A DNA stretch of 64,000 nt from a virus. Shown piece by piece: positions 1 through 64,000 of the stretch. Location of the stretch: IMG/VR virus record IMGVR_UViG_3300032116_000031, positions 32,001-96,000 of that record; one strand, written 5' to 3'. Below the pieces are notes generated by a model, which saw nothing but the letters and a program-made list of their open reading frames with translations, did not search any database and was not told the origin of the DNA. Numbering within the stretch: the stretch's first letter is position 1; the number at the start of each line of letters is the position of its first letter. The position numbers were made by a program, and so were the translations under genes.

Positions 1-1811
1 ATTTCAACTGCTATATTTCCGTATAAAAATTCTTCACAACCGAATCCCATAACATTAGGGCAATTAACATCAGGCACATTCAATACATTCAAATTATAGG
101 GCGTTTCAGTTGCTATTCTAGCTGCATTAACAATAAAACCTGTTTGAGCTGAATTTTGAACTTCTAATTTTAATGGATTAATAGTGTTACCAATTAAATC
201 TACTAAAAAGTTATTAGTATAATCAATTGCTTTCCATTGGCTTGATACAGGTCTTGCACCGTTATCTACTATTTGGTAAAGTATTTTAAAACGGTGGAAG
301 CTAAAACCTAAACCATCATAACCTACTGCTTCTCTTTGACGCATATAGGGTAATAGCCCTGTTCTTTCCATATAGAATTCAACATCTTTATCTGAAGTTG
401 TTGTATTGACAAATTTCAGATATTGTTGTTGTGGTAATATATGTTGTACTACTGTATCTGCTTCCAACGTATATGTCATATACATTGTTTTTCCTTTAGG
501 TAGTATTCCTGTTCCAGAGGTGGACGGCGAAATCATTTTTCCCGCTAATTTTGGTAAGGTGAAATTACGATTTGCCTTATAACTCAAAGCCCCTAATAAA
601 TCAGGATTATGGATAACTACTATTTGAAGAGTGTTATATATTCTTCCAACAACCAAAGGTGTACCACTAGGCTGTATTAAAGTAGAATCTTCAACTAAAT
701 CATAGTACTCAATATTTGTATTTGCTACATACTTCTTAGTGGTATCTGCAACAAAAGTCATTCCCAAAACATTGCCTGTACCTGATCCTCCAGCAAAATA
801 CCTTCTATGCCACATTATATGTTGCAACTGTAATTTGAAATCGTTTGGTTCGGCAATATAAAAATGCTCACCATATAAATTAGTCTTATTGGTATTGCTA
901 TAATGTATAATACCTATGGACCTAATATAGTCATCATCAATCGCAAATAATTTATCTTCACAATTAGGGTTAGGGACTTCATCAGGGCAATCAACATTGA
1001 ACCCTAAATACTCTTTTTCGCCTATGTAATTGTAAGAGCAATACTCATTGAATTGCTGTTGCTCATCTTGAGTACCTATAACATTTTCACCCCAAATAAT
1101 ATTGAAATTCCAAACGTAAGTATCTTCATTTAAGCACTCCAACTTAAAATTCAAATTCTCGTAATCCCATAAAGTATTTACATTTGTCGATTTATAATAA
1201 TCTATATCTTTATCGTAAATGTAATATTCAATCAATAAATCATTATAATTCAAATAAGGTAAATTCCTATCTAATTCAATTATAGTAGAAGTAGGAGATT
1301 TGTAAATTTTAAAGAAAAGGTACAACACAGGTTGAGTAGTTGCAGATGGAGCAATGTATCCTGTTGTTGGATTAGCAATCTTAAACATAATAATATCACC
1401 ATCTTCAAAATCGGTGTTTTGAAGATCGATGAATTTAGTTCCATTTAATTGCTGTGAAAAAACATTACCTTGTTTCTTTACAAACTTGCTATCTAATTTA
1501 ATAGAGTAGTTTTTCGTTTCATCAAAAAAGCCTCTTTCTTTCGCAGGGTTATGAATACAACATTCCAACACTTTTACGCCGTCCAACACCTGAAACGGAT
1601 TACAATCTTCAGCTGTTAAGAATGTTTTCAAATTAGGATTCTTATCTTTGGGTTTCAAAACGAATTGAGAGCCAGTGTTGTTATAATCAACTTGACTATC
1701 ACCAAAAGAATAATATTTAAAATTCAAATTACCTTCAGCTATTTTTTGCCGTCCAACAGCGGTAATTTTTGATGAAATTAACGGTACGTTTATTTTATTT
1801 AAAAAGCTCAT
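1..1811 (-). CDS. Virion structural (baseplate/tail) protein, 3' end outside the window
   Basis: Not in the ORF track because it has no stop in the window. ATG at 1811 overlaps the stop of the upstream ORF (ATGA) and reads MSFLNKINVPLISSKITAVGRQKIAEGNLNFKYYSFGDSQVDY; the TxxGR...FGDxxVDY start is typical of phage tail/baseplate proteins. Confidence 0.6.
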   Translation of the reverse strand, partial: MSFLNKINVPLISSKITAVGRQKIAEGNLNFKYYSFGDSQVDYNNTGSQFVLKPKDKNPNLKTFLTAEDCNPFQVLDGVKVLECCIHNPAKERGFFDETKNYSIKLDSKFVKKQGNVFSQQLNGTKFIDLQNTDFEDGDIIMFKIANPTTGYIAPSATTQPVLYLFFKIYKSPTSTIIELDRNLPYLNYNDLLIEYYIYDKDIDYYKSTNVNTLWDYENLNFKLECLNEDTYVWNFNIIWGENVIGTQDEQQQFNEYCSYNYIGEKEYLGFNVDCPDEVPNPNCEDKLFAIDDDYIRSIGIIHYSNTNKTNLYGEHFYIAEPNDFKLQLQHIMWHRRYFAGGSGTGNVLGMTFVADTTKKYVANTNIEYYDLVEDSTLIQPSGTPLVVGRIYNTLQIVVIHNPDLLGALSYKANRNFTLPKLAGKMISPSTSGTGILPKGKTMYMTYTLEADTVVQHILPQQQYLKFVNTTTSDKDVEFYMERTGLLPYMRQREAVGYDGLGFSFHRFKILYQIVDNGARPVSSQWKAIDYTNNFLVDLIGNTINPLKLEVQNSAQTGFIVNAARIATETPYNLNVLNVPDVNCPNVMGFGCEEFLYGNIAVE

Positions 1812-4333
1812 ATGCAGGTTTCAAAATTTTGATTTGGGAAATCATATCTTTGTTTGTATTCGTTGGTAGTTTTATCATATTGTATCAATCTACCAGCCCC
1901 ATAATTGGATTCACTAAAGTTCGTTGGAACAGCAAAAGATTCAATTAAACAATCCCCGCTAACTTCCCTGTAAAACTGATCTATCTTGGATTCGTAAGGA
2001 ATAGGATTATTACAAGAATCCAAAGCTTTAGTTTCACAAGTTATAATTACTTCGTTGCTTTCATCTCCATAAGTAATCACATAATTCTTATATTGGAATT
2101 TCTGCTGGTGGAATAAGAAATTGCTATAAAACTTATGGTGATCTTTCCATATAACGGTTTCTGGTATGACTTGTTTAATTAAATCTAACCAAGAATTATT
2201 AATTTTAGAAAGAACCTTAAACATAAATTCATAATCCAACTCCTTGCTTTTAGCAGAGCAGAAATCAAAACTATTCAAATATAATTCATATAAATGACAA
2301 TAGTAATAATACGATTCACTAGTTAATAGATTCCTAACAGGAATAAATTCTTTTTCTATCTTATCCAGCGACATATCCTTGAAAATCTTATGGAACAAAT
2401 GCTCATATTTTTTCAAGAAAGCCACTACATCATTTTTAACATAGTTAGGTATATCAACTTTTAAAGTTAATTCCTTTGTATTTAGAATATCTTTGTTGGT
2501 ATCTAAATCATATGTTGCTTTAACATTATCTTCAAGTAATTCTAAATCAAAGCCGAAATTATAAGGTATTATTACACATTCACTCTTATCAGTAAAGCAA
2601 ACCTTAAACAACTTAATATCATCTAATAAAACCTTAGTCCCTCCAAAACCGAAGCCAGCCAAGAACATACCTAATTTAACTTCGGTATTCAATAGATTAG
2701 CAGGAACTCTAATGTTAGCAGTGCGCCAACTAATATCAAAGTTATCATTAATATCATCAGGGCAAGCTTCGCCTAATTCAACCCTTATTAACTCTTTTAA
2801 GTTATAACAATCTTCAGTGGTACCAGATAATTCAAAATATAATTTATCTGTTCTGGGGTTAATATCTAACTCTAACTGTCTGTAATTTTCAGTATTGTTT
2901 TTAATTTGACTGTATAAAGTTAAATTATCCAATATAGATAAAATAGTTGCATCTGTTTTATTATTAAAATAATCAATAATGTCACCGCAGCTTAATATTA
3001 ATCTATACTTAAATTCAAAATAATAATCACACGTTGTGCTACCACTATTCAAGAAGAAGAAATCTTCTACACCGTTTAAATTGAATGTGAAATCAGCTTC
3101 ACTACATTCACATGATCCATCGTCAACAACTGCATCAGGATTATAATTATCAGCCAAGGGATTAGTACATCCAGTTATAAAAATACAAGACCCATCGTTA
3201 AAATTGGCGTTCGGATTATAGTTACTTGCAAATGGATTAGTGCAACCAGCGATGGGCACAAATACAGGTGGGTATTGGCAACTACCATCATCAATAACGG
3301 CAATTGGATTATAATTTAAACTATTTGGATCGGTACAACCTGATATTATTGGATATACACAAGAGCCATCGTCTATTGTTGCACAGGGATTATAATTTAA
3401 ACTAATTGGGTCAGTACAGCCATATATATCACCACCCTCTAGTACATAAACACTTTGACATACCTCATTGGTAATTTCACCGTCTATATCGTATTCATAA
3501 GCACATCTAAGATCTTCAAAAAATACTTGTCGCTCGTAGGTGCAACTACCGCTTGCTAATTGTATAACAAATTTACCTTTATAATTTACATAAAAGGAGG
3601 GGCTAATGAATTCTACCTCTAAATTGTTAGTTTGATTAGTAGGATTATTAATAGGTAGTACGGTGACTTCATTATCTATATTAGTTAATTCAACATAACC
3701 TCCGATAGGGTATATGTTATTTGCTGCTATATTTATCTCAATTTGTGATAAAACAGGTCTAAGAACACCCGCAATATAATTGGCTTCTCGTAAAACCCTT
3801 AACTCTACTGTTTGACACTCGCAATTACAAGAACCATCATCTTGTGTTGCTTCAGGATTATAATTAGGTGCAAAGGGATTAGTACATCCTAATACAGGAG
3901 GTCTATCAGTTTCTTCGAGAATAAATTCATTATAACAAATCTCCGATATAGAAGGCTCTTCTCCTTCCCCATTTGGAAAACTTATATAATCACAAGGTAA
4001 TTCATTGGTATCGTTTAAGTTAATTGTTTTCTCGTAATAACAAGTACCACCATTTAATTCTAATATTACTTTAACTGTATTATCAGTAAAAAAAGCCTCG
4101 TCATCTAATTCAAACGTAGCAAAGGTAGTTGAATTAGTTGGATTATAAATGGGTATTATTGTTATATTTTGAGATGGGTCCCCTAACTCCAAATAACCTG
4201 TTATAGGAGTTGTGGAAGTACCACTAAAAACGCTAATCGATAATTCAGAGTTATAATTGTAAACGGGGTTAATACCGCCTCCATTATTATCGAATTGTTT
4301 TAATACATCTATTTTTATCGTTGGACAAGACAT
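1808..4333 (-). CDS. Cys-rich putative virion/adhesin-like protein with five GCTxPxxxNYNPxAxxDDGSC repeats
   Basis: 841-aa ORF in the structural operon; five repeats and a duplicated N-terminal domain are visible in the translation. Confidence 0.6.
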   Translation of the reverse strand: MSCPTIKIDVLKQFDNNGGGINPVYNYNSELSISVFSGTSTTPITGYLELGDPSQNITIIPIYNPTNSTTFATFELDDEAFFTDNTVKVILELNGGTCYYEKTINLNDTNELPCDYISFPNGEGEEPSISEICYNEFILEETDRPPVLGCTNPFAPNYNPEATQDDGSCNCECQTVELRVLREANYIAGVLRPVLSQIEINIAANNIYPIGGYVELTNIDNEVTVLPINNPTNQTNNLEVEFISPSFYVNYKGKFVIQLASGSCTYERQVFFEDLRCAYEYDIDGEITNEVCQSVYVLEGGDIYGCTDPISLNYNPCATIDDGSCVYPIISGCTDPNSLNYNPIAVIDDGSCQYPPVFVPIAGCTNPFASNYNPNANFNDGSCIFITGCTNPLADNYNPDAVVDDGSCECSEADFTFNLNGVEDFFFLNSGSTTCDYYFEFKYRLILSCGDIIDYFNNKTDATILSILDNLTLYSQIKNNTENYRQLELDINPRTDKLYFELSGTTEDCYNLKELIRVELGEACPDDINDNFDISWRTANIRVPANLLNTEVKLGMFLAGFGFGGTKVLLDDIKLFKVCFTDKSECVIIPYNFGFDLELLEDNVKATYDLDTNKDILNTKELTLKVDIPNYVKNDVVAFLKKYEHLFHKIFKDMSLDKIEKEFIPVRNLLTSESYYYYCHLYELYLNSFDFCSAKSKELDYEFMFKVLSKINNSWLDLIKQVIPETVIWKDHHKFYSNFLFHQQKFQYKNYVITYGDESNEVIITCETKALDSCNNPIPYESKIDQFYREVSGDCLIESFAVPTNFSESNYGAGRLIQYDKTTNEYKQRYDFPNQNFETCI

Positions 4334-6924
4334 TATGTTAAAATATTACTATAAGAATCAGGTACGTTCACTTGTGTGCAATTTACTCTTAAACTATAAT
4401 TATCAGTGTATTCACATCCGTTAGATAATGTAATCACTATATCAATATCTAAATCAATAAAGTTTAGTCTAGGTGTGAAATCCACGTAAACTGCTTTTAC
4501 TCCATTTTCATTATTGAATATTTCTGTTATCACATTTCCAATCAACACGCCTGTTCCACCTGATCCTTTAGTTATGGTCATAACAACTGTATCAACGGTC
4601 GCATCAAAAGGTACGTTATCTAACGAATATGTAACGTTAATTCTTGTATTCGATACATCTAAATTAGAAACACATTCACCCGTAGAGTCTAATTGTATGA
4701 AGTCACATTCAACAGGTGTTTCATTGCATTCTATTAAGCGCGTTATTATGCCGCTGGTACATCCAAGTGCATCTATAACTTCAACAGCAATAGTTTCACC
4801 ATTCGGTAATAAATCGCCGTTCTCATTACCATTAACAATATAAGGAGCCGTACCACCACTATAAGATAATAATACAGTTGCATCCCCAGTAAGATTGCCA
4901 TTTAGATCGTAGTTACAAACATAACTTAATGAAACAATGATAGGATTATTAACACATTCAGGTATATAACAATAAGTTGTTCCAGTTAAAGTTAATGATT
5001 CACAGCCTATACTGTCTTCAATGTAAACAGAATAAGGTTGATTTACTGGAAATATATCACCATCATTAGCACCATGGAATATATACGGAGGAATTCCACC
5101 ATACCCTTTAACATTAAGTTTTATTTCATCTGGACCTATACATTCTTGCCAAACATCAATTATAGGTCCTGTACATCCAGAATAAAGTATTTTGGGTTCT
5201 AAGTGTATTTGTAGGGCTTGATCGTTATTTTCTATTTCACAACCGCACTCATCAAACAATGTTTCTTTAAGAACATCATCTACAACACCGCTTTGGGAAA
5301 AGTAACAAGAATCTGGTGCCAAATAGTAATCAAATGTGGTGCCTGATCCTTCAAATCCGTATTCATATAATGATGTTTGAGTGATTTCTCTATTTGTTAT
5401 TGTTTTATATTTACCGTTCAAATTCTCGTCTAAGACATAGAATTGTGACCAATAATCAGAATCTTCAAATATGTAATTAGACCTGTATTTAGGATAGCCA
5501 TCTTCATCAACTGAAATATTCAATAGTTCATCGTTACCGTAAATAATATTAAGATACTGTTTGAGCAGCGTAACATCTATTGGACCGCTAATTTTCTTAA
5601 TATGTTCCTTAAAGTTAATTAACTCTTTTGGGATATTAAAGAAATCAAAAATAAACTCTACTGCTGCTCTTGTTCCTTTCGATTTAACTAACCAAGTGAG
5701 AACTAAACCTAATTCCTTCTTCTTTTCTAATGGTAGGGTTTGATTTATTTTTATACCATGGGATGAAATATAATAATCCAATAATTCTATTGGCATATTA
5801 TCTTCACCATCATAGGTTAATATATTAATATTTTTTAGGCTGTTAACAAACTTATATTGTTCATCGAATCCAAAAGCATAAACTGATAACAGTACTTCTA
5901 ATTTATCCCCTTGATTTTCTGTACTTTCAAAGTTTTCTAATATAGGTAGAAATAGGTTTGGTTCTACATATTTTCTAAGAACAAGGTTTGTTTCATATTC
6001 ATCTTGTTTTTTAGCGTAATTTATTAGAATTTCTTTGAATGTATCAAATTTAAAGGTGCTAAGGTCTACATTATATTTATCTGTTTTTGGGAATATAATT
6101 GTTAGGTTATATTCCAGTATATAATTTCTATCAGTTAATTTACTATCCTTAAAGTCTATATAGAAACCATCTTCTTTTTCATTTCTCATTAATATAGAAA
6201 CGAATAGAGGAGAATTATCTGTGTATTGGGTTTTTATGGTGGTGGACGGCGAAATGTAGGATATTTTACTATGGTTGCCTATCTCAAAGGGCTTACCTTC
6301 AACTTCAATAGACATGAAGCTGTTTTTAAATTTAGGAGCCCCTTGGAAATTGGTAATCCTATATTTTTCGCCGTCCACCTCAAACTCATAATCCCCAAAC
6401 CAATCTTTTAAATTCCTGTACTTAGAAAATTTCTCTCTATTGTTTAAATCAATATTAAGATAATTAATATCTAAGGGATTATATAAGAAATTAGTATTAA
6501 CTACAAAACTACTCCTATTTGTTATAGGATTGTAAGAAACATTCAATATGTTAAAACCGCTGGTACCATTAACATTATCCTCAATGATAATAGCAGCAGG
6601 GTAATTATAATAAATGTAATCTAAAGCTTGTAAGAAGTTTTTTTCAACTGAACTATATTTTATAAAGCTGGTTAAATCCTTTTTGTTGACTTGAAGGGTA
6701 ACATTCTTAAAAGCTTCATTAGTAGTGGATGGAAGTACAGCTACATTCTGAACATCGGCTAACGTATAACTTATAACGTTTTGAAATACATTATAAGAAT
6801 TCGTAATCTTAGTAGAATTCAAATTAGACGTAACACTGAAATCGCCCGCTTGTACCAGATAAGTTATAAAGGGCGTTGCAGTGTTTGTTTTGTGTTCATT
6901 GTAGGGAATATAGATATACTTCAT
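4333..6924 (-). CDS. Putative baseplate/tail protein with C-terminal SprB-like repeats
   Basis: 863 aa; KSKGTRAAVEFIF resembles the phage tail/baseplate (P2 gpI-like) KGT motif; two GGxxPY...DxxGC repeats near the C-terminus. Confidence 0.55.
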   Translation of the reverse strand: MKYIYIPYNEHKTNTATPFITYLVQAGDFSVTSNLNSTKITNSYNVFQNVISYTLADVQNVAVLPSTTNEAFKNVTLQVNKKDLTSFIKYSSVEKNFLQALDYIYYNYPAAIIIEDNVNGTSGFNILNVSYNPITNRSSFVVNTNFLYNPLDINYLNIDLNNREKFSKYRNLKDWFGDYEFEVDGEKYRITNFQGAPKFKNSFMSIEVEGKPFEIGNHSKISYISPSTTIKTQYTDNSPLFVSILMRNEKEDGFYIDFKDSKLTDRNYILEYNLTIIFPKTDKYNVDLSTFKFDTFKEILINYAKKQDEYETNLVLRKYVEPNLFLPILENFESTENQGDKLEVLLSVYAFGFDEQYKFVNSLKNINILTYDGEDNMPIELLDYYISSHGIKINQTLPLEKKKELGLVLTWLVKSKGTRAAVEFIFDFFNIPKELINFKEHIKKISGPIDVTLLKQYLNIIYGNDELLNISVDEDGYPKYRSNYIFEDSDYWSQFYVLDENLNGKYKTITNREITQTSLYEYGFEGSGTTFDYYLAPDSCYFSQSGVVDDVLKETLFDECGCEIENNDQALQIHLEPKILYSGCTGPIIDVWQECIGPDEIKLNVKGYGGIPPYIFHGANDGDIFPVNQPYSVYIEDSIGCESLTLTGTTYCYIPECVNNPIIVSLSYVCNYDLNGNLTGDATVLLSYSGGTAPYIVNGNENGDLLPNGETIAVEVIDALGCTSGIITRLIECNETPVECDFIQLDSTGECVSNLDVSNTRINVTYSLDNVPFDATVDTVVMTITKGSGGTGVLIGNVITEIFNNENGVKAVYVDFTPRLNFIDLDIDIVITLSNGCEYTDNYSLRVNCTQVNVPDSYSNILT

Positions 6925-6930
6925 CTTATA

Positions 6931-7836
6931 TTACGGACCAGTTATTATATTAAATTCTTGTGTAAAGTCAATATCAGTTCTGTTTTCTTTGACTTCATAT
7001 AAATTCTCATTTGTGAAGTCATCTTTAATAACGTATTCATTGAATTGCTTGTAAATTTCGTTATCGTTATTGTAGTATGTTCTAGTACCATTTTGTATAT
7101 TCTTAGCTTGATTACCAAAAATACCTATTGCTAATGTATCTATATCGTGTTCTACCAATTCTAACTCTAATGCAACAGGGTCAAAATAAGTATTCGATAT
7201 TATAATTTCCTGATTTGGAACACCAATATAAGGGAACGCGCTAGGTTTTACGTTGAAAGCGGTGGACGGCGTAACAGTGCAAAATAACAACGTAGATGCG
7301 TCATTTAATCTATATTTAATAGATTTTTGAGTGGTTGTATTTAAGTTATCAGAAATTGGCTCAACCCTAAAACAAGAAGTTACAATCCTAAATAAATTTT
7401 GCACCTTTCTTTCTGTTACATTCAAAGCCGTATTGATATATTCAATACGGTGGCCAATTAATCCATTATTCTCGAACATAAATAAGTCCTCTGGTGGAAC
7501 AGTATTCAAATCAATTATAATACCTTTAATATCAGGCTTTGCAGCTAAAACACCACAATCTAAAATTCTTAACTTAACTTCTTTAGGTCTAATATAAACA
7601 GTGTATATACCCAACTGATTGAATACATTTGTAGGCAATCTTAAATTATATAATCCACCTAATATCCTGTTTGTTTGAGTCGGATGATCCAATTTAAACA
7701 ATATTTGACTTGGATTAAGAGGAGTTACTACTGTTGGTGCAACCGTCCGATCAGCTATGTAAGTGTAATAAGCTTCGACATCTGTTGCGATATTAATATC
7801 TGCTGGTCTTATATTTCCAAAAGTTCCTGTTGCCAT
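6931..7836 (-). CDS. Conserved hypothetical virion protein
   Basis: 301-aa ORF tightly coupled within the structural operon. Confidence 0.5.
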   Translation of the reverse strand: MATGTFGNIRPADINIATDVEAYYTYIADRTVAPTVVTPLNPSQILFKLDHPTQTNRILGGLYNLRLPTNVFNQLGIYTVYIRPKEVKLRILDCGVLAAKPDIKGIIIDLNTVPPEDLFMFENNGLIGHRIEYINTALNVTERKVQNLFRIVTSCFRVEPISDNLNTTTQKSIKYRLNDASTLLFCTVTPSTAFNVKPSAFPYIGVPNQEIIISNTYFDPVALELELVEHDIDTLAIGIFGNQAKNIQNGTRTYYNNDNEIYKQFNEYVIKDDFTNENLYEVKENRTDIDFTQEFNIITGP

Positions 7837-8660
7837 TATAAATTTAATTTAAAATAATTGTTTCTGTATGTGGCTAAATCATCTAAGGTATTTACTTCAC
7901 CTAATATATAATGATTTTGAAACACATCATATCCTCCTCTATCTATATTTATACCATTTTCAATTTCAGCGATAGATGTTATGCCAATTAATTTATCATC
8001 TTTTACTAATTCTTCCAAAGAAGTATTATTTTCAGTCCATCCTTGCCCTTTTGCCTCGAAATCAACTCGATTTATAGGTATAAAAGAATCTGTTTTTTTA
8101 TCATATATTAACCTAGTTTCAACAAAAGACTCATGATATTTTACACCAGTACCTAAAACATATTGAGTTCCATCTGCTGCATTTATAACATAATTTATAA
8201 AAGAAGGTGTTTTTTGTAAAATTGCGCTATAACTATTTTCCTCTATGGAATAGTTAGTGTTTATTTGTGGTGCACCGTAATATTCTAATTCATCTAACCT
8301 AGAAGAAGTCTGACCTGTCAATATATAATTTCCAGTGGTCAAATAACTTTCCAAAGGGACACCGCTAATTCTAACTATCGGATCAGGGGTAGCAGTAGAC
8401 GTACTTGCAGATTGTATAAACTGATATTGGTCGTAGATACCTATATCTATATGAGTAGTAGTTAAAGGTATTGTGAAATATATGAAGTTAGTTTTAAATC
8501 TACCGTAATTAGGGTTCTCAACATATTTGGCATCAATATGTAAATCAGTTGCAGGTTTGCAATCTGTTTTATTTACTTTTAAATCCAAGGCATCATTTAT
8601 ATCACCACCGTTTCTATCTAAAAGTGATTCTAAGCTAACTTTCCTATGTAATAAGCGCAT
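7836..8660 (-). CDS. Hypothetical (probable structural) protein
   Basis: 274-aa ORF with overlapping start/stop junctions. Confidence 0.5.
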   Translation of the reverse strand: MRLLHRKVSLESLLDRNGGDINDALDLKVNKTDCKPATDLHIDAKYVENPNYGRFKTNFIYFTIPLTTTHIDIGIYDQYQFIQSASTSTATPDPIVRISGVPLESYLTTGNYILTGQTSSRLDELEYYGAPQINTNYSIEENSYSAILQKTPSFINYVINAADGTQYVLGTGVKYHESFVETRLIYDKKTDSFIPINRVDFEAKGQGWTENNTSLEELVKDDKLIGITSIAEIENGINIDRGGYDVFQNHYILGEVNTLDDLATYRNNYFKLNL

Positions 8661-9372
8661 ATAAATCTATTTTCAGGGTGTTTGCAATATATTGTAAGGT
8701 ATTACCATTCGTATCGAATACAAATTCCTTTCCTGTGAAATTAACTTTAACGTATTCATCTAAATTTGTAACAGTTGCATTTGTTAAATTTTTATATGGA
8801 TAGAATTTATAAGAAACGCCGTCCAACGCATTATTAAAATTAAAAGTAACATACAAAGAAAATGGAGAAATATATTCATTCTTAGGTAGATAAATATAAA
8901 AGCCTTCCGTTTCATTTATTGCAACAGTTGGATTTTTTATTTTAAAAACCATTGGAATATCGTTAGTTAAACTTGTCAAACCATAAATGTCTAATAAATT
9001 TGACCTCTGAACAAATATATCACTTTGAAACTGTAATGTTTGCTGTAATCTGTCAGGTGAATCGTAATAAAAGATATTTAAAAAAGAATATCTCAATCTG
9101 TTATAAAAATAAAACACATCTGACCCCGTAAAACCCATATCACCATAGGTCATAGGTACTCCTTCTTCTTTAAAAAGAGTAACTATAATTTCGTCTACCC
9201 CAGCAAACATGTATCTGGTTATTTCATAATCTTCTTGTTTAGGGATAGCTTTTAAGACCTGTTCTGTAACAAAAGACTCTGATATAGCCTCATCTTTATC
9301 TGCAACATCGAAAGACAAGTCTAACGGTATTATGAAATCAGTGTCTAATCTTTTTATTTTATATTTTAACAT
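8644..9372 (-). CDS. Hypothetical (probable structural) protein
   Basis: 242-aa ORF in the operon. Confidence 0.5.
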   Translation of the reverse strand: MLKYKIKRLDTDFIIPLDLSFDVADKDEAISESFVTEQVLKAIPKQEDYEITRYMFAGVDEIIVTLFKEEGVPMTYGDMGFTGSDVFYFYNRLRYSFLNIFYYDSPDRLQQTLQFQSDIFVQRSNLLDIYGLTSLTNDIPMVFKIKNPTVAINETEGFYIYLPKNEYISPFSLYVTFNFNNALDGVSYKFYPYKNLTNATVTNLDEYVKVNFTGKEFVFDTNGNTLQYIANTLKIDLYALIT

Positions 9373-10883
9373 ATCTTTTCAACGTCTATTATTTTGCTAG
9401 GGGTTAAATCAATACAATTTCCAGCTATTAAAGCATTGCTTCCAATATCGTATCTATTACATGGATCCTGTCTTTTTATGAAGACATTGAAATTAGAATA
9501 AACGTAGTGATGCTTATTTAAAAATGGATACCCGTCAGTAATAGTTATATTTCTCCATTGCCTAATCCCATTAATATCTTCTGCGTAATCTGGTACTGTT
9601 ACTACTCCATCATCTTTAAATATTATATCTGATAGATCTCTTATTTGTTGTCTATAATGAGGTGTATAATAATAAGATTCGCATAATGTATTATCTAATC
9701 TGTTTTTTGTGTTGAAGATGTGGACGGCGAAATTTAACTCCGTTTCAAGCATAACCGACTTATTATATTCAACTATATTACCAAAAAAATACTCTTGGGT
9801 TGTAGTTAAAGTTTCAACAGGTAATAAAGTACCCCCTTGATAAACAGTATTGAAATCATAGTTGATATTAGAAATAGAAACATTAATTGCGCTTAAAGTT
9901 TCACCCCAAAAATCGCTATGTTTATTCTTGACTACCGTAACAAATAATTCAGTTAAAGGTCTATTCAAATTATCCACTAAACCTTCAATATTCACCCCTT
10001 CAGGATACACAAAAGAAACATTGGTGTCATTGTATATGTTTTTAGAGAAAGACGTTCTGAAGGCATCGTAGTCGCTAATTTCAGTTAATTTCTTATACCA
10101 TCTGGAATAATACTCCGATTCATAGTCCCCTATCACCTTTTTAAACCTGTATTTATCAGCTACTACATCTGTTATAAAATCTAATTTCTCATCAACAAAA
10201 AAAACATTCTTTTTATAACTGTTATCGTTGGTTCCAACTTGATAAACAGTGCATTTCTTTACAAAGCCATTCACATTGTAAATGTTGACGCTATCACCAG
10301 CAGCTAAATTGTGTGTCAGAGGGCAAGCAAAATAAGTTAACATTTTTCCATCGACCTCTGCATCAGCAGAACCCATTAAAGCAATCCCTTCTGAAATATC
10401 AATTCCATTAAATAGTAAAGGCTGCAAGTTTTTTTCAGCAGAATAGGTGACAAACAAACTCCATTCGTCTTTTTTTGTTAGATTAAATCTTTCTTTCTTT
10501 GGTTCTAATTCTGTTCTATTGCAAGGGGTTTCATTATCCTTATAATAAAACCAACCTTTGTCTTTAAACAATACTTGATCTAAAGTATATCTGTCTAAAC
10601 CTGTTTCAGGATCAAAATATTTAAAATCCTCCACTGATTCATAACCATTGACTCCATCGTAATTACATAAAATATTGGTGCCAACTAAAAATATATTTCC
10701 ATATATTCTGTAATCAAAAGATTTACTTCTTTCTTCTAAATAAACCTCATAATTAGATACCGTTTCCCTAATAACATCAATAGGCAATAAACTAGCATCC
10801 TGTTGTATATCTAAGTTTAGATGAGTATCTTCTTCAGAAGCTAAAAGAAATCTTTTTGAAGGTAATAAAAATTTATTTTCCAT
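9366..10883 (-). CDS. Hypothetical (probable structural) protein
   Basis: 505-aa ORF in the operon. Confidence 0.5.
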   Translation of the reverse strand: MENKFLLPSKRFLLASEEDTHLNLDIQQDASLLPIDVIRETVSNYEVYLEERSKSFDYRIYGNIFLVGTNILCNYDGVNGYESVEDFKYFDPETGLDRYTLDQVLFKDKGWFYYKDNETPCNRTELEPKKERFNLTKKDEWSLFVTYSAEKNLQPLLFNGIDISEGIALMGSADAEVDGKMLTYFACPLTHNLAAGDSVNIYNVNGFVKKCTVYQVGTNDNSYKKNVFFVDEKLDFITDVVADKYRFKKVIGDYESEYYSRWYKKLTEISDYDAFRTSFSKNIYNDTNVSFVYPEGVNIEGLVDNLNRPLTELFVTVVKNKHSDFWGETLSAINVSISNINYDFNTVYQGGTLLPVETLTTTQEYFFGNIVEYNKSVMLETELNFAVHIFNTKNRLDNTLCESYYYTPHYRQQIRDLSDIIFKDDGVVTVPDYAEDINGIRQWRNITITDGYPFLNKHHYVYSNFNVFIKRQDPCNRYDIGSNALIAGNCIDLTPSKIIDVEKIC

Positions 10884-13318
10884 TAATCACAGTCATTAAA
10901 ATATTTTTTCAATAAGTTATCTAAGGCATTATTACCTCTAACCAAACCAAAGTAAAAGTAATAGGGATGAATTCTTTTGTGTTGTTCATTTTGAGTGCAT
11001 GGCAAACACTCATCATAATTAAATTCAGCTACATTTTCTAATGTACCAGTATCATCATCGAATTCCCTAAAATAAGCTAAATCAAAACCATTGTTTGTGT
11101 AATTGTTATAATCAAAAACGTTATTAAAATACCTCCAGTTTTCGCAGAGATAACGCCTTAATTCAATATTTAATCTATTGTAACCAACAGGCTCGGTTCT
11201 ACCATTAGTATTAGGATCGTATTCTGGGAAATTATCAAAGTTGCCTTGCAATTCATAATTATTAAATTCAGAATACTCTTCTGTTGATATTTGACTCTTT
11301 AATTGTAGTGCGTTACGATTTACCCTATTAAGAATTACGCCTTCAACATTATATAGTAAGTCACCACCTTCATTTTCTTGATAAGTAGTAGGAGGGAAAT
11401 CTTTAATGATATAAGGTATATTATCAATATCACAAGATGACATTGATCCTAATTCCATAATATTAGTAGCCAACAAAAGTTTGCTTTTTTCTGAAGGATG
11501 TAAATGAACCCAAGTATCTAAATTAGCTTTAACGTCGTGGCGTGCAGCATAATAAAAGAAATCATCGTATTTAAAAATTAAACCCAAATCAACATCTTCT
11601 AATTTACCTGAACTTTTAAATGCGATAGATTCTTTAATTGAAGTTTTTCTACAAGTGTTTCTATAGTTTAGTGGATTATCACTACTTAAACCATCACAAT
11701 CAAAATCACAATACTCTTCCCATTTTTTTGAACCGTTAGTTGTTTTTGATTTATATGCGAACGCTGGAGCATACAAGGATCCAGAAACCCAATCATTATA
11801 AAATGAAAAATTAACCAAGCCCAACGCTTTCGCTAAATTGTTTTTTTGGCAATCGGCCCATGCTTCGGGTTCTAATTCTTCACCGTTACATTCTAACGTA
11901 ATGTCATCAATTAAAAGAAGATTTATTCCTTTAACTATCGTAGAAAATAAACTAATAAAAGCGCTTAAAGTAGCATACAATGGAGATTGTCTAAATTCTA
12001 CTCTATTATATGGGAATGGATAATTAGAATCACATTGATCAATATCCTTTATTGAGATATTATTAAAATTACCTTTTGCGTAATTAGGGATATATTGTGA
12101 TACGGTGTATATTTTTTTCCAAGAAACCTCAAAAAAATCATCATCGTGTGTTTCAGTACCAAATTGAAAACGATTGTAAAGGTTAGGTATCAAAAAAGTA
12201 CCTGCTCTTGAAACACCTTTAAAGAATTTGTAATTAAAATTATCGCTACTAATCCTAAACCTAACTTTTGAAGTGGTAGGTAAACCTTTACTCGGATCTG
12301 AACTTAATACAATATTCCCTAATTCATCAGTTATTACCCTTGTCATATTCATAGGGATTAAAGTAGTAAAATTACCGCTTTCATCTATTTCACTATTAAT
12401 AGGAAAATATTCTACTCCATCAATGAAATCAGAAACTTTCCTAATCATTTCTATATTCCCTTTACTTGGTTTTAAGGAACAATTATTCCCAACCCTAGCA
12501 CTAGGTTTACATCTTCTATTGATTCTCTTACCCTCATCGTCTGTAAAAATAGCACCAAAGAATGTTGCATGAGGTGTTATATCAATAGGTAAGTTAAAAT
12601 TTAATTGTGTTATTCCAATTTCATTTATTGTCCTATCACCCCAAAAAGGTATAATATTAACGGATTGATTCAATGACTGAACTTGAGGTAAAGAATCCAA
12701 ATCTTTACCCTGTTTAAATTTATTAAATGAATTGAAATAGTTAGGAGAAACCCCTTGGGCAATTAAATCATAAGGTCTTAATGATACGAAACCAATGTCG
12801 CTTAAATCAACATCTAAATGAATGTTTTGAGAACCGATAGGTATTCCAACAATCATATAATCACCGCTGATATTCGTTACGGTGTTATATTTATAATATT
12901 TTTCATAAACCTCAATCCAAATCTCGTTATCTAATATCTCATTTTTTTCTGGGAAAGTTCCTATTGGAGTATGGCAACCAGCCTGTTTTTCTTTTGGTAA
13001 TAAATTATACCTAACACCGTCTGGTCCTTTATCATACGGTGTTTTAAAATCATAAAAAGATTTTAATAGAACGTTTGAATCATCTTCTTCGGTAATAGGT
13101 ATAAATACTGATATTTTTGCATTAGGAATCCCGAATCCTCCGTTAGTCGTGACCCTACCAACTAATACTCCATAGTTTGCATCGTGTAATCTATATACTT
13201 CATCAGAATTTAATTTTAAAGAAAGGACTTCTAAAAAATCAAATTTTTGAGATAGGTTTACAACTAAATTAGTGTTTTCTGCTTCGAGGTTCGCTCTTAT
13301 TCTAACGGATTTTTCCAT
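10883..13318 (-). CDS. Putative baseplate-associated protein with N-terminal carboxypeptidase-regulatory-like (Ig-like) domain
   Basis: 811 aa; GVLVGRV...GIPNAKISVF and TNISGDYMIVGIPIG pattern; directly downstream of the wedge gene. Confidence 0.5.
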   Translation of the reverse strand: MEKSVRIRANLEAENTNLVVNLSQKFDFLEVLSLKLNSDEVYRLHDANYGVLVGRVTTNGGFGIPNAKISVFIPITEEDDSNVLLKSFYDFKTPYDKGPDGVRYNLLPKEKQAGCHTPIGTFPEKNEILDNEIWIEVYEKYYKYNTVTNISGDYMIVGIPIGSQNIHLDVDLSDIGFVSLRPYDLIAQGVSPNYFNSFNKFKQGKDLDSLPQVQSLNQSVNIIPFWGDRTINEIGITQLNFNLPIDITPHATFFGAIFTDDEGKRINRRCKPSARVGNNCSLKPSKGNIEMIRKVSDFIDGVEYFPINSEIDESGNFTTLIPMNMTRVITDELGNIVLSSDPSKGLPTTSKVRFRISSDNFNYKFFKGVSRAGTFLIPNLYNRFQFGTETHDDDFFEVSWKKIYTVSQYIPNYAKGNFNNISIKDIDQCDSNYPFPYNRVEFRQSPLYATLSAFISLFSTIVKGINLLLIDDITLECNGEELEPEAWADCQKNNLAKALGLVNFSFYNDWVSGSLYAPAFAYKSKTTNGSKKWEEYCDFDCDGLSSDNPLNYRNTCRKTSIKESIAFKSSGKLEDVDLGLIFKYDDFFYYAARHDVKANLDTWVHLHPSEKSKLLLATNIMELGSMSSCDIDNIPYIIKDFPPTTYQENEGGDLLYNVEGVILNRVNRNALQLKSQISTEEYSEFNNYELQGNFDNFPEYDPNTNGRTEPVGYNRLNIELRRYLCENWRYFNNVFDYNNYTNNGFDLAYFREFDDDTGTLENVAEFNYDECLPCTQNEQHKRIHPYYFYFGLVRGNNALDNLLKKYFNDCD

Positions 13319-13356
13319 ATATGTTAAATATATGAAAAAGTAAAACAGTTTTATCC

Positions 13357-15174
13357 TTAGAAGGCAAAATTAATCTTTATATCTGTTTCAGGGAATTTAA
13401 TTTCATATATTTCATCGTATTCCACGAACAAAGTTTGGTGAAGGCTTAAATCTATTTCCTTTGTAGTCGCATCCACGAAAGGCATTGAAGTTTGATTCAA
13501 TGAGTAATTACCGCCTACTTTATTAAAGATTCTTATAGATGTAACATTTAATACATTACCTATGTTATTTAGGGATTCTATTAAATCAGATAGGTATATG
13601 TTATTTCCAAAATAATTCTGTGTAGAGAAGTAGGATGTTATTTGTTGGACGGCGTTTCTTAAAATTTCTACTTTATCTGAAGTCTTAGTTACATATAAAG
13701 TTATATCAAATCCTATATTAATAATCTTTCCATCCCTAACTAAAATATAATCATTTATTGATCTATATTTTGACAAGTAACTAGCTATATTCTCTTTTAA
13801 GGTAGTTGTAGATTCATTCGTTAATTTTGAATTTTCATCTATACCGCAAATAACAACTTCAATTTTATTATCTAACTTCGCAACAGATGTACGGTATGGG
13901 GCACCGAAATTACCAGACATTAAATTTATTCTGTTATAATAATCTTCCAACGTGATACATCTATTTTGAGCTGAAAAATTAAACTTAATTAGATTTCTTA
14001 ATTCTTCAATGGTTAATTGATCCTTACCCCCAAGTGCAGGTAAAGGATTATTAACTTTAACAGATGCCTTAACCAAGGCGTTTTTAGTTTGATTTGTTCC
14101 ATTAACAATAATGTTAATGTTATTAACGGTATTTAAAACATTTGCACCGATATTCGTTCTAAGACCTCCACCTGTCCTATATTGTATGAATAAAGTGGTA
14201 TTTGTTCTGGGGATTGAACCTAAGCTATTATTATTAATTTCGCCGTCCAACTGCTTAAACAACAAATCATTATTAGCTACATAATCCGAAAAGAAAGAAG
14301 TATCTTGACTTCCATTTCCAAATCTAACAAAACAATACCCTTTATCAGTATATTCAGTCATATACTTATTATAAACAGTCTTCCATTCTCCCACCTTAAT
14401 AGCTGAATTATCAGAAAGAGCTTGTGGTTTCTCAATAAAAACTTGTTTTTCAGCTAAACTGTCTACTTGATACCATTTATTGCTTTCTGTTTCCCATTCA
14501 ACAAGCGTAGGCAATCTACTATAATCAGTGCCATCTAAACTTATTACCCTATCAATAGATATAACATCATTATCAGGTAAAGCTATTTCTAAGAAAGGAA
14601 CTGTATCGCTTGACGTTATTACCTTTTTATAAAATTTAGTAACACCATTAGATACTATCTCTCTTTTTGTGATAGTGTAAGAAACTATATTTCCTGTTGA
14701 ATCAATATTAGGTACAACAGTTCTATTTGGAACACCTGTCTGTGAGAAAGGAGAAGCAAAGTCAACATCATTCAATGTTTCAAAAATTAAGTTTGCTCCT
14801 GTTATTTGTGCGCCTCTTACAATAATAGGGCAATATTGTAAATCAAAACTATTACCGCTTACAGGTAAATCAACTGAAATATCACAAATGGTGATAGACG
14901 GTGACTTAGAAGTGATTTTTAAACCGAAGGTTCTGGCGATAGCATATAAAGAACGTCTTTCTTGAGCATAATCGATATTGTTTTCCTGATACGCTCTATC
15001 CGTATTAAAAGATAACATATCACCCACAGCCGCATTTAACTCTATTAGCATCATGCCTATGCTAGCATCATTAAAATCAACATAATAATCAGGGTAATTA
15101 TTTTTTACAAACGTAACTAACTCATTCCTGATTGAGCGAAAATCTCGGCTATAATAGTTTATCTTTTTTTCCAT
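13357..15174 (-). CDS. Baseplate wedge subunit (T4 gp6 / baseplate J-like)
   Basis: YYSRDFRSIRNEL...DFNDASIGMMLIEL...GDMLSF at the N-terminus, YRTGGG, GGKD...SAQNRCITLEDY. Confidence 0.85.
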   Translation of the reverse strand: MEKKINYYSRDFRSIRNELVTFVKNNYPDYYVDFNDASIGMMLIELNAAVGDMLSFNTDRAYQENNIDYAQERRSLYAIARTFGLKITSKSPSITICDISVDLPVSGNSFDLQYCPIIVRGAQITGANLIFETLNDVDFASPFSQTGVPNRTVVPNIDSTGNIVSYTITKREIVSNGVTKFYKKVITSSDTVPFLEIALPDNDVISIDRVISLDGTDYSRLPTLVEWETESNKWYQVDSLAEKQVFIEKPQALSDNSAIKVGEWKTVYNKYMTEYTDKGYCFVRFGNGSQDTSFFSDYVANNDLLFKQLDGEINNNSLGSIPRTNTTLFIQYRTGGGLRTNIGANVLNTVNNINIIVNGTNQTKNALVKASVKVNNPLPALGGKDQLTIEELRNLIKFNFSAQNRCITLEDYYNRINLMSGNFGAPYRTSVAKLDNKIEVVICGIDENSKLTNESTTTLKENIASYLSKYRSINDYILVRDGKIINIGFDITLYVTKTSDKVEILRNAVQQITSYFSTQNYFGNNIYLSDLIESLNNIGNVLNVTSIRIFNKVGGNYSLNQTSMPFVDATTKEIDLSLHQTLFVEYDEIYEIKFPETDIKINFAF

Positions 15175-15238
15175 TTTTTATTAATATTCAAATAAATATT
15201 AAAAATAAGAATTTTTTCACCTTTTTAAATAATATCAC

Positions 15239-15246
15239 TATATTTG
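15239..15246 (+). promoter_or_regulatory. Bacteroidota sigma-A -7 element (TATATTTG)
   Basis: TAnnTTTG 25 nt upstream of the ATG at 15271. Confidence 0.55.
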
Positions 15247-15270
15247 CAGTTAAATTAAATATTTGTAAAT

Positions 15271-15762
15271 ATGGAATTAGATTACAGTAAATTTTTAACG
15301 CTAGGTAAAGAAATCGAAGAAAGGTTCAGATACAATTTCAATAGATTTCTTATAACTAGCTCATTAGAGGACCAGAAAGGTGTTGACTTAACTTTAAATC
15401 TTACTTTTGATGTAAAGAAAGCTAGAAAGATTAGAAGAAAAGACGATAATGTATCCTATGATAAAATGTGGATAGAATATAAAAACGTCTACGGTAAAAA
15501 GGGATCAATATGTAAAAAGAATTTAGATTTTTTTATAATTGAATCCGAAAACAGTTGGTTAGTTAAAAGCAGAAAGGACGCATACGAATTATTCGTTGAA
15601 CAAGCCAAAGGAAAAGAATTAAAATACTTAGATAGCAAAGTAGAAGTTGAATTATATCAACCATACCGAAGATTAGGTAGAGAAGATGTAATTATGTTAG
15701 TTGAAATGAATAACCCTAAATGGCCGACCGTAATGGATATTCCTAAAGGATTACCCAGTTAA
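15271..15762 (+). CDS. Putative PD-(D/E)XK-family nuclease
   Basis: E...GVD...DVK...WIE motif order; lone plus-strand gene inside a minus-strand structural block. Confidence 0.5.
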   Translation: MELDYSKFLTLGKEIEERFRYNFNRFLITSSLEDQKGVDLTLNLTFDVKKARKIRRKDDNVSYDKMWIEYKNVYGKKGSICKKNLDFFIIESENSWLVKSRKDAYELFVEQAKGKELKYLDSKVEVELYQPYRRLGREDVIMLVEMNNPKWPTVMDIPKGLPS

Positions 15763-16974
15763 AACATTCTTATTAAGAATACGCTGCAAATCGAAATTTA
15801 ATAGCTTCAGGAGATTTTCTTCTCTTACCGCTACCATAGCGTGTTCAGGGTGAATATGTGTTGCCAACACATCCCTCATTAAACTTAATAGCTCAACAAG
15901 GCGATCACCGTAAGGTATTGGATGGCCTTTTTCAGCTAAATTAACAATATCTGCATCTGTAACTAAATCAGGTTGTTTCTTTAAATCAAATTCATTGTTT
16001 AAATGACTAACCAGAAATATTTTATCAGATACAGTTAAAGAAGTTGAAAAATCCAAATACTTTTCAACTAATATATTTTCCTCCCTATTCGTATCTAACG
16101 GTGTTGGAGGATATAATTTAGGTAAAGCAGCTAAAGATGGATCTGTAGAAGTTAGTTTCCACAAAGGATATGTTGACTGTAAAGTTAATAATTGTGATTT
16201 AATCTCTACTACTAATTCATCTTTACTGCTTTTAGTATATCTAGTCGAAGATATTACTTTAATATTTGTAAGATTTGATATGTCTTTAACTATTATTGTC
16301 GCAGCAAAATCGCTTATGAACTGCACCACGAATTCAATTGTAGGATTCTTAAATGTTTTTACATTAAGGTTTTTCTTTTCTACCTTTTTATCTTTTTTCT
16401 CTGGAAAGCTTAATAACTGATACGATGGATTTACTTTATTAAATTTTAAGGGATTATTAAGCTCATGCCCACCTACCCTCAAAAGTAATTGTCTTTCCTT
16501 TAAGAATATATTAACATTATTTCTACCGTTAATTGAAATTTCATCTTTCTTTGCAAAAATACCTTTACTTTCAGCAATAGTAGAAGATTTCTTTGGATAC
16601 TTCAATATACCATCAGGATAATGCCTGTTACTTTCGTAGGCAAAGTCTTGATTTTCTATATTGTATACATTTGAATGTACTACACTGATCCAATATCTTA
16701 TATCTTTACTGTTGTAATTAGAAGTATTATAAACATTCCTAAACATTAAAGTTACTCTTTCACCTACTTTTGGTAGTATTCTGAAGAAGGAAAAATTAAA
16801 TAAAGGGAAACATAAAGGTAAGTCTTCGTCATTTAAAGCAGTGTCTATCTCTTTAATCCTAACCCTAATTATACCATTCTCTTCGCCGTCCAACAAACTA
16901 ACGACTTCCCCTTCAAATATATTTTTACTATAAAAAATATCCGAACGACTACTACTAAATTCAGATGAAAACAT
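15751..16974 (-). CDS. Baseplate spike/hub protein (gp5/gpV-like OB fold)
   Basis: GEVVS..D....GIIRVRI...LPKVGERV N-terminus; C-terminal HxH (THIHP) tip motif. Confidence 0.7.
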   Translation of the reverse strand: MFSSEFSSSRSDIFYSKNIFEGEVVSLLDGEENGIIRVRIKEIDTALNDEDLPLCFPLFNFSFFRILPKVGERVTLMFRNVYNTSNYNSKDIRYWISVVHSNVYNIENQDFAYESNRHYPDGILKYPKKSSTIAESKGIFAKKDEISINGRNNVNIFLKERQLLLRVGGHELNNPLKFNKVNPSYQLLSFPEKKDKKVEKKNLNVKTFKNPTIEFVVQFISDFAATIIVKDISNLTNIKVISSTRYTKSSKDELVVEIKSQLLTLQSTYPLWKLTSTDPSLAALPKLYPPTPLDTNREENILVEKYLDFSTSLTVSDKIFLVSHLNNEFDLKKQPDLVTDADIVNLAEKGHPIPYGDRLVELLSLMRDVLATHIHPEHAMVAVREENLLKLLNFDLQRILNKNVLTG

Positions 16975-16980
16975 AATTCT

Positions 16981-17448
16981 TTAATTTAATTTTTTATAAT
17001 CAGGGTATTTCTCTAAGTCTGCTGCACTAACAGCAAGGTAAGGATTGTTATCTTTTACCAAAATAAAAAAGGGCTCCCTATAATCCTTATACTCATAATA
17101 ATACAAACCTTTCGGAACATCAGATGATCTAAGGTATCTTAAAGTACTTCTAAAGTTTATTAAATCTTCTACTTGGAAACAATTATCAGACTTTACAGTT
17201 TTCTTCATGAAAGTAGTAGTAACTGCCGAATTTCTAACGATAGCTACAAGATATTCATTCATCTTTCTGATAAAAAACAAATTTACAACAAAATTACCTT
17301 TAGGAAATCTAGTGTATTTTAAAGTTTCAACTCTTTTACCAACAGCATCATTTAGTTTCTGACCTAATTCTTTACCAATCAATCTTTCTAAATAACGTTC
17401 ATCAAAGTGAAATGTTGTAAACGCTTCGGATATTAGTACTTTTTTCAT
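16981..17448 (-). CDS. Hypothetical protein (HxxERxxER motif)
   Basis: 155-aa ORF preceded by TATTTAT. Confidence 0.5.
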   Translation of the reverse strand: MKKVLISEAFTTFHFDERYLERLIGKELGQKLNDAVGKRVETLKYTRFPKGNFVVNLFFIRKMNEYLVAIVRNSAVTTTFMKKTVKSDNCFQVEDLINFRSTLRYLRSSDVPKGLYYYEYKDYREPFFILVKDNNPYLAVSAADLEKYPDYKKLN

Positions 17449-17461
17449 AAAAATAAATATT

Positions 17462-17869
17462 CTATTGAATTATTCCTTTACCTATCGCATAACTAGTTGT
17501 TGTACCTTGACTTACCACAGGAACACCCAAGGCAACTCCTGTTGTAGTAACAGGTACACCAGCGGGAATTACTACTGTTACTTTCGCATTTTTGATGATA
17601 TGTTCTACAATTGTTTCTACAATAATATATAAGCCTTTATCATTTAAGGATTCGCTTCCATCAGGTAATAATCCAACAGGTAATCCTAATTTTTGTCTTT
17701 TGTTTAATATTTCTTTTGTAATATCCCTAACCGATAACCCCTTCTTATTATCTGCTCCAAGCAAAATAAGCGGAGCAGGTATGTTAGCTGGCTTGCTAAT
17801 ACCTTTATCTAATAATGAATTCAAAAATTTTATTAATTCATTAATATCACTGAAATCTACGTTCTCCAT
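17462..17869 (-). CDS. Conserved hypothetical phage protein
   Basis: 135-aa ORF coupled to the upstream gene. Confidence 0.5.
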   Translation of the reverse strand: MENVDFSDINELIKFLNSLLDKGISKPANIPAPLILLGADNKKGLSVRDITKEILNKRQKLGLPVGLLPDGSESLNDKGLYIIVETIVEHIIKNAKVTVVIPAGVPVTTTGVALGVPVVSQGTTTSYAIGKGIIQ

Positions 17870-19185
17870 TATATTATTGATAATAATGATCTAATTTGTA
17901 GTATTTGTAATCTAAGTTGTTCCTGTTCTTTTTTGATATTGTTTTCTTGGATAATATCATTTAGTTCTCTAATTATGATAACAACCAAATATCTAATTAC
18001 AGCCTGAATAATTCTTTTCTTTATAATATCAAATAAGAATTTTCTATGCTCCTTAAAGAAATCTTTGAAATCAGAGCCAATATTCACATTAACTGACATC
18101 AAAGCAAACATTCTGATAAAGAGAATGTTCTTAGGTGTTAATATATTTCGAGTAATAGATTTAATTACCGTTTTGAAAAATAACTTAAATAACGTGTCAG
18201 CATACGTTTGCTTATCCGAAGGTAATACCATACCTGAAGTTTGATTAACAAGATAATCAAAGTTGATAGTATAAATTTCTTCATTATATTGAGATACATT
18301 AATTAAATCTGTTACAAATGATTGTAGTAAATCGTAATCATAGCTAACATAATTTACTTCGCAATCTATGAACTCATAATACCCATCTTTCCTCTTCTCC
18401 ACTCTATCGTTTACTTCTTCGGTATCAAAGGTGAAAAAGGAATCATCTACATTAAAGCTGTCTGTTATTCTTTCTAAAATTATCTCTAATTCAACTTGAT
18501 TGTTTAAATTCTTTTTAGAAAAGTTAGCTAGCGTATTCTTTAATTTAGAAGTTAATACCCCAAAATTAGTATCTATTAAATCCGAAACCACAACTATATT
18601 ATCGAAGAACACAGTATTATTCATGTATAGGGTAACAAAATCATATATTGTTTTCCCTTGTAATGAATCATCTAATTTAACATAAAGATCTTGGTTAAGG
18701 TATTTTATGACTAAAATTGATTTCCAATTATATTCTATACCTTGATTATTGATAGCCTGATAAATTAGTTTATCGAGATTATCAGGATAATCAACATAAT
18801 AACTTTTACCTTCTGGGCTATCTGGATCAATTTTCAATAATCCAAAGAAATCTAACTCTGTGATTTTAAAAATTTTAAATTGAAAGAAATGTGAAGGTAT
18901 TAATGTATCTGTTTTACATTGATAATATTTGACTATATTTTCTTTGAAATACTTAAATAAATCGTCATTTAAAAGTTTTAATTCTGAAATTAAGAACTTT
19001 ATGAATTCGGATTTTGCTTTATTACCTCCAAACAATAATACAAATAAATCCAAGATGAAATCCAAGGGGTTTTCTCTGGATACTGATGATAAAGAATCAA
19101 AAGAGATTATCTTTGAAAAAGCTTCATTCGTAGCCTTCAAATTTTCAATTTTTTGAAGCAGGTCCTTTTTAAAGTTTACTGGCAT
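17869..19185 (-). CDS. Hypothetical protein
   Basis: 438-aa ORF. Confidence 0.5.
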   Translation of the reverse strand: MPVNFKKDLLQKIENLKATNEAFSKIISFDSLSSVSRENPLDFILDLFVLLFGGNKAKSEFIKFLISELKLLNDDLFKYFKENIVKYYQCKTDTLIPSHFFQFKIFKITELDFFGLLKIDPDSPEGKSYYVDYPDNLDKLIYQAINNQGIEYNWKSILVIKYLNQDLYVKLDDSLQGKTIYDFVTLYMNNTVFFDNIVVVSDLIDTNFGVLTSKLKNTLANFSKKNLNNQVELEIILERITDSFNVDDSFFTFDTEEVNDRVEKRKDGYYEFIDCEVNYVSYDYDLLQSFVTDLINVSQYNEEIYTINFDYLVNQTSGMVLPSDKQTYADTLFKLFFKTVIKSITRNILTPKNILFIRMFALMSVNVNIGSDFKDFFKEHRKFLFDIIKKRIIQAVIRYLVVIIIRELNDIIQENNIKKEQEQLRLQILQIRSLLSII

Positions 19186-19210
19186 TTTATTTCAAAGATA
19201 ATCCCTTTAT

Positions 19211-19600
19211 TTATAGTTTTAATTTTAAATTCTTACGGATACTTTCCAATTCTTTATCCGTTAATAAAGGTTCGTTATCGGATGTAGAATCTTCTGTTTT
19301 GTCTTTAACCTCATCATTTCTATTTAAGATTGCATTGCCATAAAATTTAACCAAGTCAATTTTATTTTTATTGTTGACATTGATAATATCCAAGGTTTTA
19401 TTAGACAATGAATCTAAAATTTCAATCTCTTTTAGCGTTCGGTTTTCATCACTACCTTCAATCTCTTTGGCCCTTAGAATTTCTTCTTCACGCTTTTTGA
19501 ACATATGTAGCGCCCTTTTTTCTTGACGTTCTAAGTCATTAAAAGTTAATTGGATTCGCTCTAACAAGCCATCTAAACTGGCTGGAATTTTACTTTTCAT
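19211..19600 (-). CDS. Hypothetical coiled-coil protein
   Basis: 129-aa ORF preceded by TATTTATA. Confidence 0.5.
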   Translation of the reverse strand: MKSKIPASLDGLLERIQLTFNDLERQEKRALHMFKKREEEILRAKEIEGSDENRTLKEIEILDSLSNKTLDIINVNNKNKIDLVKFYGNAILNRNDEVKDKTEDSTSDNEPLLTDKELESIRKNLKLKL

Positions 19601-19621
19601 AATCTCGTTTCTTTATAAATA

Positions 19622-20398
19622 TTACAAATCTTCGTCTAAATCCCTTAAAAACTTCCTTTTCTTTTTTGTGTAGAAGTTTTTATAAAATTTTAGACTTTGA
19701 CTTATTTGTGTTGTATTTAGTAAAGTCATGTTTCGGATACATTCCAAAATAAAATTCTTCTTAAATTTTTTAGTGTCGTCTAAATAAATTTTATCCCAAT
19801 TTTTTGTTATCTCAATTATGGCTATCCCGACTTTAATGTCTGACTCTTTCAAGCCGTGTTTTTCAATATTTATATCTAAATTTGAATTATCCAATAAAGC
19901 CTCGATTTCTATAACTATTAGTTCAAAAAATTGGTGCATCAAAGAATCTTCTGTATATTCCTCATCTATAATATCAGCACCTTCATTTACTGTTCTATAA
20001 ACATCATCGTAAAGAATAACTTTCTTTTTATCTTTAGTTTCTTTTTTACGATTATTTTGCAATCTTCTCTTTATTATGGTACCAAAGTAAGAAAAAGATT
20101 TTTTGCCTCTGTCTGGATCAAACATATGGATTTTCATATGTAAGAATGATAAGGTGTCATCAAACAAATCCTTATAAGACATTTTAGCACTATACAATTT
20201 ATAACGATTTATTATTGATTCCGTCATTTTTTCTAAGGGTTTCTTTAACAAATCGTTATAAATTTGATTCTTTTCTTCATCGGAAGAAGATTTTAAGTAT
20301 CTAACAACCGCTTCTTCTTGTTCGGTTGAAAAATAACCTGAAAGCGTATTTATGTCATTAGTATTAGCATTTTTCGGTTTACGTCCTCTTTTAGCCAT
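19622..20398 (-). CDS. Phage sigma factor, T4 gp55-like (late transcription)
   Basis: FDPDRGKKSFSYFGTII matches the sigma region-2 / gp55 signature FDPxKxxxxFxYFTxI. Confidence 0.65.
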   Translation of the reverse strand: MAKRGRKPKNANTNDINTLSGYFSTEQEEAVVRYLKSSSDEEKNQIYNDLLKKPLEKMTESIINRYKLYSAKMSYKDLFDDTLSFLHMKIHMFDPDRGKKSFSYFGTIIKRRLQNNRKKETKDKKKVILYDDVYRTVNEGADIIDEEYTEDSLMHQFFELIVIEIEALLDNSNLDINIEKHGLKESDIKVGIAIIEITKNWDKIYLDDTKKFKKNFILECIRNMTLLNTTQISQSLKFYKNFYTKKKRKFLRDLDEDL

Positions 20399-20425
20399 TA
20401 AAATTAGATTAAAAAATAAAAGGCT

Positions 20426-21208
20426 TTAACCTTCATATGTTATATGTCTGTCTTCACTGAAGAAATATTCTTTTTTTGCTAAGTCTTGATAAAATTTAAT
20501 TTCAAGTTTATCCAAAGAATCATAGTATGCCGTTAGGCTACCTTCTCTCTTGATTCTATGTCTAACCATTAATTTAGGTATTACCATTACTTCGGATAGC
20601 TGATTCAAAATCCTCAAGAAATATTCGTATTCAAAGTATTTTTTGATACTATGTTTATATCCGCCATTATCAATAAATTCAGCTGTTTTGTATATAGCTG
20701 ATGTAAAGGAGAACAAGGACATTTTCTTCAATGTTTCAAAATCCAAATACCCTTGTTTATCTGTATAATTCATACTCCATGCTAATTCATTCACCATATT
20801 AGTAAAGGATTCGCCGTCGAACTCCAAGTTAATAGGAAGGAATACTGATACATTTGGATATGCTTTTGAATACTCTTCTGTGTATGTTACAAAGGTATTA
20901 TTTAATACGTCGTCATATTGTAGTACGGTGAAGTAGGGCGTGGATATGGAGGTTTGGACGGCGAAATTAATGACCTCCGTATAATTTGGATAAAGTTCCC
21001 TCAATTCCTCTGGAAGATCAAGGAAGTTTAATTTCAAGCCAAATGTATTGGATGCTTCTACTTGCTTTTTCAAATCCGCAAAAGTAGCAACCAATATATC
21101 GAAGTCTTTACTATCTTGTTTAGCCAATGACTCAAACATTTCTATAATATAGCTATCTTCGACATCTAGCTTATGAATTGGTATAATTACTGTTAATTTA
21201 TTGCTCAT
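20426..21208 (-). CDS. Glycosyltransferase family 2 (GT-A)
   Basis: LTVIIPIH N-terminus, YFTVLQYDD (DxD-like), GGY...EYEYFLR. Confidence 0.75.
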   Translation of the reverse strand: MSNKLTVIIPIHKLDVEDSYIIEMFESLAKQDSKDFDILVATFADLKKQVEASNTFGLKLNFLDLPEELRELYPNYTEVINFAVQTSISTPYFTVLQYDDVLNNTFVTYTEEYSKAYPNVSVFLPINLEFDGESFTNMVNELAWSMNYTDKQGYLDFETLKKMSLFSFTSAIYKTAEFIDNGGYKHSIKKYFEYEYFLRILNQLSEVMVIPKLMVRHRIKREGSLTAYYDSLDKLEIKFYQDLAKKEYFFSEDRHITYEG

Positions 21209-22301
21209 CTTGATATTTTTTAATTGTTAGATTTACTTTTTCGATTTTGCTTTCAAAAATCCTATTAAAGGTTGCTTTTGTTTGATTTGTAAAGTTTTGT
21301 TCGTTGTATGGCTCCACTGTTTTTTGCATGTTGTCATACATCTGCTGTGGAACATCACCCAACAGCCAATTCTCAACAAAACGTGCTATATAATCAGGTA
21401 TCGCTAAAATATTAGATAGATACACCGCATTATCACTCAATTTGATATTATCTCCTTCGATATTTTCAGCCCATTCTGGGATTAAATCTGGAATTTTAAC
21501 AATTACAGGAACTCCTGATTTCATTGACTCCAAGGGAAATGTACCAAAGGTAGCGTAATCATCAATCCAAATAGATAAACAAGTTTCTTTTAGTGCCTCT
21601 GCAAAACTTTCTTTAGGTAAATTACCAAGGGTTTTAAAAGAGAACCAAGAATACATAGGATATTTTTGGTAGAATAGTTTTGCTACTCTTTCCAAGTCGT
21701 CTTGATTTCTACTGATAATTGATATTATTGGTTTTTGTGGAAGGGTGGACGGCGAAAAGACATCCGAAATGGCGGGATTAATAACGTAAGTATTTTTAAC
21801 AGGTTGATATTCAGCTAAAAAAGTTTTCATCTTATTAGATGTTGTAATAGCATGATCCACACCATAAAAACTCCAACCTTCGCCTGCATTCATATATTTG
21901 AAAATAAATGAGTGAGATTGACAAATTACTACTGTATCAGAAGGAAGTTTACTCTCCCAAAGCTTTTTAATTAAGTCAGCATATAGCTCTGGAATAAAAA
22001 AAGTATCGGAACCGTTAATTTGATACTCTGGATTATTATTCATTGTCGTGATTGAAATATGCTTCAACGAGGAATATCTTTCACCCATCCAATTCTGAAC
22101 ACCGACAAATTTTTCCTTTTCGTGTAACATAATGACCTTGTACCCTTCATCATCCATTATACCTGCTATCTTGTATATGTATTCAATTGAAGCCATTGGA
22201 GTGCCATTAGTGTCGGCGACAAAAAAGAATAATCTTCCTTCCTTATTCTCTATTTTGCCCCTTAGCTCTACCAATTTTTCTATTATTTCTTTATTTTCCA
22301 T
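21198..22301 (-). CDS. Glycosyltransferase, GT-B/GT4-like
   Basis: ATFGTFPLESMKSGVPVI resembles the GT4 ExFGxxxxEAMxxGxPVI motif. Confidence 0.75.
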   Translation of the reverse strand: MENKEIIEKLVELRGKIENKEGRLFFFVADTNGTPMASIEYIYKIAGIMDDEGYKVIMLHEKEKFVGVQNWMGERYSSLKHISITTMNNNPEYQINGSDTFFIPELYADLIKKLWESKLPSDTVVICQSHSFIFKYMNAGEGWSFYGVDHAITTSNKMKTFLAEYQPVKNTYVINPAISDVFSPSTLPQKPIISIISRNQDDLERVAKLFYQKYPMYSWFSFKTLGNLPKESFAEALKETCLSIWIDDYATFGTFPLESMKSGVPVIVKIPDLIPEWAENIEGDNIKLSDNAVYLSNILAIPDYIARFVENWLLGDVPQQMYDNMQKTVEPYNEQNFTNQTKATFNRIFESKIEKVNLTIKKYQDEQ

Positions 22302-22968
22302 TTTTGAATATGTTTAATAATGCTTTTAAGTTTTTTATTTTTTTGCCTTGTTTTAAATGCTTGTTATTTTCAGTTTCAATTTTGAAAAGCTTTCTGTTCT
22401 TGGGTTTGTTTTCAATTATATAATTGTCAGCTGTTATTATCATTTTATAATCATCCCAAATGTCTTCATACGAAGAAACAAACCTCAAATTATTTAATTT
22501 ACATTTTTCTCTGGATAAGAAGAAAAGAGTCGCTGGTTTACTATTACCTATTTCCATGGAAACTAAATCGACCTCTATACCCTTTGAATTAAAATAGTTT
22601 TGTAACTCGTGGAAATCGTTAATAACATCTTTGTAAGTAACATTGGTTTTAGCTCCAATTTCAAAACTCATTTGCTCATAGAGGAATCTAAGAAAAAATT
22701 CTTTTGACTGTAACTCTATTTTAGAAGTTATATACATCGGATCAACCTTACCTTCCAAATTTAAGATTTTATTTTCTATTTTATTTTCTGTAATTTGTTG
22801 AATATCACCCTCATCATCCAATTCCCCAAATTCAAAGTCATCGCCTCGATCTATTTTTTCTTCATTGAACTGCTCTTCTTCTTCCAAATAGACATTATAA
22901 ACTTCCTTAAATGTATCATAATATCTTCTGATAACATCATTTATTGTTATTGCAATTCTTTTTTTCAT
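22291..22968 (-). CDS. HAD / 5'(3')-deoxyribonucleotidase-like protein, catalytic motif degenerate
   Basis: KRIAITINDVIR corresponds to IxIDxDGVL; C-terminal IETENNKH resembles the NT5C tail. Confidence 0.45.
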   Translation of the reverse strand: MKKRIAITINDVIRRYYDTFKEVYNVYLEEEEQFNEEKIDRGDDFEFGELDDEGDIQQITENKIENKILNLEGKVDPMYITSKIELQSKEFFLRFLYEQMSFEIGAKTNVTYKDVINDFHELQNYFNSKGIEVDLVSMEIGNSKPATLFFLSREKCKLNNLRFVSSYEDIWDDYKMIITADNYIIENKPKNRKLFKIETENNKHLKQGKKIKNLKALLNIFKNGK

Positions 22969-24536
22969 AGTATTACGATATAATTTTTTAATTTATGTTT
23001 ATATTCTATAATTTTTGGTTGTAAGACTTCCACAAAGTCCCTGTTTATTCTTTGAATTTTATCGGGATTTTCATCTCTTGTAAGCGATTCGTAATGATAA
23101 CATACAGCATCTCCTTGATAGAAGTTAGTTTTATCTTGTTTAGCTAATATATCTAAATTCAAAACTACATCTTCAAAACATTCAACTGTGTTTTCATTGA
23201 AGCCATTTACCTTTTCAAATAGTTTTTTGTTGACCAACAAAAAGGCCCCAGTTGATCCCACCATGTTTGAAGACAGTTTACTGTTGAAGGAATAATAACT
23301 TTTCAAACCATAATGAGAAGCGCCTATTCTTTTGGCTTTATCAACATATAAAATAATACCTGCATGTTGGATTCTTAAATTAGGATATAATAGTCTACAT
23401 CCAACCGTACCGCACCTGTGCTTGTTTTTTTGATACGTTAAAACCATTAAATCAAGGGCGTTGTTGATTAATTGAATATCATTATTACAGAATAATAATA
23501 GTTCTTCGTCATTAAAATAAGTTTTAATTAATTCATTGTTATTTTTTGCAAAATTATAGTAGTCTAATTGATGAATTTTTAATTTAATATTCTTATGATC
23601 CAACGCGGTTATTTGTTCGACATATGAATTTAAAGCAAGTAAAGACTCTTCAGATGAACCAGTATCGCCAACTACTATATTAAGATTAATGTTTTTATTT
23701 GTTTTCTTGATTAAAGAATTAATACATTTAATCAAGTAATCTATTTTATCCTTAGTTAAAATAACAACACCGACGGAAACACTATTCACCTGTACAGGAT
23801 TTATTTTTGCTATGTCTGTTAAATTAGGTCTGGTTTGGATAGGTAAGAGATCTTGATACATTTCCAAAAATACATTTCGATTAAAATACCAAGAATTAGA
23901 TACTTGACCTATACTTTTATGGTGAATTTTAAATGAAGTGGTTACACCTATTTTAACTCCTTCTAAAAAGTTTTCTACACTAAAACAAACGTCATAAAAG
24001 TGGAAACCTTTTATCTTTTCATTGAAGTTCTTCTTTATCCTATCTTTTTTCAGAGCAATAAAAACGCCGTCCAACACACAAACATTCATCACAAAATCAT
24101 GATGACTAGAAAATTCAGAATCATATTTTACTAGTTTACCATTAATTTCTCTTTCGTGAGAAACAATTCCAGCTAAGTCAGCCCTATTCTCCCACCAAAT
24201 ACCACTTTTATTTAAAGAGGTTGCTCCAGCTAATCCAATAATTCCATAATCAGTTGTTTCAAATATCTCTATTATTTTTTCATCCCACCCTTTAGGTAAA
24301 ACAATATCATCGTGGGCTAAAACTAATATCTCATCTTCCCCACACATATCCAAAGCTTTATTGTAAGCTTGTGTTAAAGAATATTGATTATCATTTTCAA
24401 ATTCAACAATCCTAACATCAGTTTTCAAAGAATTTAATATCTTTTTCCGATTTTCTTCTGATTTTTTTCTAGTACTATAAAAATAGAGCATATTTATATT
24501 TGAGTAATCTATAAGTTTTTTTAAACATTGTTGCAT
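22965..24536 (-). CDS. Two-domain glycosyltransferase family 2
   Basis: LAHDD and FHFYD in domain 1; VGDTGS, FCNNDI, IQHAG, GAFLL, FEDV, HYES in domain 2. Confidence 0.85.
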   Translation of the reverse strand: MQQCLKKLIDYSNINMLYFYSTRKKSEENRKKILNSLKTDVRIVEFENDNQYSLTQAYNKALDMCGEDEILVLAHDDIVLPKGWDEKIIEIFETTDYGIIGLAGATSLNKSGIWWENRADLAGIVSHEREINGKLVKYDSEFSSHHDFVMNVCVLDGVFIALKKDRIKKNFNEKIKGFHFYDVCFSVENFLEGVKIGVTTSFKIHHKSIGQVSNSWYFNRNVFLEMYQDLLPIQTRPNLTDIAKINPVQVNSVSVGVVILTKDKIDYLIKCINSLIKKTNKNINLNIVVGDTGSSEESLLALNSYVEQITALDHKNIKLKIHQLDYYNFAKNNNELIKTYFNDEELLLFCNNDIQLINNALDLMVLTYQKNKHRCGTVGCRLLYPNLRIQHAGIILYVDKAKRIGASHYGLKSYYSFNSKLSSNMVGSTGAFLLVNKKLFEKVNGFNENTVECFEDVVLNLDILAKQDKTNFYQGDAVCYHYESLTRDENPDKIQRINRDFVEVLQPKIIEYKHKLKNYIVIL

Positions 24537-24634
24537 TAAATATAAGGAAGCTTTAAAAGTTTTATTTTATTACCTATATTTACCTTATTATTTATTAATA
24601 TTTTTTACACAATACAAACAAAATTTTTTAAACT

Positions 24635-24868
24635 ATGAAATGGTTCACACTTGACATTTTGCGTCAAATTTTAATGGTAGCAGGCGCTATCGCAGTAGGT
24701 ATGGGTTGGAAAGACCAAGAATCAGTAAATATGCTTATCGGTATTCTTATGTCGGTTGCTGGTGCTGTTTGGCAACTTTTTGATCACAGCGCTGTCCAAG
24801 AAGAAGTTAGAAGTTTGAAGGAAGAGGTTAGAAGCTTCAGAGAGTTGAAGCCTACTAGCAAGAAATAA
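24635..24868 (+). CDS. Small two-TM membrane protein, putative holin
   Basis: 77 aa, two hydrophobic helices and a charged C-terminal coiled coil (EEVRSLKEEVRS). Confidence 0.55.
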   Translation: MKWFTLDILRQILMVAGAIAVGMGWKDQESVNMLIGILMSVAGAVWQLFDHSAVQEEVRSLKEEVRSFRELKPTSKK

Positions 24869-24881
24869 TAATTTGATAGGC

Positions 24882-24925
24882 AAAAAAAAAGACCGCAGCA
24901 TATTTCTATGTTGCGGTTTTTTTTT
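24882..24925. terminator. Bidirectional intrinsic terminator
   Basis: A9-GACCGCAGCATA-TTTC-TATGTTGCGG-T9 between convergent genes. Confidence 0.85.
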
Positions 24926-25517
24926 ATTTAAAAAATTCGTCAAGGGAATCTAACATTATCAGATAGAAAATTATTAAAGTGATATGTTCTTTAAAATTAT
25001 CCGAATCAATTAATAGATTAAAAGTGTCTTCTATTCTTAATTTCACAATTTCTTCCGTCGACAATGTAGAAAAAATTCCTTTGGGTTTTAAGTAGAAATT
25101 AAGGTTTATAAAATTTAATTCTACATCATTAATTAAATTCTTTTCTATTTCTTCTAATAGTTTTATCGGAGTTAATTCTTCTTCCAATTCTGATCTTAGA
25201 ATTATTAAATGCAATAAAAAATATTTTAGTAATTCCTTCTTTTCAGTTATATTGAATTTTAAATCTTTATATTCACTAAAAATATTTAAAGGCTTGGAAG
25301 CGTAATTTGAAATCAAATATTCTAAAATACTTTTCCTTTCAAACACTGTAAAATATTGATAACTCGTCTTTGTAAAATAACTTTTAATTTTTCTTACAAC
25401 TTTTAAGGGTTCAAAAGACTCAATATTTTTATTTTGAATTATTGGTTTATTACCTACCACGCTAAAATAATAGTCATCAGTAAAACTTGAATTCTCCTCG
25501 TTTATAATATATTCCAT
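24924..25517 (-). CDS. Hypothetical protein
   Basis: 197-aa ORF. Confidence 0.5.
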   Translation of the reverse strand: MEYIINEENSSFTDDYYFSVVGNKPIIQNKNIESFEPLKVVRKIKSYFTKTSYQYFTVFERKSILEYLISNYASKPLNIFSEYKDLKFNITEKKELLKYFLLHLIILRSELEEELTPIKLLEEIEKNLINDVELNFINLNFYLKPKGIFSTLSTEEIVKLRIEDTFNLLIDSDNFKEHITLIIFYLIMLDSLDEFFK

Positions 25518-25528
25518 AGAAATAATTT

Positions 25529-26398
25529 TTAAATTGATTTTTTTAATTTAACATATATAACGAAAGTCTTAATTATTTCGTAAATCATTTGATATGGATC
25601 ATCTATATTTTTCTTTTCCTTGAAATATTTCACCAATGGAGCCTCTTCACTGTAAAGTTTAAAAGAAAAGAACATATAATCATATAAATGGAAAAATAAC
25701 ATGCTGGTATAAACCTCTGTCGTTTCTTCAGAAGTTATGTCTACTTTATGGTTTTCATTGTCTTCAAACATTTCAACTAAAACGTCCACAGCCTCATTTA
25801 TGTCTTTTGGTAGCAGGTCTTTTATTTTCTTTTCACTAAGTTTATTTTTTTCGTATAAGGCTATCTCTTCATCTGTCAAGATATTTTCATATTTACTGTG
25901 CCCTATCTTATTCTTAATATCTTTTGATAAATCCAAATTTAACTCATACGTTAATTGGGAAAAATTATCCGTTTTAAATTTATCTTTTAACACCTTAATA
26001 ACAGGAGATTTATCGTAAAATAAAAATAATTCATCGTAGATGAAACTGGAGAAGGGATGGTAAAAGAAAGAAGTTATCACTTCAACGCTTGAACTTTTAA
26101 ACATCTTTTCTAAGTCTTCATCATACTCCAATAAATCCAAGCATTTCTCCAATACGCCTTCGTAAGTTGAAGGAAGGGCATCAAGTTGTGTCTGAATAAA
26201 ATCCTTTAACAATTTTACATCTTCTTTTTTATTCCCAGATTCAGCTAAATCAATGAAATAATTAAAGAACATAATCATTGTGTAGTTACTGTCAAAGTCG
26301 AATTGTGGATTCTCATATGTATCCTTTTTAACAGCCTTGATTATTTCTGATAGATTATATTTGATTATATTTGAATCCTTATTAATACTAAATTTCAT
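25529..26398 (-). CDS. Hypothetical protein with internal duplication
   Basis: 289 aa; EVITSFFYHPF...SPVIKVLKDK is echoed by EVYTSMLFFHL...APLVKYFKEK. Confidence 0.5.
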   Translation of the reverse strand: MKFSINKDSNIIKYNLSEIIKAVKKDTYENPQFDFDSNYTMIMFFNYFIDLAESGNKKEDVKLLKDFIQTQLDALPSTYEGVLEKCLDLLEYDEDLEKMFKSSSVEVITSFFYHPFSSFIYDELFLFYDKSPVIKVLKDKFKTDNFSQLTYELNLDLSKDIKNKIGHSKYENILTDEEIALYEKNKLSEKKIKDLLPKDINEAVDVLVEMFEDNENHKVDITSEETTEVYTSMLFFHLYDYMFFSFKLYSEEAPLVKYFKEKKNIDDPYQMIYEIIKTFVIYVKLKKSI

Positions 26399-27011
26399 TT
26401 TTAAATTCTCCTTTTATGATAGTTTCATACTCTAAGGTATAAACATCTTGGTTAAATAATAATTCTTTTATGTTTTGATCGTATTTTTCAGAGCGGACTA
26501 TTACCTTTTTAATTTTATCTTTTACCTCGTTTATATAATACAGGCTAGTAGGTGTATCGTAAGTCGCAACAATCATTTTCTCGCTAAATGCTGGAAGGTA
26601 TGTTGTAATATAATAATTCAATAAATGGTTATTATCATCCTTATCAACATAAGCTATTTTATACTTAAAATTTTCCTTTTCAGTTGTGAAATTGGATTTA
26701 TCATATTTCTTATAAGATATTACCGAAAAGACATTGTTATATACTTTAAAGAAATTATTATCATAATCATATTGTGCCTTATAATCATAATTTTCTTTTA
26801 AAATATCTTGAGCAAGATTTACAATGTAATTTTTAGTTTTGCCATCGTCGCAAATTATTAATATAGAGCAATCTTCCTCAAAGAAAAGTAAATCGCAGAA
26901 ATAGATAACCATTTGAGTAGTCAAGCCGACACTCTTTGGTTGACCTATAATGATTAACTCCTCTTTTGAGGAAGATATAACCTCTGATATTTTAGATACA
27001 TCTACTATCAT
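26388..27011 (-). CDS. Degenerate terminase-ATPase-like protein
   Basis: IIIGQPKSVGLTT (cf. KSRQxGxTT), IAYVD (Walker B-like), IVATYDTP (cf. STP motif III). Confidence 0.4.
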   Translation of the reverse strand: MIVDVSKISEVISSSKEELIIIGQPKSVGLTTQMVIYFCDLLFFEEDCSILIICDDGKTKNYIVNLAQDILKENYDYKAQYDYDNNFFKVYNNVFSVISYKKYDKSNFTTEKENFKYKIAYVDKDDNNHLLNYYITTYLPAFSEKMIVATYDTPTSLYYINEVKDKIKKVIVRSEKYDQNIKELLFNQDVYTLEYETIIKGEFKNEI

Positions 27012-27445
27012 TTACCTGTACTACCGAAACCACCTGTACCCCTTTCTGTATCGGAAAGGGTTTCTGCTTGTGTTATTTGGAAGTTATACCCTTCATTCTT
27101 TCTAAGAATCAATTGAGCTACTCTATCTCCCTGTTTAAAATTATGTTCCATAGAATCAATATGGTCTACTCGCCTCAATCTCATTTGTACTTCACCTCTG
27201 TAACTTGGATCAATAATTCCAACGGAATTGGCTTGTACCCAAGGTTCTTTACTAAGAGATGATCGAGGTACCAATTCCAAATAATAACCGTCTGGGGGTT
27301 CTACTGAAATACCTAATTTGATTACAAGGGCACCATTTATTTCATCGAAAGAATGTGCATATACATCAAAGCCTACATCTGTTGGGCTTGCCTTCGTTGG
27401 TAATTTTGAATCTGGGTGTAAAAGTTTTACTTTAATTTCGTTCAT
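27008..27445 (-). CDS. dut: dUTPase (trimeric)
   Basis: VGFD, PRSS, GIIDPSYRGE, RVAQL, RGTGGFGSTG motifs. Confidence 0.95.
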   Translation of the reverse strand: MNEIKVKLLHPDSKLPTKASPTDVGFDVYAHSFDEINGALVIKLGISVEPPDGYYLELVPRSSLSKEPWVQANSVGIIDPSYRGEVQMRLRRVDHIDSMEHNFKQGDRVAQLILRKNEGYNFQITQAETLSDTERGTGGFGSTGK

Positions 27446-28335
27446 ATTACTTGTTTTAAATTTTGCAAATAGTTAAATAGATTATATACAGTTGTAACAT
27501 CACTTTCACAGTAAGATACTAATTCTTTAATATCGAATTCATCTGAATAATAATATTTACCCATTGACTCTCCATTAACAGCTCCTTGTTTAGAGCTTTC
27601 AAATCCTAAGTTTAAAGCTATAGTATCTAATGTAGCATCGCCTGTTGCATTACCTGCTCTCCATTCTGATGCTGTATCAATAACTTTTTTATTCCAAGGC
27701 TGTTGAAATGGTTGGTGTAGAAAATAAGGCGTTATTAATCCATTCAAAGACATTCTCTTAGTGATAAAAGGAATATCGAAGAAATTGATGTTATGCCCTA
27801 CTACCCAAACATTACCGTTATTTTCCTTTGAAATTCGCTCATATAACTTGTTGATTCCAAATTGGAAATTCATTAAGAGTTCTAATTCATCGCCAACAAA
27901 AGAAATAGTCTGAAACTCGCCATTCTTTTTAAATCCCAAGCTAATACAAATAATTTTTGCATATTCAGGATAAAGGCCAGCTATTTCTCTGTACCGTGCA
28001 GCAGGTGATTCAGTTCTTTGATTCTTATAAATTTTCAGAAGCGTTTCTGGATTTATATCTGTTATATTAGATTCTTTTTCTAATTCATGAAAAAACGCAT
28101 CAATAATCTTACTTTTAGCTGATTCATCATAATTAGTCCATCTATCTAATTTTAACTCAAAACGCTTTTGTAGCTCTGGTGACAACTTATTATAATCATC
28201 ATAGTTAGCAACTGTTTCAATATCCAAGAAAATACATTCATCTGCTTTAATAGGCATATTATTCTTTGGATTAAGAAAGAACGTTCTACCTACTTCACTT
28301 TTTAATTCTGAAACCTTTTTGTTTGTGTATATCAT
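27442..28335 (-). CDS. DEDDy 3'-5' exonuclease (PolB-exo-like, standalone)
   Basis: FLDIETV (ExoI), GHNINFFDIPFI (ExoII), YCESDV (ExoIII). Confidence 0.85.
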   Translation of the reverse strand: MIYTNKKVSELKSEVGRTFFLNPKNNMPIKADECIFLDIETVANYDDYNKLSPELQKRFELKLDRWTNYDESAKSKIIDAFFHELEKESNITDINPETLLKIYKNQRTESPAARYREIAGLYPEYAKIICISLGFKKNGEFQTISFVGDELELLMNFQFGINKLYERISKENNGNVWVVGHNINFFDIPFITKRMSLNGLITPYFLHQPFQQPWNKKVIDTASEWRAGNATGDATLDTIALNLGFESSKQGAVNGESMGKYYYSDEFDIKELVSYCESDVTTVYNLFNYLQNLKQVI

Positions 28336-28351
28336 ATCTATTAATTTTCTG

Positions 28352-28382
28352 CAAAGGTAACTGTTTTAATCCAATCTACAAA
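28352..28382 (-). promoter_or_regulatory. Bacteroidota sigma-A promoter
   Basis: Minus strand TTTG-19 nt-TACCTTTG upstream of the exonuclease/dut operon. Confidence 0.65.
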
Positions 28383-29515
28383 AGATTTCTATAAATTTCT
28401 GCTCTAATTTTAGTGGTGTCATCTAAATTGAAATTCTTAAAAACATATTGGTAGAGATTTTCTCCCATATCTATTCTCATTTGTTCCGATTCCACTAACT
28501 GCTTAACATATTTCATCCAATTTTTATGCTCTTTTCTGGGATCAACTATTAGGCAATTTTTTTCATGTTCGCCGTCCAAATAAGGCTGAACCCCACTAAC
28601 GATAATGGGCTTCTTCTTAACTCCAGCCTCAAGCATCTTTAAATTACTCTTATAATAATTGAATTTATTATCTTGTAAAGGGGCAAGAGCAATATCGATT
28701 TCATCATAAGATTGACAATATGAATTAATAGGTTTAGTCCATACACGCTTATATTTCATTTGATTCTGATAAGGATAAGGATCTTGAATGAACTCGTGAA
28801 GATACTCTATGAATTTATTGTCTTTAAAAGCATAGTTATCAGTAAACTCTATTTCCATTTTATGCCAAACAGAATTCAAAGCTGTTTCCCTAGCACTATT
28901 GAAGCCACATAACTGCATTTGGATATTCTTATTCATAGTAGAAGACATTACGCCTCTTAACAACTTAATATCTTCCAAATGAGAAGATCCAGCTACATAT
29001 CCAATATTCACAGTTTCATGTGGAATACTATTTATCTGATACTGTTTTTCTTTAAAATTAATAGAGTTAGGCAAGCAAACCACATTCTTATTATACTTTC
29101 TTAAAACATCAACAAAAAATTCTGATGTAGTAGTCACTAAATCTGCTTTCTTAATTGCAGCTAAGGTTTTCTCTTTGAGTTTGATATTTTTTGCAATTGC
29201 ATAATAAGGATGTAAAGCATGATATTCAAAATAATCATCAATATCGACAATTAATTTAATCCCCATGGATTTATATATATCCGTTTGTCTTCCGATAGCT
29301 TCTATTTGCTCTATCACTGAATGATAAAATATCGCGTCAAATTTTTTAACTCTTTCGGTATTTAAAATTTCTCTATCTTCTGCTAATTCAATGTAAAACT
29401 CATCTTTAAATAAGGTTTGGAGCTTAATGTGTGGATCAGATATTCTGTATTTATTGATACCTGAACTAGGGTCATTTAAAAGGAATACTAAAATTTTTTT
29501 TATATTTCTCGACAT
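28376..29515 (-). CDS. Glycosyltransferase GT-B (GT4/GT1-like)
   Basis: VDIDD, GSSH, DIALAPL..NKFN..KSNLKMLEAG. The ATG at 29515 (MSRNIKK) is preferred to 29563 because TATATTTG lies at 29531-29538. Confidence 0.85.
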   Translation of the reverse strand: MSRNIKKILVFLLNDPSSGINKYRISDPHIKLQTLFKDEFYIELAEDREILNTERVKKFDAIFYHSVIEQIEAIGRQTDIYKSMGIKLIVDIDDYFEYHALHPYYAIAKNIKLKEKTLAAIKKADLVTTTSEFFVDVLRKYNKNVVCLPNSINFKEKQYQINSIPHETVNIGYVAGSSHLEDIKLLRGVMSSTMNKNIQMQLCGFNSARETALNSVWHKMEIEFTDNYAFKDNKFIEYLHEFIQDPYPYQNQMKYKRVWTKPINSYCQSYDEIDIALAPLQDNKFNYYKSNLKMLEAGVKKKPIIVSGVQPYLDGEHEKNCLIVDPRKEHKNWMKYVKQLVESEQMRIDMGENLYQYVFKNFNLDDTTKIRAEIYRNLL

Positions 29516-29545
29516 ACAAATTATTTTTAGCAAATATAATAAAAA

Positions 29546-30106
29546 TTGAAAAAGATAACTCAAAAATTTTTATTATTTAGTGGTTTTAGATATTCTTTTT
29601 ATAACGGAAGATCCCTTAATAAACATTGTATAGGGGAATTCACTGTACTGTGGAATTGTGTATATAGACTTCCTTATTATAGGTTTGATTATGAGTTGGA
29701 CGGCGAAATAGAAGAAGAAATAATCGCATTTAAAACAATTGGCTGCTGGATTATTATTTCCAACAGCCAAATACATAAAATCAACTACGAGGAAGAATTA
29801 TTAAACCTTAATCTACCTATTAAAAAAGATAATGAAAACTACGAATTTGTCTATATAATAAATTCGGCGATAGGATATAAAATAGGTAGAACTAAAAACA
29901 TTGATAATAGAAGTGCAATTTTTAATGTTAAATTGCCGTTCGAATGGTCTTTCTATGATATTCACATCGTAAAAGACTCAAAACGAGTTGAAAAATTGTT
30001 CCATTTGGTTTTCAAGAATAAAAGAATAAACGGAGAATGGTATGACCTAAACGCGGAAGATCTAAATGATATTAAACGCTTTTTACAAACTCCATATTCC
30101 CCTTAA
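29546..30106 (+). CDS. GIY-YIG superfamily T5orf172/MUG113-like protein
   Basis: FVYII...YKIGRTKNIDNR...EKLFH..FKNKRINGEWYDL; the start site is uncertain. Confidence 0.8.
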   Translation: MKKITQKFLLFSGFRYSFYNGRSLNKHCIGEFTVLWNCVYRLPYYRFDYELDGEIEEEIIAFKTIGCWIIISNSQIHKINYEEELLNLNLPIKKDNENYEFVYIINSAIGYKIGRTKNIDNRSAIFNVKLPFEWSFYDIHIVKDSKRVEKLFHLVFKNKRINGEWYDLNAEDLNDIKRFLQTPYSP

Positions 30107-30521
30107 ATAAACTGTTACCTACCTTCAAAAATATAATTTGAGCATCAGAAGAAGAAGATTCACCTAAAATCATTTTATTCTTAAAATATGAATCCAACTC
30201 TTCTCTGATTATAGCTCTAATATTTTCATTCACTGCACTGCTTTCATTTAAACTTTGAGTGTTTTCTATTTCTGGATCCATTCTGAAATCAGTATCCTCT
30301 GGTAAATTAATATCATCCAATATTGATCTATGCTCCCCTTGCTGACCCTCAAATAATATATTTCCATCCATTTTGAAATCATCATCTTTAGACTTCTTAC
30401 TTTTAGTCTTAGATGATTTAGGAGCGCTATTTTCTTTAACTACTGTTTTTTTATTAGGCTTGCTATCATCAATACTAACATCTTTTGAAAGATTGGCTAG
30501 AAAATTATCTATATTACTCAT
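30072..30521 (-). CDS. Hypothetical protein
   Basis: 149-aa ORF. Confidence 0.5.
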   Translation of the reverse strand: MSNIDNFLANLSKDVSIDDSKPNKKTVVKENSAPKSSKTKSKKSKDDDFKMDGNILFEGQQGEHRSILDDINLPEDTDFRMDPEIENTQSLNESSAVNENIRAIIREELDSYFKNKMILGESSSSDAQIIFLKVGNSLFKGNMEFVKSV

Positions 30522-30527
30522 ATTTTA

Positions 30528-30881
30528 CTAATGTTTTTTAATAATGTTTTTTTCTAATGACGATAATCTTCTTTCAAGTAAAGGCATAAAATCTTCTTTT
30601 AATACTTCCAAAATAAGACCTTTTAAGTAGCTATCAATAGGATGATTTTTATTGTTTTCCGATTTATCGTTATTATCTTTGCTTTGTGTTAAAAATGTAG
30701 ATAACAATTCATTTCTATTTATTTTATTAGCCAATGATGATATATATGAATTGTCTATTCCTGCATCACCTTCAATATCAATTTCTTCTTCGTAAATTTC
30801 CATATCCTCTCCATCATCTTCAAATAAGTCTTCATTAATAATTTCATCATTGTTTGAATCAAGTCTTAATTTTCTATTCAT
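30528..30881 (-). CDS. Hypothetical acidic protein
   Basis: 117-aa ORF. Confidence 0.45.
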   Translation of the reverse strand: MNRKLRLDSNNDEIINEDLFEDDGEDMEIYEEEIDIEGDAGIDNSYISSLANKINRNELLSTFLTQSKDNNDKSENNKNHPIDSYLKGLILEVLKEDFMPLLERRLSSLEKNIIKKH

Positions 30882-30882
30882 A

Positions 30883-31317
30883 TTAAAATTTAGATTTTAC
30901 TTTATCGTAAAGTGATTTAACCATAGAAGAGTATTTACCAATTAATGCACTCTTATTCAATGGTATCTTCTTATCAATAGCTCTAAAAAGTTTATCCCCA
31001 TAACGATTATAGTCAGGTCTAACATCAAAGCTCTCACTCTGTGGCTCCCATCTGGTAATTTTGTCTATAACAAATATTTTCCAATCTGGTTGATCCGTTT
31101 GAGTAAAACCACTTCTTTGATAAGCCCTTATAGCTAATTTACCTGTAACAGTTTTACCTATAAGGTATGGTTCAATAAGTCTTTCACCGCCAACAGTATC
31201 ATCATCTCCGATATAATTTATTTTAACAATCTTTCTACCGAAAATACTATCAACGACTTGACTTATCCTAGGTGACTCAACTAAAAGTTCAGTTATGGTA
31301 TCTTTAAAACTTTTCAC
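30883..31317 (-). CDS. Standalone WYL-domain protein
   Basis: VKINY...ERLIEPY..G...IRAY...WKIFVIDKI is the WYL pattern; no HTH visible. Confidence 0.7.
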   Translation of the reverse strand: MKSFKDTITELLVESPRISQVVDSIFGRKIVKINYIGDDDTVGGERLIEPYLIGKTVTGKLAIRAYQRSGFTQTDQPDWKIFVIDKITRWEPQSESFDVRPDYNRYGDKLFRAIDKKIPLNKSALIGKYSSMVKSLYDKVKSKF

Positions 31318-31338
31318 AAATATAGGTAATTTTATTTT

Positions 31339-31656
31339 TTATTGCGCAAAGCAATCGTATTTGTTATCAGGTGTATATTGGTTAACACTAAAAATAGCGT
31401 TTCTACCGCTACCAATTACAGAAGGTAAACCATTAATATCAACTGAACTACCGCCATTATTGGTGTCAAAAGAACCCCCAGTACCCTTTCCTTTTGCATT
31501 AACAGGATCATCAATGGCTCCCATAGCTTGAGTTGCATTTGGATGCGTCTGATCGTATTTCAAACCTGATTGGTCTTGATAAATATTTTTAACCAAAAGG
31601 TCTGTTCTAGTTGCCTTAGCGATTTCTTCTAGTCTTGAACATGTTGTGTTTGCCAT
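31339..31656 (-). CDS. Small Gly-rich hypothetical protein
   Basis: 105-aa ORF. Confidence 0.5.
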   Translation of the reverse strand: MANTTCSRLEEIAKATRTDLLVKNIYQDQSGLKYDQTHPNATQAMGAIDDPVNAKGKGTGGSFDTNNGGSSVDINGLPSVIGSGRNAIFSVNQYTPDNKYDCFAQ

Positions 31657-31660
31657 AATA

Positions 31661-32092
31661 TTATTTATTTAATTTTTTGAGTATGTCTTCTGATATATAT
31701 ATTTTCGTTATTTTTTTCTCTGATTCATATATGGGTTTTTCCGTATTAGCCTTACCAGTAACATTTTTTTCATGTTGCTTTATATAAGCATTACTTTTAC
31801 CAGCTAAAGATAGGTTTTCTTTACTCCTTTCAACTGTTCTAGTTAATCTTTCTAATGTTGCAGTAGCCCATTTATAAAAAACATCTCCACCGTGTTCTAA
31901 TTTCTCTCTTGAATTATAAGTCCTATAATTTTTAACTATATTCCTTAAATCGTTATAGCTTATATTCCTATCTTCAATGAAGTTTTTTATCTGTGTGGCA
32001 AACTCCAATTCGTCCCCTAAATTTCGCTTCATTACAGGTAGCAAATTTTCAGGAAATGGAACCTCTCTATTTAATAATTTACTATTTGCCAT
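31661..32092 (-). CDS. Hypothetical protein
   Basis: 143-aa ORF. Confidence 0.5.
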   Translation of the reverse strand: MANSKLLNREVPFPENLLPVMKRNLGDELEFATQIKNFIEDRNISYNDLRNIVKNYRTYNSREKLEHGGDVFYKWATATLERLTRTVERSKENLSLAGKSNAYIKQHEKNVTGKANTEKPIYESEKKITKIYISEDILKKLNK

Positions 32093-32104
32093 AATTTATA
32101 ATGT

Positions 32105-32205
32105 ATTGATTTTTAGTTAATTATAAAGGAAAAAATATGCTTTTGGGTTTTCGACACTGTTATATAATAATTTACTAAAAGCATATTAGTTTTCTATATA
32201 TTATT
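32105..32205. repeat. Dispersed inverted-repeat element, copy 1 (core 32134-32187)
   Basis: AATATGCTTTTGG-GTTTTCGACACTGTTATATAATAATTTA-CTAAAAGCATATT; two substitutions relative to copies 2 and 3; flanks shared with copy 3. Confidence 0.9.
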
Positions 32206-32650
32206 TAAGCAAATCCGTAAGTTCTTTTGTATAGTTTTCAGGCATTTTATTCCAATCTACTTCCTGCATTATATCTTTTAGGATTATAGCAACAACCTCA
32301 TTAAAATTATCTTCTTCAACGTTAGTCAGATTGGTTTTAAATGTTAAATAAGCTTGTTTTAAACCCTTTTCATTTAAAATATCTAAAATATTTATTTCGC
32401 TAATTTTTTCATTAGTTTTAACCTCTTGTTCTTGTTCTTCCTCCTCTTGTTCTCTAACAAACCAACCGTTAGGGTATGTTTGTGTGAACTGACTTGCTTG
32501 TGTCACAAAATCATCTGTTGTAGGTTGAGGTGTATTTCTGATCCTTGACAATCTAACTTCTTTATTTGAGGTAGGCATATCACCTTCAATAAAAGATAAA
32601 TCAGCATTTATAATTTCCTTTAATAAACTTTCTGGTACGATAATTTTCAT
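32201..32650 (-). CDS. Hypothetical protein
   Basis: The ORF track starts at 32689; the ATG at 32650 (MKIIVPESLL), preceded by TATTTATA, is preferred. Confidence 0.5.
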   Translation of the reverse strand: MKIIVPESLLKEIINADLSFIEGDMPTSNKEVRLSRIRNTPQPTTDDFVTQASQFTQTYPNGWFVREQEEEEQEQEVKTNEKISEINILDILNEKGLKQAYLTFKTNLTNVEEDNFNEVVAIILKDIMQEVDWNKMPENYTKELTDLLK

Positions 32651-32682
32651 TTTATGTTTATTTATATTATAAATATAAAGAC

Positions 32683-34329
32683 TTGGCATATATTAACAGG
32701 AATTATCCGACATTATTAGATTTAAGGTTATCTGATAAAGATTATTATGACATACAAATGTCTGATTACAGTGTTATTTGTAATTGCAATGACATTGTAA
32801 ATCCTATTATCTGTATGAATTTTAATTCAACAGATGTAGTTTATAGTGATAATGAATGGGATATGGCTATATCTCCTTCTGGTGTTACGATAACTAATTT
32901 TGGTATAACTGGATATGATAATCGTTTTTCTGATAGTTTAGATTCTTCTTGGGGGTTGGACGGCGAAAAGAGATTTTTTGTGAAGAAGGTGGACGGCGAT
33001 AATTTTTGCTACGATATTCTTAGTGGATCAACTACTCAATTATGCGGGGGCTTTTATCAGGGATTCTATAAGTTAGAAGGTTATGATTACCAGACATTAC
33101 CCGACTACTATAAAGATGGATGGACCGCAGAATTTTATTTGGCTAAAAGCGGATGTACTTGCATTTCAGAGTTACCAACCCTAAACGAAACTTATCCTAA
33201 TAACGAAGGAATATTTTATTATTACGGTACAAGAGCTGAAAATAAGTTCTGCTCTGTAAAAGAGCATTTACTCTCCTATGAGGTTTCAAGTGGGGTAACT
33301 TTCCTAAGCTCAATTATAAAAGATACTTCCCATGTAACTCCTCCAAGTGATACAGCTTCTTTCTTATTTTATAATTGTCCTACATTAAATGAATTCTATT
33401 TGAATGCAACAGGTGTGACTTTTACTCTTCCTGATTGTTGCGATAATTTAAAATACAATGCCCTCGCTTTTAGGATTACAGATGAAGGCAAAATAGGTTA
33501 TAGATACTTAGCAACTTCTGGGACTTGTGTAGCTGGTAAATACGAAGAGGATTTAATGGTTTTTGAAAAATATAGTACCGAAAACATTTTTGTAGATGAC
33601 ACATTTAGGTTAGTTACCATTAAATTTAAAAACGATGAACACTTAACCTGCAAACCCGAAGAACAAACTTTTGGTGTACTTAGCATATACGTTGACGGTT
33701 ATTTGAAATTAAGGGAATATAATTTCCCTAATATTATACCTCAAGCCTTTGATGATTTAGCTTCTAAACAATTAGGTGTACCATACAACATAAGTATTGG
33801 CGGTGGAACCCAAGGCTTGTTAGAAATGCAGACCGATACTCCAACTGAATATGAAGTTTGTGATTATAAATTTTATTTAAAGAAAGATCAAAAATTCAAA
33901 GGAGCTAGGATAAACGGAGTCGATTATTTTACAGTTGTAGATTACGATATTACTATACCTGATGAAATAGTCTCATTCTTAACGCAGCACTTGGATAATA
34001 AATTCGCTGAAATAGAAACTAAAATAACCAGCAATTATGTTGAATTTATTTGTAGATTTGTAGTAGATGATTTCGAGAAAGTATTTTATTCTGTTGATGT
34101 AACTGAAGGTATAACAGACGCTTGTTGTAATCCTAATTTACCAGAATATTCACAAAGCAGTCTTTTGAAAATAAATTGTTTTAAATTCACCACTGATAAC
34201 AATATTTGTGGTATTTTAGAAGAAAATTTTGCAGGTAGCTTTATAGGTCAAATAAAAAGCTTTTGTTTATACGGTCAACCCTTAGATTATCAAGCTATTA
34301 AATGTAATTACAATATATATAACTCTTAA
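32683..34329 (+). CDS. Cys-rich putative virion protein (possibly LamG/ConA-like beta domain)
   Basis: 548 aa; GWTAEF, IYVDG, ISIGGG, FxGxI..F.LY..PL pattern. Confidence 0.45.
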   Translation: MAYINRNYPTLLDLRLSDKDYYDIQMSDYSVICNCNDIVNPIICMNFNSTDVVYSDNEWDMAISPSGVTITNFGITGYDNRFSDSLDSSWGLDGEKRFFVKKVDGDNFCYDILSGSTTQLCGGFYQGFYKLEGYDYQTLPDYYKDGWTAEFYLAKSGCTCISELPTLNETYPNNEGIFYYYGTRAENKFCSVKEHLLSYEVSSGVTFLSSIIKDTSHVTPPSDTASFLFYNCPTLNEFYLNATGVTFTLPDCCDNLKYNALAFRITDEGKIGYRYLATSGTCVAGKYEEDLMVFEKYSTENIFVDDTFRLVTIKFKNDEHLTCKPEEQTFGVLSIYVDGYLKLREYNFPNIIPQAFDDLASKQLGVPYNISIGGGTQGLLEMQTDTPTEYEVCDYKFYLKKDQKFKGARINGVDYFTVVDYDITIPDEIVSFLTQHLDNKFAEIETKITSNYVEFICRFVVDDFEKVFYSVDVTEGITDACCNPNLPEYSQSSLLKINCFKFTTDNNICGILEENFAGSFIGQIKSFCLYGQPLDYQAIKCNYNIYNS

Positions 34330-34339
34330 AGACCATAAT

Positions 34340-34693
34340 ATGAACTTTTATATAAAAGAAAATTCAACTTTACCTGTTCTAACAATGGAATTAATACAGA
34401 ATGGTATTAGTTCAAATAAAACTATGAATGAGCGGTTACAGAATGCAAACATTACTTTTTTTATGGAAGAAGTAGGTAGTTGTATTCCTGTAATTCAATG
34501 TGCGCCTTGCTGTATCTTGGTAGAACAAGAATGCAGCGATTGTCATGAAAAGGTTTACATTCAATATAAGTGGACCTTAGAGGATACAGCTAGAAAAGGT
34601 AAATATAAAGGGTGGTTTGAAATAACCTTTAATGACGATCAATCTGTTTTAATTGCACCCATTAGACAAACTCTTGATATAACAATTTTGTAA
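34340..34693 (+). CDS. BppU-like baseplate/tail protein
   Basis: FYIK..STLP.L...ITFFM...YKWT..DT...G.Y.GWFEITF. Confidence 0.6.
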   Translation: MNFYIKENSTLPVLTMELIQNGISSNKTMNERLQNANITFFMEEVGSCIPVIQCAPCCILVEQECSDCHEKVYIQYKWTLEDTARKGKYKGWFEITFNDDQSVLIAPIRQTLDITIL

Positions 34694-34698
34694 AAATA

Positions 34699-34730
34699 TT
34701 TGAGTTTTAAGGATTTTATGTTTACCTTTG
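34699..34730 (+). promoter_or_regulatory. Bacteroidota sigma-A promoter of the DNA polymerase
   Basis: TTTG-20 nt-TACCTTTG, 19 nt upstream of the ATG at 34750. Confidence 0.7.
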
Positions 34731-34749
34731 CAGAAATATTATTTTTGTT

Positions 34750-37700
34750 ATGAAAGGTGAATTAAAACGATTAAAAATTGAAGATATTGAATCCCTTCTT
34801 CACGGCTTTGATCCAGAGGAAGGGATTCGTTATATCGACTGTAATAACTTTTCTAATGAAGTTAAAATCTTTATTAGAAAAAACAGTGATGATAATGTAA
34901 CTATTAAAAAAGATACTTATAGACCTTTTTTATGGTTTAAGGGATTTGATTTTGATAGGGATTTTAAGTGGGAATATTTCGCCGTCCACATCACAGACTA
35001 CAACAAAGAAGAAAATACAATCTTCTATGATAATAAAATTCACCATCTAAATGAACACTTAGAAGTTGTAGGTGAAGTTAATAATGGTAGTGAATGTGTT
35101 CTAAGACGCTATCTATCTGATATAAAAGATAGACGTAAACTTTGCTTTAACAAAATGAAGCAATACAACGTCGAAATATCAGAGCAAATAACCCATATAG
35201 ATGAATCCAATAAAGTCGAAAGGCTCGAGGAGGGCTTCAAATATTTGGTTCATATAAATCCCCCACAAGAAGAAACCAAATACGATAACCCCTTAATATG
35301 TTACAATAAGAAAGGCGAAATCAAAAAAATCAATGGTAGTTTCAATAACCTAATTGATTTCTTCTTTGAGGGTGGTTTAGATATATGGAAAAGATCAGGT
35401 ATTTTCCTTGACCCATCTAAATTAAAGAGCTTTTGGTCCGATTCAACTGATTACCAAAAGCTGCTATTCTTTTTTGGCTTCCCAGCTAAAAACTTATTAT
35501 TTTCATTCCTAGATAAAAACGATGAAAATAATGAATACTTAGATCAGGATATACTAAAAAATAGTAGCGAAATTGATTATGAAGAAATCATCCATTTAAC
35601 ATTTGTAATATTCAATGAGAATGTTAGACAATCAAAATTATTTGAATTCTACGAAAAGAAAATCAAGAATAATGATATAGAGTTTCTTCAAAACCATAGT
35701 GATAAATTTGTTAAACATCTTAAACTAAAAATAGATGAAAATAAATTAGACTTCTTAGTGCAAGAAGAATTCTCTTTTGATTCTAAAAAAGGTTTTGCTA
35801 ATCTTAATACTCTATTCATAGATAACGGAATTGATTTATTTGTAGGTGAAGATAAGGTTTTCTATAAACTATCCGCTATTGAACAATATATGATTCAAAG
35901 TGGCAAAAGATTATTTAAGGGCTTTGAAGAATATCCTGAACTGAAAAGTTTAACAATGGATATTGAAACTAAAGGTCTACCTGAATTCTCATACAGGAAA
36001 GATGCAGCCTTGCATCCTACAATGGGTATGATCTTTAAAATAGGTATGTATTGCAACAATGGATATGAGAAAGTACTAAACGCAACGAATCAGGAAGAAG
36101 AATTAGAAATAATAGAGGAATTCTTTAGGATAACAATGGAGTTAAATCCAGACTTATTCTTGACATATAACGGCGAAGGCTTTGACTTTCCATTTATAGT
36201 TAAAAGATACGAAATATTAAAGAAATTATCAGATGAATATGAAACTTTTAATGCTATTAGGGATTTAATAAAAGATTATTATAAAAACCCTGAAGAAATT
36301 TATATTTCAAAAAATAATCTCTTTAACAGAAGAGAAGGTAATCTTAAAGTAGGTGGTAATAGTGAAACTTACACACAGACAAGCATATTAGGTATTAATA
36401 TGTGTGATACAATGTTTGCTGTAAAAAGAGCTTCCGCTATCAATAAATCTATCCCGAACTTTAAATTGAAAGATAACATTAAGTTTGCTAAATTAGCTAA
36501 ACCTAATCGTGTTTATGTTGAAGGAAATAAAATTGGCGATATTGAAAATTCTACTGCTCCATTCTATCTGAATGTTGAAAACGGTGATTGGTTTAAATAC
36601 CAAAAGGAAATTGCTTTTGAAAAAGGTATATATTCTTTTGATAAAGTAAAAAGGAAATCATTACAAACACAAGTATACGACAATGAGAACACATTATATC
36701 TTTGGGATGAAGAATATGATAAGATGTTTATGGATTCTTGTGTGAACACCTTAAAATTCACACCTGATGATGTAGAAGGCTTCTTTAAAACTGTATATGA
36801 GAAGTTTAAGAATTACGATAGACTGTGCTTTAGAATTGATGAATTTGTAGGTAAATGGTTAGAAAAGGAAGATAAAGTTAAATATGATTTTTTATATAAT
36901 GAATTAAAAAAATTAAGAACTAATTTAACTAATATCTCACTGTTCTATCCTGATAAAGATCTATCAAAATATATTAAAACTACTGGTGAAGATATTATCA
37001 GAAGATATTTGATAGATGATTTATGGGAAACGAATAAGTTAGATGAATTTTACAGTCAAGCTACTTTTTTGATTTCTAAGTGGTTGCCTACTTCATATCA
37101 AAGGGCTGCAACTATGGGTGGTGCTTCTGTATGGAAATTGCTTTTATCCGCATATTCTTACCAATATGGTTTAGGTATACCTAATTACGATGAACCAAAA
37201 GAATTTACTGGAGGACTTGTAGCAATGATTTCAGCGGGATATCACGGTAAGTCTTTTAAAGCCGACTTTTCTTCCCTTTATCCAGCTGAATTTTACGTGC
37301 ATGTTAATTCGCCTAAAATTGACTTGTACGGGGTTTATAAGCTCTTTATGTATTACGGCTGGTCTACTAGGATAAAGTACAAGCAGCTGATGAATGAGCA
37401 TAAAGAGAAGGGAGAATTGAGCCTAAGTAAGAAGTTTGAAGTACGTCAGTTACCTATCAAAATTCTTATCAACAGTTTTTATGGTATGATGGGTGCAGCT
37501 GGTGTAACACCATTTGCTGATTTGGTTGTAGCGCAAGGTATTACTTGTAATGGAAGACAACATTTGAGGCATCTTATTAAATGGTTTGCTGAAAAGGGAT
37601 ATGTTGCTACTATTGCTCACACTGACGGTGTTTTCTTTTCAATTAACGATGTTGATTTGGAATACAAGTACACTGGTAGAGGTATAAATTGGTTGGTAAC

Positions 37701-38838
37701 TAAAGGAAAAGAATATGTAGGCATTGCGGCACACGTTGCTGAATATAATGATTCTTTCATGAAGGGTATTATGGGTTTAGATATTGATGAAATTGTTGAA
37801 TCAGTTATTAACTTTTCAAAAGGTAATTACATTTACTTAAAAGAAGTTAAAGACAAGAAGACTGGTGAGGTGACAAATAAAATTGAAGTTATTGGAGGAG
37901 CTATCATTAAGAAGACTCAATCTGAATATATCACTGAATTTGTAGATAAAGAGGTTATTAAGTTAATGCAAAACAAACCCTTGGAATTTATAAATGCTTA
38001 TTGGGATTATATTAAGAAGATTGAAGAACAAAAAATTAATGTGAAGCTTATTGCATCTAAGGCTAAAATTAAAAAGACAAAAGCAGAATACTTGCAACAT
38101 ATTAAGGGGACTAATAAAAATGGTGCTCCACTGAATAGGCAAGTGCATATGGAATTATTGATTAATAACGATTTGGATATAGAACTTGGTGATGTAGTAT
38201 ATTATGTTAATAGCGGTAAATCCAAGGACGATAAAGACAGTTTGAGTCCTGCTACTACATTTGCTACTTGTGAATTAGGTGAATTGGATTTGAAGCAAAT
38301 TAACAATGTGATTAAAACAAGGAATCCTGAATACATTAAAACATTTCTATTAGGTATTCATAATAGAGGTTTATTAACTGTTAATCAGAAGGTGTTGGAC
38401 GGCGATATTTATGCAATTTTGGATGATATTGATAAGTGGAAAAATATCAAAACCAAAATTAGGAACTTGAAAAAAGGTGTGTTCGTGGATTTTATTAAGG
38501 TTGAATATGTGATTAACTGTTCTATTATTGATAGTTTCTCTGATTCACAAACAGTCAACTATAACACTGATCTTTATATCAATAAGTTCAATTCGGCTGT
38601 ACACCCACTTTTCGTATGTTTTAAACCAGAGATTAGAGAAAAGCTTATGATTAACTCATACGAAGATAGGCCCTTTATTTTAGAGCAAGATTTGACTTTG
38701 ATTAATAGCATACCATTCGAGAACCAAGCTAAAAATCAAGCTACTTATGAAGAAGTAATGGTTGTTACACCTGAAGAAATGGAGTATTGGAATTTAGTAG
38801 AAACTAATCCCGAAGACTTTGTTATAGAGCGTAAATAA
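34750..38838 (+). CDS. polB: DNA polymerase family B with large insertions
   Basis: MDIET, YNGEGFDFPFI, YLIDD (exonuclease); DFSSLYP, KILINSFYG, HTDG (polymerase). Confidence 0.93.
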   Translation: MKGELKRLKIEDIESLLHGFDPEEGIRYIDCNNFSNEVKIFIRKNSDDNVTIKKDTYRPFLWFKGFDFDRDFKWEYFAVHITDYNKEENTIFYDNKIHHLNEHLEVVGEVNNGSECVLRRYLSDIKDRRKLCFNKMKQYNVEISEQITHIDESNKVERLEEGFKYLVHINPPQEETKYDNPLICYNKKGEIKKINGSFNNLIDFFFEGGLDIWKRSGIFLDPSKLKSFWSDSTDYQKLLFFFGFPAKNLLFSFLDKNDENNEYLDQDILKNSSEIDYEEIIHLTFVIFNENVRQSKLFEFYEKKIKNNDIEFLQNHSDKFVKHLKLKIDENKLDFLVQEEFSFDSKKGFANLNTLFIDNGIDLFVGEDKVFYKLSAIEQYMIQSGKRLFKGFEEYPELKSLTMDIETKGLPEFSYRKDAALHPTMGMIFKIGMYCNNGYEKVLNATNQEEELEIIEEFFRITMELNPDLFLTYNGEGFDFPFIVKRYEILKKLSDEYETFNAIRDLIKDYYKNPEEIYISKNNLFNRREGNLKVGGNSETYTQTSILGINMCDTMFAVKRASAINKSIPNFKLKDNIKFAKLAKPNRVYVEGNKIGDIENSTAPFYLNVENGDWFKYQKEIAFEKGIYSFDKVKRKSLQTQVYDNENTLYLWDEEYDKMFMDSCVNTLKFTPDDVEGFFKTVYEKFKNYDRLCFRIDEFVGKWLEKEDKVKYDFLYNELKKLRTNLTNISLFYPDKDLSKYIKTTGEDIIRRYLIDDLWETNKLDEFYSQATFLISKWLPTSYQRAATMGGASVWKLLLSAYSYQYGLGIPNYDEPKEFTGGLVAMISAGYHGKSFKADFSSLYPAEFYVHVNSPKIDLYGVYKLFMYYGWSTRIKYKQLMNEHKEKGELSLSKKFEVRQLPIKILINSFYGMMGAAGVTPFADLVVAQGITCNGRQHLRHLIKWFAEKGYVATIAHTDGVFFSINDVDLEYKYTGRGINWLVTKGKEYVGIAAHVAEYNDSFMKGIMGLDIDEIVESVINFSKGNYIYLKEVKDKKTGEVTNKIEVIGGAIIKKTQSEYITEFVDKEVIKLMQNKPLEFINAYWDYIKKIEEQKINVKLIASKAKIKKTKAEYLQHIKGTNKNGAPLNRQVHMELLINNDLDIELGDVVYYVNSGKSKDDKDSLSPATTFATCELGELDLKQINNVIKTRNPEYIKTFLLGIHNRGLLTVNQKVLDGDIYAILDDIDKWKNIKTKIRNLKKGVFVDFIKVEYVINCSIIDSFSDSQTVNYNTDLYINKFNSAVHPLFVCFKPEIREKLMINSYEDRPFILEQDLTLINSIPFENQAKNQATYEEVMVVTPEEMEYWNLVETNPEDFVIERK

Positions 38839-38840
38839 TG

Positions 38841-38875
38841 AAAAAGCGGTTGATTCATTTCAACCGCTTTTTTTT
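38841..38875. terminator. Bidirectional intrinsic terminator
   Basis: AAAAAGCGGTTGA-TTCATT-TCAACCGCTTTTTTTT between convergent genes. Confidence 0.88.
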
Positions 38876-39251
38876 ATTCCTCGTATATTTTTCTATTTAT
38901 ATATCCGTATTTCTTTACAAGTTCGCCTGCCTTAGCATTTGCTTCATTTTCTATATCTCCACCTACATCTTTAATTTCGCCGTCCAACTCCCTATCCTCA
39001 TACTGCTTATAGTGAACTAACTCATGTGCTAAACTTCTCATTATATCAGCTAATAATCTATTCTTACCATAAACCATTATAATAGGCTTAAATCCAGAAT
39101 TCTTATCAAAGCTAAAATTAGCAAATGTTTTTAACCCATCCTTGTTATTCTTAATAACAATACTAGGATATTTTTTTAAGGATAATTCCTTATAGCAAAA
39201 TTCGCAAAAATTAATTAACGTCTGCTTTCTATGTTTTCCTAAAAAACTCAT
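38874..39251 (-). CDS. Small zincin-like metallopeptidase (HExxH)
   Basis: LAHELVHYKQ...ENEANA. Confidence 0.7.
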   Translation of the reverse strand: MSFLGKHRKQTLINFCEFCYKELSLKKYPSIVIKNNKDGLKTFANFSFDKNSGFKPIIMVYGKNRLLADIMRSLAHELVHYKQYEDRELDGEIKDVGGDIENEANAKAGELVKKYGYINRKIYEE

Positions 39252-39288
39252 AACTATAAATATATTTATATTATAAATTTTTAATCAA

Positions 39289-39984
39289 TTGTTGCAAAAG
39301 ACTTATGTATTGGGAGATTTGCATAATAACTATAAAGGTCTTATGCAACTGTTTGAGAAAGTGAATTTTAATCCTAAGAACGATGCTCTATATTTTATAG
39401 GGGATATATTTGAAGGTACAGCTAAAGATAGCTACGAATGCTTAAAGGAATTATCAAAAATAAATCATCTCTATCCATGTATGGGAAACCATGATTTATG
39501 GGTAAAACAATGGATTATAACTGGTAAAATTAATAAGTCTTGGCTTAAATCTGGTGGATCTATAACAATAGAGAACTTAACTAAACACGAAGATTATTTA
39601 ATACTCCTAAGTGATTACTTTAAAAAAGTAAAGTACTGGTATAACTACAATCAATACTTCTTATGCCACGCAGGCTTTGATACCCGTAAATCAGTAACCT
39701 CCCAAAAAGAAATTAATTTTACTATTAATAGATCCCTTTGGCAAAAAGCTTTGGTTGCAGATAGTCAAAATAAAAAATTGAAATATAATTTTAACAATAT
39801 GAATTTCACATTTGAAAAAGTAATTATAGGGCATACGCCTACAACATCCCATAAACCAGAGATATTATCAAATGTTATTAACATTGATACAGGTTCGGGA
39901 AATGTAGGAAGATTGACCTTGATGGATTTAAACAACCAAGAATATTATCAAAGTGATTTATTAAAAAAACTTTATAAGCTTTAG
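39289..39984 (+). CDS. Calcineurin-like metallophosphoesterase (lambda NinI-type Ser/Thr phosphatase family)
   Basis: GDLH, GD, GNHD, HAG, GHTPT, IDTG motifs. Confidence 0.9.
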   Translation: MLQKTYVLGDLHNNYKGLMQLFEKVNFNPKNDALYFIGDIFEGTAKDSYECLKELSKINHLYPCMGNHDLWVKQWIITGKINKSWLKSGGSITIENLTKHEDYLILLSDYFKKVKYWYNYNQYFLCHAGFDTRKSVTSQKEINFTINRSLWQKALVADSQNKKLKYNFNNMNFTFEKVIIGHTPTTSHKPEILSNVINIDTGSGNVGRLTLMDLNNQEYYQSDLLKKLYKL

Positions 39985-40157
39985 TCTTTTAATTCAAATG
40001 TTTCTGGATCACGCCCTTGCTTATTTGCAGTAGCATAGTAAACTGCTTTAGCTCTTTTCTTACCGTATTTCTCAATCATTTTATTCATTACTGATTTATC
40101 GTATTCAGACATAATATCTTCAAACTCCTTCAAATTCATTTTTAAAATTTTTGCCAT
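39981..40157 (-). CDS. Small hypothetical protein (58 aa)
   Basis: Translated by hand: MAKILKMNLKEFEDIMSEYDKSVMNKMIEKYGKKRAKAVYYATANKQGRDPETFELKD; preceded by TATTTAT; below the ORF-track cutoff. Confidence 0.6.
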   Translation of the reverse strand: MAKILKMNLKEFEDIMSEYDKSVMNKMIEKYGKKRAKAVYYATANKQGRDPETFELKD

Positions 40158-40191
40158 AATTTTCTTATATTTCTAAATAAATATCATTTAT

Positions 40192-40707
40192 ATGAGAAAA
40201 CCTACACCAGAATACTTAGAAAGAAGTATTAAATTTGTGGATAATGAAGTGCAATTATCGAAATATCTGAAAGTAAAAGACTTTATTAAATCCGAAACAG
40301 CAACAGCACGTAAAATAGATAATAGGCTTCCTGAAAGCCTACTTGAAAACGCTAAGAAAATAGCGGCAATGTATGATGCAATCTATGACAGGTTTAACGG
40401 TAATATCAGTTTAAATTCTGGCTATAGATCCCCAAGACTAAACACTGCTGTTCGTGGATCATCAACTTCCCAACATGTATTCGCATTAGCTATTGATGTT
40501 AGAGGTAAAAATGGCGTTAAAAATGCAGATATATTGAATTGGGTTAGGAGCAATATGAAATATCAACAGCTAATATGGGAATACGGTACAAGTAAAGAAC
40601 CTAAATGGGTTCATATAGGACATGGTACCAAAATGCAATTTTTGAGAATTGGAGTAGCTACAACAAGAGGCTTGGGGTTGCATTTATCCGATGCTGGAGA
40701 TATTTAA
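40192..40707 (+). CDS. Peptidase M15A family endolysin
   Basis: SGYRS..LN..V.GS..SQH...AID...WVHI zinc-ligand motifs. Confidence 0.88.
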   Translation: MRKPTPEYLERSIKFVDNEVQLSKYLKVKDFIKSETATARKIDNRLPESLLENAKKIAAMYDAIYDRFNGNISLNSGYRSPRLNTAVRGSSTSQHVFALAIDVRGKNGVKNADILNWVRSNMKYQQLIWEYGTSKEPKWVHIGHGTKMQFLRIGVATTRGLGLHLSDAGDI

Positions 40708-41081
40708 AGCTTAAGATTCAAAATATCTTTAACTAAAAAAGCGCCATTGTTATAACTATATAAAACATCTAATGATACAGTGTGATCCTGATATTCAACA
40801 TTAACCGAGTCTATGTTAATACCTTGCATATTGGATTGCACTGTACCTATTATTTCTGATTTTATCATATCAATTGTTTGAGTATCGGCTGGTTCAAACA
40901 AATATTCTACGAGGTTACATCCGAAATCAGGTTTGTATAATCTGTTACCTTTTTTTGTTAATAAAAGATGTATTAAGTTTGATTTAACTTGTTCCTTTGT
41001 TGACTTTGTCAAGTCAAAATAGAAGCCATTATTGCTATTTTTAAAAGGGAATCTGATTCCCAAGAATTTAGTTATACTCAT
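40704..41081 (-). CDS. Baseplate wedge protein, gp25/GPW-like
   Basis: GIRFPF...VKSNLIHLLLTKKGNR..PDFGCNL..YLFEP; the ATG at 41081 is preferred to the track start at 41123. Confidence 0.88.
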   Translation of the reverse strand: MSITKFLGIRFPFKNSNNGFYFDLTKSTKEQVKSNLIHLLLTKKGNRLYKPDFGCNLVEYLFEPADTQTIDMIKSEIIGTVQSNMQGINIDSVNVEYQDHTVSLDVLYSYNNGAFLVKDILNLKL

Positions 41082-41137
41082 TTTTATTTTTTTTTGATTT
41101 TTATAATATATATATAAGTCCAACGTCTGATTTATAT

Positions 41138-41755
41138 ATGGCTAATTATGTTATTGATAATCTTATGATTATATTCTCCGCGCTTTTTTCTGGCGGCGCA
41201 GGTGTTAAAATAGTGGAATATTACTTAAAAACATTAAATAAAGCAAAAGCAGAAGACTTTTTTAATGATACAAAAGAAGTAATAGATATTATAACACAAC
41301 TATCAGAAAACCCCATTATAGATAATGTTTTAATATTTAGAGGCGGCAATGGTGGTTCTGTACCCAGAGTTGGAAAAGATTATTATCTTAAATGTATATT
41401 TGAAGCACATAAAGAAGAGCCTGAAATATCTTCTTTAAAGCTCTATGAAAATATAATCCCAGATTCTAATTATATCACTATTCTTTTAACTTTGATGCAA
41501 AATAAAATGATGAATTTCAATATATCAACTATGGAAGATGGTTTATTGAAAAAAATATATTTAGCCGAAGGATTAAAATATTCCAAAATATTCACTTTAC
41601 ATCAAACAAAAGAATTTATTTTCTATATACAAATATCAACCACACAAAAAAACAATCTTGAAGATGATGTTATATTAAGATTAGAAATGGAATCTAAAAT
41701 CTTTAAATTAAGACAAATCTTCAAGAAACACTATGAAGACGGTTTTTTTAATTAA
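41138..41755 (+). CDS. Single-TM protein with soluble C-terminal domain, possibly holin T-like
   Basis: N-terminal hydrophobic helix; close to the endolysin; function inferred. Confidence 0.4.
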   Translation: MANYVIDNLMIIFSALFSGGAGVKIVEYYLKTLNKAKAEDFFNDTKEVIDIITQLSENPIIDNVLIFRGGNGGSVPRVGKDYYLKCIFEAHKEEPEISSLKLYENIIPDSNYITILLTLMQNKMMNFNISTMEDGLLKKIYLAEGLKYSKIFTLHQTKEFIFYIQISTTQKNNLEDDVILRLEMESKIFKLRQIFKKHYEDGFFN

Positions 41756-42209
41756 AAAGACCTTTAATCTGTTCTTTTGCTTTCTTTCTTAATAGATCCA
41801 AACCCCAATGTAATTTTGATGAAGGGAATTTAAAAAACTCTTCAACGGTCATCCATTTATAATCTGAAACTTCTATCTCATAATCTACCGTTTGAACATT
41901 AACAAGTGGGATAAATTCTTCATAGACAATTCCTATAAAATTGTAGTAATCCATTTCACCTGTTGTATTAACAAATGAAGGGATTATTTTTATTGGTACA
42001 ATCTTACCTGTTTCTTCGTAGAATTCTCTTATAGCAGTTTCATAAGGTGTTTCATAGTTATTAGCCTTACCTCCAAAGTCGCACCATTTATTAGGCTCCT
42101 TCTCTAATTTAGGTCCTCTTTTACCCAAAAGAATTCTACCTGTGCTCAAACACACAGGTAGAACTCCAGCAGCATATTTTTTATTTTCGATTTTTATTTT
42201 TTCAATCAT
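41748..42209 (-). CDS. NUDIX hydrolase
   Basis: GGKANNYETPYETAIREFYEETG Nudix box. Confidence 0.92.
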   Translation of the reverse strand: MIEKIKIENKKYAAGVLPVCLSTGRILLGKRGPKLEKEPNKWCDFGGKANNYETPYETAIREFYEETGKIVPIKIIPSFVNTTGEMDYYNFIGIVYEEFIPLVNVQTVDYEIEVSDYKWMTVEEFFKFPSSKLHWGLDLLRKKAKEQIKGLFN

Positions 42210-42576
42210 ATAACATTGGTTCTAAAATTCTAGTGTTTTTCATTTTTAACAAAAAAGAACATTTTTCATATTCTTCTCTTGTTTCAAAATATTTTATCAG
42301 TCTTTCAATTAATATAGGTTCTACATTTTCATCTATATTTAATCTGTGATAAGTAACATAATAAAATAGTTCGATGTTATCAGGAATAGGTAAGCTACCA
42401 TTTAGATTGAAGTAATCTATGGCTTCAATGTCTTGAATGCTATTAAAGCCTTCCTGTTGTAAATTGGTGTAAATAGAAAAAGCAGCCTCGTCCGCATCAT
42501 CGACGCTAGCTGCTTTTATTGATCCACCGTAAAAACTGCCCTCCTTTGTCTTAATTGACAATACATAGTTGCTCAT
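42202..42576 (-). CDS. Hypothetical protein with UVR-like C-terminal motif
   Basis: YFETREEYEKCSFL. Confidence 0.5.
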   Translation of the reverse strand: MSNYVLSIKTKEGSFYGGSIKAASVDDADEAAFSIYTNLQQEGFNSIQDIEAIDYFNLNGSLPIPDNIELFYYVTYHRLNIDENVEPILIERLIKYFETREEYEKCSFLLKMKNTRILEPMLYD

Positions 42577-42638
42577 ATGTACTTCCCATTTTATATAAAT
42601 ATAAATATTAAGTTAGGAAAACAGCATTACTATTTTTT

Positions 42639-43814
42639 TTATCCGTCACAAGACAAGCAAGATAGATCAGTTGCTTTGGCTGCTATATCTCCTCTTAATA
42701 CTGATTCTGTTCTCATGTAATAAAGAGTTTTTACACCTTGCCTCCAAGCTTCTAGGTGGACGGCGTTAATGAATTTTGGATCCGCTTGTGCAGGAAATGC
42801 TAAATTCAATGACACCGCTTGATCTATATATTGTTGTCTTACTCCAGCTTGTTTAACTAAGTCCAATTGATTAATTTCCTTGAAAGTTTTAAACACATCT
42901 TTAACTGTATATGCTTTTGTTTCAAAATCCTCCTTAGAAATTTCAGAAACCTTTGTTAATTTGCCATCGAGATAACACCATTCATCTAAGAAATCTAATC
43001 CCTGAACTGAACCAGCATCTTGTAATATTTGGTCCCAAACTTGCTTAGTGTTATAACCAATATGATCCAAAACCTTTTCTAATTCATTGTTCTTTCTAAT
43101 AAACGTTCCTTTTAAGGATTGTTCGGTAAACAAATTAGAAGCCCACGGTTCAATTCCAGCACTAACGTTTCCGCTTAGCTTAGAATTAGAAACTGTTGGT
43201 GCAATAGCTCTAAGATGGGTATTTCTATAACCACTCTCTTTACACCATAATGGTTCTCCATATTCTGTTGCTAAATCTCTACTTGCCTTTTCTGATTCAA
43301 TTTTTAATTGGGAGAATATTTTACGGGTTTCAAATTGTGCCCTCAATCCCTCAAAAGGTAATCCTCTTTGTTGGAGGTAGGTATGCCAACCTAAAGTATT
43401 ATGTATAACGTATTTAACACCATTATTTGAACTAGTAAAATAATTATGATGTTCATCTACTGTTAAATCCGAATATTCAATATCAATATTTTCAGGTTGC
43501 CAAATTTCAACAATGGTGTTTAAATTATTATCTTGACTAACCATTACATTACCAACACTTAATTCATCTGCTCTAACATAATCAAGTGAACCATCTTTCA
43601 TTATAGTTAAGGTTGGATGCCATAATGAAGTATAAATAATACTACCACAATCTAATTTAATTGCTATCTGATCTTTAACTTCAACAATGGGTTTATGTGT
43701 TTCTAATATTTCCCTATAACATTTTTTTCTTTTATTTATGTCATAAGATAACACAAAATCACCGCATTTAGCATTTTCAATTGCTATTTCTTTTTTATTT
43801 ATTTTTATATTCAT
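42639..43814 (-). CDS. nrdA: Split-intein C-fragment fused to the C-terminal part of ribonucleotide reductase alpha
   Basis: 139-aa intein part ending VIHN, then TLGWHTYLQ...APTVSNS...QAVSLN...KTLYY...CLSCDG. Confidence 0.92.
   Translation of the reverse strand: MNIKINKKEIAIENAKCGDFVLSYDINKRKKCYREILETHKPIVEVKDQIAIKLDCGSIIYTSLWHPTLTIMKDGSLDYVRADELSVGNVMVSQDNNLNTIVEIWQPENIDIEYSDLTVDEHHNYFTSSNNGVKYVIHNTLGWHTYLQQRGLPFEGLRAQFETRKIFSQLKIESEKASRDLATEYGEPLWCKESGYRNTHLRAIAPTVSNSKLSGNVSAGIEPWASNLFTEQSLKGTFIRKNNELEKVLDHIGYNTKQVWDQILQDAGSVQGLDFLDEWCYLDGKLTKVSEISKEDFETKAYTVKDVFKTFKEINQLDLVKQAGVRQQYIDQAVSLNLAFPAQADPKFINAVHLEAWRQGVKTLYYMRTESVLRGDIAAKATDLSCLSCDG
43398..43814 (-). mobile_element. Split intein IntC (139 aa)
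   Basis: IENAKCGDFV (end of block A), TSLWHP (block B), ADEL.VG, YSDLTVDEHHNYF (block F), IHN|T (block G). Confidence 0.88.
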
Positions 43815-43816
43815 AA

Positions 43817-44851
43817 TTAATTTTTATTTTTTTTTGAGAAATTACCTTTTAACCATCCTTTTTCTAAAAAGGAATTTAATTCTTCTTTTTCTATAAATTT
43901 TATTTCAACGCCATTATTAATACAAATTCTTCCTTTATTACTCGTTTTTTTAGATAAACACCCTAATACCCACCCTTTTTCTAAATACTCTTTTGTATTT
44001 TCTTTAGGTATGTATTTGTTTACTAATCCATTATTTATACCAATAGATCCTTTTTCAATGGTCCCTTTTATTGTATCTGTTGACCAACCGTTGTTTAAAT
44101 GATCTTTTATTTCTGCTTCATCTATCAACTTTGTTTTACCATCTTTTATTACTTTCTTTTTATTTTTTATAGATTTTTCTTTCAATTTTTTCTTTAATTG
44201 ATTATTAAAACCTATAAACCATCCATCCATTAAATAATACTCTAAGTCTTTTTTATCAATATATTTATGTTTTCCATCTTTATTAATACAGATATGACCG
44301 ACTTCTATTGAACCTTTATTTGTTTTTTTACGGATAGTTATACCTTTAAACCATCCTTCAGGTAACTCCGCGTCTAATTTAATAAATTTGTTATTAATAC
44401 CATTTGTAATACAAACAGTATTGTTAGTAGTGCCTTTAGTTTTTACCCATCCTTTTTTTTCTAAAAGTTGTTTTAAGTGTTTTGGAAAAAATCTTGTTTT
44501 ACCAGTTTTAGGGTTAACTAATTTAATCATGTCTTTTGCATTAAAATGTTTATTACCAAATTGATTATAACAAACATTTACACATCTTTTCCTACCATAT
44601 CTTTCGAAAGCTTTTTTTATTAAATTTGATTCATAATCATTAATAATCTTTCTATCAAAAGATAAATCGAATGAATTTATTATAATCCTATTCCATTTAC
44701 AATTATCGAATTCCATTTCATAAGAGAGGTATTTAGAAGAACTTACATATTTATCATCTAAATACCCCTTATGTGAACCAATATATATAAACGGTAAATC
44801 AGTATTATAATATCTATCAGATGAATACCATATATAAATAAATTGCTTCAT
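43817..44851 (-). mobile_element. Free-standing GIY-YIG (Seg-like) homing endonuclease between the nrdA halves
   Basis: FIYIWY...IYIGSHKG...Y.SSS catalytic domain plus about six C-terminal xxNG..K.I......YL..GW..G repeats. Confidence 0.8.
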
Positions 44852-44862
44852 TTCAACTTGAA

Positions 44863-45003
44863 TTAATCTATTTCTATTGTTTTTATCAGTGTAGATACTT
44901 TTATTTTTTCTCCGTTTAATTCAATGAAATCTTCAAGATTATAATTAATTCCATCAATTTCAACTGAATCTATCACTTCAATTTTAGATCCTTTTGATAC
45001 ACA
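44863..45003 (-). mobile_element. Split intein IntN (46 aa)
   Basis: Begins CVSKGSKIEV immediately after the extein GRALGLG (TGT at 45003-45001). Confidence 0.82.
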
Positions 45004-46026
45004 ACCTAGACCCAAAGCGCGGCCCTTCTCGGCTGATCTAACAGCGTTCTCAAAGCCTTTCATATTCTTTGCTTTCTGAATAAACTCTTCCAGTACGCCG
45101 TCCAAGAACCAAGTAGCTGTATAAATTAAATCAGTGTCTTTCCATTCATCATATTTTGCCAAATTAAGAGAACTTAGGCAACACACAAAAGAATGTTGTT
45201 CATCGGTATGTAAAGCAATCTCTGAACAAATATTTGTCATGTGTACCTTCAACCCATTCTTTTTATACATTTCAGGATTACTTTTATTAACATTACCCTT
45301 AAACATAATATAAGGCTCACCTGTTGCTTTTCTCTTTTGTAACAATTTACCCCACTTCCTTCTTGCCTCTACGTCACCTTCTTCTAATTTACGCATAAAG
45401 CTGTCGCTAATGACGGCGCATTGATGTAAATTCAAAGACTGTCTATTAACATCTCCTTTTGGTTCTCTAATTTCCAACCATTCCTCAAAATCTGGGTGAT
45501 CAATTTTGATGTTAACAGAAGCAGCACCTCTTCTAACAGCACCTTGATTCGTAGCTAAAATAGTAGAATCATAAATCTTACAAAATGGTACAACGCCATC
45601 TGAAGTGCCATTGTTGGTAATTTTAGCACCAGCAGGTCTAATCATATTGATACCAATACCTACACCCCCACCATGTTTAGCTAGCATCATTAATTCAAGG
45701 TTCTTTGAACCTATCTCGTAGATACTATCGCCTACATCAATACCAAAACAACTGATAGGTAAACCTCTATCTGTACCAGTGTTAGCTAATACAGGTGTCG
45801 CTAAGTTTAACCAACCTCTCCAAATATAATCGAAGAATTTAGTTGCTAAATGTGGTTTGTTCAAACGTTTGGCAACAGTTGTAGATACGCGCCAATAAGC
45901 GTCTTTTGGTTTTTCACCTTGTAGAAGGTATTCTTTAGAAATGGTTTTTACATAGACTTCGGTATTACCCCATTCAGGGAAGTCAACTCCAACTTCCCAA
46001 CCGAACTCTGCTCCATGATTTATCAT
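44863..46026 (-). CDS. nrdA: Ribonucleotide reductase alpha N-terminal part fused to IntN
   Basis: ATPVLAN, PISCF, GGGVG, QGAVRRGA, GEPY, TNICSEI, CCLSSLN, RALGLG. Confidence 0.93.
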   Translation of the reverse strand: MINHGAEFGWEVGVDFPEWGNTEVYVKTISKEYLLQGEKPKDAYWRVSTTVAKRLNKPHLATKFFDYIWRGWLNLATPVLANTGTDRGLPISCFGIDVGDSIYEIGSKNLELMMLAKHGGGVGIGINMIRPAGAKITNNGTSDGVVPFCKIYDSTILATNQGAVRRGAASVNIKIDHPDFEEWLEIREPKGDVNRQSLNLHQCAVISDSFMRKLEEGDVEARRKWGKLLQKRKATGEPYIMFKGNVNKSNPEMYKKNGLKVHMTNICSEIALHTDEQHSFVCCLSSLNLAKYDEWKDTDLIYTATWFLDGVLEEFIQKAKNMKGFENAVRSAEKGRALGLGCVSKGSKIEVIDSVEIDGINYNLEDFIELNGEKIKVSTLIKTIEID

Positions 46027-46089
46027 ATTAAAATATATTTTTAGTAAAAATAATTAGTACAGTTAAAAATTAACGATGAAAAAAATTTA

Positions 46090-47088
46090 TTACCATAATC
46101 CACTATCCCAATCTTCACCTTCATTTGCCTTACTATAATCAGTAGGTCTTACAGCAAAGAAATCAGTGTGGGTCAATCCACCAGTGAGATGATAAAACCA
46201 ATCTAATTCTGATGCCTTTTCTTCGTTATATTGGAATTGTGCTTTATATCCTAATTCAATCAATTTTTCATTTGTTCTTTTAATAATAAAATGTTTTAAA
46301 TCTTCCTTTTTCAAATTATCTAAATCCCCTTGCTCAAACATTTTATCAATAAAACTATGTTCCAATTTAATAATTAAATCAGCGGCTTCAAAAATAGATT
46401 GTTGAGCTGCATCTTTCAATTCGGGAAATTCTTCACACATATGTTTAAACAATTGGCACCCCATTTTTGAATGCAAAGATTCATCACGAACACTCCATTT
46501 CATTTGCTGCCCGATACCTTTTAACATATTTCTCATTTGGAATGAATATAGAACTGCAAATGAAGAATATAAAGCAACACCTTCAGCAAAAGCAGAGAAA
46601 ATGGCTAAGCTACGCCCAACTTCAACTCTTGCTTGTGGATTATTAATTATATCATTAGGTGAATAATCAGCACTAACTTCTGTTAACATTTCAAATCTGG
46701 CTTTTGTAGCAGGCTCGTGTAAAAAAGCTTCAAAATCTTCAAGACCTAAAGTTTCATTTAGATATGAATAAGCAACGGCGTGAATAGTTTCCTGTGAACC
46801 AAAAGCCATAGCCATCTGCCTAATTTCATGTTTTGGAAACCATTTTGTTACCATTCCAGTCCAATAATCAGATACGGCACATTCAGTTTGAGCGAAACCT
46901 AAAAGAATATTTCCTACCAAATGCTTCTCATGGCTTTTTAATTTCTCGTTCCAATCTTTTATATCACTTTGCATTGGAATTTCAGTATGTAACCAAAAGG
47001 CTTGCATTTGTTTTAGCCAACCTTCATTATAATATTCTGGATATTCGAATGGCTTATAAGGAACTCTTTCTGTGAATAGTTTACTCAT
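46090..47088 (-). CDS. nrdB: Ribonucleotide reductase class I beta subunit
   Basis: ETIHAVAY, EGVALYSSF, RDESLH, DFFA..PTDY. Confidence 0.95.
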   Translation of the reverse strand: MSKLFTERVPYKPFEYPEYYNEGWLKQMQAFWLHTEIPMQSDIKDWNEKLKSHEKHLVGNILLGFAQTECAVSDYWTGMVTKWFPKHEIRQMAMAFGSQETIHAVAYSYLNETLGLEDFEAFLHEPATKARFEMLTEVSADYSPNDIINNPQARVEVGRSLAIFSAFAEGVALYSSFAVLYSFQMRNMLKGIGQQMKWSVRDESLHSKMGCQLFKHMCEEFPELKDAAQQSIFEAADLIIKLEHSFIDKMFEQGDLDNLKKEDLKHFIIKRTNEKLIELGYKAQFQYNEEKASELDWFYHLTGGLTHTDFFAVRPTDYSKANEGEDWDSGLW

Positions 47089-47097
47089 AGTATGTAT

Positions 47098-48483
47098 TTA
47101 ATTTTTATTTTTTTTGTTAGCTTCTAATGAACTTGTTATATTAAAGTCTTCTATTTTAATTTTGACCTTAGCATTATTAAATATGCAATTTTCAAATTTC
47201 AATCGACCCTGACCTAAGCGATTTTTCCAAAAGTTTACATTGGCTAATGCTGATATTTCTTGCTCTTCATCTTTACCAACGGTGATCAATACGTGAGCTA
47301 TCTTTAAAAGGTCAACGGAGCCACCTAACATCGTCGGTAAGACATCTTTCATACCATGTGAATCCTTTTTACCTTGAATCAAAACCCACGCAGCACAATT
47401 GAATTTTTCCTCGCTTATTGAATGTTCTATTTGTCTTAAAACCTCTGGACCAGCCATAAAATCTCTTTCACCATAATCCTTTTCACTTTTAATACAATCT
47501 AAATAGTCAATAATAATCAAATCCAATTTATGCCCTAATACTTTCTCGATGTAAAACATTGTTTGTTCAATATCACTCCATTTTGTATTAATAGCATCAA
47601 ACTTTTTAACAATTAATCTACCACCTGCTTTCTCCCCTTTCTTCAGATATTTTTTGCATTCTAATTCTACAAGTTCTTTGTTTTTATTTTTTCTAGTTTC
47701 ATTGATTTCCAATCCAGTCCAATGTGCTTGGAATTTAGAAATCAATTGATCTTGAGCACCTTCAAAATAAACGTACAATACTGTCTTACCTTGATTGAAT
47801 GCTGCACTAGAAGTAACAACAGAGAAAGTAGTCTTACCAACGCCGTAACCAGCCCCTAGAACGCATAAATCGCCTCTTGAAGGCCCACCACTTAAAGCAC
47901 TATCGAAAGACACTCCTAGGCCAGTTGAGATAGGAATTCGGTTCATATCATCAACTGTTTTAAATGTTTCGCTATCGAAGATTAACGGTCTTTTTTCTAA
48001 GTCATTAATCTCAATAGATTTTCTCACTTTATCAACAGCATCTTCAAAGGATTTGATTTTATTCTCCTTCAATCCTTTTCTAATAGAATCTACTGATGTG
48101 AAGAAGTTTTGTTGTTGAACAAAGTTTTTAGCGTTGTTCCTGATATGATCTACGTTTTCAATAACTACGTTTTCAATATCATCTAAGAACTGAAAAAAGA
48201 TTTCTTTATCTTCTTTACTCTGTGAGGAGTATATTTCCCTAATCGTATCGTAGAAAGGAATACTACGGTATTTTTCGTAATATTCCTTCACGATAGATAA
48301 AAGAAACTTTGAAGATGGAAGAAAGAAGTGATTGCTTTTTAGAATAGGTAAAATTGTAAGACCAAAATCAACATCTCTGTAAATTTCCTTTCCTTTAAGG
48401 ATTCGCCGTCCAATCACCTGATTCCAAAATTTAATCTCAAACCGTTCACCAAAAAATGAAAGGTTTTCGTTCATTGTATCCAT
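47098..48483 (-). CDS. dnaB: DnaB-like replicative helicase
   Basis: GAGYGVGKT Walker A, YFE, IIDYLD, KNRLG. Confidence 0.88.
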   Translation of the reverse strand: MDTMNENLSFFGERFEIKFWNQVIGRRILKGKEIYRDVDFGLTILPILKSNHFFLPSSKFLLSIVKEYYEKYRSIPFYDTIREIYSSQSKEDKEIFFQFLDDIENVVIENVDHIRNNAKNFVQQQNFFTSVDSIRKGLKENKIKSFEDAVDKVRKSIEINDLEKRPLIFDSETFKTVDDMNRIPISTGLGVSFDSALSGGPSRGDLCVLGAGYGVGKTTFSVVTSSAAFNQGKTVLYVYFEGAQDQLISKFQAHWTGLEINETRKNKNKELVELECKKYLKKGEKAGGRLIVKKFDAINTKWSDIEQTMFYIEKVLGHKLDLIIIDYLDCIKSEKDYGERDFMAGPEVLRQIEHSISEEKFNCAAWVLIQGKKDSHGMKDVLPTMLGGSVDLLKIAHVLITVGKDEEQEISALANVNFWKNRLGQGRLKFENCIFNNAKVKIKIEDFNITSSLEANKKNKN

Positions 48484-48530
48484 AATAAATTTCTTTTGTA
48501 AAATAAAAAAATAACAATTGAATAATAAAA

Positions 48531-49091
48531 TTAGAGTTGATAACTATTTACACAGAAAGTGTTTTTAACGCCAGTGAAAGGAGTGAAAAATCTGTTTGTG
48601 TAATAATTCAAAGATAACAAGTCTTTCAACAAACTTCTGATACCTTTAAAATTAGGACCATCTTTCCAAATAGGGAGAATAGATAGTTGAGGAACAGCGT
48701 AGAAATCATTAGCATTAATTTCTTGCTGATAGATTACCCTTACTTCTTTTTCATCTGTTAGTTTACCTTGATTTCTCACTGATGCTGAATGGTCAACTAA
48801 TTTAAAGATGTAACGTGAATTTGGGTTTTGGTGGGTGGACGGCGAAATTCCGTTCTCATAATTTTTGTAAAGATAATCCTCCGTAATACCCCTCATATAA
48901 TCATGGAACAAGCCAGTAATCTGTTGAAAGGTGTGAACAATCTCTACTGAATTTTCAACCGCTAAATCAGGGTTTCCAAATTCTTTTGGTGTGGCAAAGA
49001 AATTCAACATAGACATCTCTTGTGCTGTTGAACCATCGTAGTAAATCAAGTGAAAAGTAAATTTTGTAGTAAACTCTTGATTTTCTTTCAT
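48531..49091 (-). CDS. Hypothetical protein in the replication operon
   Basis: 186-aa ORF. Confidence 0.5.
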   Translation of the reverse strand: MKENQEFTTKFTFHLIYYDGSTAQEMSMLNFFATPKEFGNPDLAVENSVEIVHTFQQITGLFHDYMRGITEDYLYKNYENGISPSTHQNPNSRYIFKLVDHSASVRNQGKLTDEKEVRVIYQQEINANDFYAVPQLSILPIWKDGPNFKGIRSLLKDLLSLNYYTNRFFTPFTGVKNTFCVNSYQL

Positions 49092-49094
49092 AAA

Positions 49095-50102
49095 TCAAAT
49101 TTTGTTTGTTAAAAAATATGGTTGAATAAAAAAGTTTAAATCTCCATCGAAATCTAAATCTGTTACTATTTGTTTGTGTATCTCTGTGCCTTTAATCTTA
49201 TTTATAAAAGCCTTCTTATCAAAATTCAAGAACTTAATGTTTGCTATTTCGTCCTTGCAATCTTGTGTCACAAAGGTACTACTTTTTAGATTAATTAGTG
49301 ACTCTGTGAGCAAAAATTTTTCATCTTTTTCTAAAAATTCTATTAAGGTTCCTAAACGCTTCCCTTTCTTATTTTTCTCCCTTTGTTTATAACAGTATTC
49401 AAGTAAACTTGTTCTGTCATATTCTCGTCTAACAAACATAGGGATTTCTTTAACAATCGACTTTTCAGAGAATCCATTGGCACCTATAATATTATCAGAT
49501 TCATCCCCCATAATGACCTTTCTTAGTAATATATTCTTGGGATTGTAATCAAAATAATATTCAAAATTTTCAGAATTAATCAATAAGTTTTTTGGATACA
49601 AGAAGTCGCCAGTCTTTATCCTATTCATATAATAAACATATACTGTCTTATCAACTAATTGAAAATAATCATGATCGTTTGATAATATCAATATATTTTC
49701 CTTATCCTTATTTTGCCTGACATATTCTGCAATGCAATCATCTGTTTCAACGAATTCATGTTGATATGAAACTATACCCAATAGCTCCATTAATTCTTTT
49801 AAAACATTTATTTGATTGTAATAAGGATCAATACCGTTAAAAAACCTCTTACGTTTTTCTTTGTATTGTGGATACAATTCCCTTCTTAACTTTCCACTTT
49901 CAGGGCCATCCCAAAATAAAACCGTTTTATTAATTTGATATGTATGATTATTTACATTCTCATTTAATATTCCTCTCAACTTTTTTAAAAATCCCCAAAC
50001 AGCGTGAATATTTTGTTTTTGGAGGGCGTAAGATTTTACGCCCTCGAAAACAATCTTGTATAAGTTAGTTGCGTCTACAACCAGAGTAGCTCTATTCTTC
50101 AT
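49095..50102 (-). CDS. 5'-3' exonuclease / RNase H (T4 rnh, PolI N-terminal-like)
   Basis: VVDA, FWDG, R...YP.YK..R, ETDDCIA, SNDHDY.QL, GDESDNI.G. Confidence 0.9.
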   Translation of the reverse strand: MKNRATLVVDATNLYKIVFEGVKSYALQKQNIHAVWGFLKKLRGILNENVNNHTYQINKTVLFWDGPESGKLRRELYPQYKEKRKRFFNGIDPYYNQINVLKELMELLGIVSYQHEFVETDDCIAEYVRQNKDKENILILSNDHDYFQLVDKTVYVYYMNRIKTGDFLYPKNLLINSENFEYYFDYNPKNILLRKVIMGDESDNIIGANGFSEKSIVKEIPMFVRREYDRTSLLEYCYKQREKNKKGKRLGTLIEFLEKDEKFLLTESLINLKSSTFVTQDCKDEIANIKFLNFDKKAFINKIKGTEIHKQIVTDLDFDGDLNFFIQPYFLTNKI

Positions 50103-51141
50103 TCTCGATTATTTCTAAGTTTTCAGAATTATGAACAGCCAACACATTTTTGAAATACTCCACAATGGATTCTTTATTCTCCTTCTTATACTTATCAAAA
50201 TCATCACTGTTAATAAAACCATGTGGAGTTATCAATAAACTACCTTCACTGTTAATCCCAGTAAAATGATTTTTTAACATTCGTAGTCTTGTTTCTTTAG
50301 CTAATACTACTGTCTGACCATTGATAGTGTAGGACTTAGTTTTTAATGCCGCTTCTAATTTACCACCGCAATAAATCTTAACACCCATATCATAAGCAAA
50401 AGCTAAGCCACCTGTTTCCGTTGGATTAATAGAACCACTTCCTTGACTTAACCTCAAGATAGATACAAAAGTAATAGAACGCTTGTATTTTTTATATCTT
50501 GAATTAGTAACCATTGGCTCAATGAAACCAGAGAAATAATTCTTATGCACCTTAGCGTTGTGCATAGGTAAATCCATATTATCCTCTTCGATTTTATTCA
50601 TAGCAGCCTCACACTTCAATTTATTAATACTATCAACAAAGAAACATACATCGTAAGGGAAATTCTTTTTTTCATCTAATACATCATTACAGATACTAAT
50701 AATGTATTTATACATTTCCTCTAGGTTTTCAAAGCCGTCCTTAAAAAGGAAAAAGCCTTGGTCCCAAATCTTTATTAGCTCACCTGTTTCCTCATCTACT
50801 TCTTCTCTGTAATCACAATCCATACCCATAAACTTAGCATGATGAAAAGAAAACTTTCCTTCAGTAGAAATAATAACAGGTAGAATTTTTTTACGCTGAC
50901 ATTCAATAACACCTTCTAATAACAATGTTGTTTTACCTGTATCAGAATAACCAGAAATAGATATACAATTTGACATAGGAAATCCCTCGAAACCTAGTGC
51001 CTTTTTTACTGGATCTGAAAAATAAATGTAACTAAATGGTTTTTGTGGTTTAGGTTGGTTTTTCTCTGATCTTTTATACGTAGATAAAAAATCAAGAACC
51101 TCACCTTCTTTGGGTTCGATATTTGAATTTTTTTTAGCCAT
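50092..51141 (-). CDS. RecA/UvsX-like recombinase
   Basis: GYSDTGKTT Walker A, TEGKF, FFVDSI, GG.A..Y, KNH. Confidence 0.85.
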   Translation of the reverse strand: MAKKNSNIEPKEGEVLDFLSTYKRSEKNQPKPQKPFSYIYFSDPVKKALGFEGFPMSNCISISGYSDTGKTTLLLEGVIECQRKKILPVIISTEGKFSFHHAKFMGMDCDYREEVDEETGELIKIWDQGFFLFKDGFENLEEMYKYIISICNDVLDEKKNFPYDVCFFVDSINKLKCEAAMNKIEEDNMDLPMHNAKVHKNYFSGFIEPMVTNSRYKKYKRSITFVSILRLSQGSGSINPTETGGLAFAYDMGVKIYCGGKLEAALKTKSYTINGQTVVLAKETRLRMLKNHFTGINSEGSLLITPHGFINSDDFDKYKKENKESIVEYFKNVLAVHNSENLEIIENEE

Positions 51142-51156
51142 AACTTAAAATTTAAG

Positions 51157-51195
51157 AAAAAAATGGGGGCAAAACAATTAAGTTGTTTGCCCCCG
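51157..51195 (-). terminator. Intrinsic terminator downstream of the putative SSB
   Basis: GGGGGCAAAACAA-TTAAG-TTGTTTGCCCCC hairpin with a minus-strand T-tract. Confidence 0.75.
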
Positions 51196-51221
51196 AAAAT
51201 AAGTAAAAGTAGTGATTTTAA

Positions 51222-52232
51222 TTAAAATGGAAGTTCGGAATCATCTGATTCGTATCCATCATCTTCATATAAAGAATCCTCAATCGCACTTGAAGTAGCA
51301 GCGGCGGTTACAATTGGAGAAGTAACCTGTTGACCGAGGTTCAAATCATCTAATTCAGACCCAATTTTGGAATAACGATACTTTACTGTACCATCTTGAT
51401 TGGTTCCGTTTGGAACAAGCTCATACCCCAATTCTTTGATTTTTTCTAAAAACAAATCGTTAATAGCCGAAATCAAATACTGTGTGATGAACTTTTCATA
51501 AAAGTTATCCATGCTAACACGAAGAATGTCATTGGAACCTTTATGCTCTTCCAAAATTGAAAGATACTTTTCATTCCAACTGTCGTGCTTAACATAAGAA
51601 TTGTCGGTAGGATTACCGAAACGGTCGCGAATCACATTATCTCCTTGCTTAAGGAAGACGTTGTAGATTTTTTTACCTTTAATTACGATAGGAGTTTTGT
51701 AGTTAGATTCTTTACTTCTAGCTGGAATAACACTAATTGAAACCATCTCATTAGATGATTTATCAATGTTACTCAACTTTGAAATCATCTCTTTACCTTT
51801 CAAAGAAAAAGCTGTTTTTACAATGTAAGTTGCTCCAACTACTTTTCCATTTTTAGGATTGTTTGGATCCTCTGATTCAAATGGATTGTGGTAAGTAGCA
51901 TTTGGATCAAAAAGAACGATTTGAATCTTCTTAGAAGGCTTATTGTTAATAGTTTCCTGAATAACAGAAACCGATTTCAAATAGCCGCTAACAGATGTGT
52001 CATTTGGAATATTGTAATATTCCTTTCCGCCAGTCATGTTCATAATTCGGCTGTTACGCTTCATCTCATCATCAAGAAGAAGAACACACCGAAAATGAAC
52101 AGTGTCATTAACACCTTTTACATAATCTTTATCTTCTGAAGATAAAGTATTGCTGAAAAGGTTTAGTACAAAAGTTTGGTACCCTACAAATGGATTTTGT
52201 GAACTGTTTTGTTTTTGCTGATTTCCTAACAT
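51222..52232 (-). CDS. Putative single-stranded DNA-binding protein
   Basis: Acidic tail ending DDSELPF; first gene of the recA/exo/dnaB operon; fold not recognised. Confidence 0.5.
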   Translation of the reverse strand: MLGNQQKQNSSQNPFVGYQTFVLNLFSNTLSSEDKDYVKGVNDTVHFRCVLLLDDEMKRNSRIMNMTGGKEYYNIPNDTSVSGYLKSVSVIQETINNKPSKKIQIVLFDPNATYHNPFESEDPNNPKNGKVVGATYIVKTAFSLKGKEMISKLSNIDKSSNEMVSISVIPARSKESNYKTPIVIKGKKIYNVFLKQGDNVIRDRFGNPTDNSYVKHDSWNEKYLSILEEHKGSNDILRVSMDNFYEKFITQYLISAINDLFLEKIKELGYELVPNGTNQDGTVKYRYSKIGSELDDLNLGQQVTSPIVTAAATSSAIEDSLYEDDGYESDDSELPF

Positions 52233-52279
52233 AGTAACTTAAAATTTTTGTTTGTGTATAATGTGTTGTAATTATGATG

Positions 52280-52311
52280 CAAAGATAAGGTATTTCTTTC
52301 GAATAATCAAA
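52280..52311 (-). promoter_or_regulatory. Bacteroidota sigma-A promoter of the replication operon
   Basis: Minus strand TTTG-20 nt-TATCTTTG. Confidence 0.7.
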
Positions 52312-52330
52312 ATATTTTTTCGACTTTTTT

Positions 52331-52990
52331 TTAAAAACTTTTTCTAACGGTATTTTCGTTATAGTCTTTCATAACATCAGACTGCTTTAAAACGTATTCT
52401 TGATCCTTTTGTTCAGCGTTTTCAGAAGAATTTTCATTATTATTTAATCCAGCGTTAGCAATGGCATACTTGTTTTTATCTTCTTGAGAAGGAACCCAAT
52501 AATCAGTTAATTTAACATTATAAGGGAAGCTACTCAAAGAACGCATTTGCAATTGTTCAATTGGTGTAGGGACTCTTTTCTCCAATTCAGAATTAACCTT
52601 AGAAATAGTTTCTTTAGTTTTAGTTTCAAGATTCTCAATTCTATCACCCAAGTCTTTTTTTAGGGAATCGTTGTTGGTGATTAATGTATCAATTTTAGAC
52701 AATAAGTCCTGAACTGTTTTATTGATTTCATCTTGCTTTAATACTAAACCTGTTACATCAACTTGAACAGTATTATCGTCTGGTTTAACTTCAACAGGAG
52801 GCATACCATCGGCGTTAGCATCAGATGCAAGAGAATCTTGTTTTTCTTCTCCTTCTTTTTCTTCACCTCCTTCACCTTCTGCTCCAGCAGGATTTAACCC
52901 TAAGATGTCATCTATTTCATCTTCTTTTAGGAGTTCTTTTGGTCCTCTGCCATAATAATTGTAATTGCTGATATAATCAAATCTATTCAT
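52331..52990 (-). CDS. Acidic coiled-coil protein (possible head/scaffold-associated)
   Basis: 219 aa; coiled coil followed by PTP.E.L.MRSL.S.PY. Confidence 0.45.
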   Translation of the reverse strand: MNRFDYISNYNYYGRGPKELLKEDEIDDILGLNPAGAEGEGGEEKEGEEKQDSLASDANADGMPPVEVKPDDNTVQVDVTGLVLKQDEINKTVQDLLSKIDTLITNNDSLKKDLGDRIENLETKTKETISKVNSELEKRVPTPIEQLQMRSLSSFPYNVKLTDYWVPSQEDKNKYAIANAGLNNNENSSENAEQKDQEYVLKQSDVMKDYNENTVRKSF

Positions 52991-52998
52991 GGTTATAA

Positions 52999-53169
52999 TT
53001 AGTCGTTTAATAATTGTCTGCCGTCTTCAACTAAAATTGTCTTTTCTACAACTTCAACTAAGCCGTCATTTTTTTTATATACTTTTTTCTTTTTTGCATT
53101 AACATTCTTTTGTTCATCTTCTTTGAAGATGTCAGGATTATTCAAATACTTACTTAAAAAATTTTTCAT
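52999..53169 (-). CDS. Small hypothetical protein (56 aa)
   Basis: Translated by hand: MKNFLSKYLNNPDIFKEDEQKNVNAKKKKVYKKNDGLVEVVEKTILVEDGRQLLND; preceded by TATTTATA. Confidence 0.6.
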   Translation of the reverse strand: MKNFLSKYLNNPDIFKEDEQKNVNAKKKKVYKKNDGLVEVVEKTILVEDGRQLLND

Positions 53170-53202
53170 AATATGATATTTTATTATAAATATGTTAAAA
53201 AT

Positions 53203-56200
53203 TTAATTATTTGCAACAATGTTTCTTAATTTATCTAAGAAAGGATAAAATGCAATAGGTACAAATCCGCTATCAGGTTCCTGTTTTACTCTACTTGAAA
53301 CTAGATTATAAAATTGATTATTATAAAATATTCCAACGTGTGTAACAACAGAAAAATCAAAATTACTGTTCATAGGTGATCTATTATTTGTTCTCATTAT
53401 ATTTTTCCTAGAAGTTCTATTAGGGAAATTAACAGGATCATTCATTTGATTATAAGCCTTTGTTTTAAAGCTTGATCCTTGTGAGTAACCAAATAAAAGA
53501 CTTCCATTTGGAATCCCTTTTGCTACAAGGTCGCTATTAGACCAATTATTTAATTTATCATTAGCTGTAAAATAACCCATTCTACCGTCTTCTGGTAATC
53601 CCATGAACCAATTCCAAGCATCTCCTATCTTATCAACAGCACCTATCCTAACTACTCCTAATTGTTCTAATGCGGTTCTTGCCCAAGTAGCACAAACATT
53701 ATTTCCTAAACCAAAAGTAGAGACGTTATTACTGGTAAATAAATTGCTTAATTCTGTGTTAAGGACCGCAGTGTTAACACTTGTAGAAACGCTAAATTTA
53801 GCCACAGCACCTCTATATTCTATTGTAAATAATGTATTCTGACTATTTAAAGCAGTATTCGCACTACCAGCACCAGTTTGTTGAATTTCTCTAAGTATTG
53901 TAGAATCGATATTTTTACTGTTAGTATTAACTGTGCCTCTATCTTCACCGTTAGAAAAGTCGCTTTCATTTGATAAAGGTACTGTTAATTCACTTGAGCT
54001 TATGGAATTAGATAATTCTAAATTTAAGAAGGTAGTCATCTTATCTATAATTGGATAAGTGAACTTAGAAATTCTCATTCCACTAAAAGTAGTTGTCATA
54101 TTATTAGGCGTAATTTCGTGTTTAACGCTAGTAATCATATGCGCTCCATGGAACAATGGTACATTATCTAATTGAAAATATTGTGTAGGTAAAATTTGAG
54201 TATTACCTAAACATTCAACAGTAGTGGAATAACTTCTAACAGCATAAACATTATATAAATCCATACCTGTATAAAGACGTTTTGTTGCGCCTTTACCACC
54301 AGCAAGTTCATTCAATATTAAAATAGATTCAGCTGTTTCACGATGTTCTTGTTGGCTTACTTCTATCCTCTTAAATATATTTTGATTTTGGTCGGCATAA
54401 GCAACCCTAAAAACACTTAAATTATATTTAGCTAAGTAATCCTTTAAATCTGCTCCAGTTAATTGAGTTTGACTTATATTTCTATTTAGAATTGATTTAG
54501 GTAAATTAGTATCTATTATTGCATTGGCATTAAAATCAAAACTGTCATTGAAATAACCTACCCTATTGTTTAAATCCAAAACTTTACTATTACCTGCAAC
54601 ATATTGAAAAACGAAACACGAACCACCAGTCGGTTTATCATCCGAAAAATTAACATTTTCATTTAAGGTGGTAAAAGGTTTAAACATCTCCATAACATCT
54701 TGCTTATCGTAATAATTCACGAAGCTAGGAATATTATAGATATTAAAATTGTTGTCCTTTAAAACCCTTGACATTAAGAAATAGATGTTACCATCTGTTT
54801 GATTAGCATAAATCAACAGGGGTTTTGGATTAAGAACAGCTTTATCTCCAATATAAGACCAAGTTCTATCAATAAAGTAACAATGATCGATAAGTTTCTT
54901 TTTAGTGTCGGTGTTTCCATTTACGAAATAATTGGCAAAATTATAAATTTTGCCGTCCACCGTACTATAAGACAACCATTTATCATAGATATTTTTTAAG
55001 TGCTCATAAATCTGAATTTTAATATTTTTATCGGTAATTATATTATTAATTTCATCTTGTCTTATTCTTTGTTTTTCAGTTAGTTTTGTATTAATAAATT
55101 TTTTAGCAGCATTGATAAAACCAGAAAGATATTTACTTATAACATTAGAATTAGGTTCTATGATAGGCTGTTTGAATAATTCCCTAGGAGAAATTATAGC
55201 AACTTCTTTATAGGCTTTAATTCTATTTAATATAGTATCAAAAGCTGTTTCATATTCACCTATTGTGTTATCAGACTTTGGATCGAATGTCACATAATTA
55301 TAAACATAATTACTGAATCCACCTGCATTATACTCTTCTACAAATTTATCAAAGGCATCTACAAAAAATTTGAAACCCTCGTCTGATAACAAATTTTCAA
55401 ATTCACTTTTAGGTACCCAAGTTCTATTATATCGAGCATTATAATCTCCAACATTTGTATATTCTGGGTCAGATTTAATATCATCAACTAAAAAATTATA
55501 ACCTTGATAATGGATTTGATGTGAATGTTTTAATATCCCGCCTATATATGCAACATACAATTCAGTCATATTTAAAACGCAACTAAATTTATTAGCATAT
55601 TCCCTGAAATGATAATAATCTTTATAACCTATTGTTTCTAAAAATAGAAACGCCTTTGCATTAATGTTGTTTTTATCATAGTAAAATAAGTCAAAGATTT
55701 TAACAAATTGTTTATATTGAGTTATACTTCTACCGATTTTATACCTTGAGTTATTAGCTCTATCACCAGATACATTTCCAGATGTGGTATCAGCCCCAAC
55801 TATTCCAGCAGCGGTGCCATCTATAACATTCAGATTGTACATAGAACTAATAGAAGCAGCACTACCACTTGAAATATTTTTTAAATATTTGTTAAGATCA
55901 TCATTATTAAAAACATTTGTTAAATCAGCTGTTACGTTAAAGTAATTCTGATCAAAAATAAAATAGTCTGGATTTATTAAATTCCTAAAAATAAACGCTT
56001 GAATGGTTTTAGTATCAGCAAAATAAGTATTTAAAGCAGGTGACAAGGCCTTTGAAGTATAACTAGCTCTATCTCCTGCTAAGTACTGTAAGTTACTATT
56101 ATCAATAAACGATATAGGTGAAAAGACTAATCCAGTGTTATTATCATTAAATTGATAAGGGGCAATAGTTACATCGTCATTTGTAAAATTGTAAGCTAAA

Positions 56201-58269
56201 CCATTGTTAACAAATGTAGCAGGATCTAAAGTATTGATAAATTTTAATATCTTATCATTCTCTATTTGGTCTATAAAATAAGATGCTTCTATTTCAGAAT
56301 AACTTATAACATAATTTTCACCATTAAAAGGATCAAAAATACTGTAAGAATATAATATTCTCAAACGTTTCAATATTTCTTTATATAGTTCGCTTAGGGT
56401 TGCATCACCGTAATCAAAGTTTTGGCTTAAAGATAAACCATTTTCCCTATAATCAAGAATGTTTATAGGTATCCATTTATATATGGCCGTAGGACTAAAA
56501 GAATATGGGTTATCAGGTATATCAAATAACTCGTTTGAAGTTAAGCCTTTAATAATATCATTTACTATTTCCAATTCTGGAAAGTTAGGATTATTGTTTC
56601 CAACTACGTCACCTAACCATATTCTTTCTCCATTTGTATCAAATACAGCTGGGAATGGGTAAATTTTATTTTCTGATATAGGAATATCAGTTGAACCTCC
56701 TGATAAATTACTTTGAATAGAATAATAGTCTTTTAACCCTTGAATCCTAATATCGCCTATGCTTTCAGCCTTTCTACAAGTTTCATATAATATATTTAAA
56801 AATACATCAACGTTGCCGAAGATTATTTCAAATACATTATATACAGTTGGATTAAAGCCAATATCAGTTGTGAATGCCCCGTTAAGCTGATCTACTATTT
56901 TTTCTTCTAATTCTGTTTTTTTATTTTTTAGTAATTTCCTTTTTTCGTGCACATTATCTCTAACACTATAAAAAGAATAAAAGGAAACAGGTGTGAATGA
57001 ATCAAACTTGCTCTGTATGAATGTTATACTACTCTGATAATTAGATAGATAACTTGTGTTTTCATTTGAAATTATTTCTGTATCAATAATTTGAAGTAAA
57101 GCGTCGTTTACATCATTATAAGAAATAGATTTAGATAATGTAAAATTATTTAAAAAATAATTGTTTAAGTCAGGATATTTACCTTTGTTTAAATTAATTA
57201 AGCTATTATACTCGTTAATTAAGCTATTAACGTTATTTTGCATTTCATCTAAATTAGGAATTAGTTTATCCGAAAATAAACCTATATCTCTAAAAAAGTA
57301 ATATCCTTCTCCTGTTTTAAATTGTTCATAGTTTAAGTTTAACCCTGTTGGGTTTGTTATTAGTTTGGACGGCGAATTAATAATTTCTGTTATTTCATCT
57401 GCTTTTATCTGTAACGTATTAATAATAGTTAATTGAGAATAATCAGTATCCTTCTGTTTAAACTTTTCAGTATAATTAGCAATTTCAGTATATTTTATTA
57501 ATAATTCGGTTATTGATGATAACCCAATAGATCCATCTTTTTTTATGTAATTCTTTAAATAATCTTTACCTGCATTAGTGGCATTCAAAGCCATAACGTA
57601 TTTAGTAATAACATCAGATAAAAAGGAAAACTGATAACCTAAAAATTTACAATTAATAATGAAATCACTACTACCCTCATCAAACGAAGCTTTAAAATCA
57701 ATCATGTTTAAATAGTAAGTAGTAGGCCGCCCATAGTAACCCTTAACTGTTAATTCATAAATTGGATAAGGTAATCTAAAAAAAGAATTATATTTAGATA
57801 TATTTTCAACGCCTTCGCCATCGAAATACTCATAATTATTAAAAACAGCTGAACCCTTAACATCAACAAAATCAATTTCCACCTTTGGAGGTGTCATCAT
57901 AGCAGTTTCGATTGAAATTCGGGTAATACCTAATCCTTCATGAGTAGTTTCATTTAAACCTATGTTGGTATAATTGGTAGTTAAATAACCTGTTTTACCA
58001 TCAGCCTCATTCTCACTGGAAGTAGCAATAAAAGAAATAGAATCAGCTTCCCTACTCTTAGAAGAGTAAACATTATCAGAGGTAATAACACTCCTATTTT
58101 GAGGGAAAGATCTTAGTCTAACAAAGATAAACAAGTCTTCAGGGTTAACCAAAACATTGTCTGTTGGATTAGGATCAACAACGTAAGTGAAGAATGGAGT
58201 TTTGCCGTCAGGACCAGTTCCACTGTTTATAGTTCCTACATTGTAATTATAATTACTTAAATTAGCCAT
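53203..58269 (-). CDS. Large baseplate hub-like protein with C-terminal CHAP/NlpC-P60-like domain
   Basis: 1688 aa; VECLGN..I.PT.YF.L.NVP.F.G...I.SV.H.I (gp27/gpD-like hub end); CATWAR...THVGIF Cys/His pair. Confidence 0.6.
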   Translation of the reverse strand: MANLSNYNYNVGTINSGTGPDGKTPFFTYVVDPNPTDNVLVNPEDLFIFVRLRSFPQNRSVITSDNVYSSKSREADSISFIATSSENEADGKTGYLTTNYTNIGLNETTHEGLGITRISIETAMMTPPKVEIDFVDVKGSAVFNNYEYFDGEGVENISKYNSFFRLPYPIYELTVKGYYGRPTTYYLNMIDFKASFDEGSSDFIINCKFLGYQFSFLSDVITKYVMALNATNAGKDYLKNYIKKDGSIGLSSITELLIKYTEIANYTEKFKQKDTDYSQLTIINTLQIKADEITEIINSPSKLITNPTGLNLNYEQFKTGEGYYFFRDIGLFSDKLIPNLDEMQNNVNSLINEYNSLINLNKGKYPDLNNYFLNNFTLSKSISYNDVNDALLQIIDTEIISNENTSYLSNYQSSITFIQSKFDSFTPVSFYSFYSVRDNVHEKRKLLKNKKTELEEKIVDQLNGAFTTDIGFNPTVYNVFEIIFGNVDVFLNILYETCRKAESIGDIRIQGLKDYYSIQSNLSGGSTDIPISENKIYPFPAVFDTNGERIWLGDVVGNNNPNFPELEIVNDIIKGLTSNELFDIPDNPYSFSPTAIYKWIPINILDYRENGLSLSQNFDYGDATLSELYKEILKRLRILYSYSIFDPFNGENYVISYSEIEASYFIDQIENDKILKFINTLDPATFVNNGLAYNFTNDDVTIAPYQFNDNNTGLVFSPISFIDNSNLQYLAGDRASYTSKALSPALNTYFADTKTIQAFIFRNLINPDYFIFDQNYFNVTADLTNVFNNDDLNKYLKNISSGSAASISSMYNLNVIDGTAAGIVGADTTSGNVSGDRANNSRYKIGRSITQYKQFVKIFDLFYYDKNNINAKAFLFLETIGYKDYYHFREYANKFSCVLNMTELYVAYIGGILKHSHQIHYQGYNFLVDDIKSDPEYTNVGDYNARYNRTWVPKSEFENLLSDEGFKFFVDAFDKFVEEYNAGGFSNYVYNYVTFDPKSDNTIGEYETAFDTILNRIKAYKEVAIISPRELFKQPIIEPNSNVISKYLSGFINAAKKFINTKLTEKQRIRQDEINNIITDKNIKIQIYEHLKNIYDKWLSYSTVDGKIYNFANYFVNGNTDTKKKLIDHCYFIDRTWSYIGDKAVLNPKPLLIYANQTDGNIYFLMSRVLKDNNFNIYNIPSFVNYYDKQDVMEMFKPFTTLNENVNFSDDKPTGGSCFVFQYVAGNSKVLDLNNRVGYFNDSFDFNANAIIDTNLPKSILNRNISQTQLTGADLKDYLAKYNLSVFRVAYADQNQNIFKRIEVSQQEHRETAESILILNELAGGKGATKRLYTGMDLYNVYAVRSYSTTVECLGNTQILPTQYFQLDNVPLFHGAHMITSVKHEITPNNMTTTFSGMRISKFTYPIIDKMTTFLNLELSNSISSSELTVPLSNESDFSNGEDRGTVNTNSKNIDSTILREIQQTGAGSANTALNSQNTLFTIEYRGAVAKFSVSTSVNTAVLNTELSNLFTSNNVSTFGLGNNVCATWARTALEQLGVVRIGAVDKIGDAWNWFMGLPEDGRMGYFTANDKLNNWSNSDLVAKGIPNGSLLFGYSQGSSFKTKAYNQMNDPVNFPNRTSRKNIMRTNNRSPMNSNFDFSVVTHVGIFYNNQFYNLVSSRVKQEPDSGFVPIAFYPFLDKLRNIVANN

Positions 58270-58313
58270 TAATTTTATTTTCTTTAATTTGTAAATTACT
58301 GATAAACAGTGAA

Positions 58314-58380
58314 TTACAAGCGAAAAAATATGCTTTTAGCTTTTCGACACTGTTATATAATAATTTACTAAAAGCATATT
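58314..58380. repeat. Dispersed inverted-repeat element, copy 2
   Basis: 67 bp identical to 58504-58570; 13-bp IR AATATGCTTTTAG/CTAAAAGCATATT around a 28-nt spacer. Confidence 0.92.
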
Positions 58381-58503
58381 TGTCTTAGTTGTATATATAT
58401 TATATCTACCGCAAATAACAATAAAAACAAAATGGAAATTTTAACGCTTTATTTTCAATAAATATTATTTCTTGTTATTTGTATCTCATTGATTATTAGT
58501 TAT

Positions 58504-58588
58504 TTACAAGCGAAAAAATATGCTTTTAGCTTTTCGACACTGTTATATAATAATTTACTAAAAGCATATTAGTTTTCTATATATTATT
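58504..58588. repeat. Dispersed inverted-repeat element, copy 3
   Basis: Direct repeat of copy 2 at a 190-bp period; the right flank AGTTTTCTATATATTATT is shared with copy 1. Confidence 0.92.
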
Positions 58589-58895
58589 AATAATACAGCT
58601 TCAATTTTTCCACCTCGTTTATCCACCTTTGAAGCGCATCTTGATACGGAAAAGGAATAATTAAAAGAGTGCCATCGGGGATTTCATCTTCATTTTTGCA
58701 AATAGTAGCGTTAGCCATTAAAATAAGCCTTCCACCAAAGGGATTAGAATAGAACCGTTCAGAAACAGTATCCATCCTATCGCTTAGTTTATTCCACACA
58801 TAAGTTAAATCACTGTTTTTTTTTGGTAATTTAACAAAGGGTATATCAGATGTCTTCTCACCTACTTTGAAAGGTGTATAAAAATTATAATACAT
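58587..58895 (-). CDS. LysM/TailX/gp53-like baseplate protein
   Basis: DRMDTVS.RFY.NP..G.LI.MAN......IPDG..L.IP. Confidence 0.75.
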   Translation of the reverse strand: MYYNFYTPFKVGEKTSDIPFVKLPKKNSDLTYVWNKLSDRMDTVSERFYSNPFGGRLILMANATICKNEDEIPDGTLLIIPFPYQDALQRWINEVEKLKLYY

Positions 58896-58898
58896 ATT

Positions 58899-61800
58899 TT
58901 AATCTATTTGACCATTGTTTGAAGTTAAGGCTGAAACTACCTTTTTTTGCACTATATTATTAAATGTTTTTAATTGTTCAGTGTCAGTTATTTTTTCTCT
59001 ATCTATTTCTGCATCATTTTTTACAGGCATTCTATCAATCACTTTATACCTTGACGTATCTTCACCTTTTTCTGATTTAGACTCCACATATTCTATAGTT
59101 GAAGATCTGGGATCAAACATATTCATTGAAGAGTAGAAGTTAAAGGATAGAGCATTTTGTAACCTATTAATTGGACCTTGTAAAGATTGCCCGCCTATGA
59201 AAACGATATTTAAAGTTATTTTTGCTATCATAGGTGCAACAAAACCTTCTGGGTTTAAATCCCATTTGATACCATCATTTCCTTCAAATTGTATATCCAT
59301 ACTGTTGATTAATATTTTACTATAGTAAAAATCGCCAATTTTTAATATGCAGACAGGTGGACGGCCAAATGCTAAATTTGTAATATTATCTACCCCGTCA
59401 ACACCTATGTTCCTTGATTGCCTAGTACATTGATGTAAGAAATTCAATCTACTATTAAAGCCTTCAGGTGTCATTGAATGGAAAGCTGGATGGAAATATT
59501 TAATTTTCTCTGAAATAGTTTTCAGATGTTGTGGTTCATATGTTTCCAGATATTCAAAAACATCACATTCCCTAATATCAGCTAACATATCCATTAAATC
59601 AGAGTTTTCATCTTCGATGACAATTGGCTCTGAATCTACTAAATCATTATCTTGATCTAAATTATCATCATCAATAATATCATCGACAGTTTTATCTTCT
59701 TCCACTTCTACGGGCTTTTCTTCATTACCATAACTAATTACTATTTCAGCTCTCCTAGCTTCAACTGCTGCTTTATTCCCCCTTGGTACATTATCACCAG
59801 TATTAGGAGAATCTTTGTCAGATACGGCTAATGGTTCATTAATAATAATAAAAGAAGCTAAATCCCCTAAATCATTATTTTCTTTATATTCATTTAATTT
59901 TTTTAGAAACCATAACCTAGCGTTTGCAGCTCTATCGTAAGACAATTTGTAATTAGTGGTGTCTAATGGTAGAGCTTGACTAGCTGAACCAAAAAAATCA
60001 ACATAAATATATGTATTCTCTAATATTCTTGCAGTATCAAAAACATCTTTGAATTTATCATTTATATATTGATCATTAAAAAAATCATCATTTAAAAAAT
60101 AATTTGTTCTATTGTCATATGCTAAACCTGTTGTTTTATCTCTTTTAACATCTTTATAATAAGTATAATCTAAACCAGCAAGTTGATATTTAGATTGATA
60201 CCCTGCATTTTCTCTTAAATCTCCATTTCTAGGAGGAATGTTAGAAACATTATTTGGAAAATAAATGTTAATAAATGTTAATACAACACTACTCCCCTTT
60301 TTTATAATAGCTTCTTCAACTTTTGCTTCCTCTTTTTGTTTCTCTTCTTTTACTTCTTCAGTTGTTATTTTTACTTTTGGTTTAGTAGTTTTCTTTCTAT
60401 TTTCATCTAATATATCAATATTGCTTTTTTTTCTTTTTAATCTTGAAATTTCATCAATAACTGATTTATCACCTTTGAAATATCTTTCCCATATTTCATT
60501 TCTTTCGCCTCTTAGTTTGTTAACTACTGCTGGATAGTCTACAATCATAGTAAAACTTAAAGAACCACTTCTATCTGTATTATTATAAGAATAAACATTT
60601 TCACCCCTCCCAATAAAGCTATGTGTTTCCCAATTAACTGAAACTGATTCACTGAAAGTTAAATCGTAAGGTGGAAACCACATCACTCTTCCTTTATGCC
60701 CTGATAATAAATCACCCGTACCTTTCTCACAGTCTTCCAACCCATTTGTAAAACCTTCCCAAGCAAGATTCTCAATAGAGAACATATAATTTTTTAAGTT
60801 TGCACCAGTGGAAGAACGATAAGTAGGAGCAAAGTTTAATAAACCGTTATCACCTAAAACACTTAATTTAGAGTTTTCTCTAAATAATCCCCTGCTAGAT
60901 ATAGCTCTATTTAATTTAGTATGTTTTCTTTCCTTAGTAAAAACCCTAAAAAAATCACCTTTTGAAACAATATAAGCCTCGTTTGCAGGACCTTCATCTA
61001 CAAACCAACCTGCTTTTGCTGTGACAGCATCACCTCTTGAAATTTTAACTTGCTTCCCGTTTTGAATAATATCAAAATCTTTTTCAACAGATGAAATAAA
61101 CGGCCCAACTTTATTGTTCCTTGTTGAATTAACTATTTCCTTTGTTTTGAATAATAGAGATTTACTGTTGAATTTATTTTCAGTTGTTGCATCCCAAACA
61201 GCTGCAATATTATTTTTATTAAATGGCGCATTTTTAGTTTCATCTTCATTGTAGAAAAAATCTTCAGATGAACTAATTAGATTAGGTACAGTTTCATTTT
61301 TTATAATAGAATTAACGCCGTATATAGGATCATAAACTGTTTCCTTATACTTAAATCTTTTTATTTGTGTACCTAATTTATCGGTGACAAATTCAAAATC
61401 TTCAAGGACAACTGTTTCAGCGTTGAAATCACTTAAATTAGTAAAAGGCTCTGGCGCATCAGAACCAATATAAACGTATTGGTTATCTTTTACAATAAAT
61501 TCACCTTTTTCGTTCTGTAAAGTAGGAGTATACCCGTTCTCATTTTCAAGTGTTCTTAAATGAGTGTACAAGGCTTCTTTTTGCCCTGCACCTGTGTATT
61601 CCAATAATATTTTAGTTTGCTCTGATTGCGAGAATTGAGATTTTCTATTAATATTAAAAGCATCGTCAGGTAAAAAACTAAATGGAACATAAGATCCAGT
61701 TAATTTTTCTAAGAATAAACCTACTTTTCCAATAGCACTTTTAGGAACTGTAATATCATACGGTAATCTTAATGGATTACCATCCTGTAACAACCTAAAT

Positions 61801-62405
61801 GGGCTAGTCTGTAAATATTCGCTAGCTATTTGACCAGCGTTATTACTTAAATTTCTTCTAAAATGGTCACTCAATGCCTCTGAACCTATAAGACCTAACT
61901 TGGTATCAGTAGTCTTCAATCCGTTGAATATAGACAAAGTATCAAATATTGTAGAAGTAGATTGAACCCTTCTGATATACTCTAAATAATCAGTTTCTTG
62001 TTCTTCAAATGGTGGGCAAGGTTCTAATCCTATAAATTGATATTCAGGATTAGCGTATAAATTACAAGGGATAATATCTCTATAAAAACCTTCAGAAACA
62101 TCAGATATTGAAGGCATATCTATAACGGATATATCTCCAAAATCAACGCTCCTAACTTCAAATATATCAGGTCTAGTTAAGTTTAAATCATATAAATCAT
62201 CTAAATAATTAGCACCTATTTCCAAAGGATCAGGAGAATAGTTTAAGGGGTTTCCATTAAAAGGAATACGTGCTTCTTCAAAGAAACCATCAAGATCATA
62301 TTGTGTATCAATATTCTTTTTTGCTTCTGAAGTAGGATATAATATTTTGCTTTTATCTTCTTCCCTCTTATTTGTAGCTATTAAATCTAACAGAGTTTTG
62401 CACAT
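58899..62405 (-). CDS. Baseplate/tail-tube-initiator-like protein with inserted OmpA-like domain
   Basis: 1168 aa; W....FIGR.E.VY.Y....R..S and PP.C.L.IGD motifs flank IYFPN...GSAS...NYKLS..RA...RRAEI. Confidence 0.6.
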   Translation of the reverse strand: MCKTLLDLIATNKREEDKSKILYPTSEAKKNIDTQYDLDGFFEEARIPFNGNPLNYSPDPLEIGANYLDDLYDLNLTRPDIFEVRSVDFGDISVIDMPSISDVSEGFYRDIIPCNLYANPEYQFIGLEPCPPFEEQETDYLEYIRRVQSTSTIFDTLSIFNGLKTTDTKLGLIGSEALSDHFRRNLSNNAGQIASEYLQTSPFRLLQDGNPLRLPYDITVPKSAIGKVGLFLEKLTGSYVPFSFLPDDAFNINRKSQFSQSEQTKILLEYTGAGQKEALYTHLRTLENENGYTPTLQNEKGEFIVKDNQYVYIGSDAPEPFTNLSDFNAETVVLEDFEFVTDKLGTQIKRFKYKETVYDPIYGVNSIIKNETVPNLISSSEDFFYNEDETKNAPFNKNNIAAVWDATTENKFNSKSLLFKTKEIVNSTRNNKVGPFISSVEKDFDIIQNGKQVKISRGDAVTAKAGWFVDEGPANEAYIVSKGDFFRVFTKERKHTKLNRAISSRGLFRENSKLSVLGDNGLLNFAPTYRSSTGANLKNYMFSIENLAWEGFTNGLEDCEKGTGDLLSGHKGRVMWFPPYDLTFSESVSVNWETHSFIGRGENVYSYNNTDRSGSLSFTMIVDYPAVVNKLRGERNEIWERYFKGDKSVIDEISRLKRKKSNIDILDENRKKTTKPKVKITTEEVKEEKQKEEAKVEEAIIKKGSSVVLTFINIYFPNNVSNIPPRNGDLRENAGYQSKYQLAGLDYTYYKDVKRDKTTGLAYDNRTNYFLNDDFFNDQYINDKFKDVFDTARILENTYIYVDFFGSASQALPLDTTNYKLSYDRAANARLWFLKKLNEYKENNDLGDLASFIIINEPLAVSDKDSPNTGDNVPRGNKAAVEARRAEIVISYGNEEKPVEVEEDKTVDDIIDDDNLDQDNDLVDSEPIVIEDENSDLMDMLADIRECDVFEYLETYEPQHLKTISEKIKYFHPAFHSMTPEGFNSRLNFLHQCTRQSRNIGVDGVDNITNLAFGRPPVCILKIGDFYYSKILINSMDIQFEGNDGIKWDLNPEGFVAPMIAKITLNIVFIGGQSLQGPINRLQNALSFNFYSSMNMFDPRSSTIEYVESKSEKGEDTSRYKVIDRMPVKNDAEIDREKITDTEQLKTFNNIVQKKVVSALTSNNGQID

Positions 62406-62461
62406 ATTCTCTTTATTTCTTATTGTAATAAATAGAATAAGATAAAATTTACCTACTCTAT

Positions 62462-64000
62462 TTAAAATGGACCTGTGTTTCTACCGCCATTTGAATTAGT
62501 ACCTTTAAATAAATTTTCTATGTCTTGTTTAAATTTATTATCTTTTGATAAATCTACTTTTGTTGAAGGCTTACCATTAACATTAACATCAATTACAAAT
62601 GGTGCACCTGTTGAGGATACCTGAATCTGACCATTAGTTGTATTTGTTGTTGTATAATTTCCACCTGTTTGTTGTTGGACGGCGTTTGCTGATTTAAGAG
62701 TATTATCTTGGGGTTTAAATGATGTGTCTTTATTTTTATCTTTATCTGTAGGTGGTGACATTATACCTAAACCTGTTAATGTAGCATAAGTTAAAGGATT
62801 AGTAAACAACAACCCTTTTTTAACAGTGTTAATAAAACCAGTACCCCAATCTTCATCTCTAACAAATTTACCCGCACTTTCAGCTGCCCCTTGCTTTGCT
62901 TTATTTACAGTGTCAATTCCTTTATATAACTTACTATCAGGATCCCTTAACATTTGATTAAAATAAAATACGCCGTCTTTTGCATTTTTAGTTTCAATCG
63001 CTAAGGTTTCTAAATTATTAGAAGATTCTATTACTTTTTCTGCAAAATGTTGTAATTTTTCCACCATAGTTTGATTAGCTGTCGCTAAACTATCAAAACT
63101 ACTTTTTCCTTCTTCTGATGTTACTGTACTTAATCTTAAAATTTCTTGTTCAGTTAAATCTCTAACTGCTTTCGTTTGACCATCTACTTTAACAGTAGCA
63201 ACTCCTTGCTCAAAACTAGCCATTCCAGCTATTTTAGTTGCATATTCTCTTAAATTGGGTGATAACGTTCTTTCAATAATATCTTCTTTTTTCCCTAATT
63301 TAGCTTGTTGAGCTAATTCTTCCACCGATTGACCCGTTATTTTTGATAAATCTCTTAATGTACGATTTTCCATAGATGAAAGGTCAATCATACCTGTTTG
63401 CTTATTTAAAGCACCCATCCCTTTTGTAACTTCTGATAACTTTTCAGTGAAAGCCTCTAAATCGTTATTAGCGTCATATAATAAACTAAATGGATCACCC
63501 AACTTAGCAAATTCCCCACCTAACATTTGTAAACTTGCCGCAGCCTCTATCGCTCCTTCAGGGTCATAAACTTGGTCAGCAAAATTAGATATAGATTCCA
63601 TTTTCATACCTAATGCGTTAGCCTTTTTAACCATTTCACCTAATCCAGCTACACCATTCTTAAAATTAAATTTATCTATTAATCTAATATTGCTTTCAAT
63701 ATCATCAAATACTTTTTTAGTATTTAAACCTAACTTATTAACCTTTTTGTTTGTCTCATCTAAAAAATCAAAAGTATTTTCAATTGATGCACCGTATAAT
63801 TTAGTTAACCCGAATAATTCATTATAATTTTTACCTAATGTGTTAGAAATTTTAGTCATATCTGTCAATTCATCACCAGATAACATTATATTTCTACCGT
63901 AATTTTCAGTAAAAGTTTTATATGTTTCAGTTAATTCTTTTTGACCAAAACCTAAATCTTTTGTTTTACCACCCGCTATTAAGATATTTTCTTTGATTTG
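62462..64000 (-). CDS. Tape-measure-like protein, 5' end outside the window
   Basis: The frame stays open from 63886 to the window end; helical Ala/Gly-rich sequence (PEGAIEAAASLQMLGG); upstream of hub and LysM genes. Confidence 0.7.
   Translation of the reverse strand, partial: QIKENILIAGGKTKDLGFGQKELTETYKTFTENYGRNIMLSGDELTDMTKISNTLGKNYNELFGLTKLYGASIENTFDFLDETNKKVNKLGLNTKKVFDDIESNIRLIDKFNFKNGVAGLGEMVKKANALGMKMESISNFADQVYDPEGAIEAAASLQMLGGEFAKLGDPFSLLYDANNDLEAFTEKLSEVTKGMGALNKQTGMIDLSSMENRTLRDLSKITGQSVEELAQQAKLGKKEDIIERTLSPNLREYATKIAGMASFEQGVATVKVDGQTKAVRDLTEQEILRLSTVTSEEGKSSFDSLATANQTMVEKLQHFAEKVIESSNNLETLAIETKNAKDGVFYFNQMLRDPDSKLYKGIDTVNKAKQGAAESAGKFVRDEDWGTGFINTVKKGLLFTNPLTYATLTGLGIMSPPTDKDKNKDTSFKPQDNTLKSANAVQQQTGGNYTTTNTTNGQIQVSSTGAPFVIDVNVNGKPSTKVDLSKDNKFKQDIENLFKGTNSNGGRNTGPF

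Follow-up and report, generated by a model that had tools for sequence, protein, structure and literature searches.

Why should a phage carry the same GC-rich nonamer over and over within its genes, on both strands? This question was raised by an earlier note on the stretch of viral DNA analysed here (the window, 64,000 nt), which had counted at least 26 exact copies of TGGACGGCG, 15 on the plus strand and 11 on the minus strand, all of them inside genes. An exact-match recount bore out the number, the strands and the coordinates, and 26 of the 26 copies fell in ORFs. The copies are listed below with the strand of the ORF in brackets; G001, G003 and G004 are relatives and the outgroup is G410/G411.

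521..529, plus: antisense to ORF 3-1811 (-), S-P-S-T
1577..1585, minus: sense in ORF 3-1811 (-), L-D-G-V
6243..6251, plus: antisense to ORF 4333-6924 (-), S-P-S-T; outgroup K-P-I-E
6369..6377, minus: sense in ORF 4333-6924 (-), V-D-G-E; outgroup V-G-E-V
7263..7271, plus: antisense to ORF 6931-7836 (-), T-P-S-T
8817..8825, minus: sense in ORF 8644-9372 (-), L-D-G-V
9721..9729, plus: antisense to ORF 9366-10883 (-), F-A-V-H
13646..13654, plus: antisense to baseplate-wedge-like ORF 13357-15174 (-), N-A-V-Q; exact 9-mer also in G001 and G004
14241..14249, minus: sense in ORF 13357-15174 (-), L-D-G-E; lineage-specific, G001/G004 showing TAGATAATA/TAGACAATA
16884..16892, minus: sense in ORF 15751-16974 (-), L-D-G-E; conserved in G001 and G004; outgroup E-D-R-F
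20955..20963, plus: antisense to ORF 20426-21208 (-), F-A-V-Q; conserved in G001, G003 and G004
21746..21754, plus: antisense to ORF 21198-22301 (-), S-P-S-T; conserved in G001, G003 and G004
24065..24073, minus: sense in glycosyltransferase ORF 22965-24536 (-), L-D-G-V; conserved in G001 and G004
28570..28578, minus: sense in ORF 28376-29563 (-), L-D-G-E; conserved in G001, G003 and G004
29697..29705, plus: sense in T5orf172/MUG113-domain ORF 29546-30106 (+), L-D-G-E; conserved in G003
32957..32965, plus: sense in ORF 32683-34329 (+), L-D-G-E; in tandem with the next copy, 33 nt apart; conserved in G001, G003 and G004
32990..32998, plus: sense in ORF 32683-34329 (+), V-D-G-D; second of the tandem pair; conserved in G003 only
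34980..34988, minus: antisense to family B DNA polymerase ORF 34750-38838 (+), F-A-V-H; conserved in G003 only
38396..38404, plus: sense in DNA polymerase ORF 34750-38838 (+), L-D-G-D; conserved in G001 and G004
38978..38986, minus: sense in ORF 38874-39251 (-), L-D-G-E; outgroup L-T-S-S
42757..42765, plus: antisense to C-terminal ribonucleotide reductase piece 42639-43814 (-), N-A-V-H
45096..45104, minus: sense in N-terminal ribonucleotide reductase piece 44863-46026 (-), L-D-G-V; conserved in G001
48404..48412, minus: sense in DnaB-like helicase 47098-48483 (-), I-G-R-R; conserved in G001 and G004; outgroup I-G-E-L
48836..48844, plus: antisense to ORF 48531-49091 (-), S-P-S-T
57366..57374, plus: antisense to 1688-aa ORF 53203-58269 (-), S-P-S-K; L-P-T-K in G004 and the outgroup
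62676..62684, plus: antisense to ORF 62462-63886 (-), N-A-V-Q

The reading frames were recovered as previously given: L/V-D-G-E/V/D at 13 sites, S/T-P-S-T/K at six, F/N-A-V-Q/H at six and G-R-R at one; the copy at 29697, in ORF 29546-30106, is an additional L-D-G-E whose peptide was read by hand. The four near copies named earlier were confirmed, although the full set with one mismatch numbers six (1747, 20812, 24790, 50020, 54951 and 59358). The GC content, estimated before at about 28%, was measured as 28-32%.

In 100 dinucleotide-preserving shuffles of the window, TGGACGGCG occurred 0.01 times on average and at most once. The whole record (136,214 bp, G000) contains 67 copies (39 plus, 28 minus), or one per 2.0 kb, against a Markov expectation of 0.37; 61 of them lie in ORFs and six are intergenic. 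The earlier note had staked its case on a null that preserves codons and amino acids, and the excess survived it: 200 synonymous shuffles within the genes of the whole record gave a mean of 6.5 copies and a maximum of nine, and as this procedure leaves the six intergenic copies untouched, only about 0.5 coding copies are left to chance. All 27 one-mismatch variants pooled occurred 17 times in the record, compared with 67 exact copies. An assembly artefact can be ruled out, because the stretch was found in sequencing runs from 16 studies and many samples yielded independent IMG/VR contigs that also contain the motif.

The nonamer is not palindromic (its reverse complement is CGCCGTCCA), and its surroundings are constrained as well. 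Each copy in the window has G or T on its 5′ side and two A/T on its 3′ side, as had been noticed before, with G 10 times and T 16 times at position -1, A 18 and T 8 times at +9, and A 19 and T 7 times at +10 (n = 26). Pooling 130 sites revealed a core of nine invariant positions with constrained flanks, in which C occurs once at -2 and never at -1, and +10 is exclusively A/T. G exceeds C from -25 to -3 in all frame classes, the antisense classes included, and the same 5′ flank is seen at the intergenic copies. The element can be written as about 20 nt of G/T-rich DNA followed by G-K-TGGACGGCG-W-W-W. Altogether, a strand-asymmetric element of about 30 nt is built around KTGGACGGCGWW as its core and is composed of a G/T-rich, C-poor 5′ flank, G-K-TGGACGGCG and an A/T-rich 3′ flank.

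Syntenic relatives with about 69% nucleotide identity carry the motif at one per 1.4-1.9 kb. Aligned sites were retained exactly at 14 of 20 positions in G004, 10 of 15 in G001, seven of nine in G003 and one of two in G002, compared with 4.4-7.3% of background 9-mer windows in the same relatives. When the sister phages G410 and G411 were aligned as an outgroup, the 9-mer was present at none of 32 sites and the central dipeptide was different at 26 of the 32. Sites are gained and lost between relatives, with amino-acid changes relative to the motif-free outgroup, as the earlier note had proposed to look for. Its view that it is the DNA, not a peptide, that is under selection was borne out by the synonymous null, the exact sites kept at about 69% nucleotide identity and the residue changes against the outgroup. 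The element is written and maintained by natural selection in the DNA of one narrow T4-like phage clade with Bacteroidota-type gene signals; copies arise through point substitution where proteins tolerate change, and the DNA signal overrides the protein sequence. In-frame insertion of a mobile miniature element (RPE-like or a GC cluster) was rejected, as the sites align gap-free to unrelated 9-mers (e.g. TAGATAATA) in relatives and the outgroup has other codons at the aligned sites.

The motif might instead be a by-product, either of biased repair or gene conversion toward the exact word or of a GC-rich hairpin (terminator) building block that spread. Rapid gain and loss of sites agrees with this, as do the intergenic copies, which form convergent hairpin pairs: copies on opposite strands, 24-37 bp apart, with stems of at least 12 bp, the intergenic hairpin of G000 reaching -18.5 kcal/mol (z -4.95) and the 8.3-kb contig L373 containing four such pairs. 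However, most copies in the record, 61 of 67, stand alone inside genes, on either strand, and therefore cannot act as hairpins, the hairpins have no T run behind them, and no family of mismatch-specific endonucleases was seen. Moreover, for positions to be conserved at 69% identity, selection or drive has to keep acting on the same places; we consider a by-product very unlikely.

Copies occur in either orientation with near-random spacing, one per 1.4-2.2 kb in the record and its relatives. The copies were not spaced more regularly than by chance (CV 0.74-0.88 versus 0.91-0.97, P 0.07-0.33), orientation bias was absent from the record once protein-repeat copies had been removed (32 plus, 28 minus), and a runs test of orientation gave z values of 1.87 (G000), -0.10 (G004) and -0.46 (G003). 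Hence, neither the regular spacing nor the strand skew for which the earlier note suggested testing was found.

This arrangement bears on a possible nicking signal, at or beside which a phage nickase would cut one strand, as in T5, phiKMV and tf, the nicks serving replication, recombination or clamp loading. The available text on phage tf describes a non-palindromic 9-nt consensus, TACT/RTGMC, with 14 copies in 46 kb, each nicked, which matches the motif in length, asymmetry and density (PMC3517423). Like the motif, the nick consensus sequences are phage-autonomous, non-palindromic and of similar length, at about one per 3 kb, and the same text gives the biological role of localized nicks in phages as still not known (PMC3517423); the motif is equally sharp (67 exact versus 17 one-mismatch copies). 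However, the nick sites of tf, T5 and the phiKMV group are on one strand. The motif is on both strands in the window as in the record, where it has about five times more copies, and nicking both members of a convergent pair would break the duplex. A check for nicks on raw reads drew on two runs with 11 and 7 reads only. Taken together, a nicking signal seems unlikely.

Lagging-strand priming, with the GC-rich core serving as recognition site of a primase and the G/T-rich stretch on the 5′ side of the core as its template, would fit the arrangement in other ways. The spacing of 1.4-2.2 kb is within the Okazaki-fragment range, the 5′ flank resembles T7 primase sites, which are G/T-only 5′ of GTC, the two orientations suit T4-type recombination-dependent forks, and the record encodes a candidate primase-helicase (BT4734-like N domain plus DEAD helicase). 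Nevertheless, the primases known to us read three bases and not nine or more, the candidate primase-helicase is also present in the motif-free G410 (34% identity), and the spacing is no more regular than random; we find priming very doubtful.

The uptake sequences of Pasteurellaceae (USS) and Neisseriaceae (DUS) have a non-palindromic core of 9-12 nt with an A/T-rich flank and a hundreds-fold excess, lie in either orientation and mostly in genes, use a few preferred frames at some protein cost, form inverted pairs behind genes, and keep orthologous positions with turnover. The motif is alike in all these aspects, its core being hyper-abundant in both orientations and mostly coding (67 copies versus 0.37; 61 of 67 in ORFs). 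It could accordingly be imagined as the uptake sequence or Chi of an unsampled host lineage, mimicked by the phage or under shared molecular drive, and phages rich in host Chi do reach the same density, the lambdoid phage LLS having one Chi per 1.86 kbp in the text available (PMC12315714), against one motif per 2.0 kb here. However, USS and DUS are features of competent cells, whose uptake machinery reads them, whereas the carriers of the motif are a clade of T4-like phages of lytic type. In Bacteroidota, the presumed host phylum, where the earlier note had proposed to search, two sets of 401 genomes, together about 740 different ones spread evenly over phylum and class, showed no enrichment: a 13-mer occurred at most 3-4 times per genome, equal to its reversed control, and the 9-mer at most 255 times, i.e. 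one per 18 kb, in these sampled genomes, although a host lineage outside the sample may still carry the motif. A 16-letter form gave at least 120 single matches across genomes, with no locally enriched low-GC locus among the matches listed. When IMG/VR was scanned completely, all multi-copy low-GC loci belonged to relatives of the phage, except for one 8-kb contig left unplaced. Neither of the sister phages G410 (184,534 bp) and G411 (125,583 bp), whose capsid identity is about 62%, contains a copy or any other dispersed over-represented word, and the motif is likewise missing from 80 of 80 loci in relatives at 43-52% capsid identity. These data support the view that the signal belongs to the phage clade, as far as genome surveys can tell, and make a host origin quite unlikely. 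The word may also be used as a simple in-silico marker for the clade in metagenomes.

Could the sites be targets of modification, with the two core CpGs or the guanines methylated or hypermodified? The core contains two CpG, and the record encodes purine-nucleotide enzymes, namely a MazZ-like dGTP diphosphohydrolase domain, an HD-domain protein and a GMP-reductase-like protein. However, no DNA methyltransferase or transglycosylase family was found among the approximately 93 of 121 G000 proteins scanned with Pfam (a few further proteins were scanned with PHROGs only), and modification alone leaves the hundredfold multiplication of sites at protein cost unexplained. Such a target is highly improbable.

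Our results point to an undescribed, phage-specific recognition signal shared by a small group of related T4-like phages, and searches of open-access text agreed with the earlier statement that no such system has been described for this phage group. We give an even chance to the reading that a protein specific to this clade recognises the element and thereby marks the phage DNA. This sequence-reading protein would probably be encoded by the phage and would need many copies along the genome for its effect, and the element would in effect label the phage DNA as self. The record encodes a UvsX/RecA-like recombinase, FEN, Rad50-like and Mre11-like proteins and, read by eye, an SSB-like protein and a UvrD-like helicase. 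About twenty genes, mostly without assigned function, are common to the motif-bearing relatives and absent from G410/G411, and this gene-sharing comparison yielded no nameable reader. The two most suggestive candidates, the UvrD-like helicase and a 3′-5′ exonuclease, were rejected as motif-linked readers, homologues being present in the motif-free G758 and G759, respectively. Judged by complete relatives of 345 and 363 kb, the 136-kb record probably covers less than half of its genome, so the reader gene may lie outside the record.

How might such a mark work? Chi is a 5-8 nt word of the host, abundant in the host genome. The motif shares with it a G/T-rich, asymmetric sequence, a purine-rich 3′ context and recombination enzymes encoded nearby. 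A Chi-like mechanism by analogy is in our view the most likely one, although taken alone it is rather less probable than not: a DNA-tracking end-processing enzyme would read the element on one strand, resection from a broken or packaged end would halt at the first correctly oriented copy, and the G/T-rich 3′ tail left for the UvsX-like recombinase would feed T4-style recombination-dependent replication, the phage DNA being spared from degradation. Several observations speak against this detail. Nine invariant bases plus flanks are longer than any Chi known to us (5-8 nt), no enrichment of the word was found in the genomes searched, no RecBCD- or AddAB-like helicase-nuclease was found among the proteins scanned, and divergence among close relatives is unchanged near the sites. 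There is no orientation bias or patterning either (32 plus, 28 minus); a circularly permuted genome needs no such bias. Chi-rich phages, in contrast, are strongly oriented (20 of 23 in LLS, 32 versus 0 in MD8), and the available text describes Chi-rich lambdoid phages as having no recombination module of their own, whereas this phage has its own UvsX-like recombinase (PMC12315714).

Stated more generally, the recognition mark may possibly amount to a genome-wide self code of the phage's own, a word of about 14 nt, preceded by a G/T-rich leader, that an enzyme encoded by the phage would read on one strand. Phage DNA could then be told from host DNA without base modification; the code might, for example, stop an end-degrading nuclease of the phage or the host and start recombination-dependent replication there. 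If true, it would be a phage-autonomous counterpart of Chi, recent enough that sister phages lack one. Genome-wide signal words in cells include uptake sequences, Chi, KOPS and HIP1; the phages known to us so far to have such words either borrow the Chi of their host or carry nick sites, without an assigned role, on one strand. HIP1 of cyanobacteria and KOPS/SRS are, like the motif, short and G-rich, occurring about once per kb in coding DNA in several frames, but HIP1 is palindromic and KOPS/SRS are strongly replication-skewed, whereas the motif is neither. A clade that keeps its own word at the cost of protein changes, with close sister phages that have none, offers a clean comparative system for the birth of a code, for its reader protein and for sequence-based self marking instead of modification. 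Gain and loss of sites are fast and, which speaks against the proposed mark, turnover is visible even among contigs that are 97-98% identical, in which four differences were counted at 216 core positions against a background of 2.3%.

The count that the earlier note gave for the GC-rich motif TGGACGGCG proved exact: the window (bases 32001-96000 of the 136,214-bp virus record G000, whose GC content is 31.5%) holds 26 exact copies, 15 on the plus and 11 on the minus strand, against an expectation of 0.01 from dinucleotide-preserving shuffles. The whole record contains 67 copies compared with 0.37 expected under an order-3 Markov model, and all other strongly over-represented 8- to 12-mers in G000 are pieces or extensions of the same word. 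The enrichment withstood a null preserving codons and amino acids, which the earlier note had asked for. Shuffling synonymous codons within each of the 121 called genes of the record (200 rounds) gave a mean of 6.5 and a maximum of 9 copies, against the 67 observed. Every shuffled total includes the six intergenic copies, on which this shuffle has no effect; codon usage and amino-acid composition thus account for about 0.5 of the 61 copies in coding sequence. The motif is sharply defined, with some tolerance at its last base alone: the 27 one-mismatch variants add up to 17 occurrences in G000, against 67 for the exact word.

The copies in the record are read in several frames, as follows.

Reading-frame classes of the motif in the G000 record
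L/V-D-G-x frame: 28 copies
x-P-S-x frame, opposite strand: 16 copies
x-A-V-Q/H frame: 8 copies
G-R-R frame: 2 copies
W-T-A frame: 7 copies
Intergenic: 6 copies

All seven W-T-A copies fall in the repeated peptide WTAQFHN of three giant genes:
G000 2-11938 (outside the window, locus L245), plus strand: giant genes of 986, 1620 and 1319 aa
The DNA encoding this peptide, TGGACGGCGCAATTCCATAA, is identical across the seven copies, and adjacent synonymous sites vary. The motif is followed here by an atypical C that none of the other copies has, and the W-T-A copies are treated as a special case.

Flanking sequence was pooled from 139 sites of G000 and three relatives, of which 130 were retained after the nine with CAAT behind the motif had been excluded. 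Position -2 was G at 84 of the 130 sites, T at 32 and C at one, and position -1 was G or T at 126; downstream, C occurred at position +9 in none of them and position +10 was exclusively A or T. Further upstream on the motif strand, from about -25 to -3, G was enriched and C and A were depleted in all frame classes. This G-rich flank persists in the two antisense classes despite their opposite coding bias, and intergenic copies show the same upstream bias as coding ones. The pooled upstream flank also has a three-base periodicity, as would be expected if a push towards G/T were met at synonymous positions. The composition biases around the core thus define a strand-asymmetric functional unit of about 30 nt.

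Scanning IMG/VR for the pattern and searching it with proteins as guides revealed syntenic relatives, about 69% identical to G000 in DNA, that carry the motif.

Motif-bearing relatives of G000
G001: 39,746 bp, 28 copies, reversed control 0
G002: 13,276 bp, 7 copies, reversed control 0
G003: 24,364 bp, 16 copies, reversed control 0
G004: 66,198 bp, 49 copies, reversed control 0

Of the G000 sites covered by an alignment, 14 of 20 in G004, 10 of 15 in G001, 7 of 9 in G003 and 1 of 2 in G002 retain the 9-mer exactly, against a background of 4.4-7.3% of all aligned 9-mer windows. Conversely, G000 has the motif at 14 of 35 aligned G004 sites, the remainder often being near-matches such as TAGACGGTG. 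The alignment of orthologues, proposed in the earlier note as a check on whether sites are gained and lost with amino-acid changes, thus showed turnover among relatives; amino-acid differences from the outgroup are described below. Opposite the sites, the relatives have ordinary sequence in ungapped alignment, indicating that the sites arise by substitution, and insertion as the origin of the copies is ruled out by the relative and outgroup alignments. Between G001 and G004, which are 97-98% identical, 4 of 216 core positions differ; this is close to the 2.3% background, so no constraint on the core is detectable in this pair. No altered divergence was seen around the sites.

Two outgroup contigs, G410 (184,534 bp) and G411 (125,583 bp), whose capsid protein is about 62% identical to that of G000, contain neither a copy of the motif nor any other dispersed over-represented word. 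The possibility that these sister phages use a different word was considered and rejected, since the top words of G410 come from a tandem coding repeat (L330:16000-19100; 69-bp unit, at least 11 units), the source of spurious over-represented 9-mers. The motif was likewise present in none of 80 further loci from relatives with capsid identities of 43-52%. When 32 G000 sites were aligned to the G410 and G411 proteins, the central dipeptide (DG, PS, AV or GR) was the same at six and different at 26 (for example LDGE/IQNY, SPST/KPIE and IGRR/IGEL). The DNA word was thus put in place at a cost in amino-acid changes.

A Shine-Dalgarno sequence precedes only 2 of 120 gene starts in G000, the leaders are A-rich and several starts have TAnnTTTG-like boxes upstream, features that we take to be the Bacteroidota pattern. 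The possibility that the signal is borne by the host was examined in genomes of this group. The 13-mer KTGGACGGCGAAA occurred at most three times per genome, like the reversed control, in 401 genomes spread evenly over the Bacteroidota, and at most four times per genome in a second sample (401 genomes from the class, about 343 of which were absent from the first sample). The bare 9-mer reached at most 255 copies per genome in the first sample, or one per 18 kb, far from the phage density. The highest ratio in the sample was that of genome G066 (32 copies versus 2 of the reversed control); its copies are scattered over 25 contigs at about one per 122 kb, so they do not mark a phage contig and their density is not comparable to that in the phage. 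Scanning all of IMG/VR for GGKTGGACGGCGAAAW gave 81 stretches, and 80 of them were analysed; 16 were of low GC with at least two copies, and 15 of these align to G000, the exception being the contig L373. A host-borne motif was thus not found in the Bacteroidota genomes searched, and the genome counts together with the IMG/VR scan assign the signal to the phage: as far as these samples go, the motif belongs to the clade of G000.

Spacing, for which the earlier note had suggested a test of regularity, turned out not to be regular (coefficient of variation 0.74-0.88 versus 0.91-0.97 for random placement, P 0.07-0.33). Neither one site per gene (43 genes with a site versus 41.0 expected) nor alternating orientation (not significant) describes the arrangement. 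Across the motif-bearing sequence examined, pairs no more than 80 nt apart were convergent in 7 cases (two of which are one orthologous site) and tandem in 9, and none was divergent. Behind a giant gene of G000, three copies make a hairpin composed of GGGTGGACGGCG, 19 nt and CGCCGTCCACCC; the intergenic hairpin folds at -18.5 kcal/mol (z -4.95). L373 (8,330 bp) has 10 copies, including four convergent pairs between small ORFs, among them DUF932, DUF3846 and a pentapeptide-repeat protein. No run of T follows the hairpins. L373 has no tblastx similarity to any relative compared. Either it comes from a region of a motif-bearing genome that was not sampled, or it is a different element with the same word.

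Pfam and PHROGs matches identify G000 as a T4-like myovirus. Since complete relatives measure 345 and 363 kb, the record probably covers only part of the genome.

Proteins identified in G000
Structural: Gp23 capsid, Gp20 portal, prohead protease, sheath, baseplate wedge
Replication: family B polymerase, DnaB-like helicase, intein-bearing ribonucleotide reductase
Recombination: FEN, UvsX-like recombinase, Rad50-like, Mre11-like
Helicases: BT4734-N/DEAD helicase, SNF2 helicase

No DNA methyltransferase family was matched among the approximately 93 of 121 proteins scanned with Pfam; a further nine were searched against PHROGs alone.

Many copies in either orientation, near-random placement, a long asymmetric context, sharp specificity, and conservation combined with turnover fit a copy-number-dependent recognition site that is read with polarity. 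We consider the chances about even that the motif is a protein recognition mark specific to this phage clade. Within that reading our favoured candidate, itself still rather doubtful, is Chi-like control of end processing, in which processing would halt at the motif and feed UvsX-dependent replication; that a selected DNA word is a protein recognition site, and that such a site acts like Chi, are both steps that we infer. Nicking, modification and priming are alternative, less likely candidate functions. Uptake sequences are the closest known system in anatomy, and Chi is the closest in density and G/T-rich polarity, phage LLS having one Chi per 1.86 kbp (PMC12315714). Counting against a Chi-like function, the phage word is longer than any Chi known to us, it lacks orientation bias, and divergence near the sites is ordinary. 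A further point against it is that G000 carries its own recombination module, which the Chi-rich lambdoid phages lack (PMC12315714). The nick sites of phage tf match the motif in length and density, yet are confined to one strand (PMC3517423). Consistent with the statement in the earlier note that no such system was described, open-access text and bioRxiv yielded no comparable motif or system for T4-like or Bacteroidota phages; the 9-mer or its complement is present in 647 papers, and the 30 matches listed were primers or unrelated. As for the protein that would read the motif, gene content offers about twenty candidates, none decisive, and two of them, a UvrD-like helicase and a 3'-5' exonuclease, are also present in motif-free relatives. 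Two raw-read runs gave 11 and 7 reads, and there were no RNA data among the runs listed as containing the stretch.

Several other loci were observed.

Window 42639-46026: ribonucleotide reductase large subunit in two pieces with an ORF between them, HINT/intein signatures in the downstream piece
Window 51222-52232, minus strand: 336-aa protein without family matches, acidic tail ...DDSELPF
G000 13703-17155 and 117291-118397: MazZ-like dATP/dGTP diphosphohydrolase N domain, HD-domain protein, IMPDH/GMP-reductase-like protein
G000 115985-117265 (L248:5985-7265), minus strand: TnpB/OrfB_IS605 gene with a Cas12f1-like TNB domain
G000 119488-122593: caspase-domain peptidase (Peptidase_C14), unassigned 363-aa ORF, enzyme of the CCA-adding/poly(A) polymerase family

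The contigs of sequencing run X8 omit 1618 bases of the reductase region (43398 to 45017), with 12 other letters in between, and the relative L115 is without the same stretch, so the insert is polymorphic in nature. The purine-nucleotide enzymes are a hint that the purine pool is altered or that a base is modified; among the G000 proteins scanned there was no match resembling PurZ. A homologue of the TnpB-like gene, 31% identical, is present in the motif-free G410. The tail of the 336-aa protein, whose gene adjoins the UvsX-like and FEN genes, resembles by eye the tip of a single-strand-binding protein.

Follow-up and report, generated by a model that had tools for sequence, protein, structure and literature searches.

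Fractured genes carrying split inteins were described from marine metagenomes (Dassa et al. 2009, PMC2677866), the named pairs including NrdA-1 to NrdA-7, NrdJ-1/2, gp41-1 and others, and that account took the DnaE split intein as the template for modelling them. As for natural inteins with an atypical split and a short IntN, a handful are named, with IntN pieces of 15 to 37 aa (PMC13014065). As described, VidaL (16-aa IntN) and PolB16 OarG (15 aa) are split at the S1 position, and AceL-TerL (25-aa IntN) and GOS-TerL (37 aa) are S2 (PMC13014065, PMC10189870, PMC11766414).

The locus analyzed here, in a class Id-like NrdA, is a new example of this layout, which is known but has seldom been described. 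It lies in a 64,000-nucleotide stretch of viral DNA (the window), and we consider it highly likely to be a fractured nrdA that is rejoined by an atypically split intein around a free-standing gene for a GIY-YIG-fold endonuclease, with full-length NrdA very probably stitched together after translation. The core of this reading (a fractured nrdA, a short IntN and long IntC, a Cys1/Thr+1 pair and an endonuclease gene) had been proposed in a first-pass annotation, and it has been strengthened by the fold of the pieces, a modelled complex, conserved residues, recurrence, selection and empty sites.

Anatomy of the nrdA locus

Three minus-strand ORFs encode, in order, NrdA-N with IntN, the endonuclease, and IntC with NrdA-C. 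The features are as follows, slashes here and below marking junctions between extein and intein.

46090..47088, minus strand: nrdB (small subunit), directly upstream, operon context (Pfam Ribonuc_red_sm, E 6.6e-57)
45004..46026, minus strand: nrdA N-extein, residues 1-341, ending GRALGLG (Pfam Ribonuc_red_lgN and lgC; NF006577 positions 30-363)
44866..45003, minus strand: IntN, 46 aa (CVSKGSKIEV...TIEID), stop codon at 44863-44865 (ORF and homologue comparison)
44852..44862, minus strand: spacer, 11 nt, from IntN stop to endonuclease start (ORF ends)
43817..44851, minus strand: free-standing homing-endonuclease gene, 344 aa (structure model and homologues)
43398..43814, minus strand: IntC, 139 aa (MNIKINKKEIAIEN...KYVIHN) (PT-HINT match, structure model, Hint-fold matches)
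42639..43397, minus strand: nrdA C-extein, 252 aa plus stop, from Thr+1 (TLGWHTYLQ) (Pfam lgC 374-523; NF006577 from position 362; PDB 6dqw, E 8.5e-59)

The first ORF (44863-46026, minus strand; 387 aa) passes from the 341 aa of NrdA-N into the 46-aa IntN at GRALGLG/CVSKGSKIEV... and then stops. An 11-nt gap (44852-44862) separates it from the 344-aa endonuclease ORF (43817-44851, minus strand), and a 2-nt gap (43815-43816) precedes the third ORF (42639-43814, minus strand; 391 aa), whose 139 aa of IntC and 252 aa of NrdA-C read MNIKINKKEIAIENAKCGDFV...TSLWHP...DLTVDEHHNYF...VIHN/TLGWHTYLQ. The ORFs, gaps and junctions first annotated are thus all present. As the endonuclease gene is bounded by a start and a stop of its own, nrdA is made as two polypeptides.

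The N-extein contains the all-alpha domain and the beginning of the barrel, together with the NICSE thiyl-radical motif, while the C-extein contains the YY pair and the C-terminal CLSC. The catalytic NxCxE therefore lies in one gene, and the YY pair and CxxC in the other, as had been noted. Against the NF006577 profile the N part stops at position 363 and the C part begins at 362, so that the halves abut exactly. They also abut in intact relatives, namely, GLG-V-LGWHSF in Flavobacterium phage immuto, to whose NrdA the N-extein is 64% identical, and GLG-T-LGWHTYLQ in Cellulophaga phage phi14:2. The junction in the rejoined GRALGLG-T-LGWHTYLQ predicted at the outset is exact in both the profile and the intact homologues. 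The alpha subunit shows class Id features, being short, with NxCxE, a YY pair and a C-terminal Cys pair, and Pfam gives no ATP cone match in NrdA. Its best PDB matches are 6dqw (8.5e-59) and 6dqx, ribonucleotide reductase (RNR) alpha chains of 585 and 574 aa, which we take to be the class Id enzymes of Flavobacterium johnsoniae and Actinobacillus ureae. The intein's host is a class Id-like NrdA without an ATP cone, from a Flavobacteriia-type phage.

The exteins have a G+C content of ~0.33 to 0.39, against 0.23 to 0.26 for the inserted element. The endonuclease start codon lies inside a weak hairpin (fold of 44830-44920, -9.6 kcal/mol; z -2.36; matched by 1 of 200 shuffles), and at the IntC start the RNA fold is no better than shuffles (z 0.43). 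No terminator-like sites were found between the genes from 42639 to 46026, and promoter-like sites, at 25 compared with 30.8 in shuffles, are below chance and give no regulatory conclusion. Contigs from RNA libraries cover IntC and the endonuclease, which is not proof of transcription.

Hint fold, split position and modelled pairing of the halves

Residues 10-133 of IntC match positions 9-132 of the 137 in Pfam PT-HINT (E 3.2e-8; 34.4 bits, cut-off 27.7), the only profile passed. The Hint part fell below the cut-off of Pfam Intein_splicing (21.9 versus 35.8 bits), so the expected intein/Hint profile match was obtained with the first family and not with the second. Modelled alone, IntC folds as a Hint domain (pLDDT 88.6, pTM 0.79), and 58 PDB chains matched this model in Foldseek at E<=0.001, with inteins, bacterial intein-like (BIL) domains or Hedgehog in the top ranks. 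The top match is 2lwy (TM 0.71/0.75), and BIL, CDC21-1, gp41-1, RadA and DnaB inteins are included (E 3e-7 to 1e-4; TM 0.6 to 0.75). The Hint fold, without which the first-pass reading would have fallen, is thus found by profile, model and fold comparison.

IntC holds helix alpha1, block B (TSLWHP, residues 62-67), block F (DLTVDEHHNYF) and block G (HN), and an alignment of 22 IntC-first proteins has S63, H66, P67, D116, H138 and N139 invariant. IntN comprises Cys1, strands beta1-beta2 and an extension of ~30 aa. Two other, diverged phage contigs, L008 and L009, have the identical split at the identical nrdA site. The first 41 aa of IntN are conserved in L008, and Cys1 directly follows the N-extein (GLG/C) in all three loci. 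A class 1 intein motif set is present: Cys1, S-x-x-H, the block F Asp, His-Asn and Thr+1. Block B has Ser at a position where Thr is usual. As a separate observation, the nearest solved fold to IntC is a bacterial intein-like domain and not a canonical intein.

As blocks B, F, and G and PT-HINT positions 9-132 all fall within IntC, the split is N proximal. The model and an alignment to contiguous relatives place it after strand beta2 and before helix alpha1, at the S1 position. The initial likening to AceL-TerL and GOS-TerL is therefore corrected, as those are split after alpha1 (S2), and the fitting parallels are VidaL and PolB16. The window's IntN of 46 aa, like those of L009 (45 aa) and L008 (41 aa plus a relic), exceeds the published natural range of 15 to 37 aa (PMC13014065), because of the ~30-aa extension after beta2, which some contiguous relatives also have. 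The acidic IntN tail and basic IntC start once proposed hold in part: the first 40 residues of IntC have a net charge of +3, but in IntN the acidity lies in residues 11-30 (net -5), and the final 20 residues have a net charge of only -1. A word-based homologue search with residues 330-387, the IntN region, returned nothing among proteins of 212 to 678 aa, a result of little weight for a 58-aa query.

When IntC 1-146 was modelled with N-fragment 335-387, the halves docked, as had been anticipated, with ipSAE values of 0.86, 0.86 and 0.85 compared to 0.00 for the best of three controls, although split inteins have already been solved and the score may reflect likeness to them or memory. In the tool's calibration, 51 of 78 solved complexes attained the ipSAE pass mark, as did 2 of 108 mismatched pairs. 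Across the runs the partner pLDDT was at least 82 and contacts agreed to at least 92%. The modelled interface involves IntC residues 60-67 (block B), 112-117 (block F) and 137-140 (HN and Thr+1), touched by residues 339-359 and 378-387 of the first ORF.

Such a model shows association, not chemistry, and would also fit Hint pieces that serve as mere association domains with no peptide bond formed. The mobE-split NrdA of phage Aeh1 is described as a precedent for such non-covalent assembly (PMC3045599, PMC2677866), and the split here lies in a loop after GLG that could perhaps tolerate a nick. We nevertheless judge this reading improbable. Residues needed only for the chemistry are all kept, with Cys1 in 3/3 loci and S-x-x-H, the block F Asp and His-Asn invariant in the 22 proteins; Thr+1 tracks the intein; and an unspliced Hint domain of 185 aa would stay in the middle of the barrel.

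Protein trans-splicing, the favored reading, would use Thr at position +1, the least common and often the slowest +1 nucleophile. All three intein-bearing loci (window, L008 and L009) have Thr+1, whereas in 79 intein-free loci the residue is Val (63), Ala (14) or Leu (2) and never Thr, and two empty metagenome alleles (the first two joints given below, decoded by hand) have Val. The early suggestion that Thr replaces Val agrees with these close relatives. The intact NrdA of phi14:2 also has Thr, however, which means that this residue is not confined to genes bearing an intein.

Recurrence, selection and proposed mobility

The IntC of L008 is 80% identical to that of the window, and its endonuclease has decayed to a relic that is fused to IntN and read in frame with it, the relic's stop overlapping the IntC start. 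L009 has its IntN, a homologous endonuclease of 353 aa and IntC. In none of the three loci is a frame disrupted. Between the window and L008, pN/pS is 0.178/0.674 for IntN, 0.135/0.606 for IntC and 0.169/0.789 for the C-extein, with synonymous sites near saturation, which makes dN/dS values rough. As judged from these substitutions, both intein pieces appear to be under purifying selection and as constrained as the enzyme.

This bears on whether nrdA was destroyed by endonuclease invasion, its pieces decaying while the phage relies on the host reductase. The nrdA of some Campylobacter phages has been argued to be degenerating under intein load (PMC3653736), and one relative of the window's intein sits in such a phage. 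For the locus described here, gene death is very improbable: exteins and intein pieces together show pN of 0.08 to 0.18 versus pS of 0.6 to 0.8, the frames are intact in all three loci, the arrangement outlasted endonuclease decay in L008, and the adjoining nrdB is intact.

Alternatively, the gene could be mended no later than translation: with the endonuclease ORF excised as an intron or skipped, a contiguous intein would be made and would splice in cis. Phage RNR genes often contain group I introns, and one is present elsewhere in the L008 nrdA. At this site, though, no Rfam family matches window positions 42400-46300 at E<=1, the ORFs leave just 11 and 2 nt between them, the L008 relic is in frame with IntN and ends over the IntC start, and a Met start occupies the same IntC position in 33 related proteins. 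We therefore give mending almost no credence and retain the rejoining of two polypeptides after translation.

The exact empty site is found in 79 of 81 loci (L008-L088). In addition, contigs from three public DNA metagenome runs join 43379 to 45023, 43388 to 45008, and 43398 to 45017, with 37, 13, and 12 replacing letters, respectively. Each is a net 1606 nt shorter, exactly the length of 43398-45003. Run X4 also yields a contig spanning 43326-45046 with zero differences from the window, so filled and empty alleles occur in one run. The presence/absence alleles are precise and have diverged flanks. A further joint, 43833 to 44249 (run X9), was not counted, having only 22 letters on one side and lying between repeated endonuclease modules, and stretches left uncovered in runs X12 and X18 carry no weight here.

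The endonuclease model has a GIY-YIG-fold nuclease domain in residues 1 to ~100, followed by about five beta-beta-alpha modules of the type ICINNG..NK.I...EL..YL..GW..G. In a full VIA-align scan, residues 2-99 align with the I-TevI catalytic domain (1ln0_A; Z 8.2, in the tool's "middling" range; rmsd 2.8; 82/92 aligned), with further GIY-YIG nuclease matches in T4 EndoII (Z 5.0), the UvrC N-domain (Z 4.0) and Eco29kI (Z 3.7). Foldseek with the whole 344-aa model returned nothing at E<=0.001, with I-TevI at rank 22. Y23, G25, H27, R67, E74 and N100 are invariant in seven homologues, the Arg being off its usual distance after YIG. The protein is 33% identical to gp138 of Chryseobacterium phage MA9V-2, which is annotated as a GIY-YIG nuclease and adjoins an intact nrdA. 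The GIY-YIG label first given is thus backed by fold and homologue annotation, and not by profiles: Pfam, PHROG and NCBIfam give no nuclease family for this ORF (E<=0.1 or E<=0.01). A search of viral contigs with the endonuclease alignment found a single distant relative, L007, which is a canonical GIY-YIG gene located away from nrdA and has one C-terminal module in common with the query.

We propose that the 1606 nt form a composite selfish element inserted in the class Id-like nrdA between Gly341 and the next residue, an intein coding sequence carrying a free-standing GIY-YIG-fold endonuclease gene at its N-proximal (S1) position. The two products would be NrdA(1-341)-IntN(46 aa) and IntC(139 aa)-NrdA(342-593). 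The beta1-beta2 hairpin of IntN may insert into IntC, whose Hint domain is nearly complete, and this would bring Cys1 beside the block B His, the block F Asp and the terminal His-Asn. Class 1 trans-splicing would then proceed by an N-S acyl shift at Cys1, transesterification to Thr+1, Asn139 cyclization and an O-N shift, yielding full-length NrdA (593 aa) with ...GLG-T-LGWH... at the joint. The endonuclease is predicted, on the indirect evidence of the presence/absence alleles and of the gp138 homologue beside an intact nrdA, to cut intein-free nrdA alleles, whereupon the whole element would be copied along with the Val-to-Thr change at +1. An essential phage enzyme would in this way depend on post-translational stitching.

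The wider intein family and described systems

Among other cluster representatives related to IntC, 33 of 110 open with a long IntC of this kind, and between them they occupy at least five different RNR sites. The split had been called rare, which is true in print and not in metagenomes. At the S1 point, the contiguous members P0018 and P0020 (and, by eye, P0022) have an in-frame HNH domain, and the split members (window and L009) have the free-standing endonuclease gene. We lean slightly toward placing the window's intein in a large RNR-specific Hint subfamily with endonuclease insertion at the S1 loop and not at the canonical B-F site. We did not find this subfamily in print, nor a paper that joins an atypically split intein with ribonucleotide reductase or names the GLG/T site, though a listing in a supplement is possible. 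If the subfamily is real, endonuclease invasion at S1 would explain the origin of atypically split inteins, and dozens of natural, possibly orthogonal, short-IntN ligation pairs would exist. Short-IntN split inteins are sought for protein ligation and labelling, and to these the locus contributes a Cys1/Thr+1 pair whose host protein and insertion site are both new. The whole life history of the element can still be followed, as a full endonuclease (window and L009), a relic (L008), contiguous cousins with HNH at the same point and exact empty sites in the same metagenomes, stages that give a concrete account of why the split sits where it does.

Like the mobE-split NrdA of Aeh1, the locus is a phage nrdA cut by a free-standing homing-endonuclease gene within one operon. 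The Aeh1 fragments, as described, lack an intein and assemble non-covalently via short tails, whereas those of the window have the full Hint motif set (PMC3045599, PMC2677866). A contiguous NrdA intein of 169 aa is 32% identical to IntC over residues 18-139 and also has an extension after block A, an S-x-x-H block B and an HN end. It differs in lying at another NrdA site (GRGG/C...HN/SSN), in being contiguous and in having no endonuclease gene.

The window shows the marks of the fractured genes of Dassa et al.: two same-strand ORFs, exteins contiguous in intact homologues and an endonuclease ORF between them. As in the loci described there, an essential DNA-metabolism gene is divided over two ORFs of one strand, the first closing with one intein half and the second opening with the other, and a free-standing endonuclease gene, of the GIY-YIG or another type, separates them, with its stop near or overlapping the IntC start and a hairpin at its own start (PMC2677866). 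The published NrdA loci are described as cut directly N-terminal to the thiyl-radical Cys (PMC2677866), while the window is cut ~66 residues later, at GLG/T. Their hosts are given as cyanophage-like NrdA, compared with the class Id-like NrdA of a Flavobacteriia-type phage here. The window's halves of 46 aa (IntN) and 139 aa (IntC) set it further apart. The marine pairs are reportedly split canonically, with a long IntN and a short IntC.

In the VidaL, PolB16 and TerL inteins, as in the window, IntN has only the block A region and IntC is a near-complete Hint domain with blocks B, F and G. With VidaL and PolB16 it shares a split that precedes alpha1 (S1), and with VidaL and AceL-TerL it shares Cys1 as the first nucleophile. 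Going by the published descriptions, it is set apart from these inteins by its host, an RNR alpha subunit in place of TerL, UvsX-type or PolB proteins, and by its insertion site, its 46-aa IntN, its Thr+1 and an endonuclease gene that is still in place.

A fractured nrdA gene and its recurrence

In the window, nrdA follows a helicase-like gene and nrdB on the minus strand and occupies a run of three close-set ORFs, confirming the fracture reported in the first-pass annotation:

44863-46026, minus strand: ORF 1, NrdA-N plus IntN, 387 aa
43817-44851, minus strand: ORF 2, putative endonuclease gene, 344 aa
42639-43814, minus strand: ORF 3, IntC plus NrdA-C, 391 aa

The gaps are 11 nt (ORF 1/ORF 2) and 2 nt (ORF 2/ORF 3). 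ORF 1 encodes NrdA residues 1-341, comprising the all-alpha domain, the start of the barrel and NICSE, followed after GRALGLG by the 46 Cys-initial residues of IntN, the N-terminal intein piece. ORF 3 opens with the 139 residues of IntC, ending in VIHN, and continues from TLGWHTYLQ through the YY pair to a C-terminal CLSC. The flanking NrdA parts, or exteins, are contiguous: against NCBIfam NF006577, the ORF 1 fragment ends at profile position 363 and ORF 3 resumes at 362, and the intact NrdA proteins of Flavobacterium phage immuto (64% identical) and Cellulophaga phage phi14:2 read uninterrupted through GLG-V-LGWH and GLG-T-LGWHTYLQ, respectively. G+C content is 0.33-0.39 in the exteins versus 0.23-0.26 across the insert. 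The nearest solved relatives of the window NrdA are the RNR alpha chains 6dqw (585 aa, E = 8.5e-59) and 6dqx (574 aa), which we take to be class Id enzymes, lacking an ATP cone, from Flavobacterium johnsoniae and Actinobacillus ureae.

A stretch of ~27 residues, DEWCYLDGKLTKVSEISKEDFETKAYT (C-extein residues 277-303; 42903-42983, minus strand), has no counterpart in 6dqw or 6dqx and is present, in diverged form, in L008, a second phage contig. The source IMG/VR virus record is 136,214 bp long (CheckV completeness, 41%), and the window is its bases 32001-96000. The neighbor genes at 47098-48483 (minus strand) and 40192-42576 include a putative DnaB-type helicase, and the immuto gene order helicase, nrdB, nrdA agrees with that of the window. 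By eye, a candidate peptidase-M15-like lysin, gp25-like baseplate protein and Nudix hydrolase are also seen nearby.

The same split is found at the same site in two other viral contigs, L008 and L009. In L008, IntC is 80% identical to that of the window, and the endonuclease is a ~60-aa relic of the DNA-binding part, fused in frame to IntN and overlapping the start of IntC. In L009, a 45-aa IntN and a homologous endonuclease of 353 aa accompany an IntC with 47% identity to the window's (tblastn). As all three loci share it, the split is older than the divergence of these phages and has outlasted endonuclease decay. Non-synonymous/synonymous differences between the window and L008 are 0.178/0.674 for IntN, 0.135/0.606 for IntC, 0.169/0.789 for the C-extein and 0.082/0.791 for the first extein exon, ratios that are rough because synonymous sites are close to saturation. 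On these alignments, constraint on the intein pieces appears equal to that on the enzyme; that nrdA is simply a dead gene is very improbable. Repair of the message at the RNA level has next to no standing, since no Rfam model matches the nrdA region at E≤1.

L008 nrdA also carries an ORF-less group I intron (4202-4429, plus strand; matched by the whole of Rfam model RF00028 at 108.6 bits, E = 3e-29) between NICS and the E of the thiyl-radical motif, which is absent from the window; a group I intron and a split intein thus occur in one gene. The L009 NrdA-N fragment (1611-3926, plus strand; 771 aa) has near its start, by eye, a candidate second, contiguous intein with LAGLIDADG-like motifs (ISC|LTGDTWV...VVHN|CFGV).

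The intein pieces and the position of the split

Profile searches bear out the Hint/intein assignment through Pfam PT-HINT, positions 9-132 of 137 being matched over cut-off by IntC residues 10-133 (E = 3.2e-8); Pfam Intein_splicing matches IntC under its cut-off only. IntC contains block B (TSLWHP), block F (DLTVDEHHNYF) and block G (HN), and residues S63, H66, P67, D116, H138 and N139 are unvarying among 22 aligned sequences. A structure model of 146 residues, for which 22 relatives were aligned as input, reached a pLDDT of 88.6 and a pTM of 0.79. In Foldseek it matched 58 PDB chains at a threshold of E≤0.001; the top rows are inteins, bacterial intein-like domains or Hedgehog, with 2lwy as the best match (TM, 0.71/0.75).

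The two pieces are also predicted to pair, as the first-pass annotation had supposed. Complex prediction gave ipSAE values of 0.86, 0.86 and 0.85, whereas the best-scoring of three controls had 0.00, with partner pLDDT of at least 82 and contact agreement between runs of at least 92%; in calibration, the mark was reached by 51 of the 78 complexes with known structures and by 2 of the 108 mismatched pairs. In the modeled complex, IntC residues 6-12 and 20-22 pair with IntN residues 6-13, and the N-junction region contacts IntC 60-67, 112-117 and 137-140. Because split inteins already have solved structures, the score measures likeness to these and may stem from the predictor's memory of them. 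By these models, IntN and IntC are two parts of one Hint domain.

The split was placed by aligning IntN and IntC as separate rows with seven contiguous relatives. IntN consists of block A (beta1-beta2, CVSKGSKIEV) and a ~30-residue extension, of a type present in some contiguous mini-inteins, such as intein 1 of Campylobacter phage IBB35 NrdA. IntC begins with the strand preceding helix alpha1, the helix being at IntC residues 12-14 in the model. In the nomenclature of PMC13014065, this is the S1 position, before helix alpha1.

A HMMER search with IntC against 1.84 billion representatives found 111 proteins at E≤0.001, the window's own included. Local realignment of the other 110 places a long IntC at the start in 33 and the match internally in 76, with one unclear; nearly all of the 33 are Met-initial, of the sequence type M-x-IK-x-x-TKK. 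Pfam scans of 14 family proteins showed RNR barrel exteins in 12, the remaining two being too short to reveal one. C-junctions occupy several positions in RNR: GLG|T (proteins P0012 and P0013), DQLG|..HN|T/S-R-K/P-G, RGG|..HN|S-A/S-T and ..HN|SQGG. In P0018 and P0020, Pfam identifies an HNH_3 domain, in frame, after block A and ahead of the first strand of IntC type, which is the S1 place, and in P0022 an HNH is seen there by eye. We lean slightly toward S1 being the endonuclease insertion point in this subfamily, with the atypical split as a consequence, a reading drawn from few sequences. P0018, P0020 and P0022 are RNR alpha proteins with more than one intein, 1271-1517 aa long; in the first two, Pfam finds one intein whose N-proximal site holds the HNH_3 domain and another that has a LAGLIDADG domain.

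The middle gene and empty sites

The 344-aa middle ORF matches no nuclease family model in Pfam, PHROGs or NCBIfam, and a database search gave nine relatives only; Y23, G25, H27, R67, E74 and N100 are unvarying in an alignment with the six closest. Its model has a mean pLDDT of 69, rising to ~85 over residues 1-95. Foldseek returned no significant match, and a full VIA-align scan ranked the I-TevI catalytic domain first (Z 8.2, rmsd 2.8 Å, 82/92 aligned), with T4 EndoII (Z 5.0), the UvrC GIY-YIG domain (4.0) and Eco29kI (3.7) within the first seven rows. The best phage homologue, from Chryseobacterium phage MA9V-2, aligns at 33% identity across 98% of the length; it carries a GIY-YIG nuclease annotation and is a free-standing gene immediately 5' of an intact nrdA. 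From fold and context, we accept the earlier GIY-YIG designation and regard the product as a putative GIY-YIG-fold homing endonuclease.

The C-terminal two-thirds (residues ~98-344; 43817-44560, minus strand) comprise about five beta-beta-alpha modules of 40-45 aa with the consensus ICINNG..NK.I...EL..YL..GW..G. Their only matches are PHROGs of unknown function and one annotated "HNH endonuclease", of which they match the tail, and such modules also close a canonical GIY-YIG gene in a distant endonuclease-relative locus, L007. They likely form a modular DNA-binding array that no Pfam family covers.

Among 81 related IMG/VR loci (L008-L088), the insert is absent from 79, where the first C-extein residue (+1) is Val in 63, Ala in 14, Leu in 2 and Thr in none; all three intein-bearing loci have Thr. 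The proposal that Thr replaces Val thus agrees with these loci, but intact phi14:2 NrdA (KC821624, 3968-5695) has Thr as well, unlike all 79, and this may be a trace left by a past intein or a site pre-adapted for one.

Part of the stretch is contained in 20 rows of public sequencing runs from 14 studies, and contigs of four runs (X4, X9, X12 and X18) were compared with the window. One X4 contig spans 43326-45046 with zero differences, representing the intein-bearing allele with both junctions. Empty-site contigs in X4, X9 and X12 have joints 43379>45023, 43388>45008 and 43398>45017, with 37, 13 and 12 replacing letters, and each has a net loss of 1606 nt, exactly 43398-45003, the span from IntN to IntC. 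Hand decoding gives ...GRSLGIG-V-LGWAT... for the first joint and ...LG-V-LGW... for the second, indicating precise empty sites with Val+1 and diverged flanks in close relatives from the same samples, the pattern that a homing element with co-conversion should leave. An X9 contig skips 415 nt within the endonuclease gene (43833-44249), one side having only 22 letters; either it represents a deletion variant or the assembly slipped between repeats. Contigs from X18, an RNA library, cover 43341-43563 and 43558-44300 with zero differences, which is compatible with co-transcription, short of proof.

Probable trans-splicing and known split inteins

The Hint fold, complex model, recurrence, selection and empty sites together support the view that an atypically split intein rejoins the fractured nrdA. 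The mechanism is very probably class 1 protein trans-splicing, in which Cys1, Thr+1 and Asn cyclization would restore a 593-aa NrdA; non-covalent assembly of the NrdA halves is an improbable alternative.

A set of fractured NrdA loci is reportedly split in the canonical manner. The window nrdA shares its layout with the "fractured genes" described by Dassa et al. 2009 (PMC2677866), whose seven NrdA loci are cut immediately before the thiyl-radical Cys. The natural N-proximally split inteins named in PMC13014065, PMC10189870 and PMC11766414 are at TerL, PolB and VidaL loci. A literature search, covering papers without their supplements, found none naming an N-proximally split RNR intein or a GLG|T site. 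According to PMC13014065, VidaL and PolB16 share the S1 split, whereas AceL-TerL and GOS-TerL, to which the first-pass annotation had likened the window intein, are split after helix alpha1 (S2), a position other than that of the window intein. The IntN pieces listed there are 15-37 aa long, shorter than the 46 aa in the window. The fractured-gene layout and N-proximally split inteins are known, and the instance in this NrdA is new; the locus shows together the element with its endonuclease, a relic form (L008) and empty sites.
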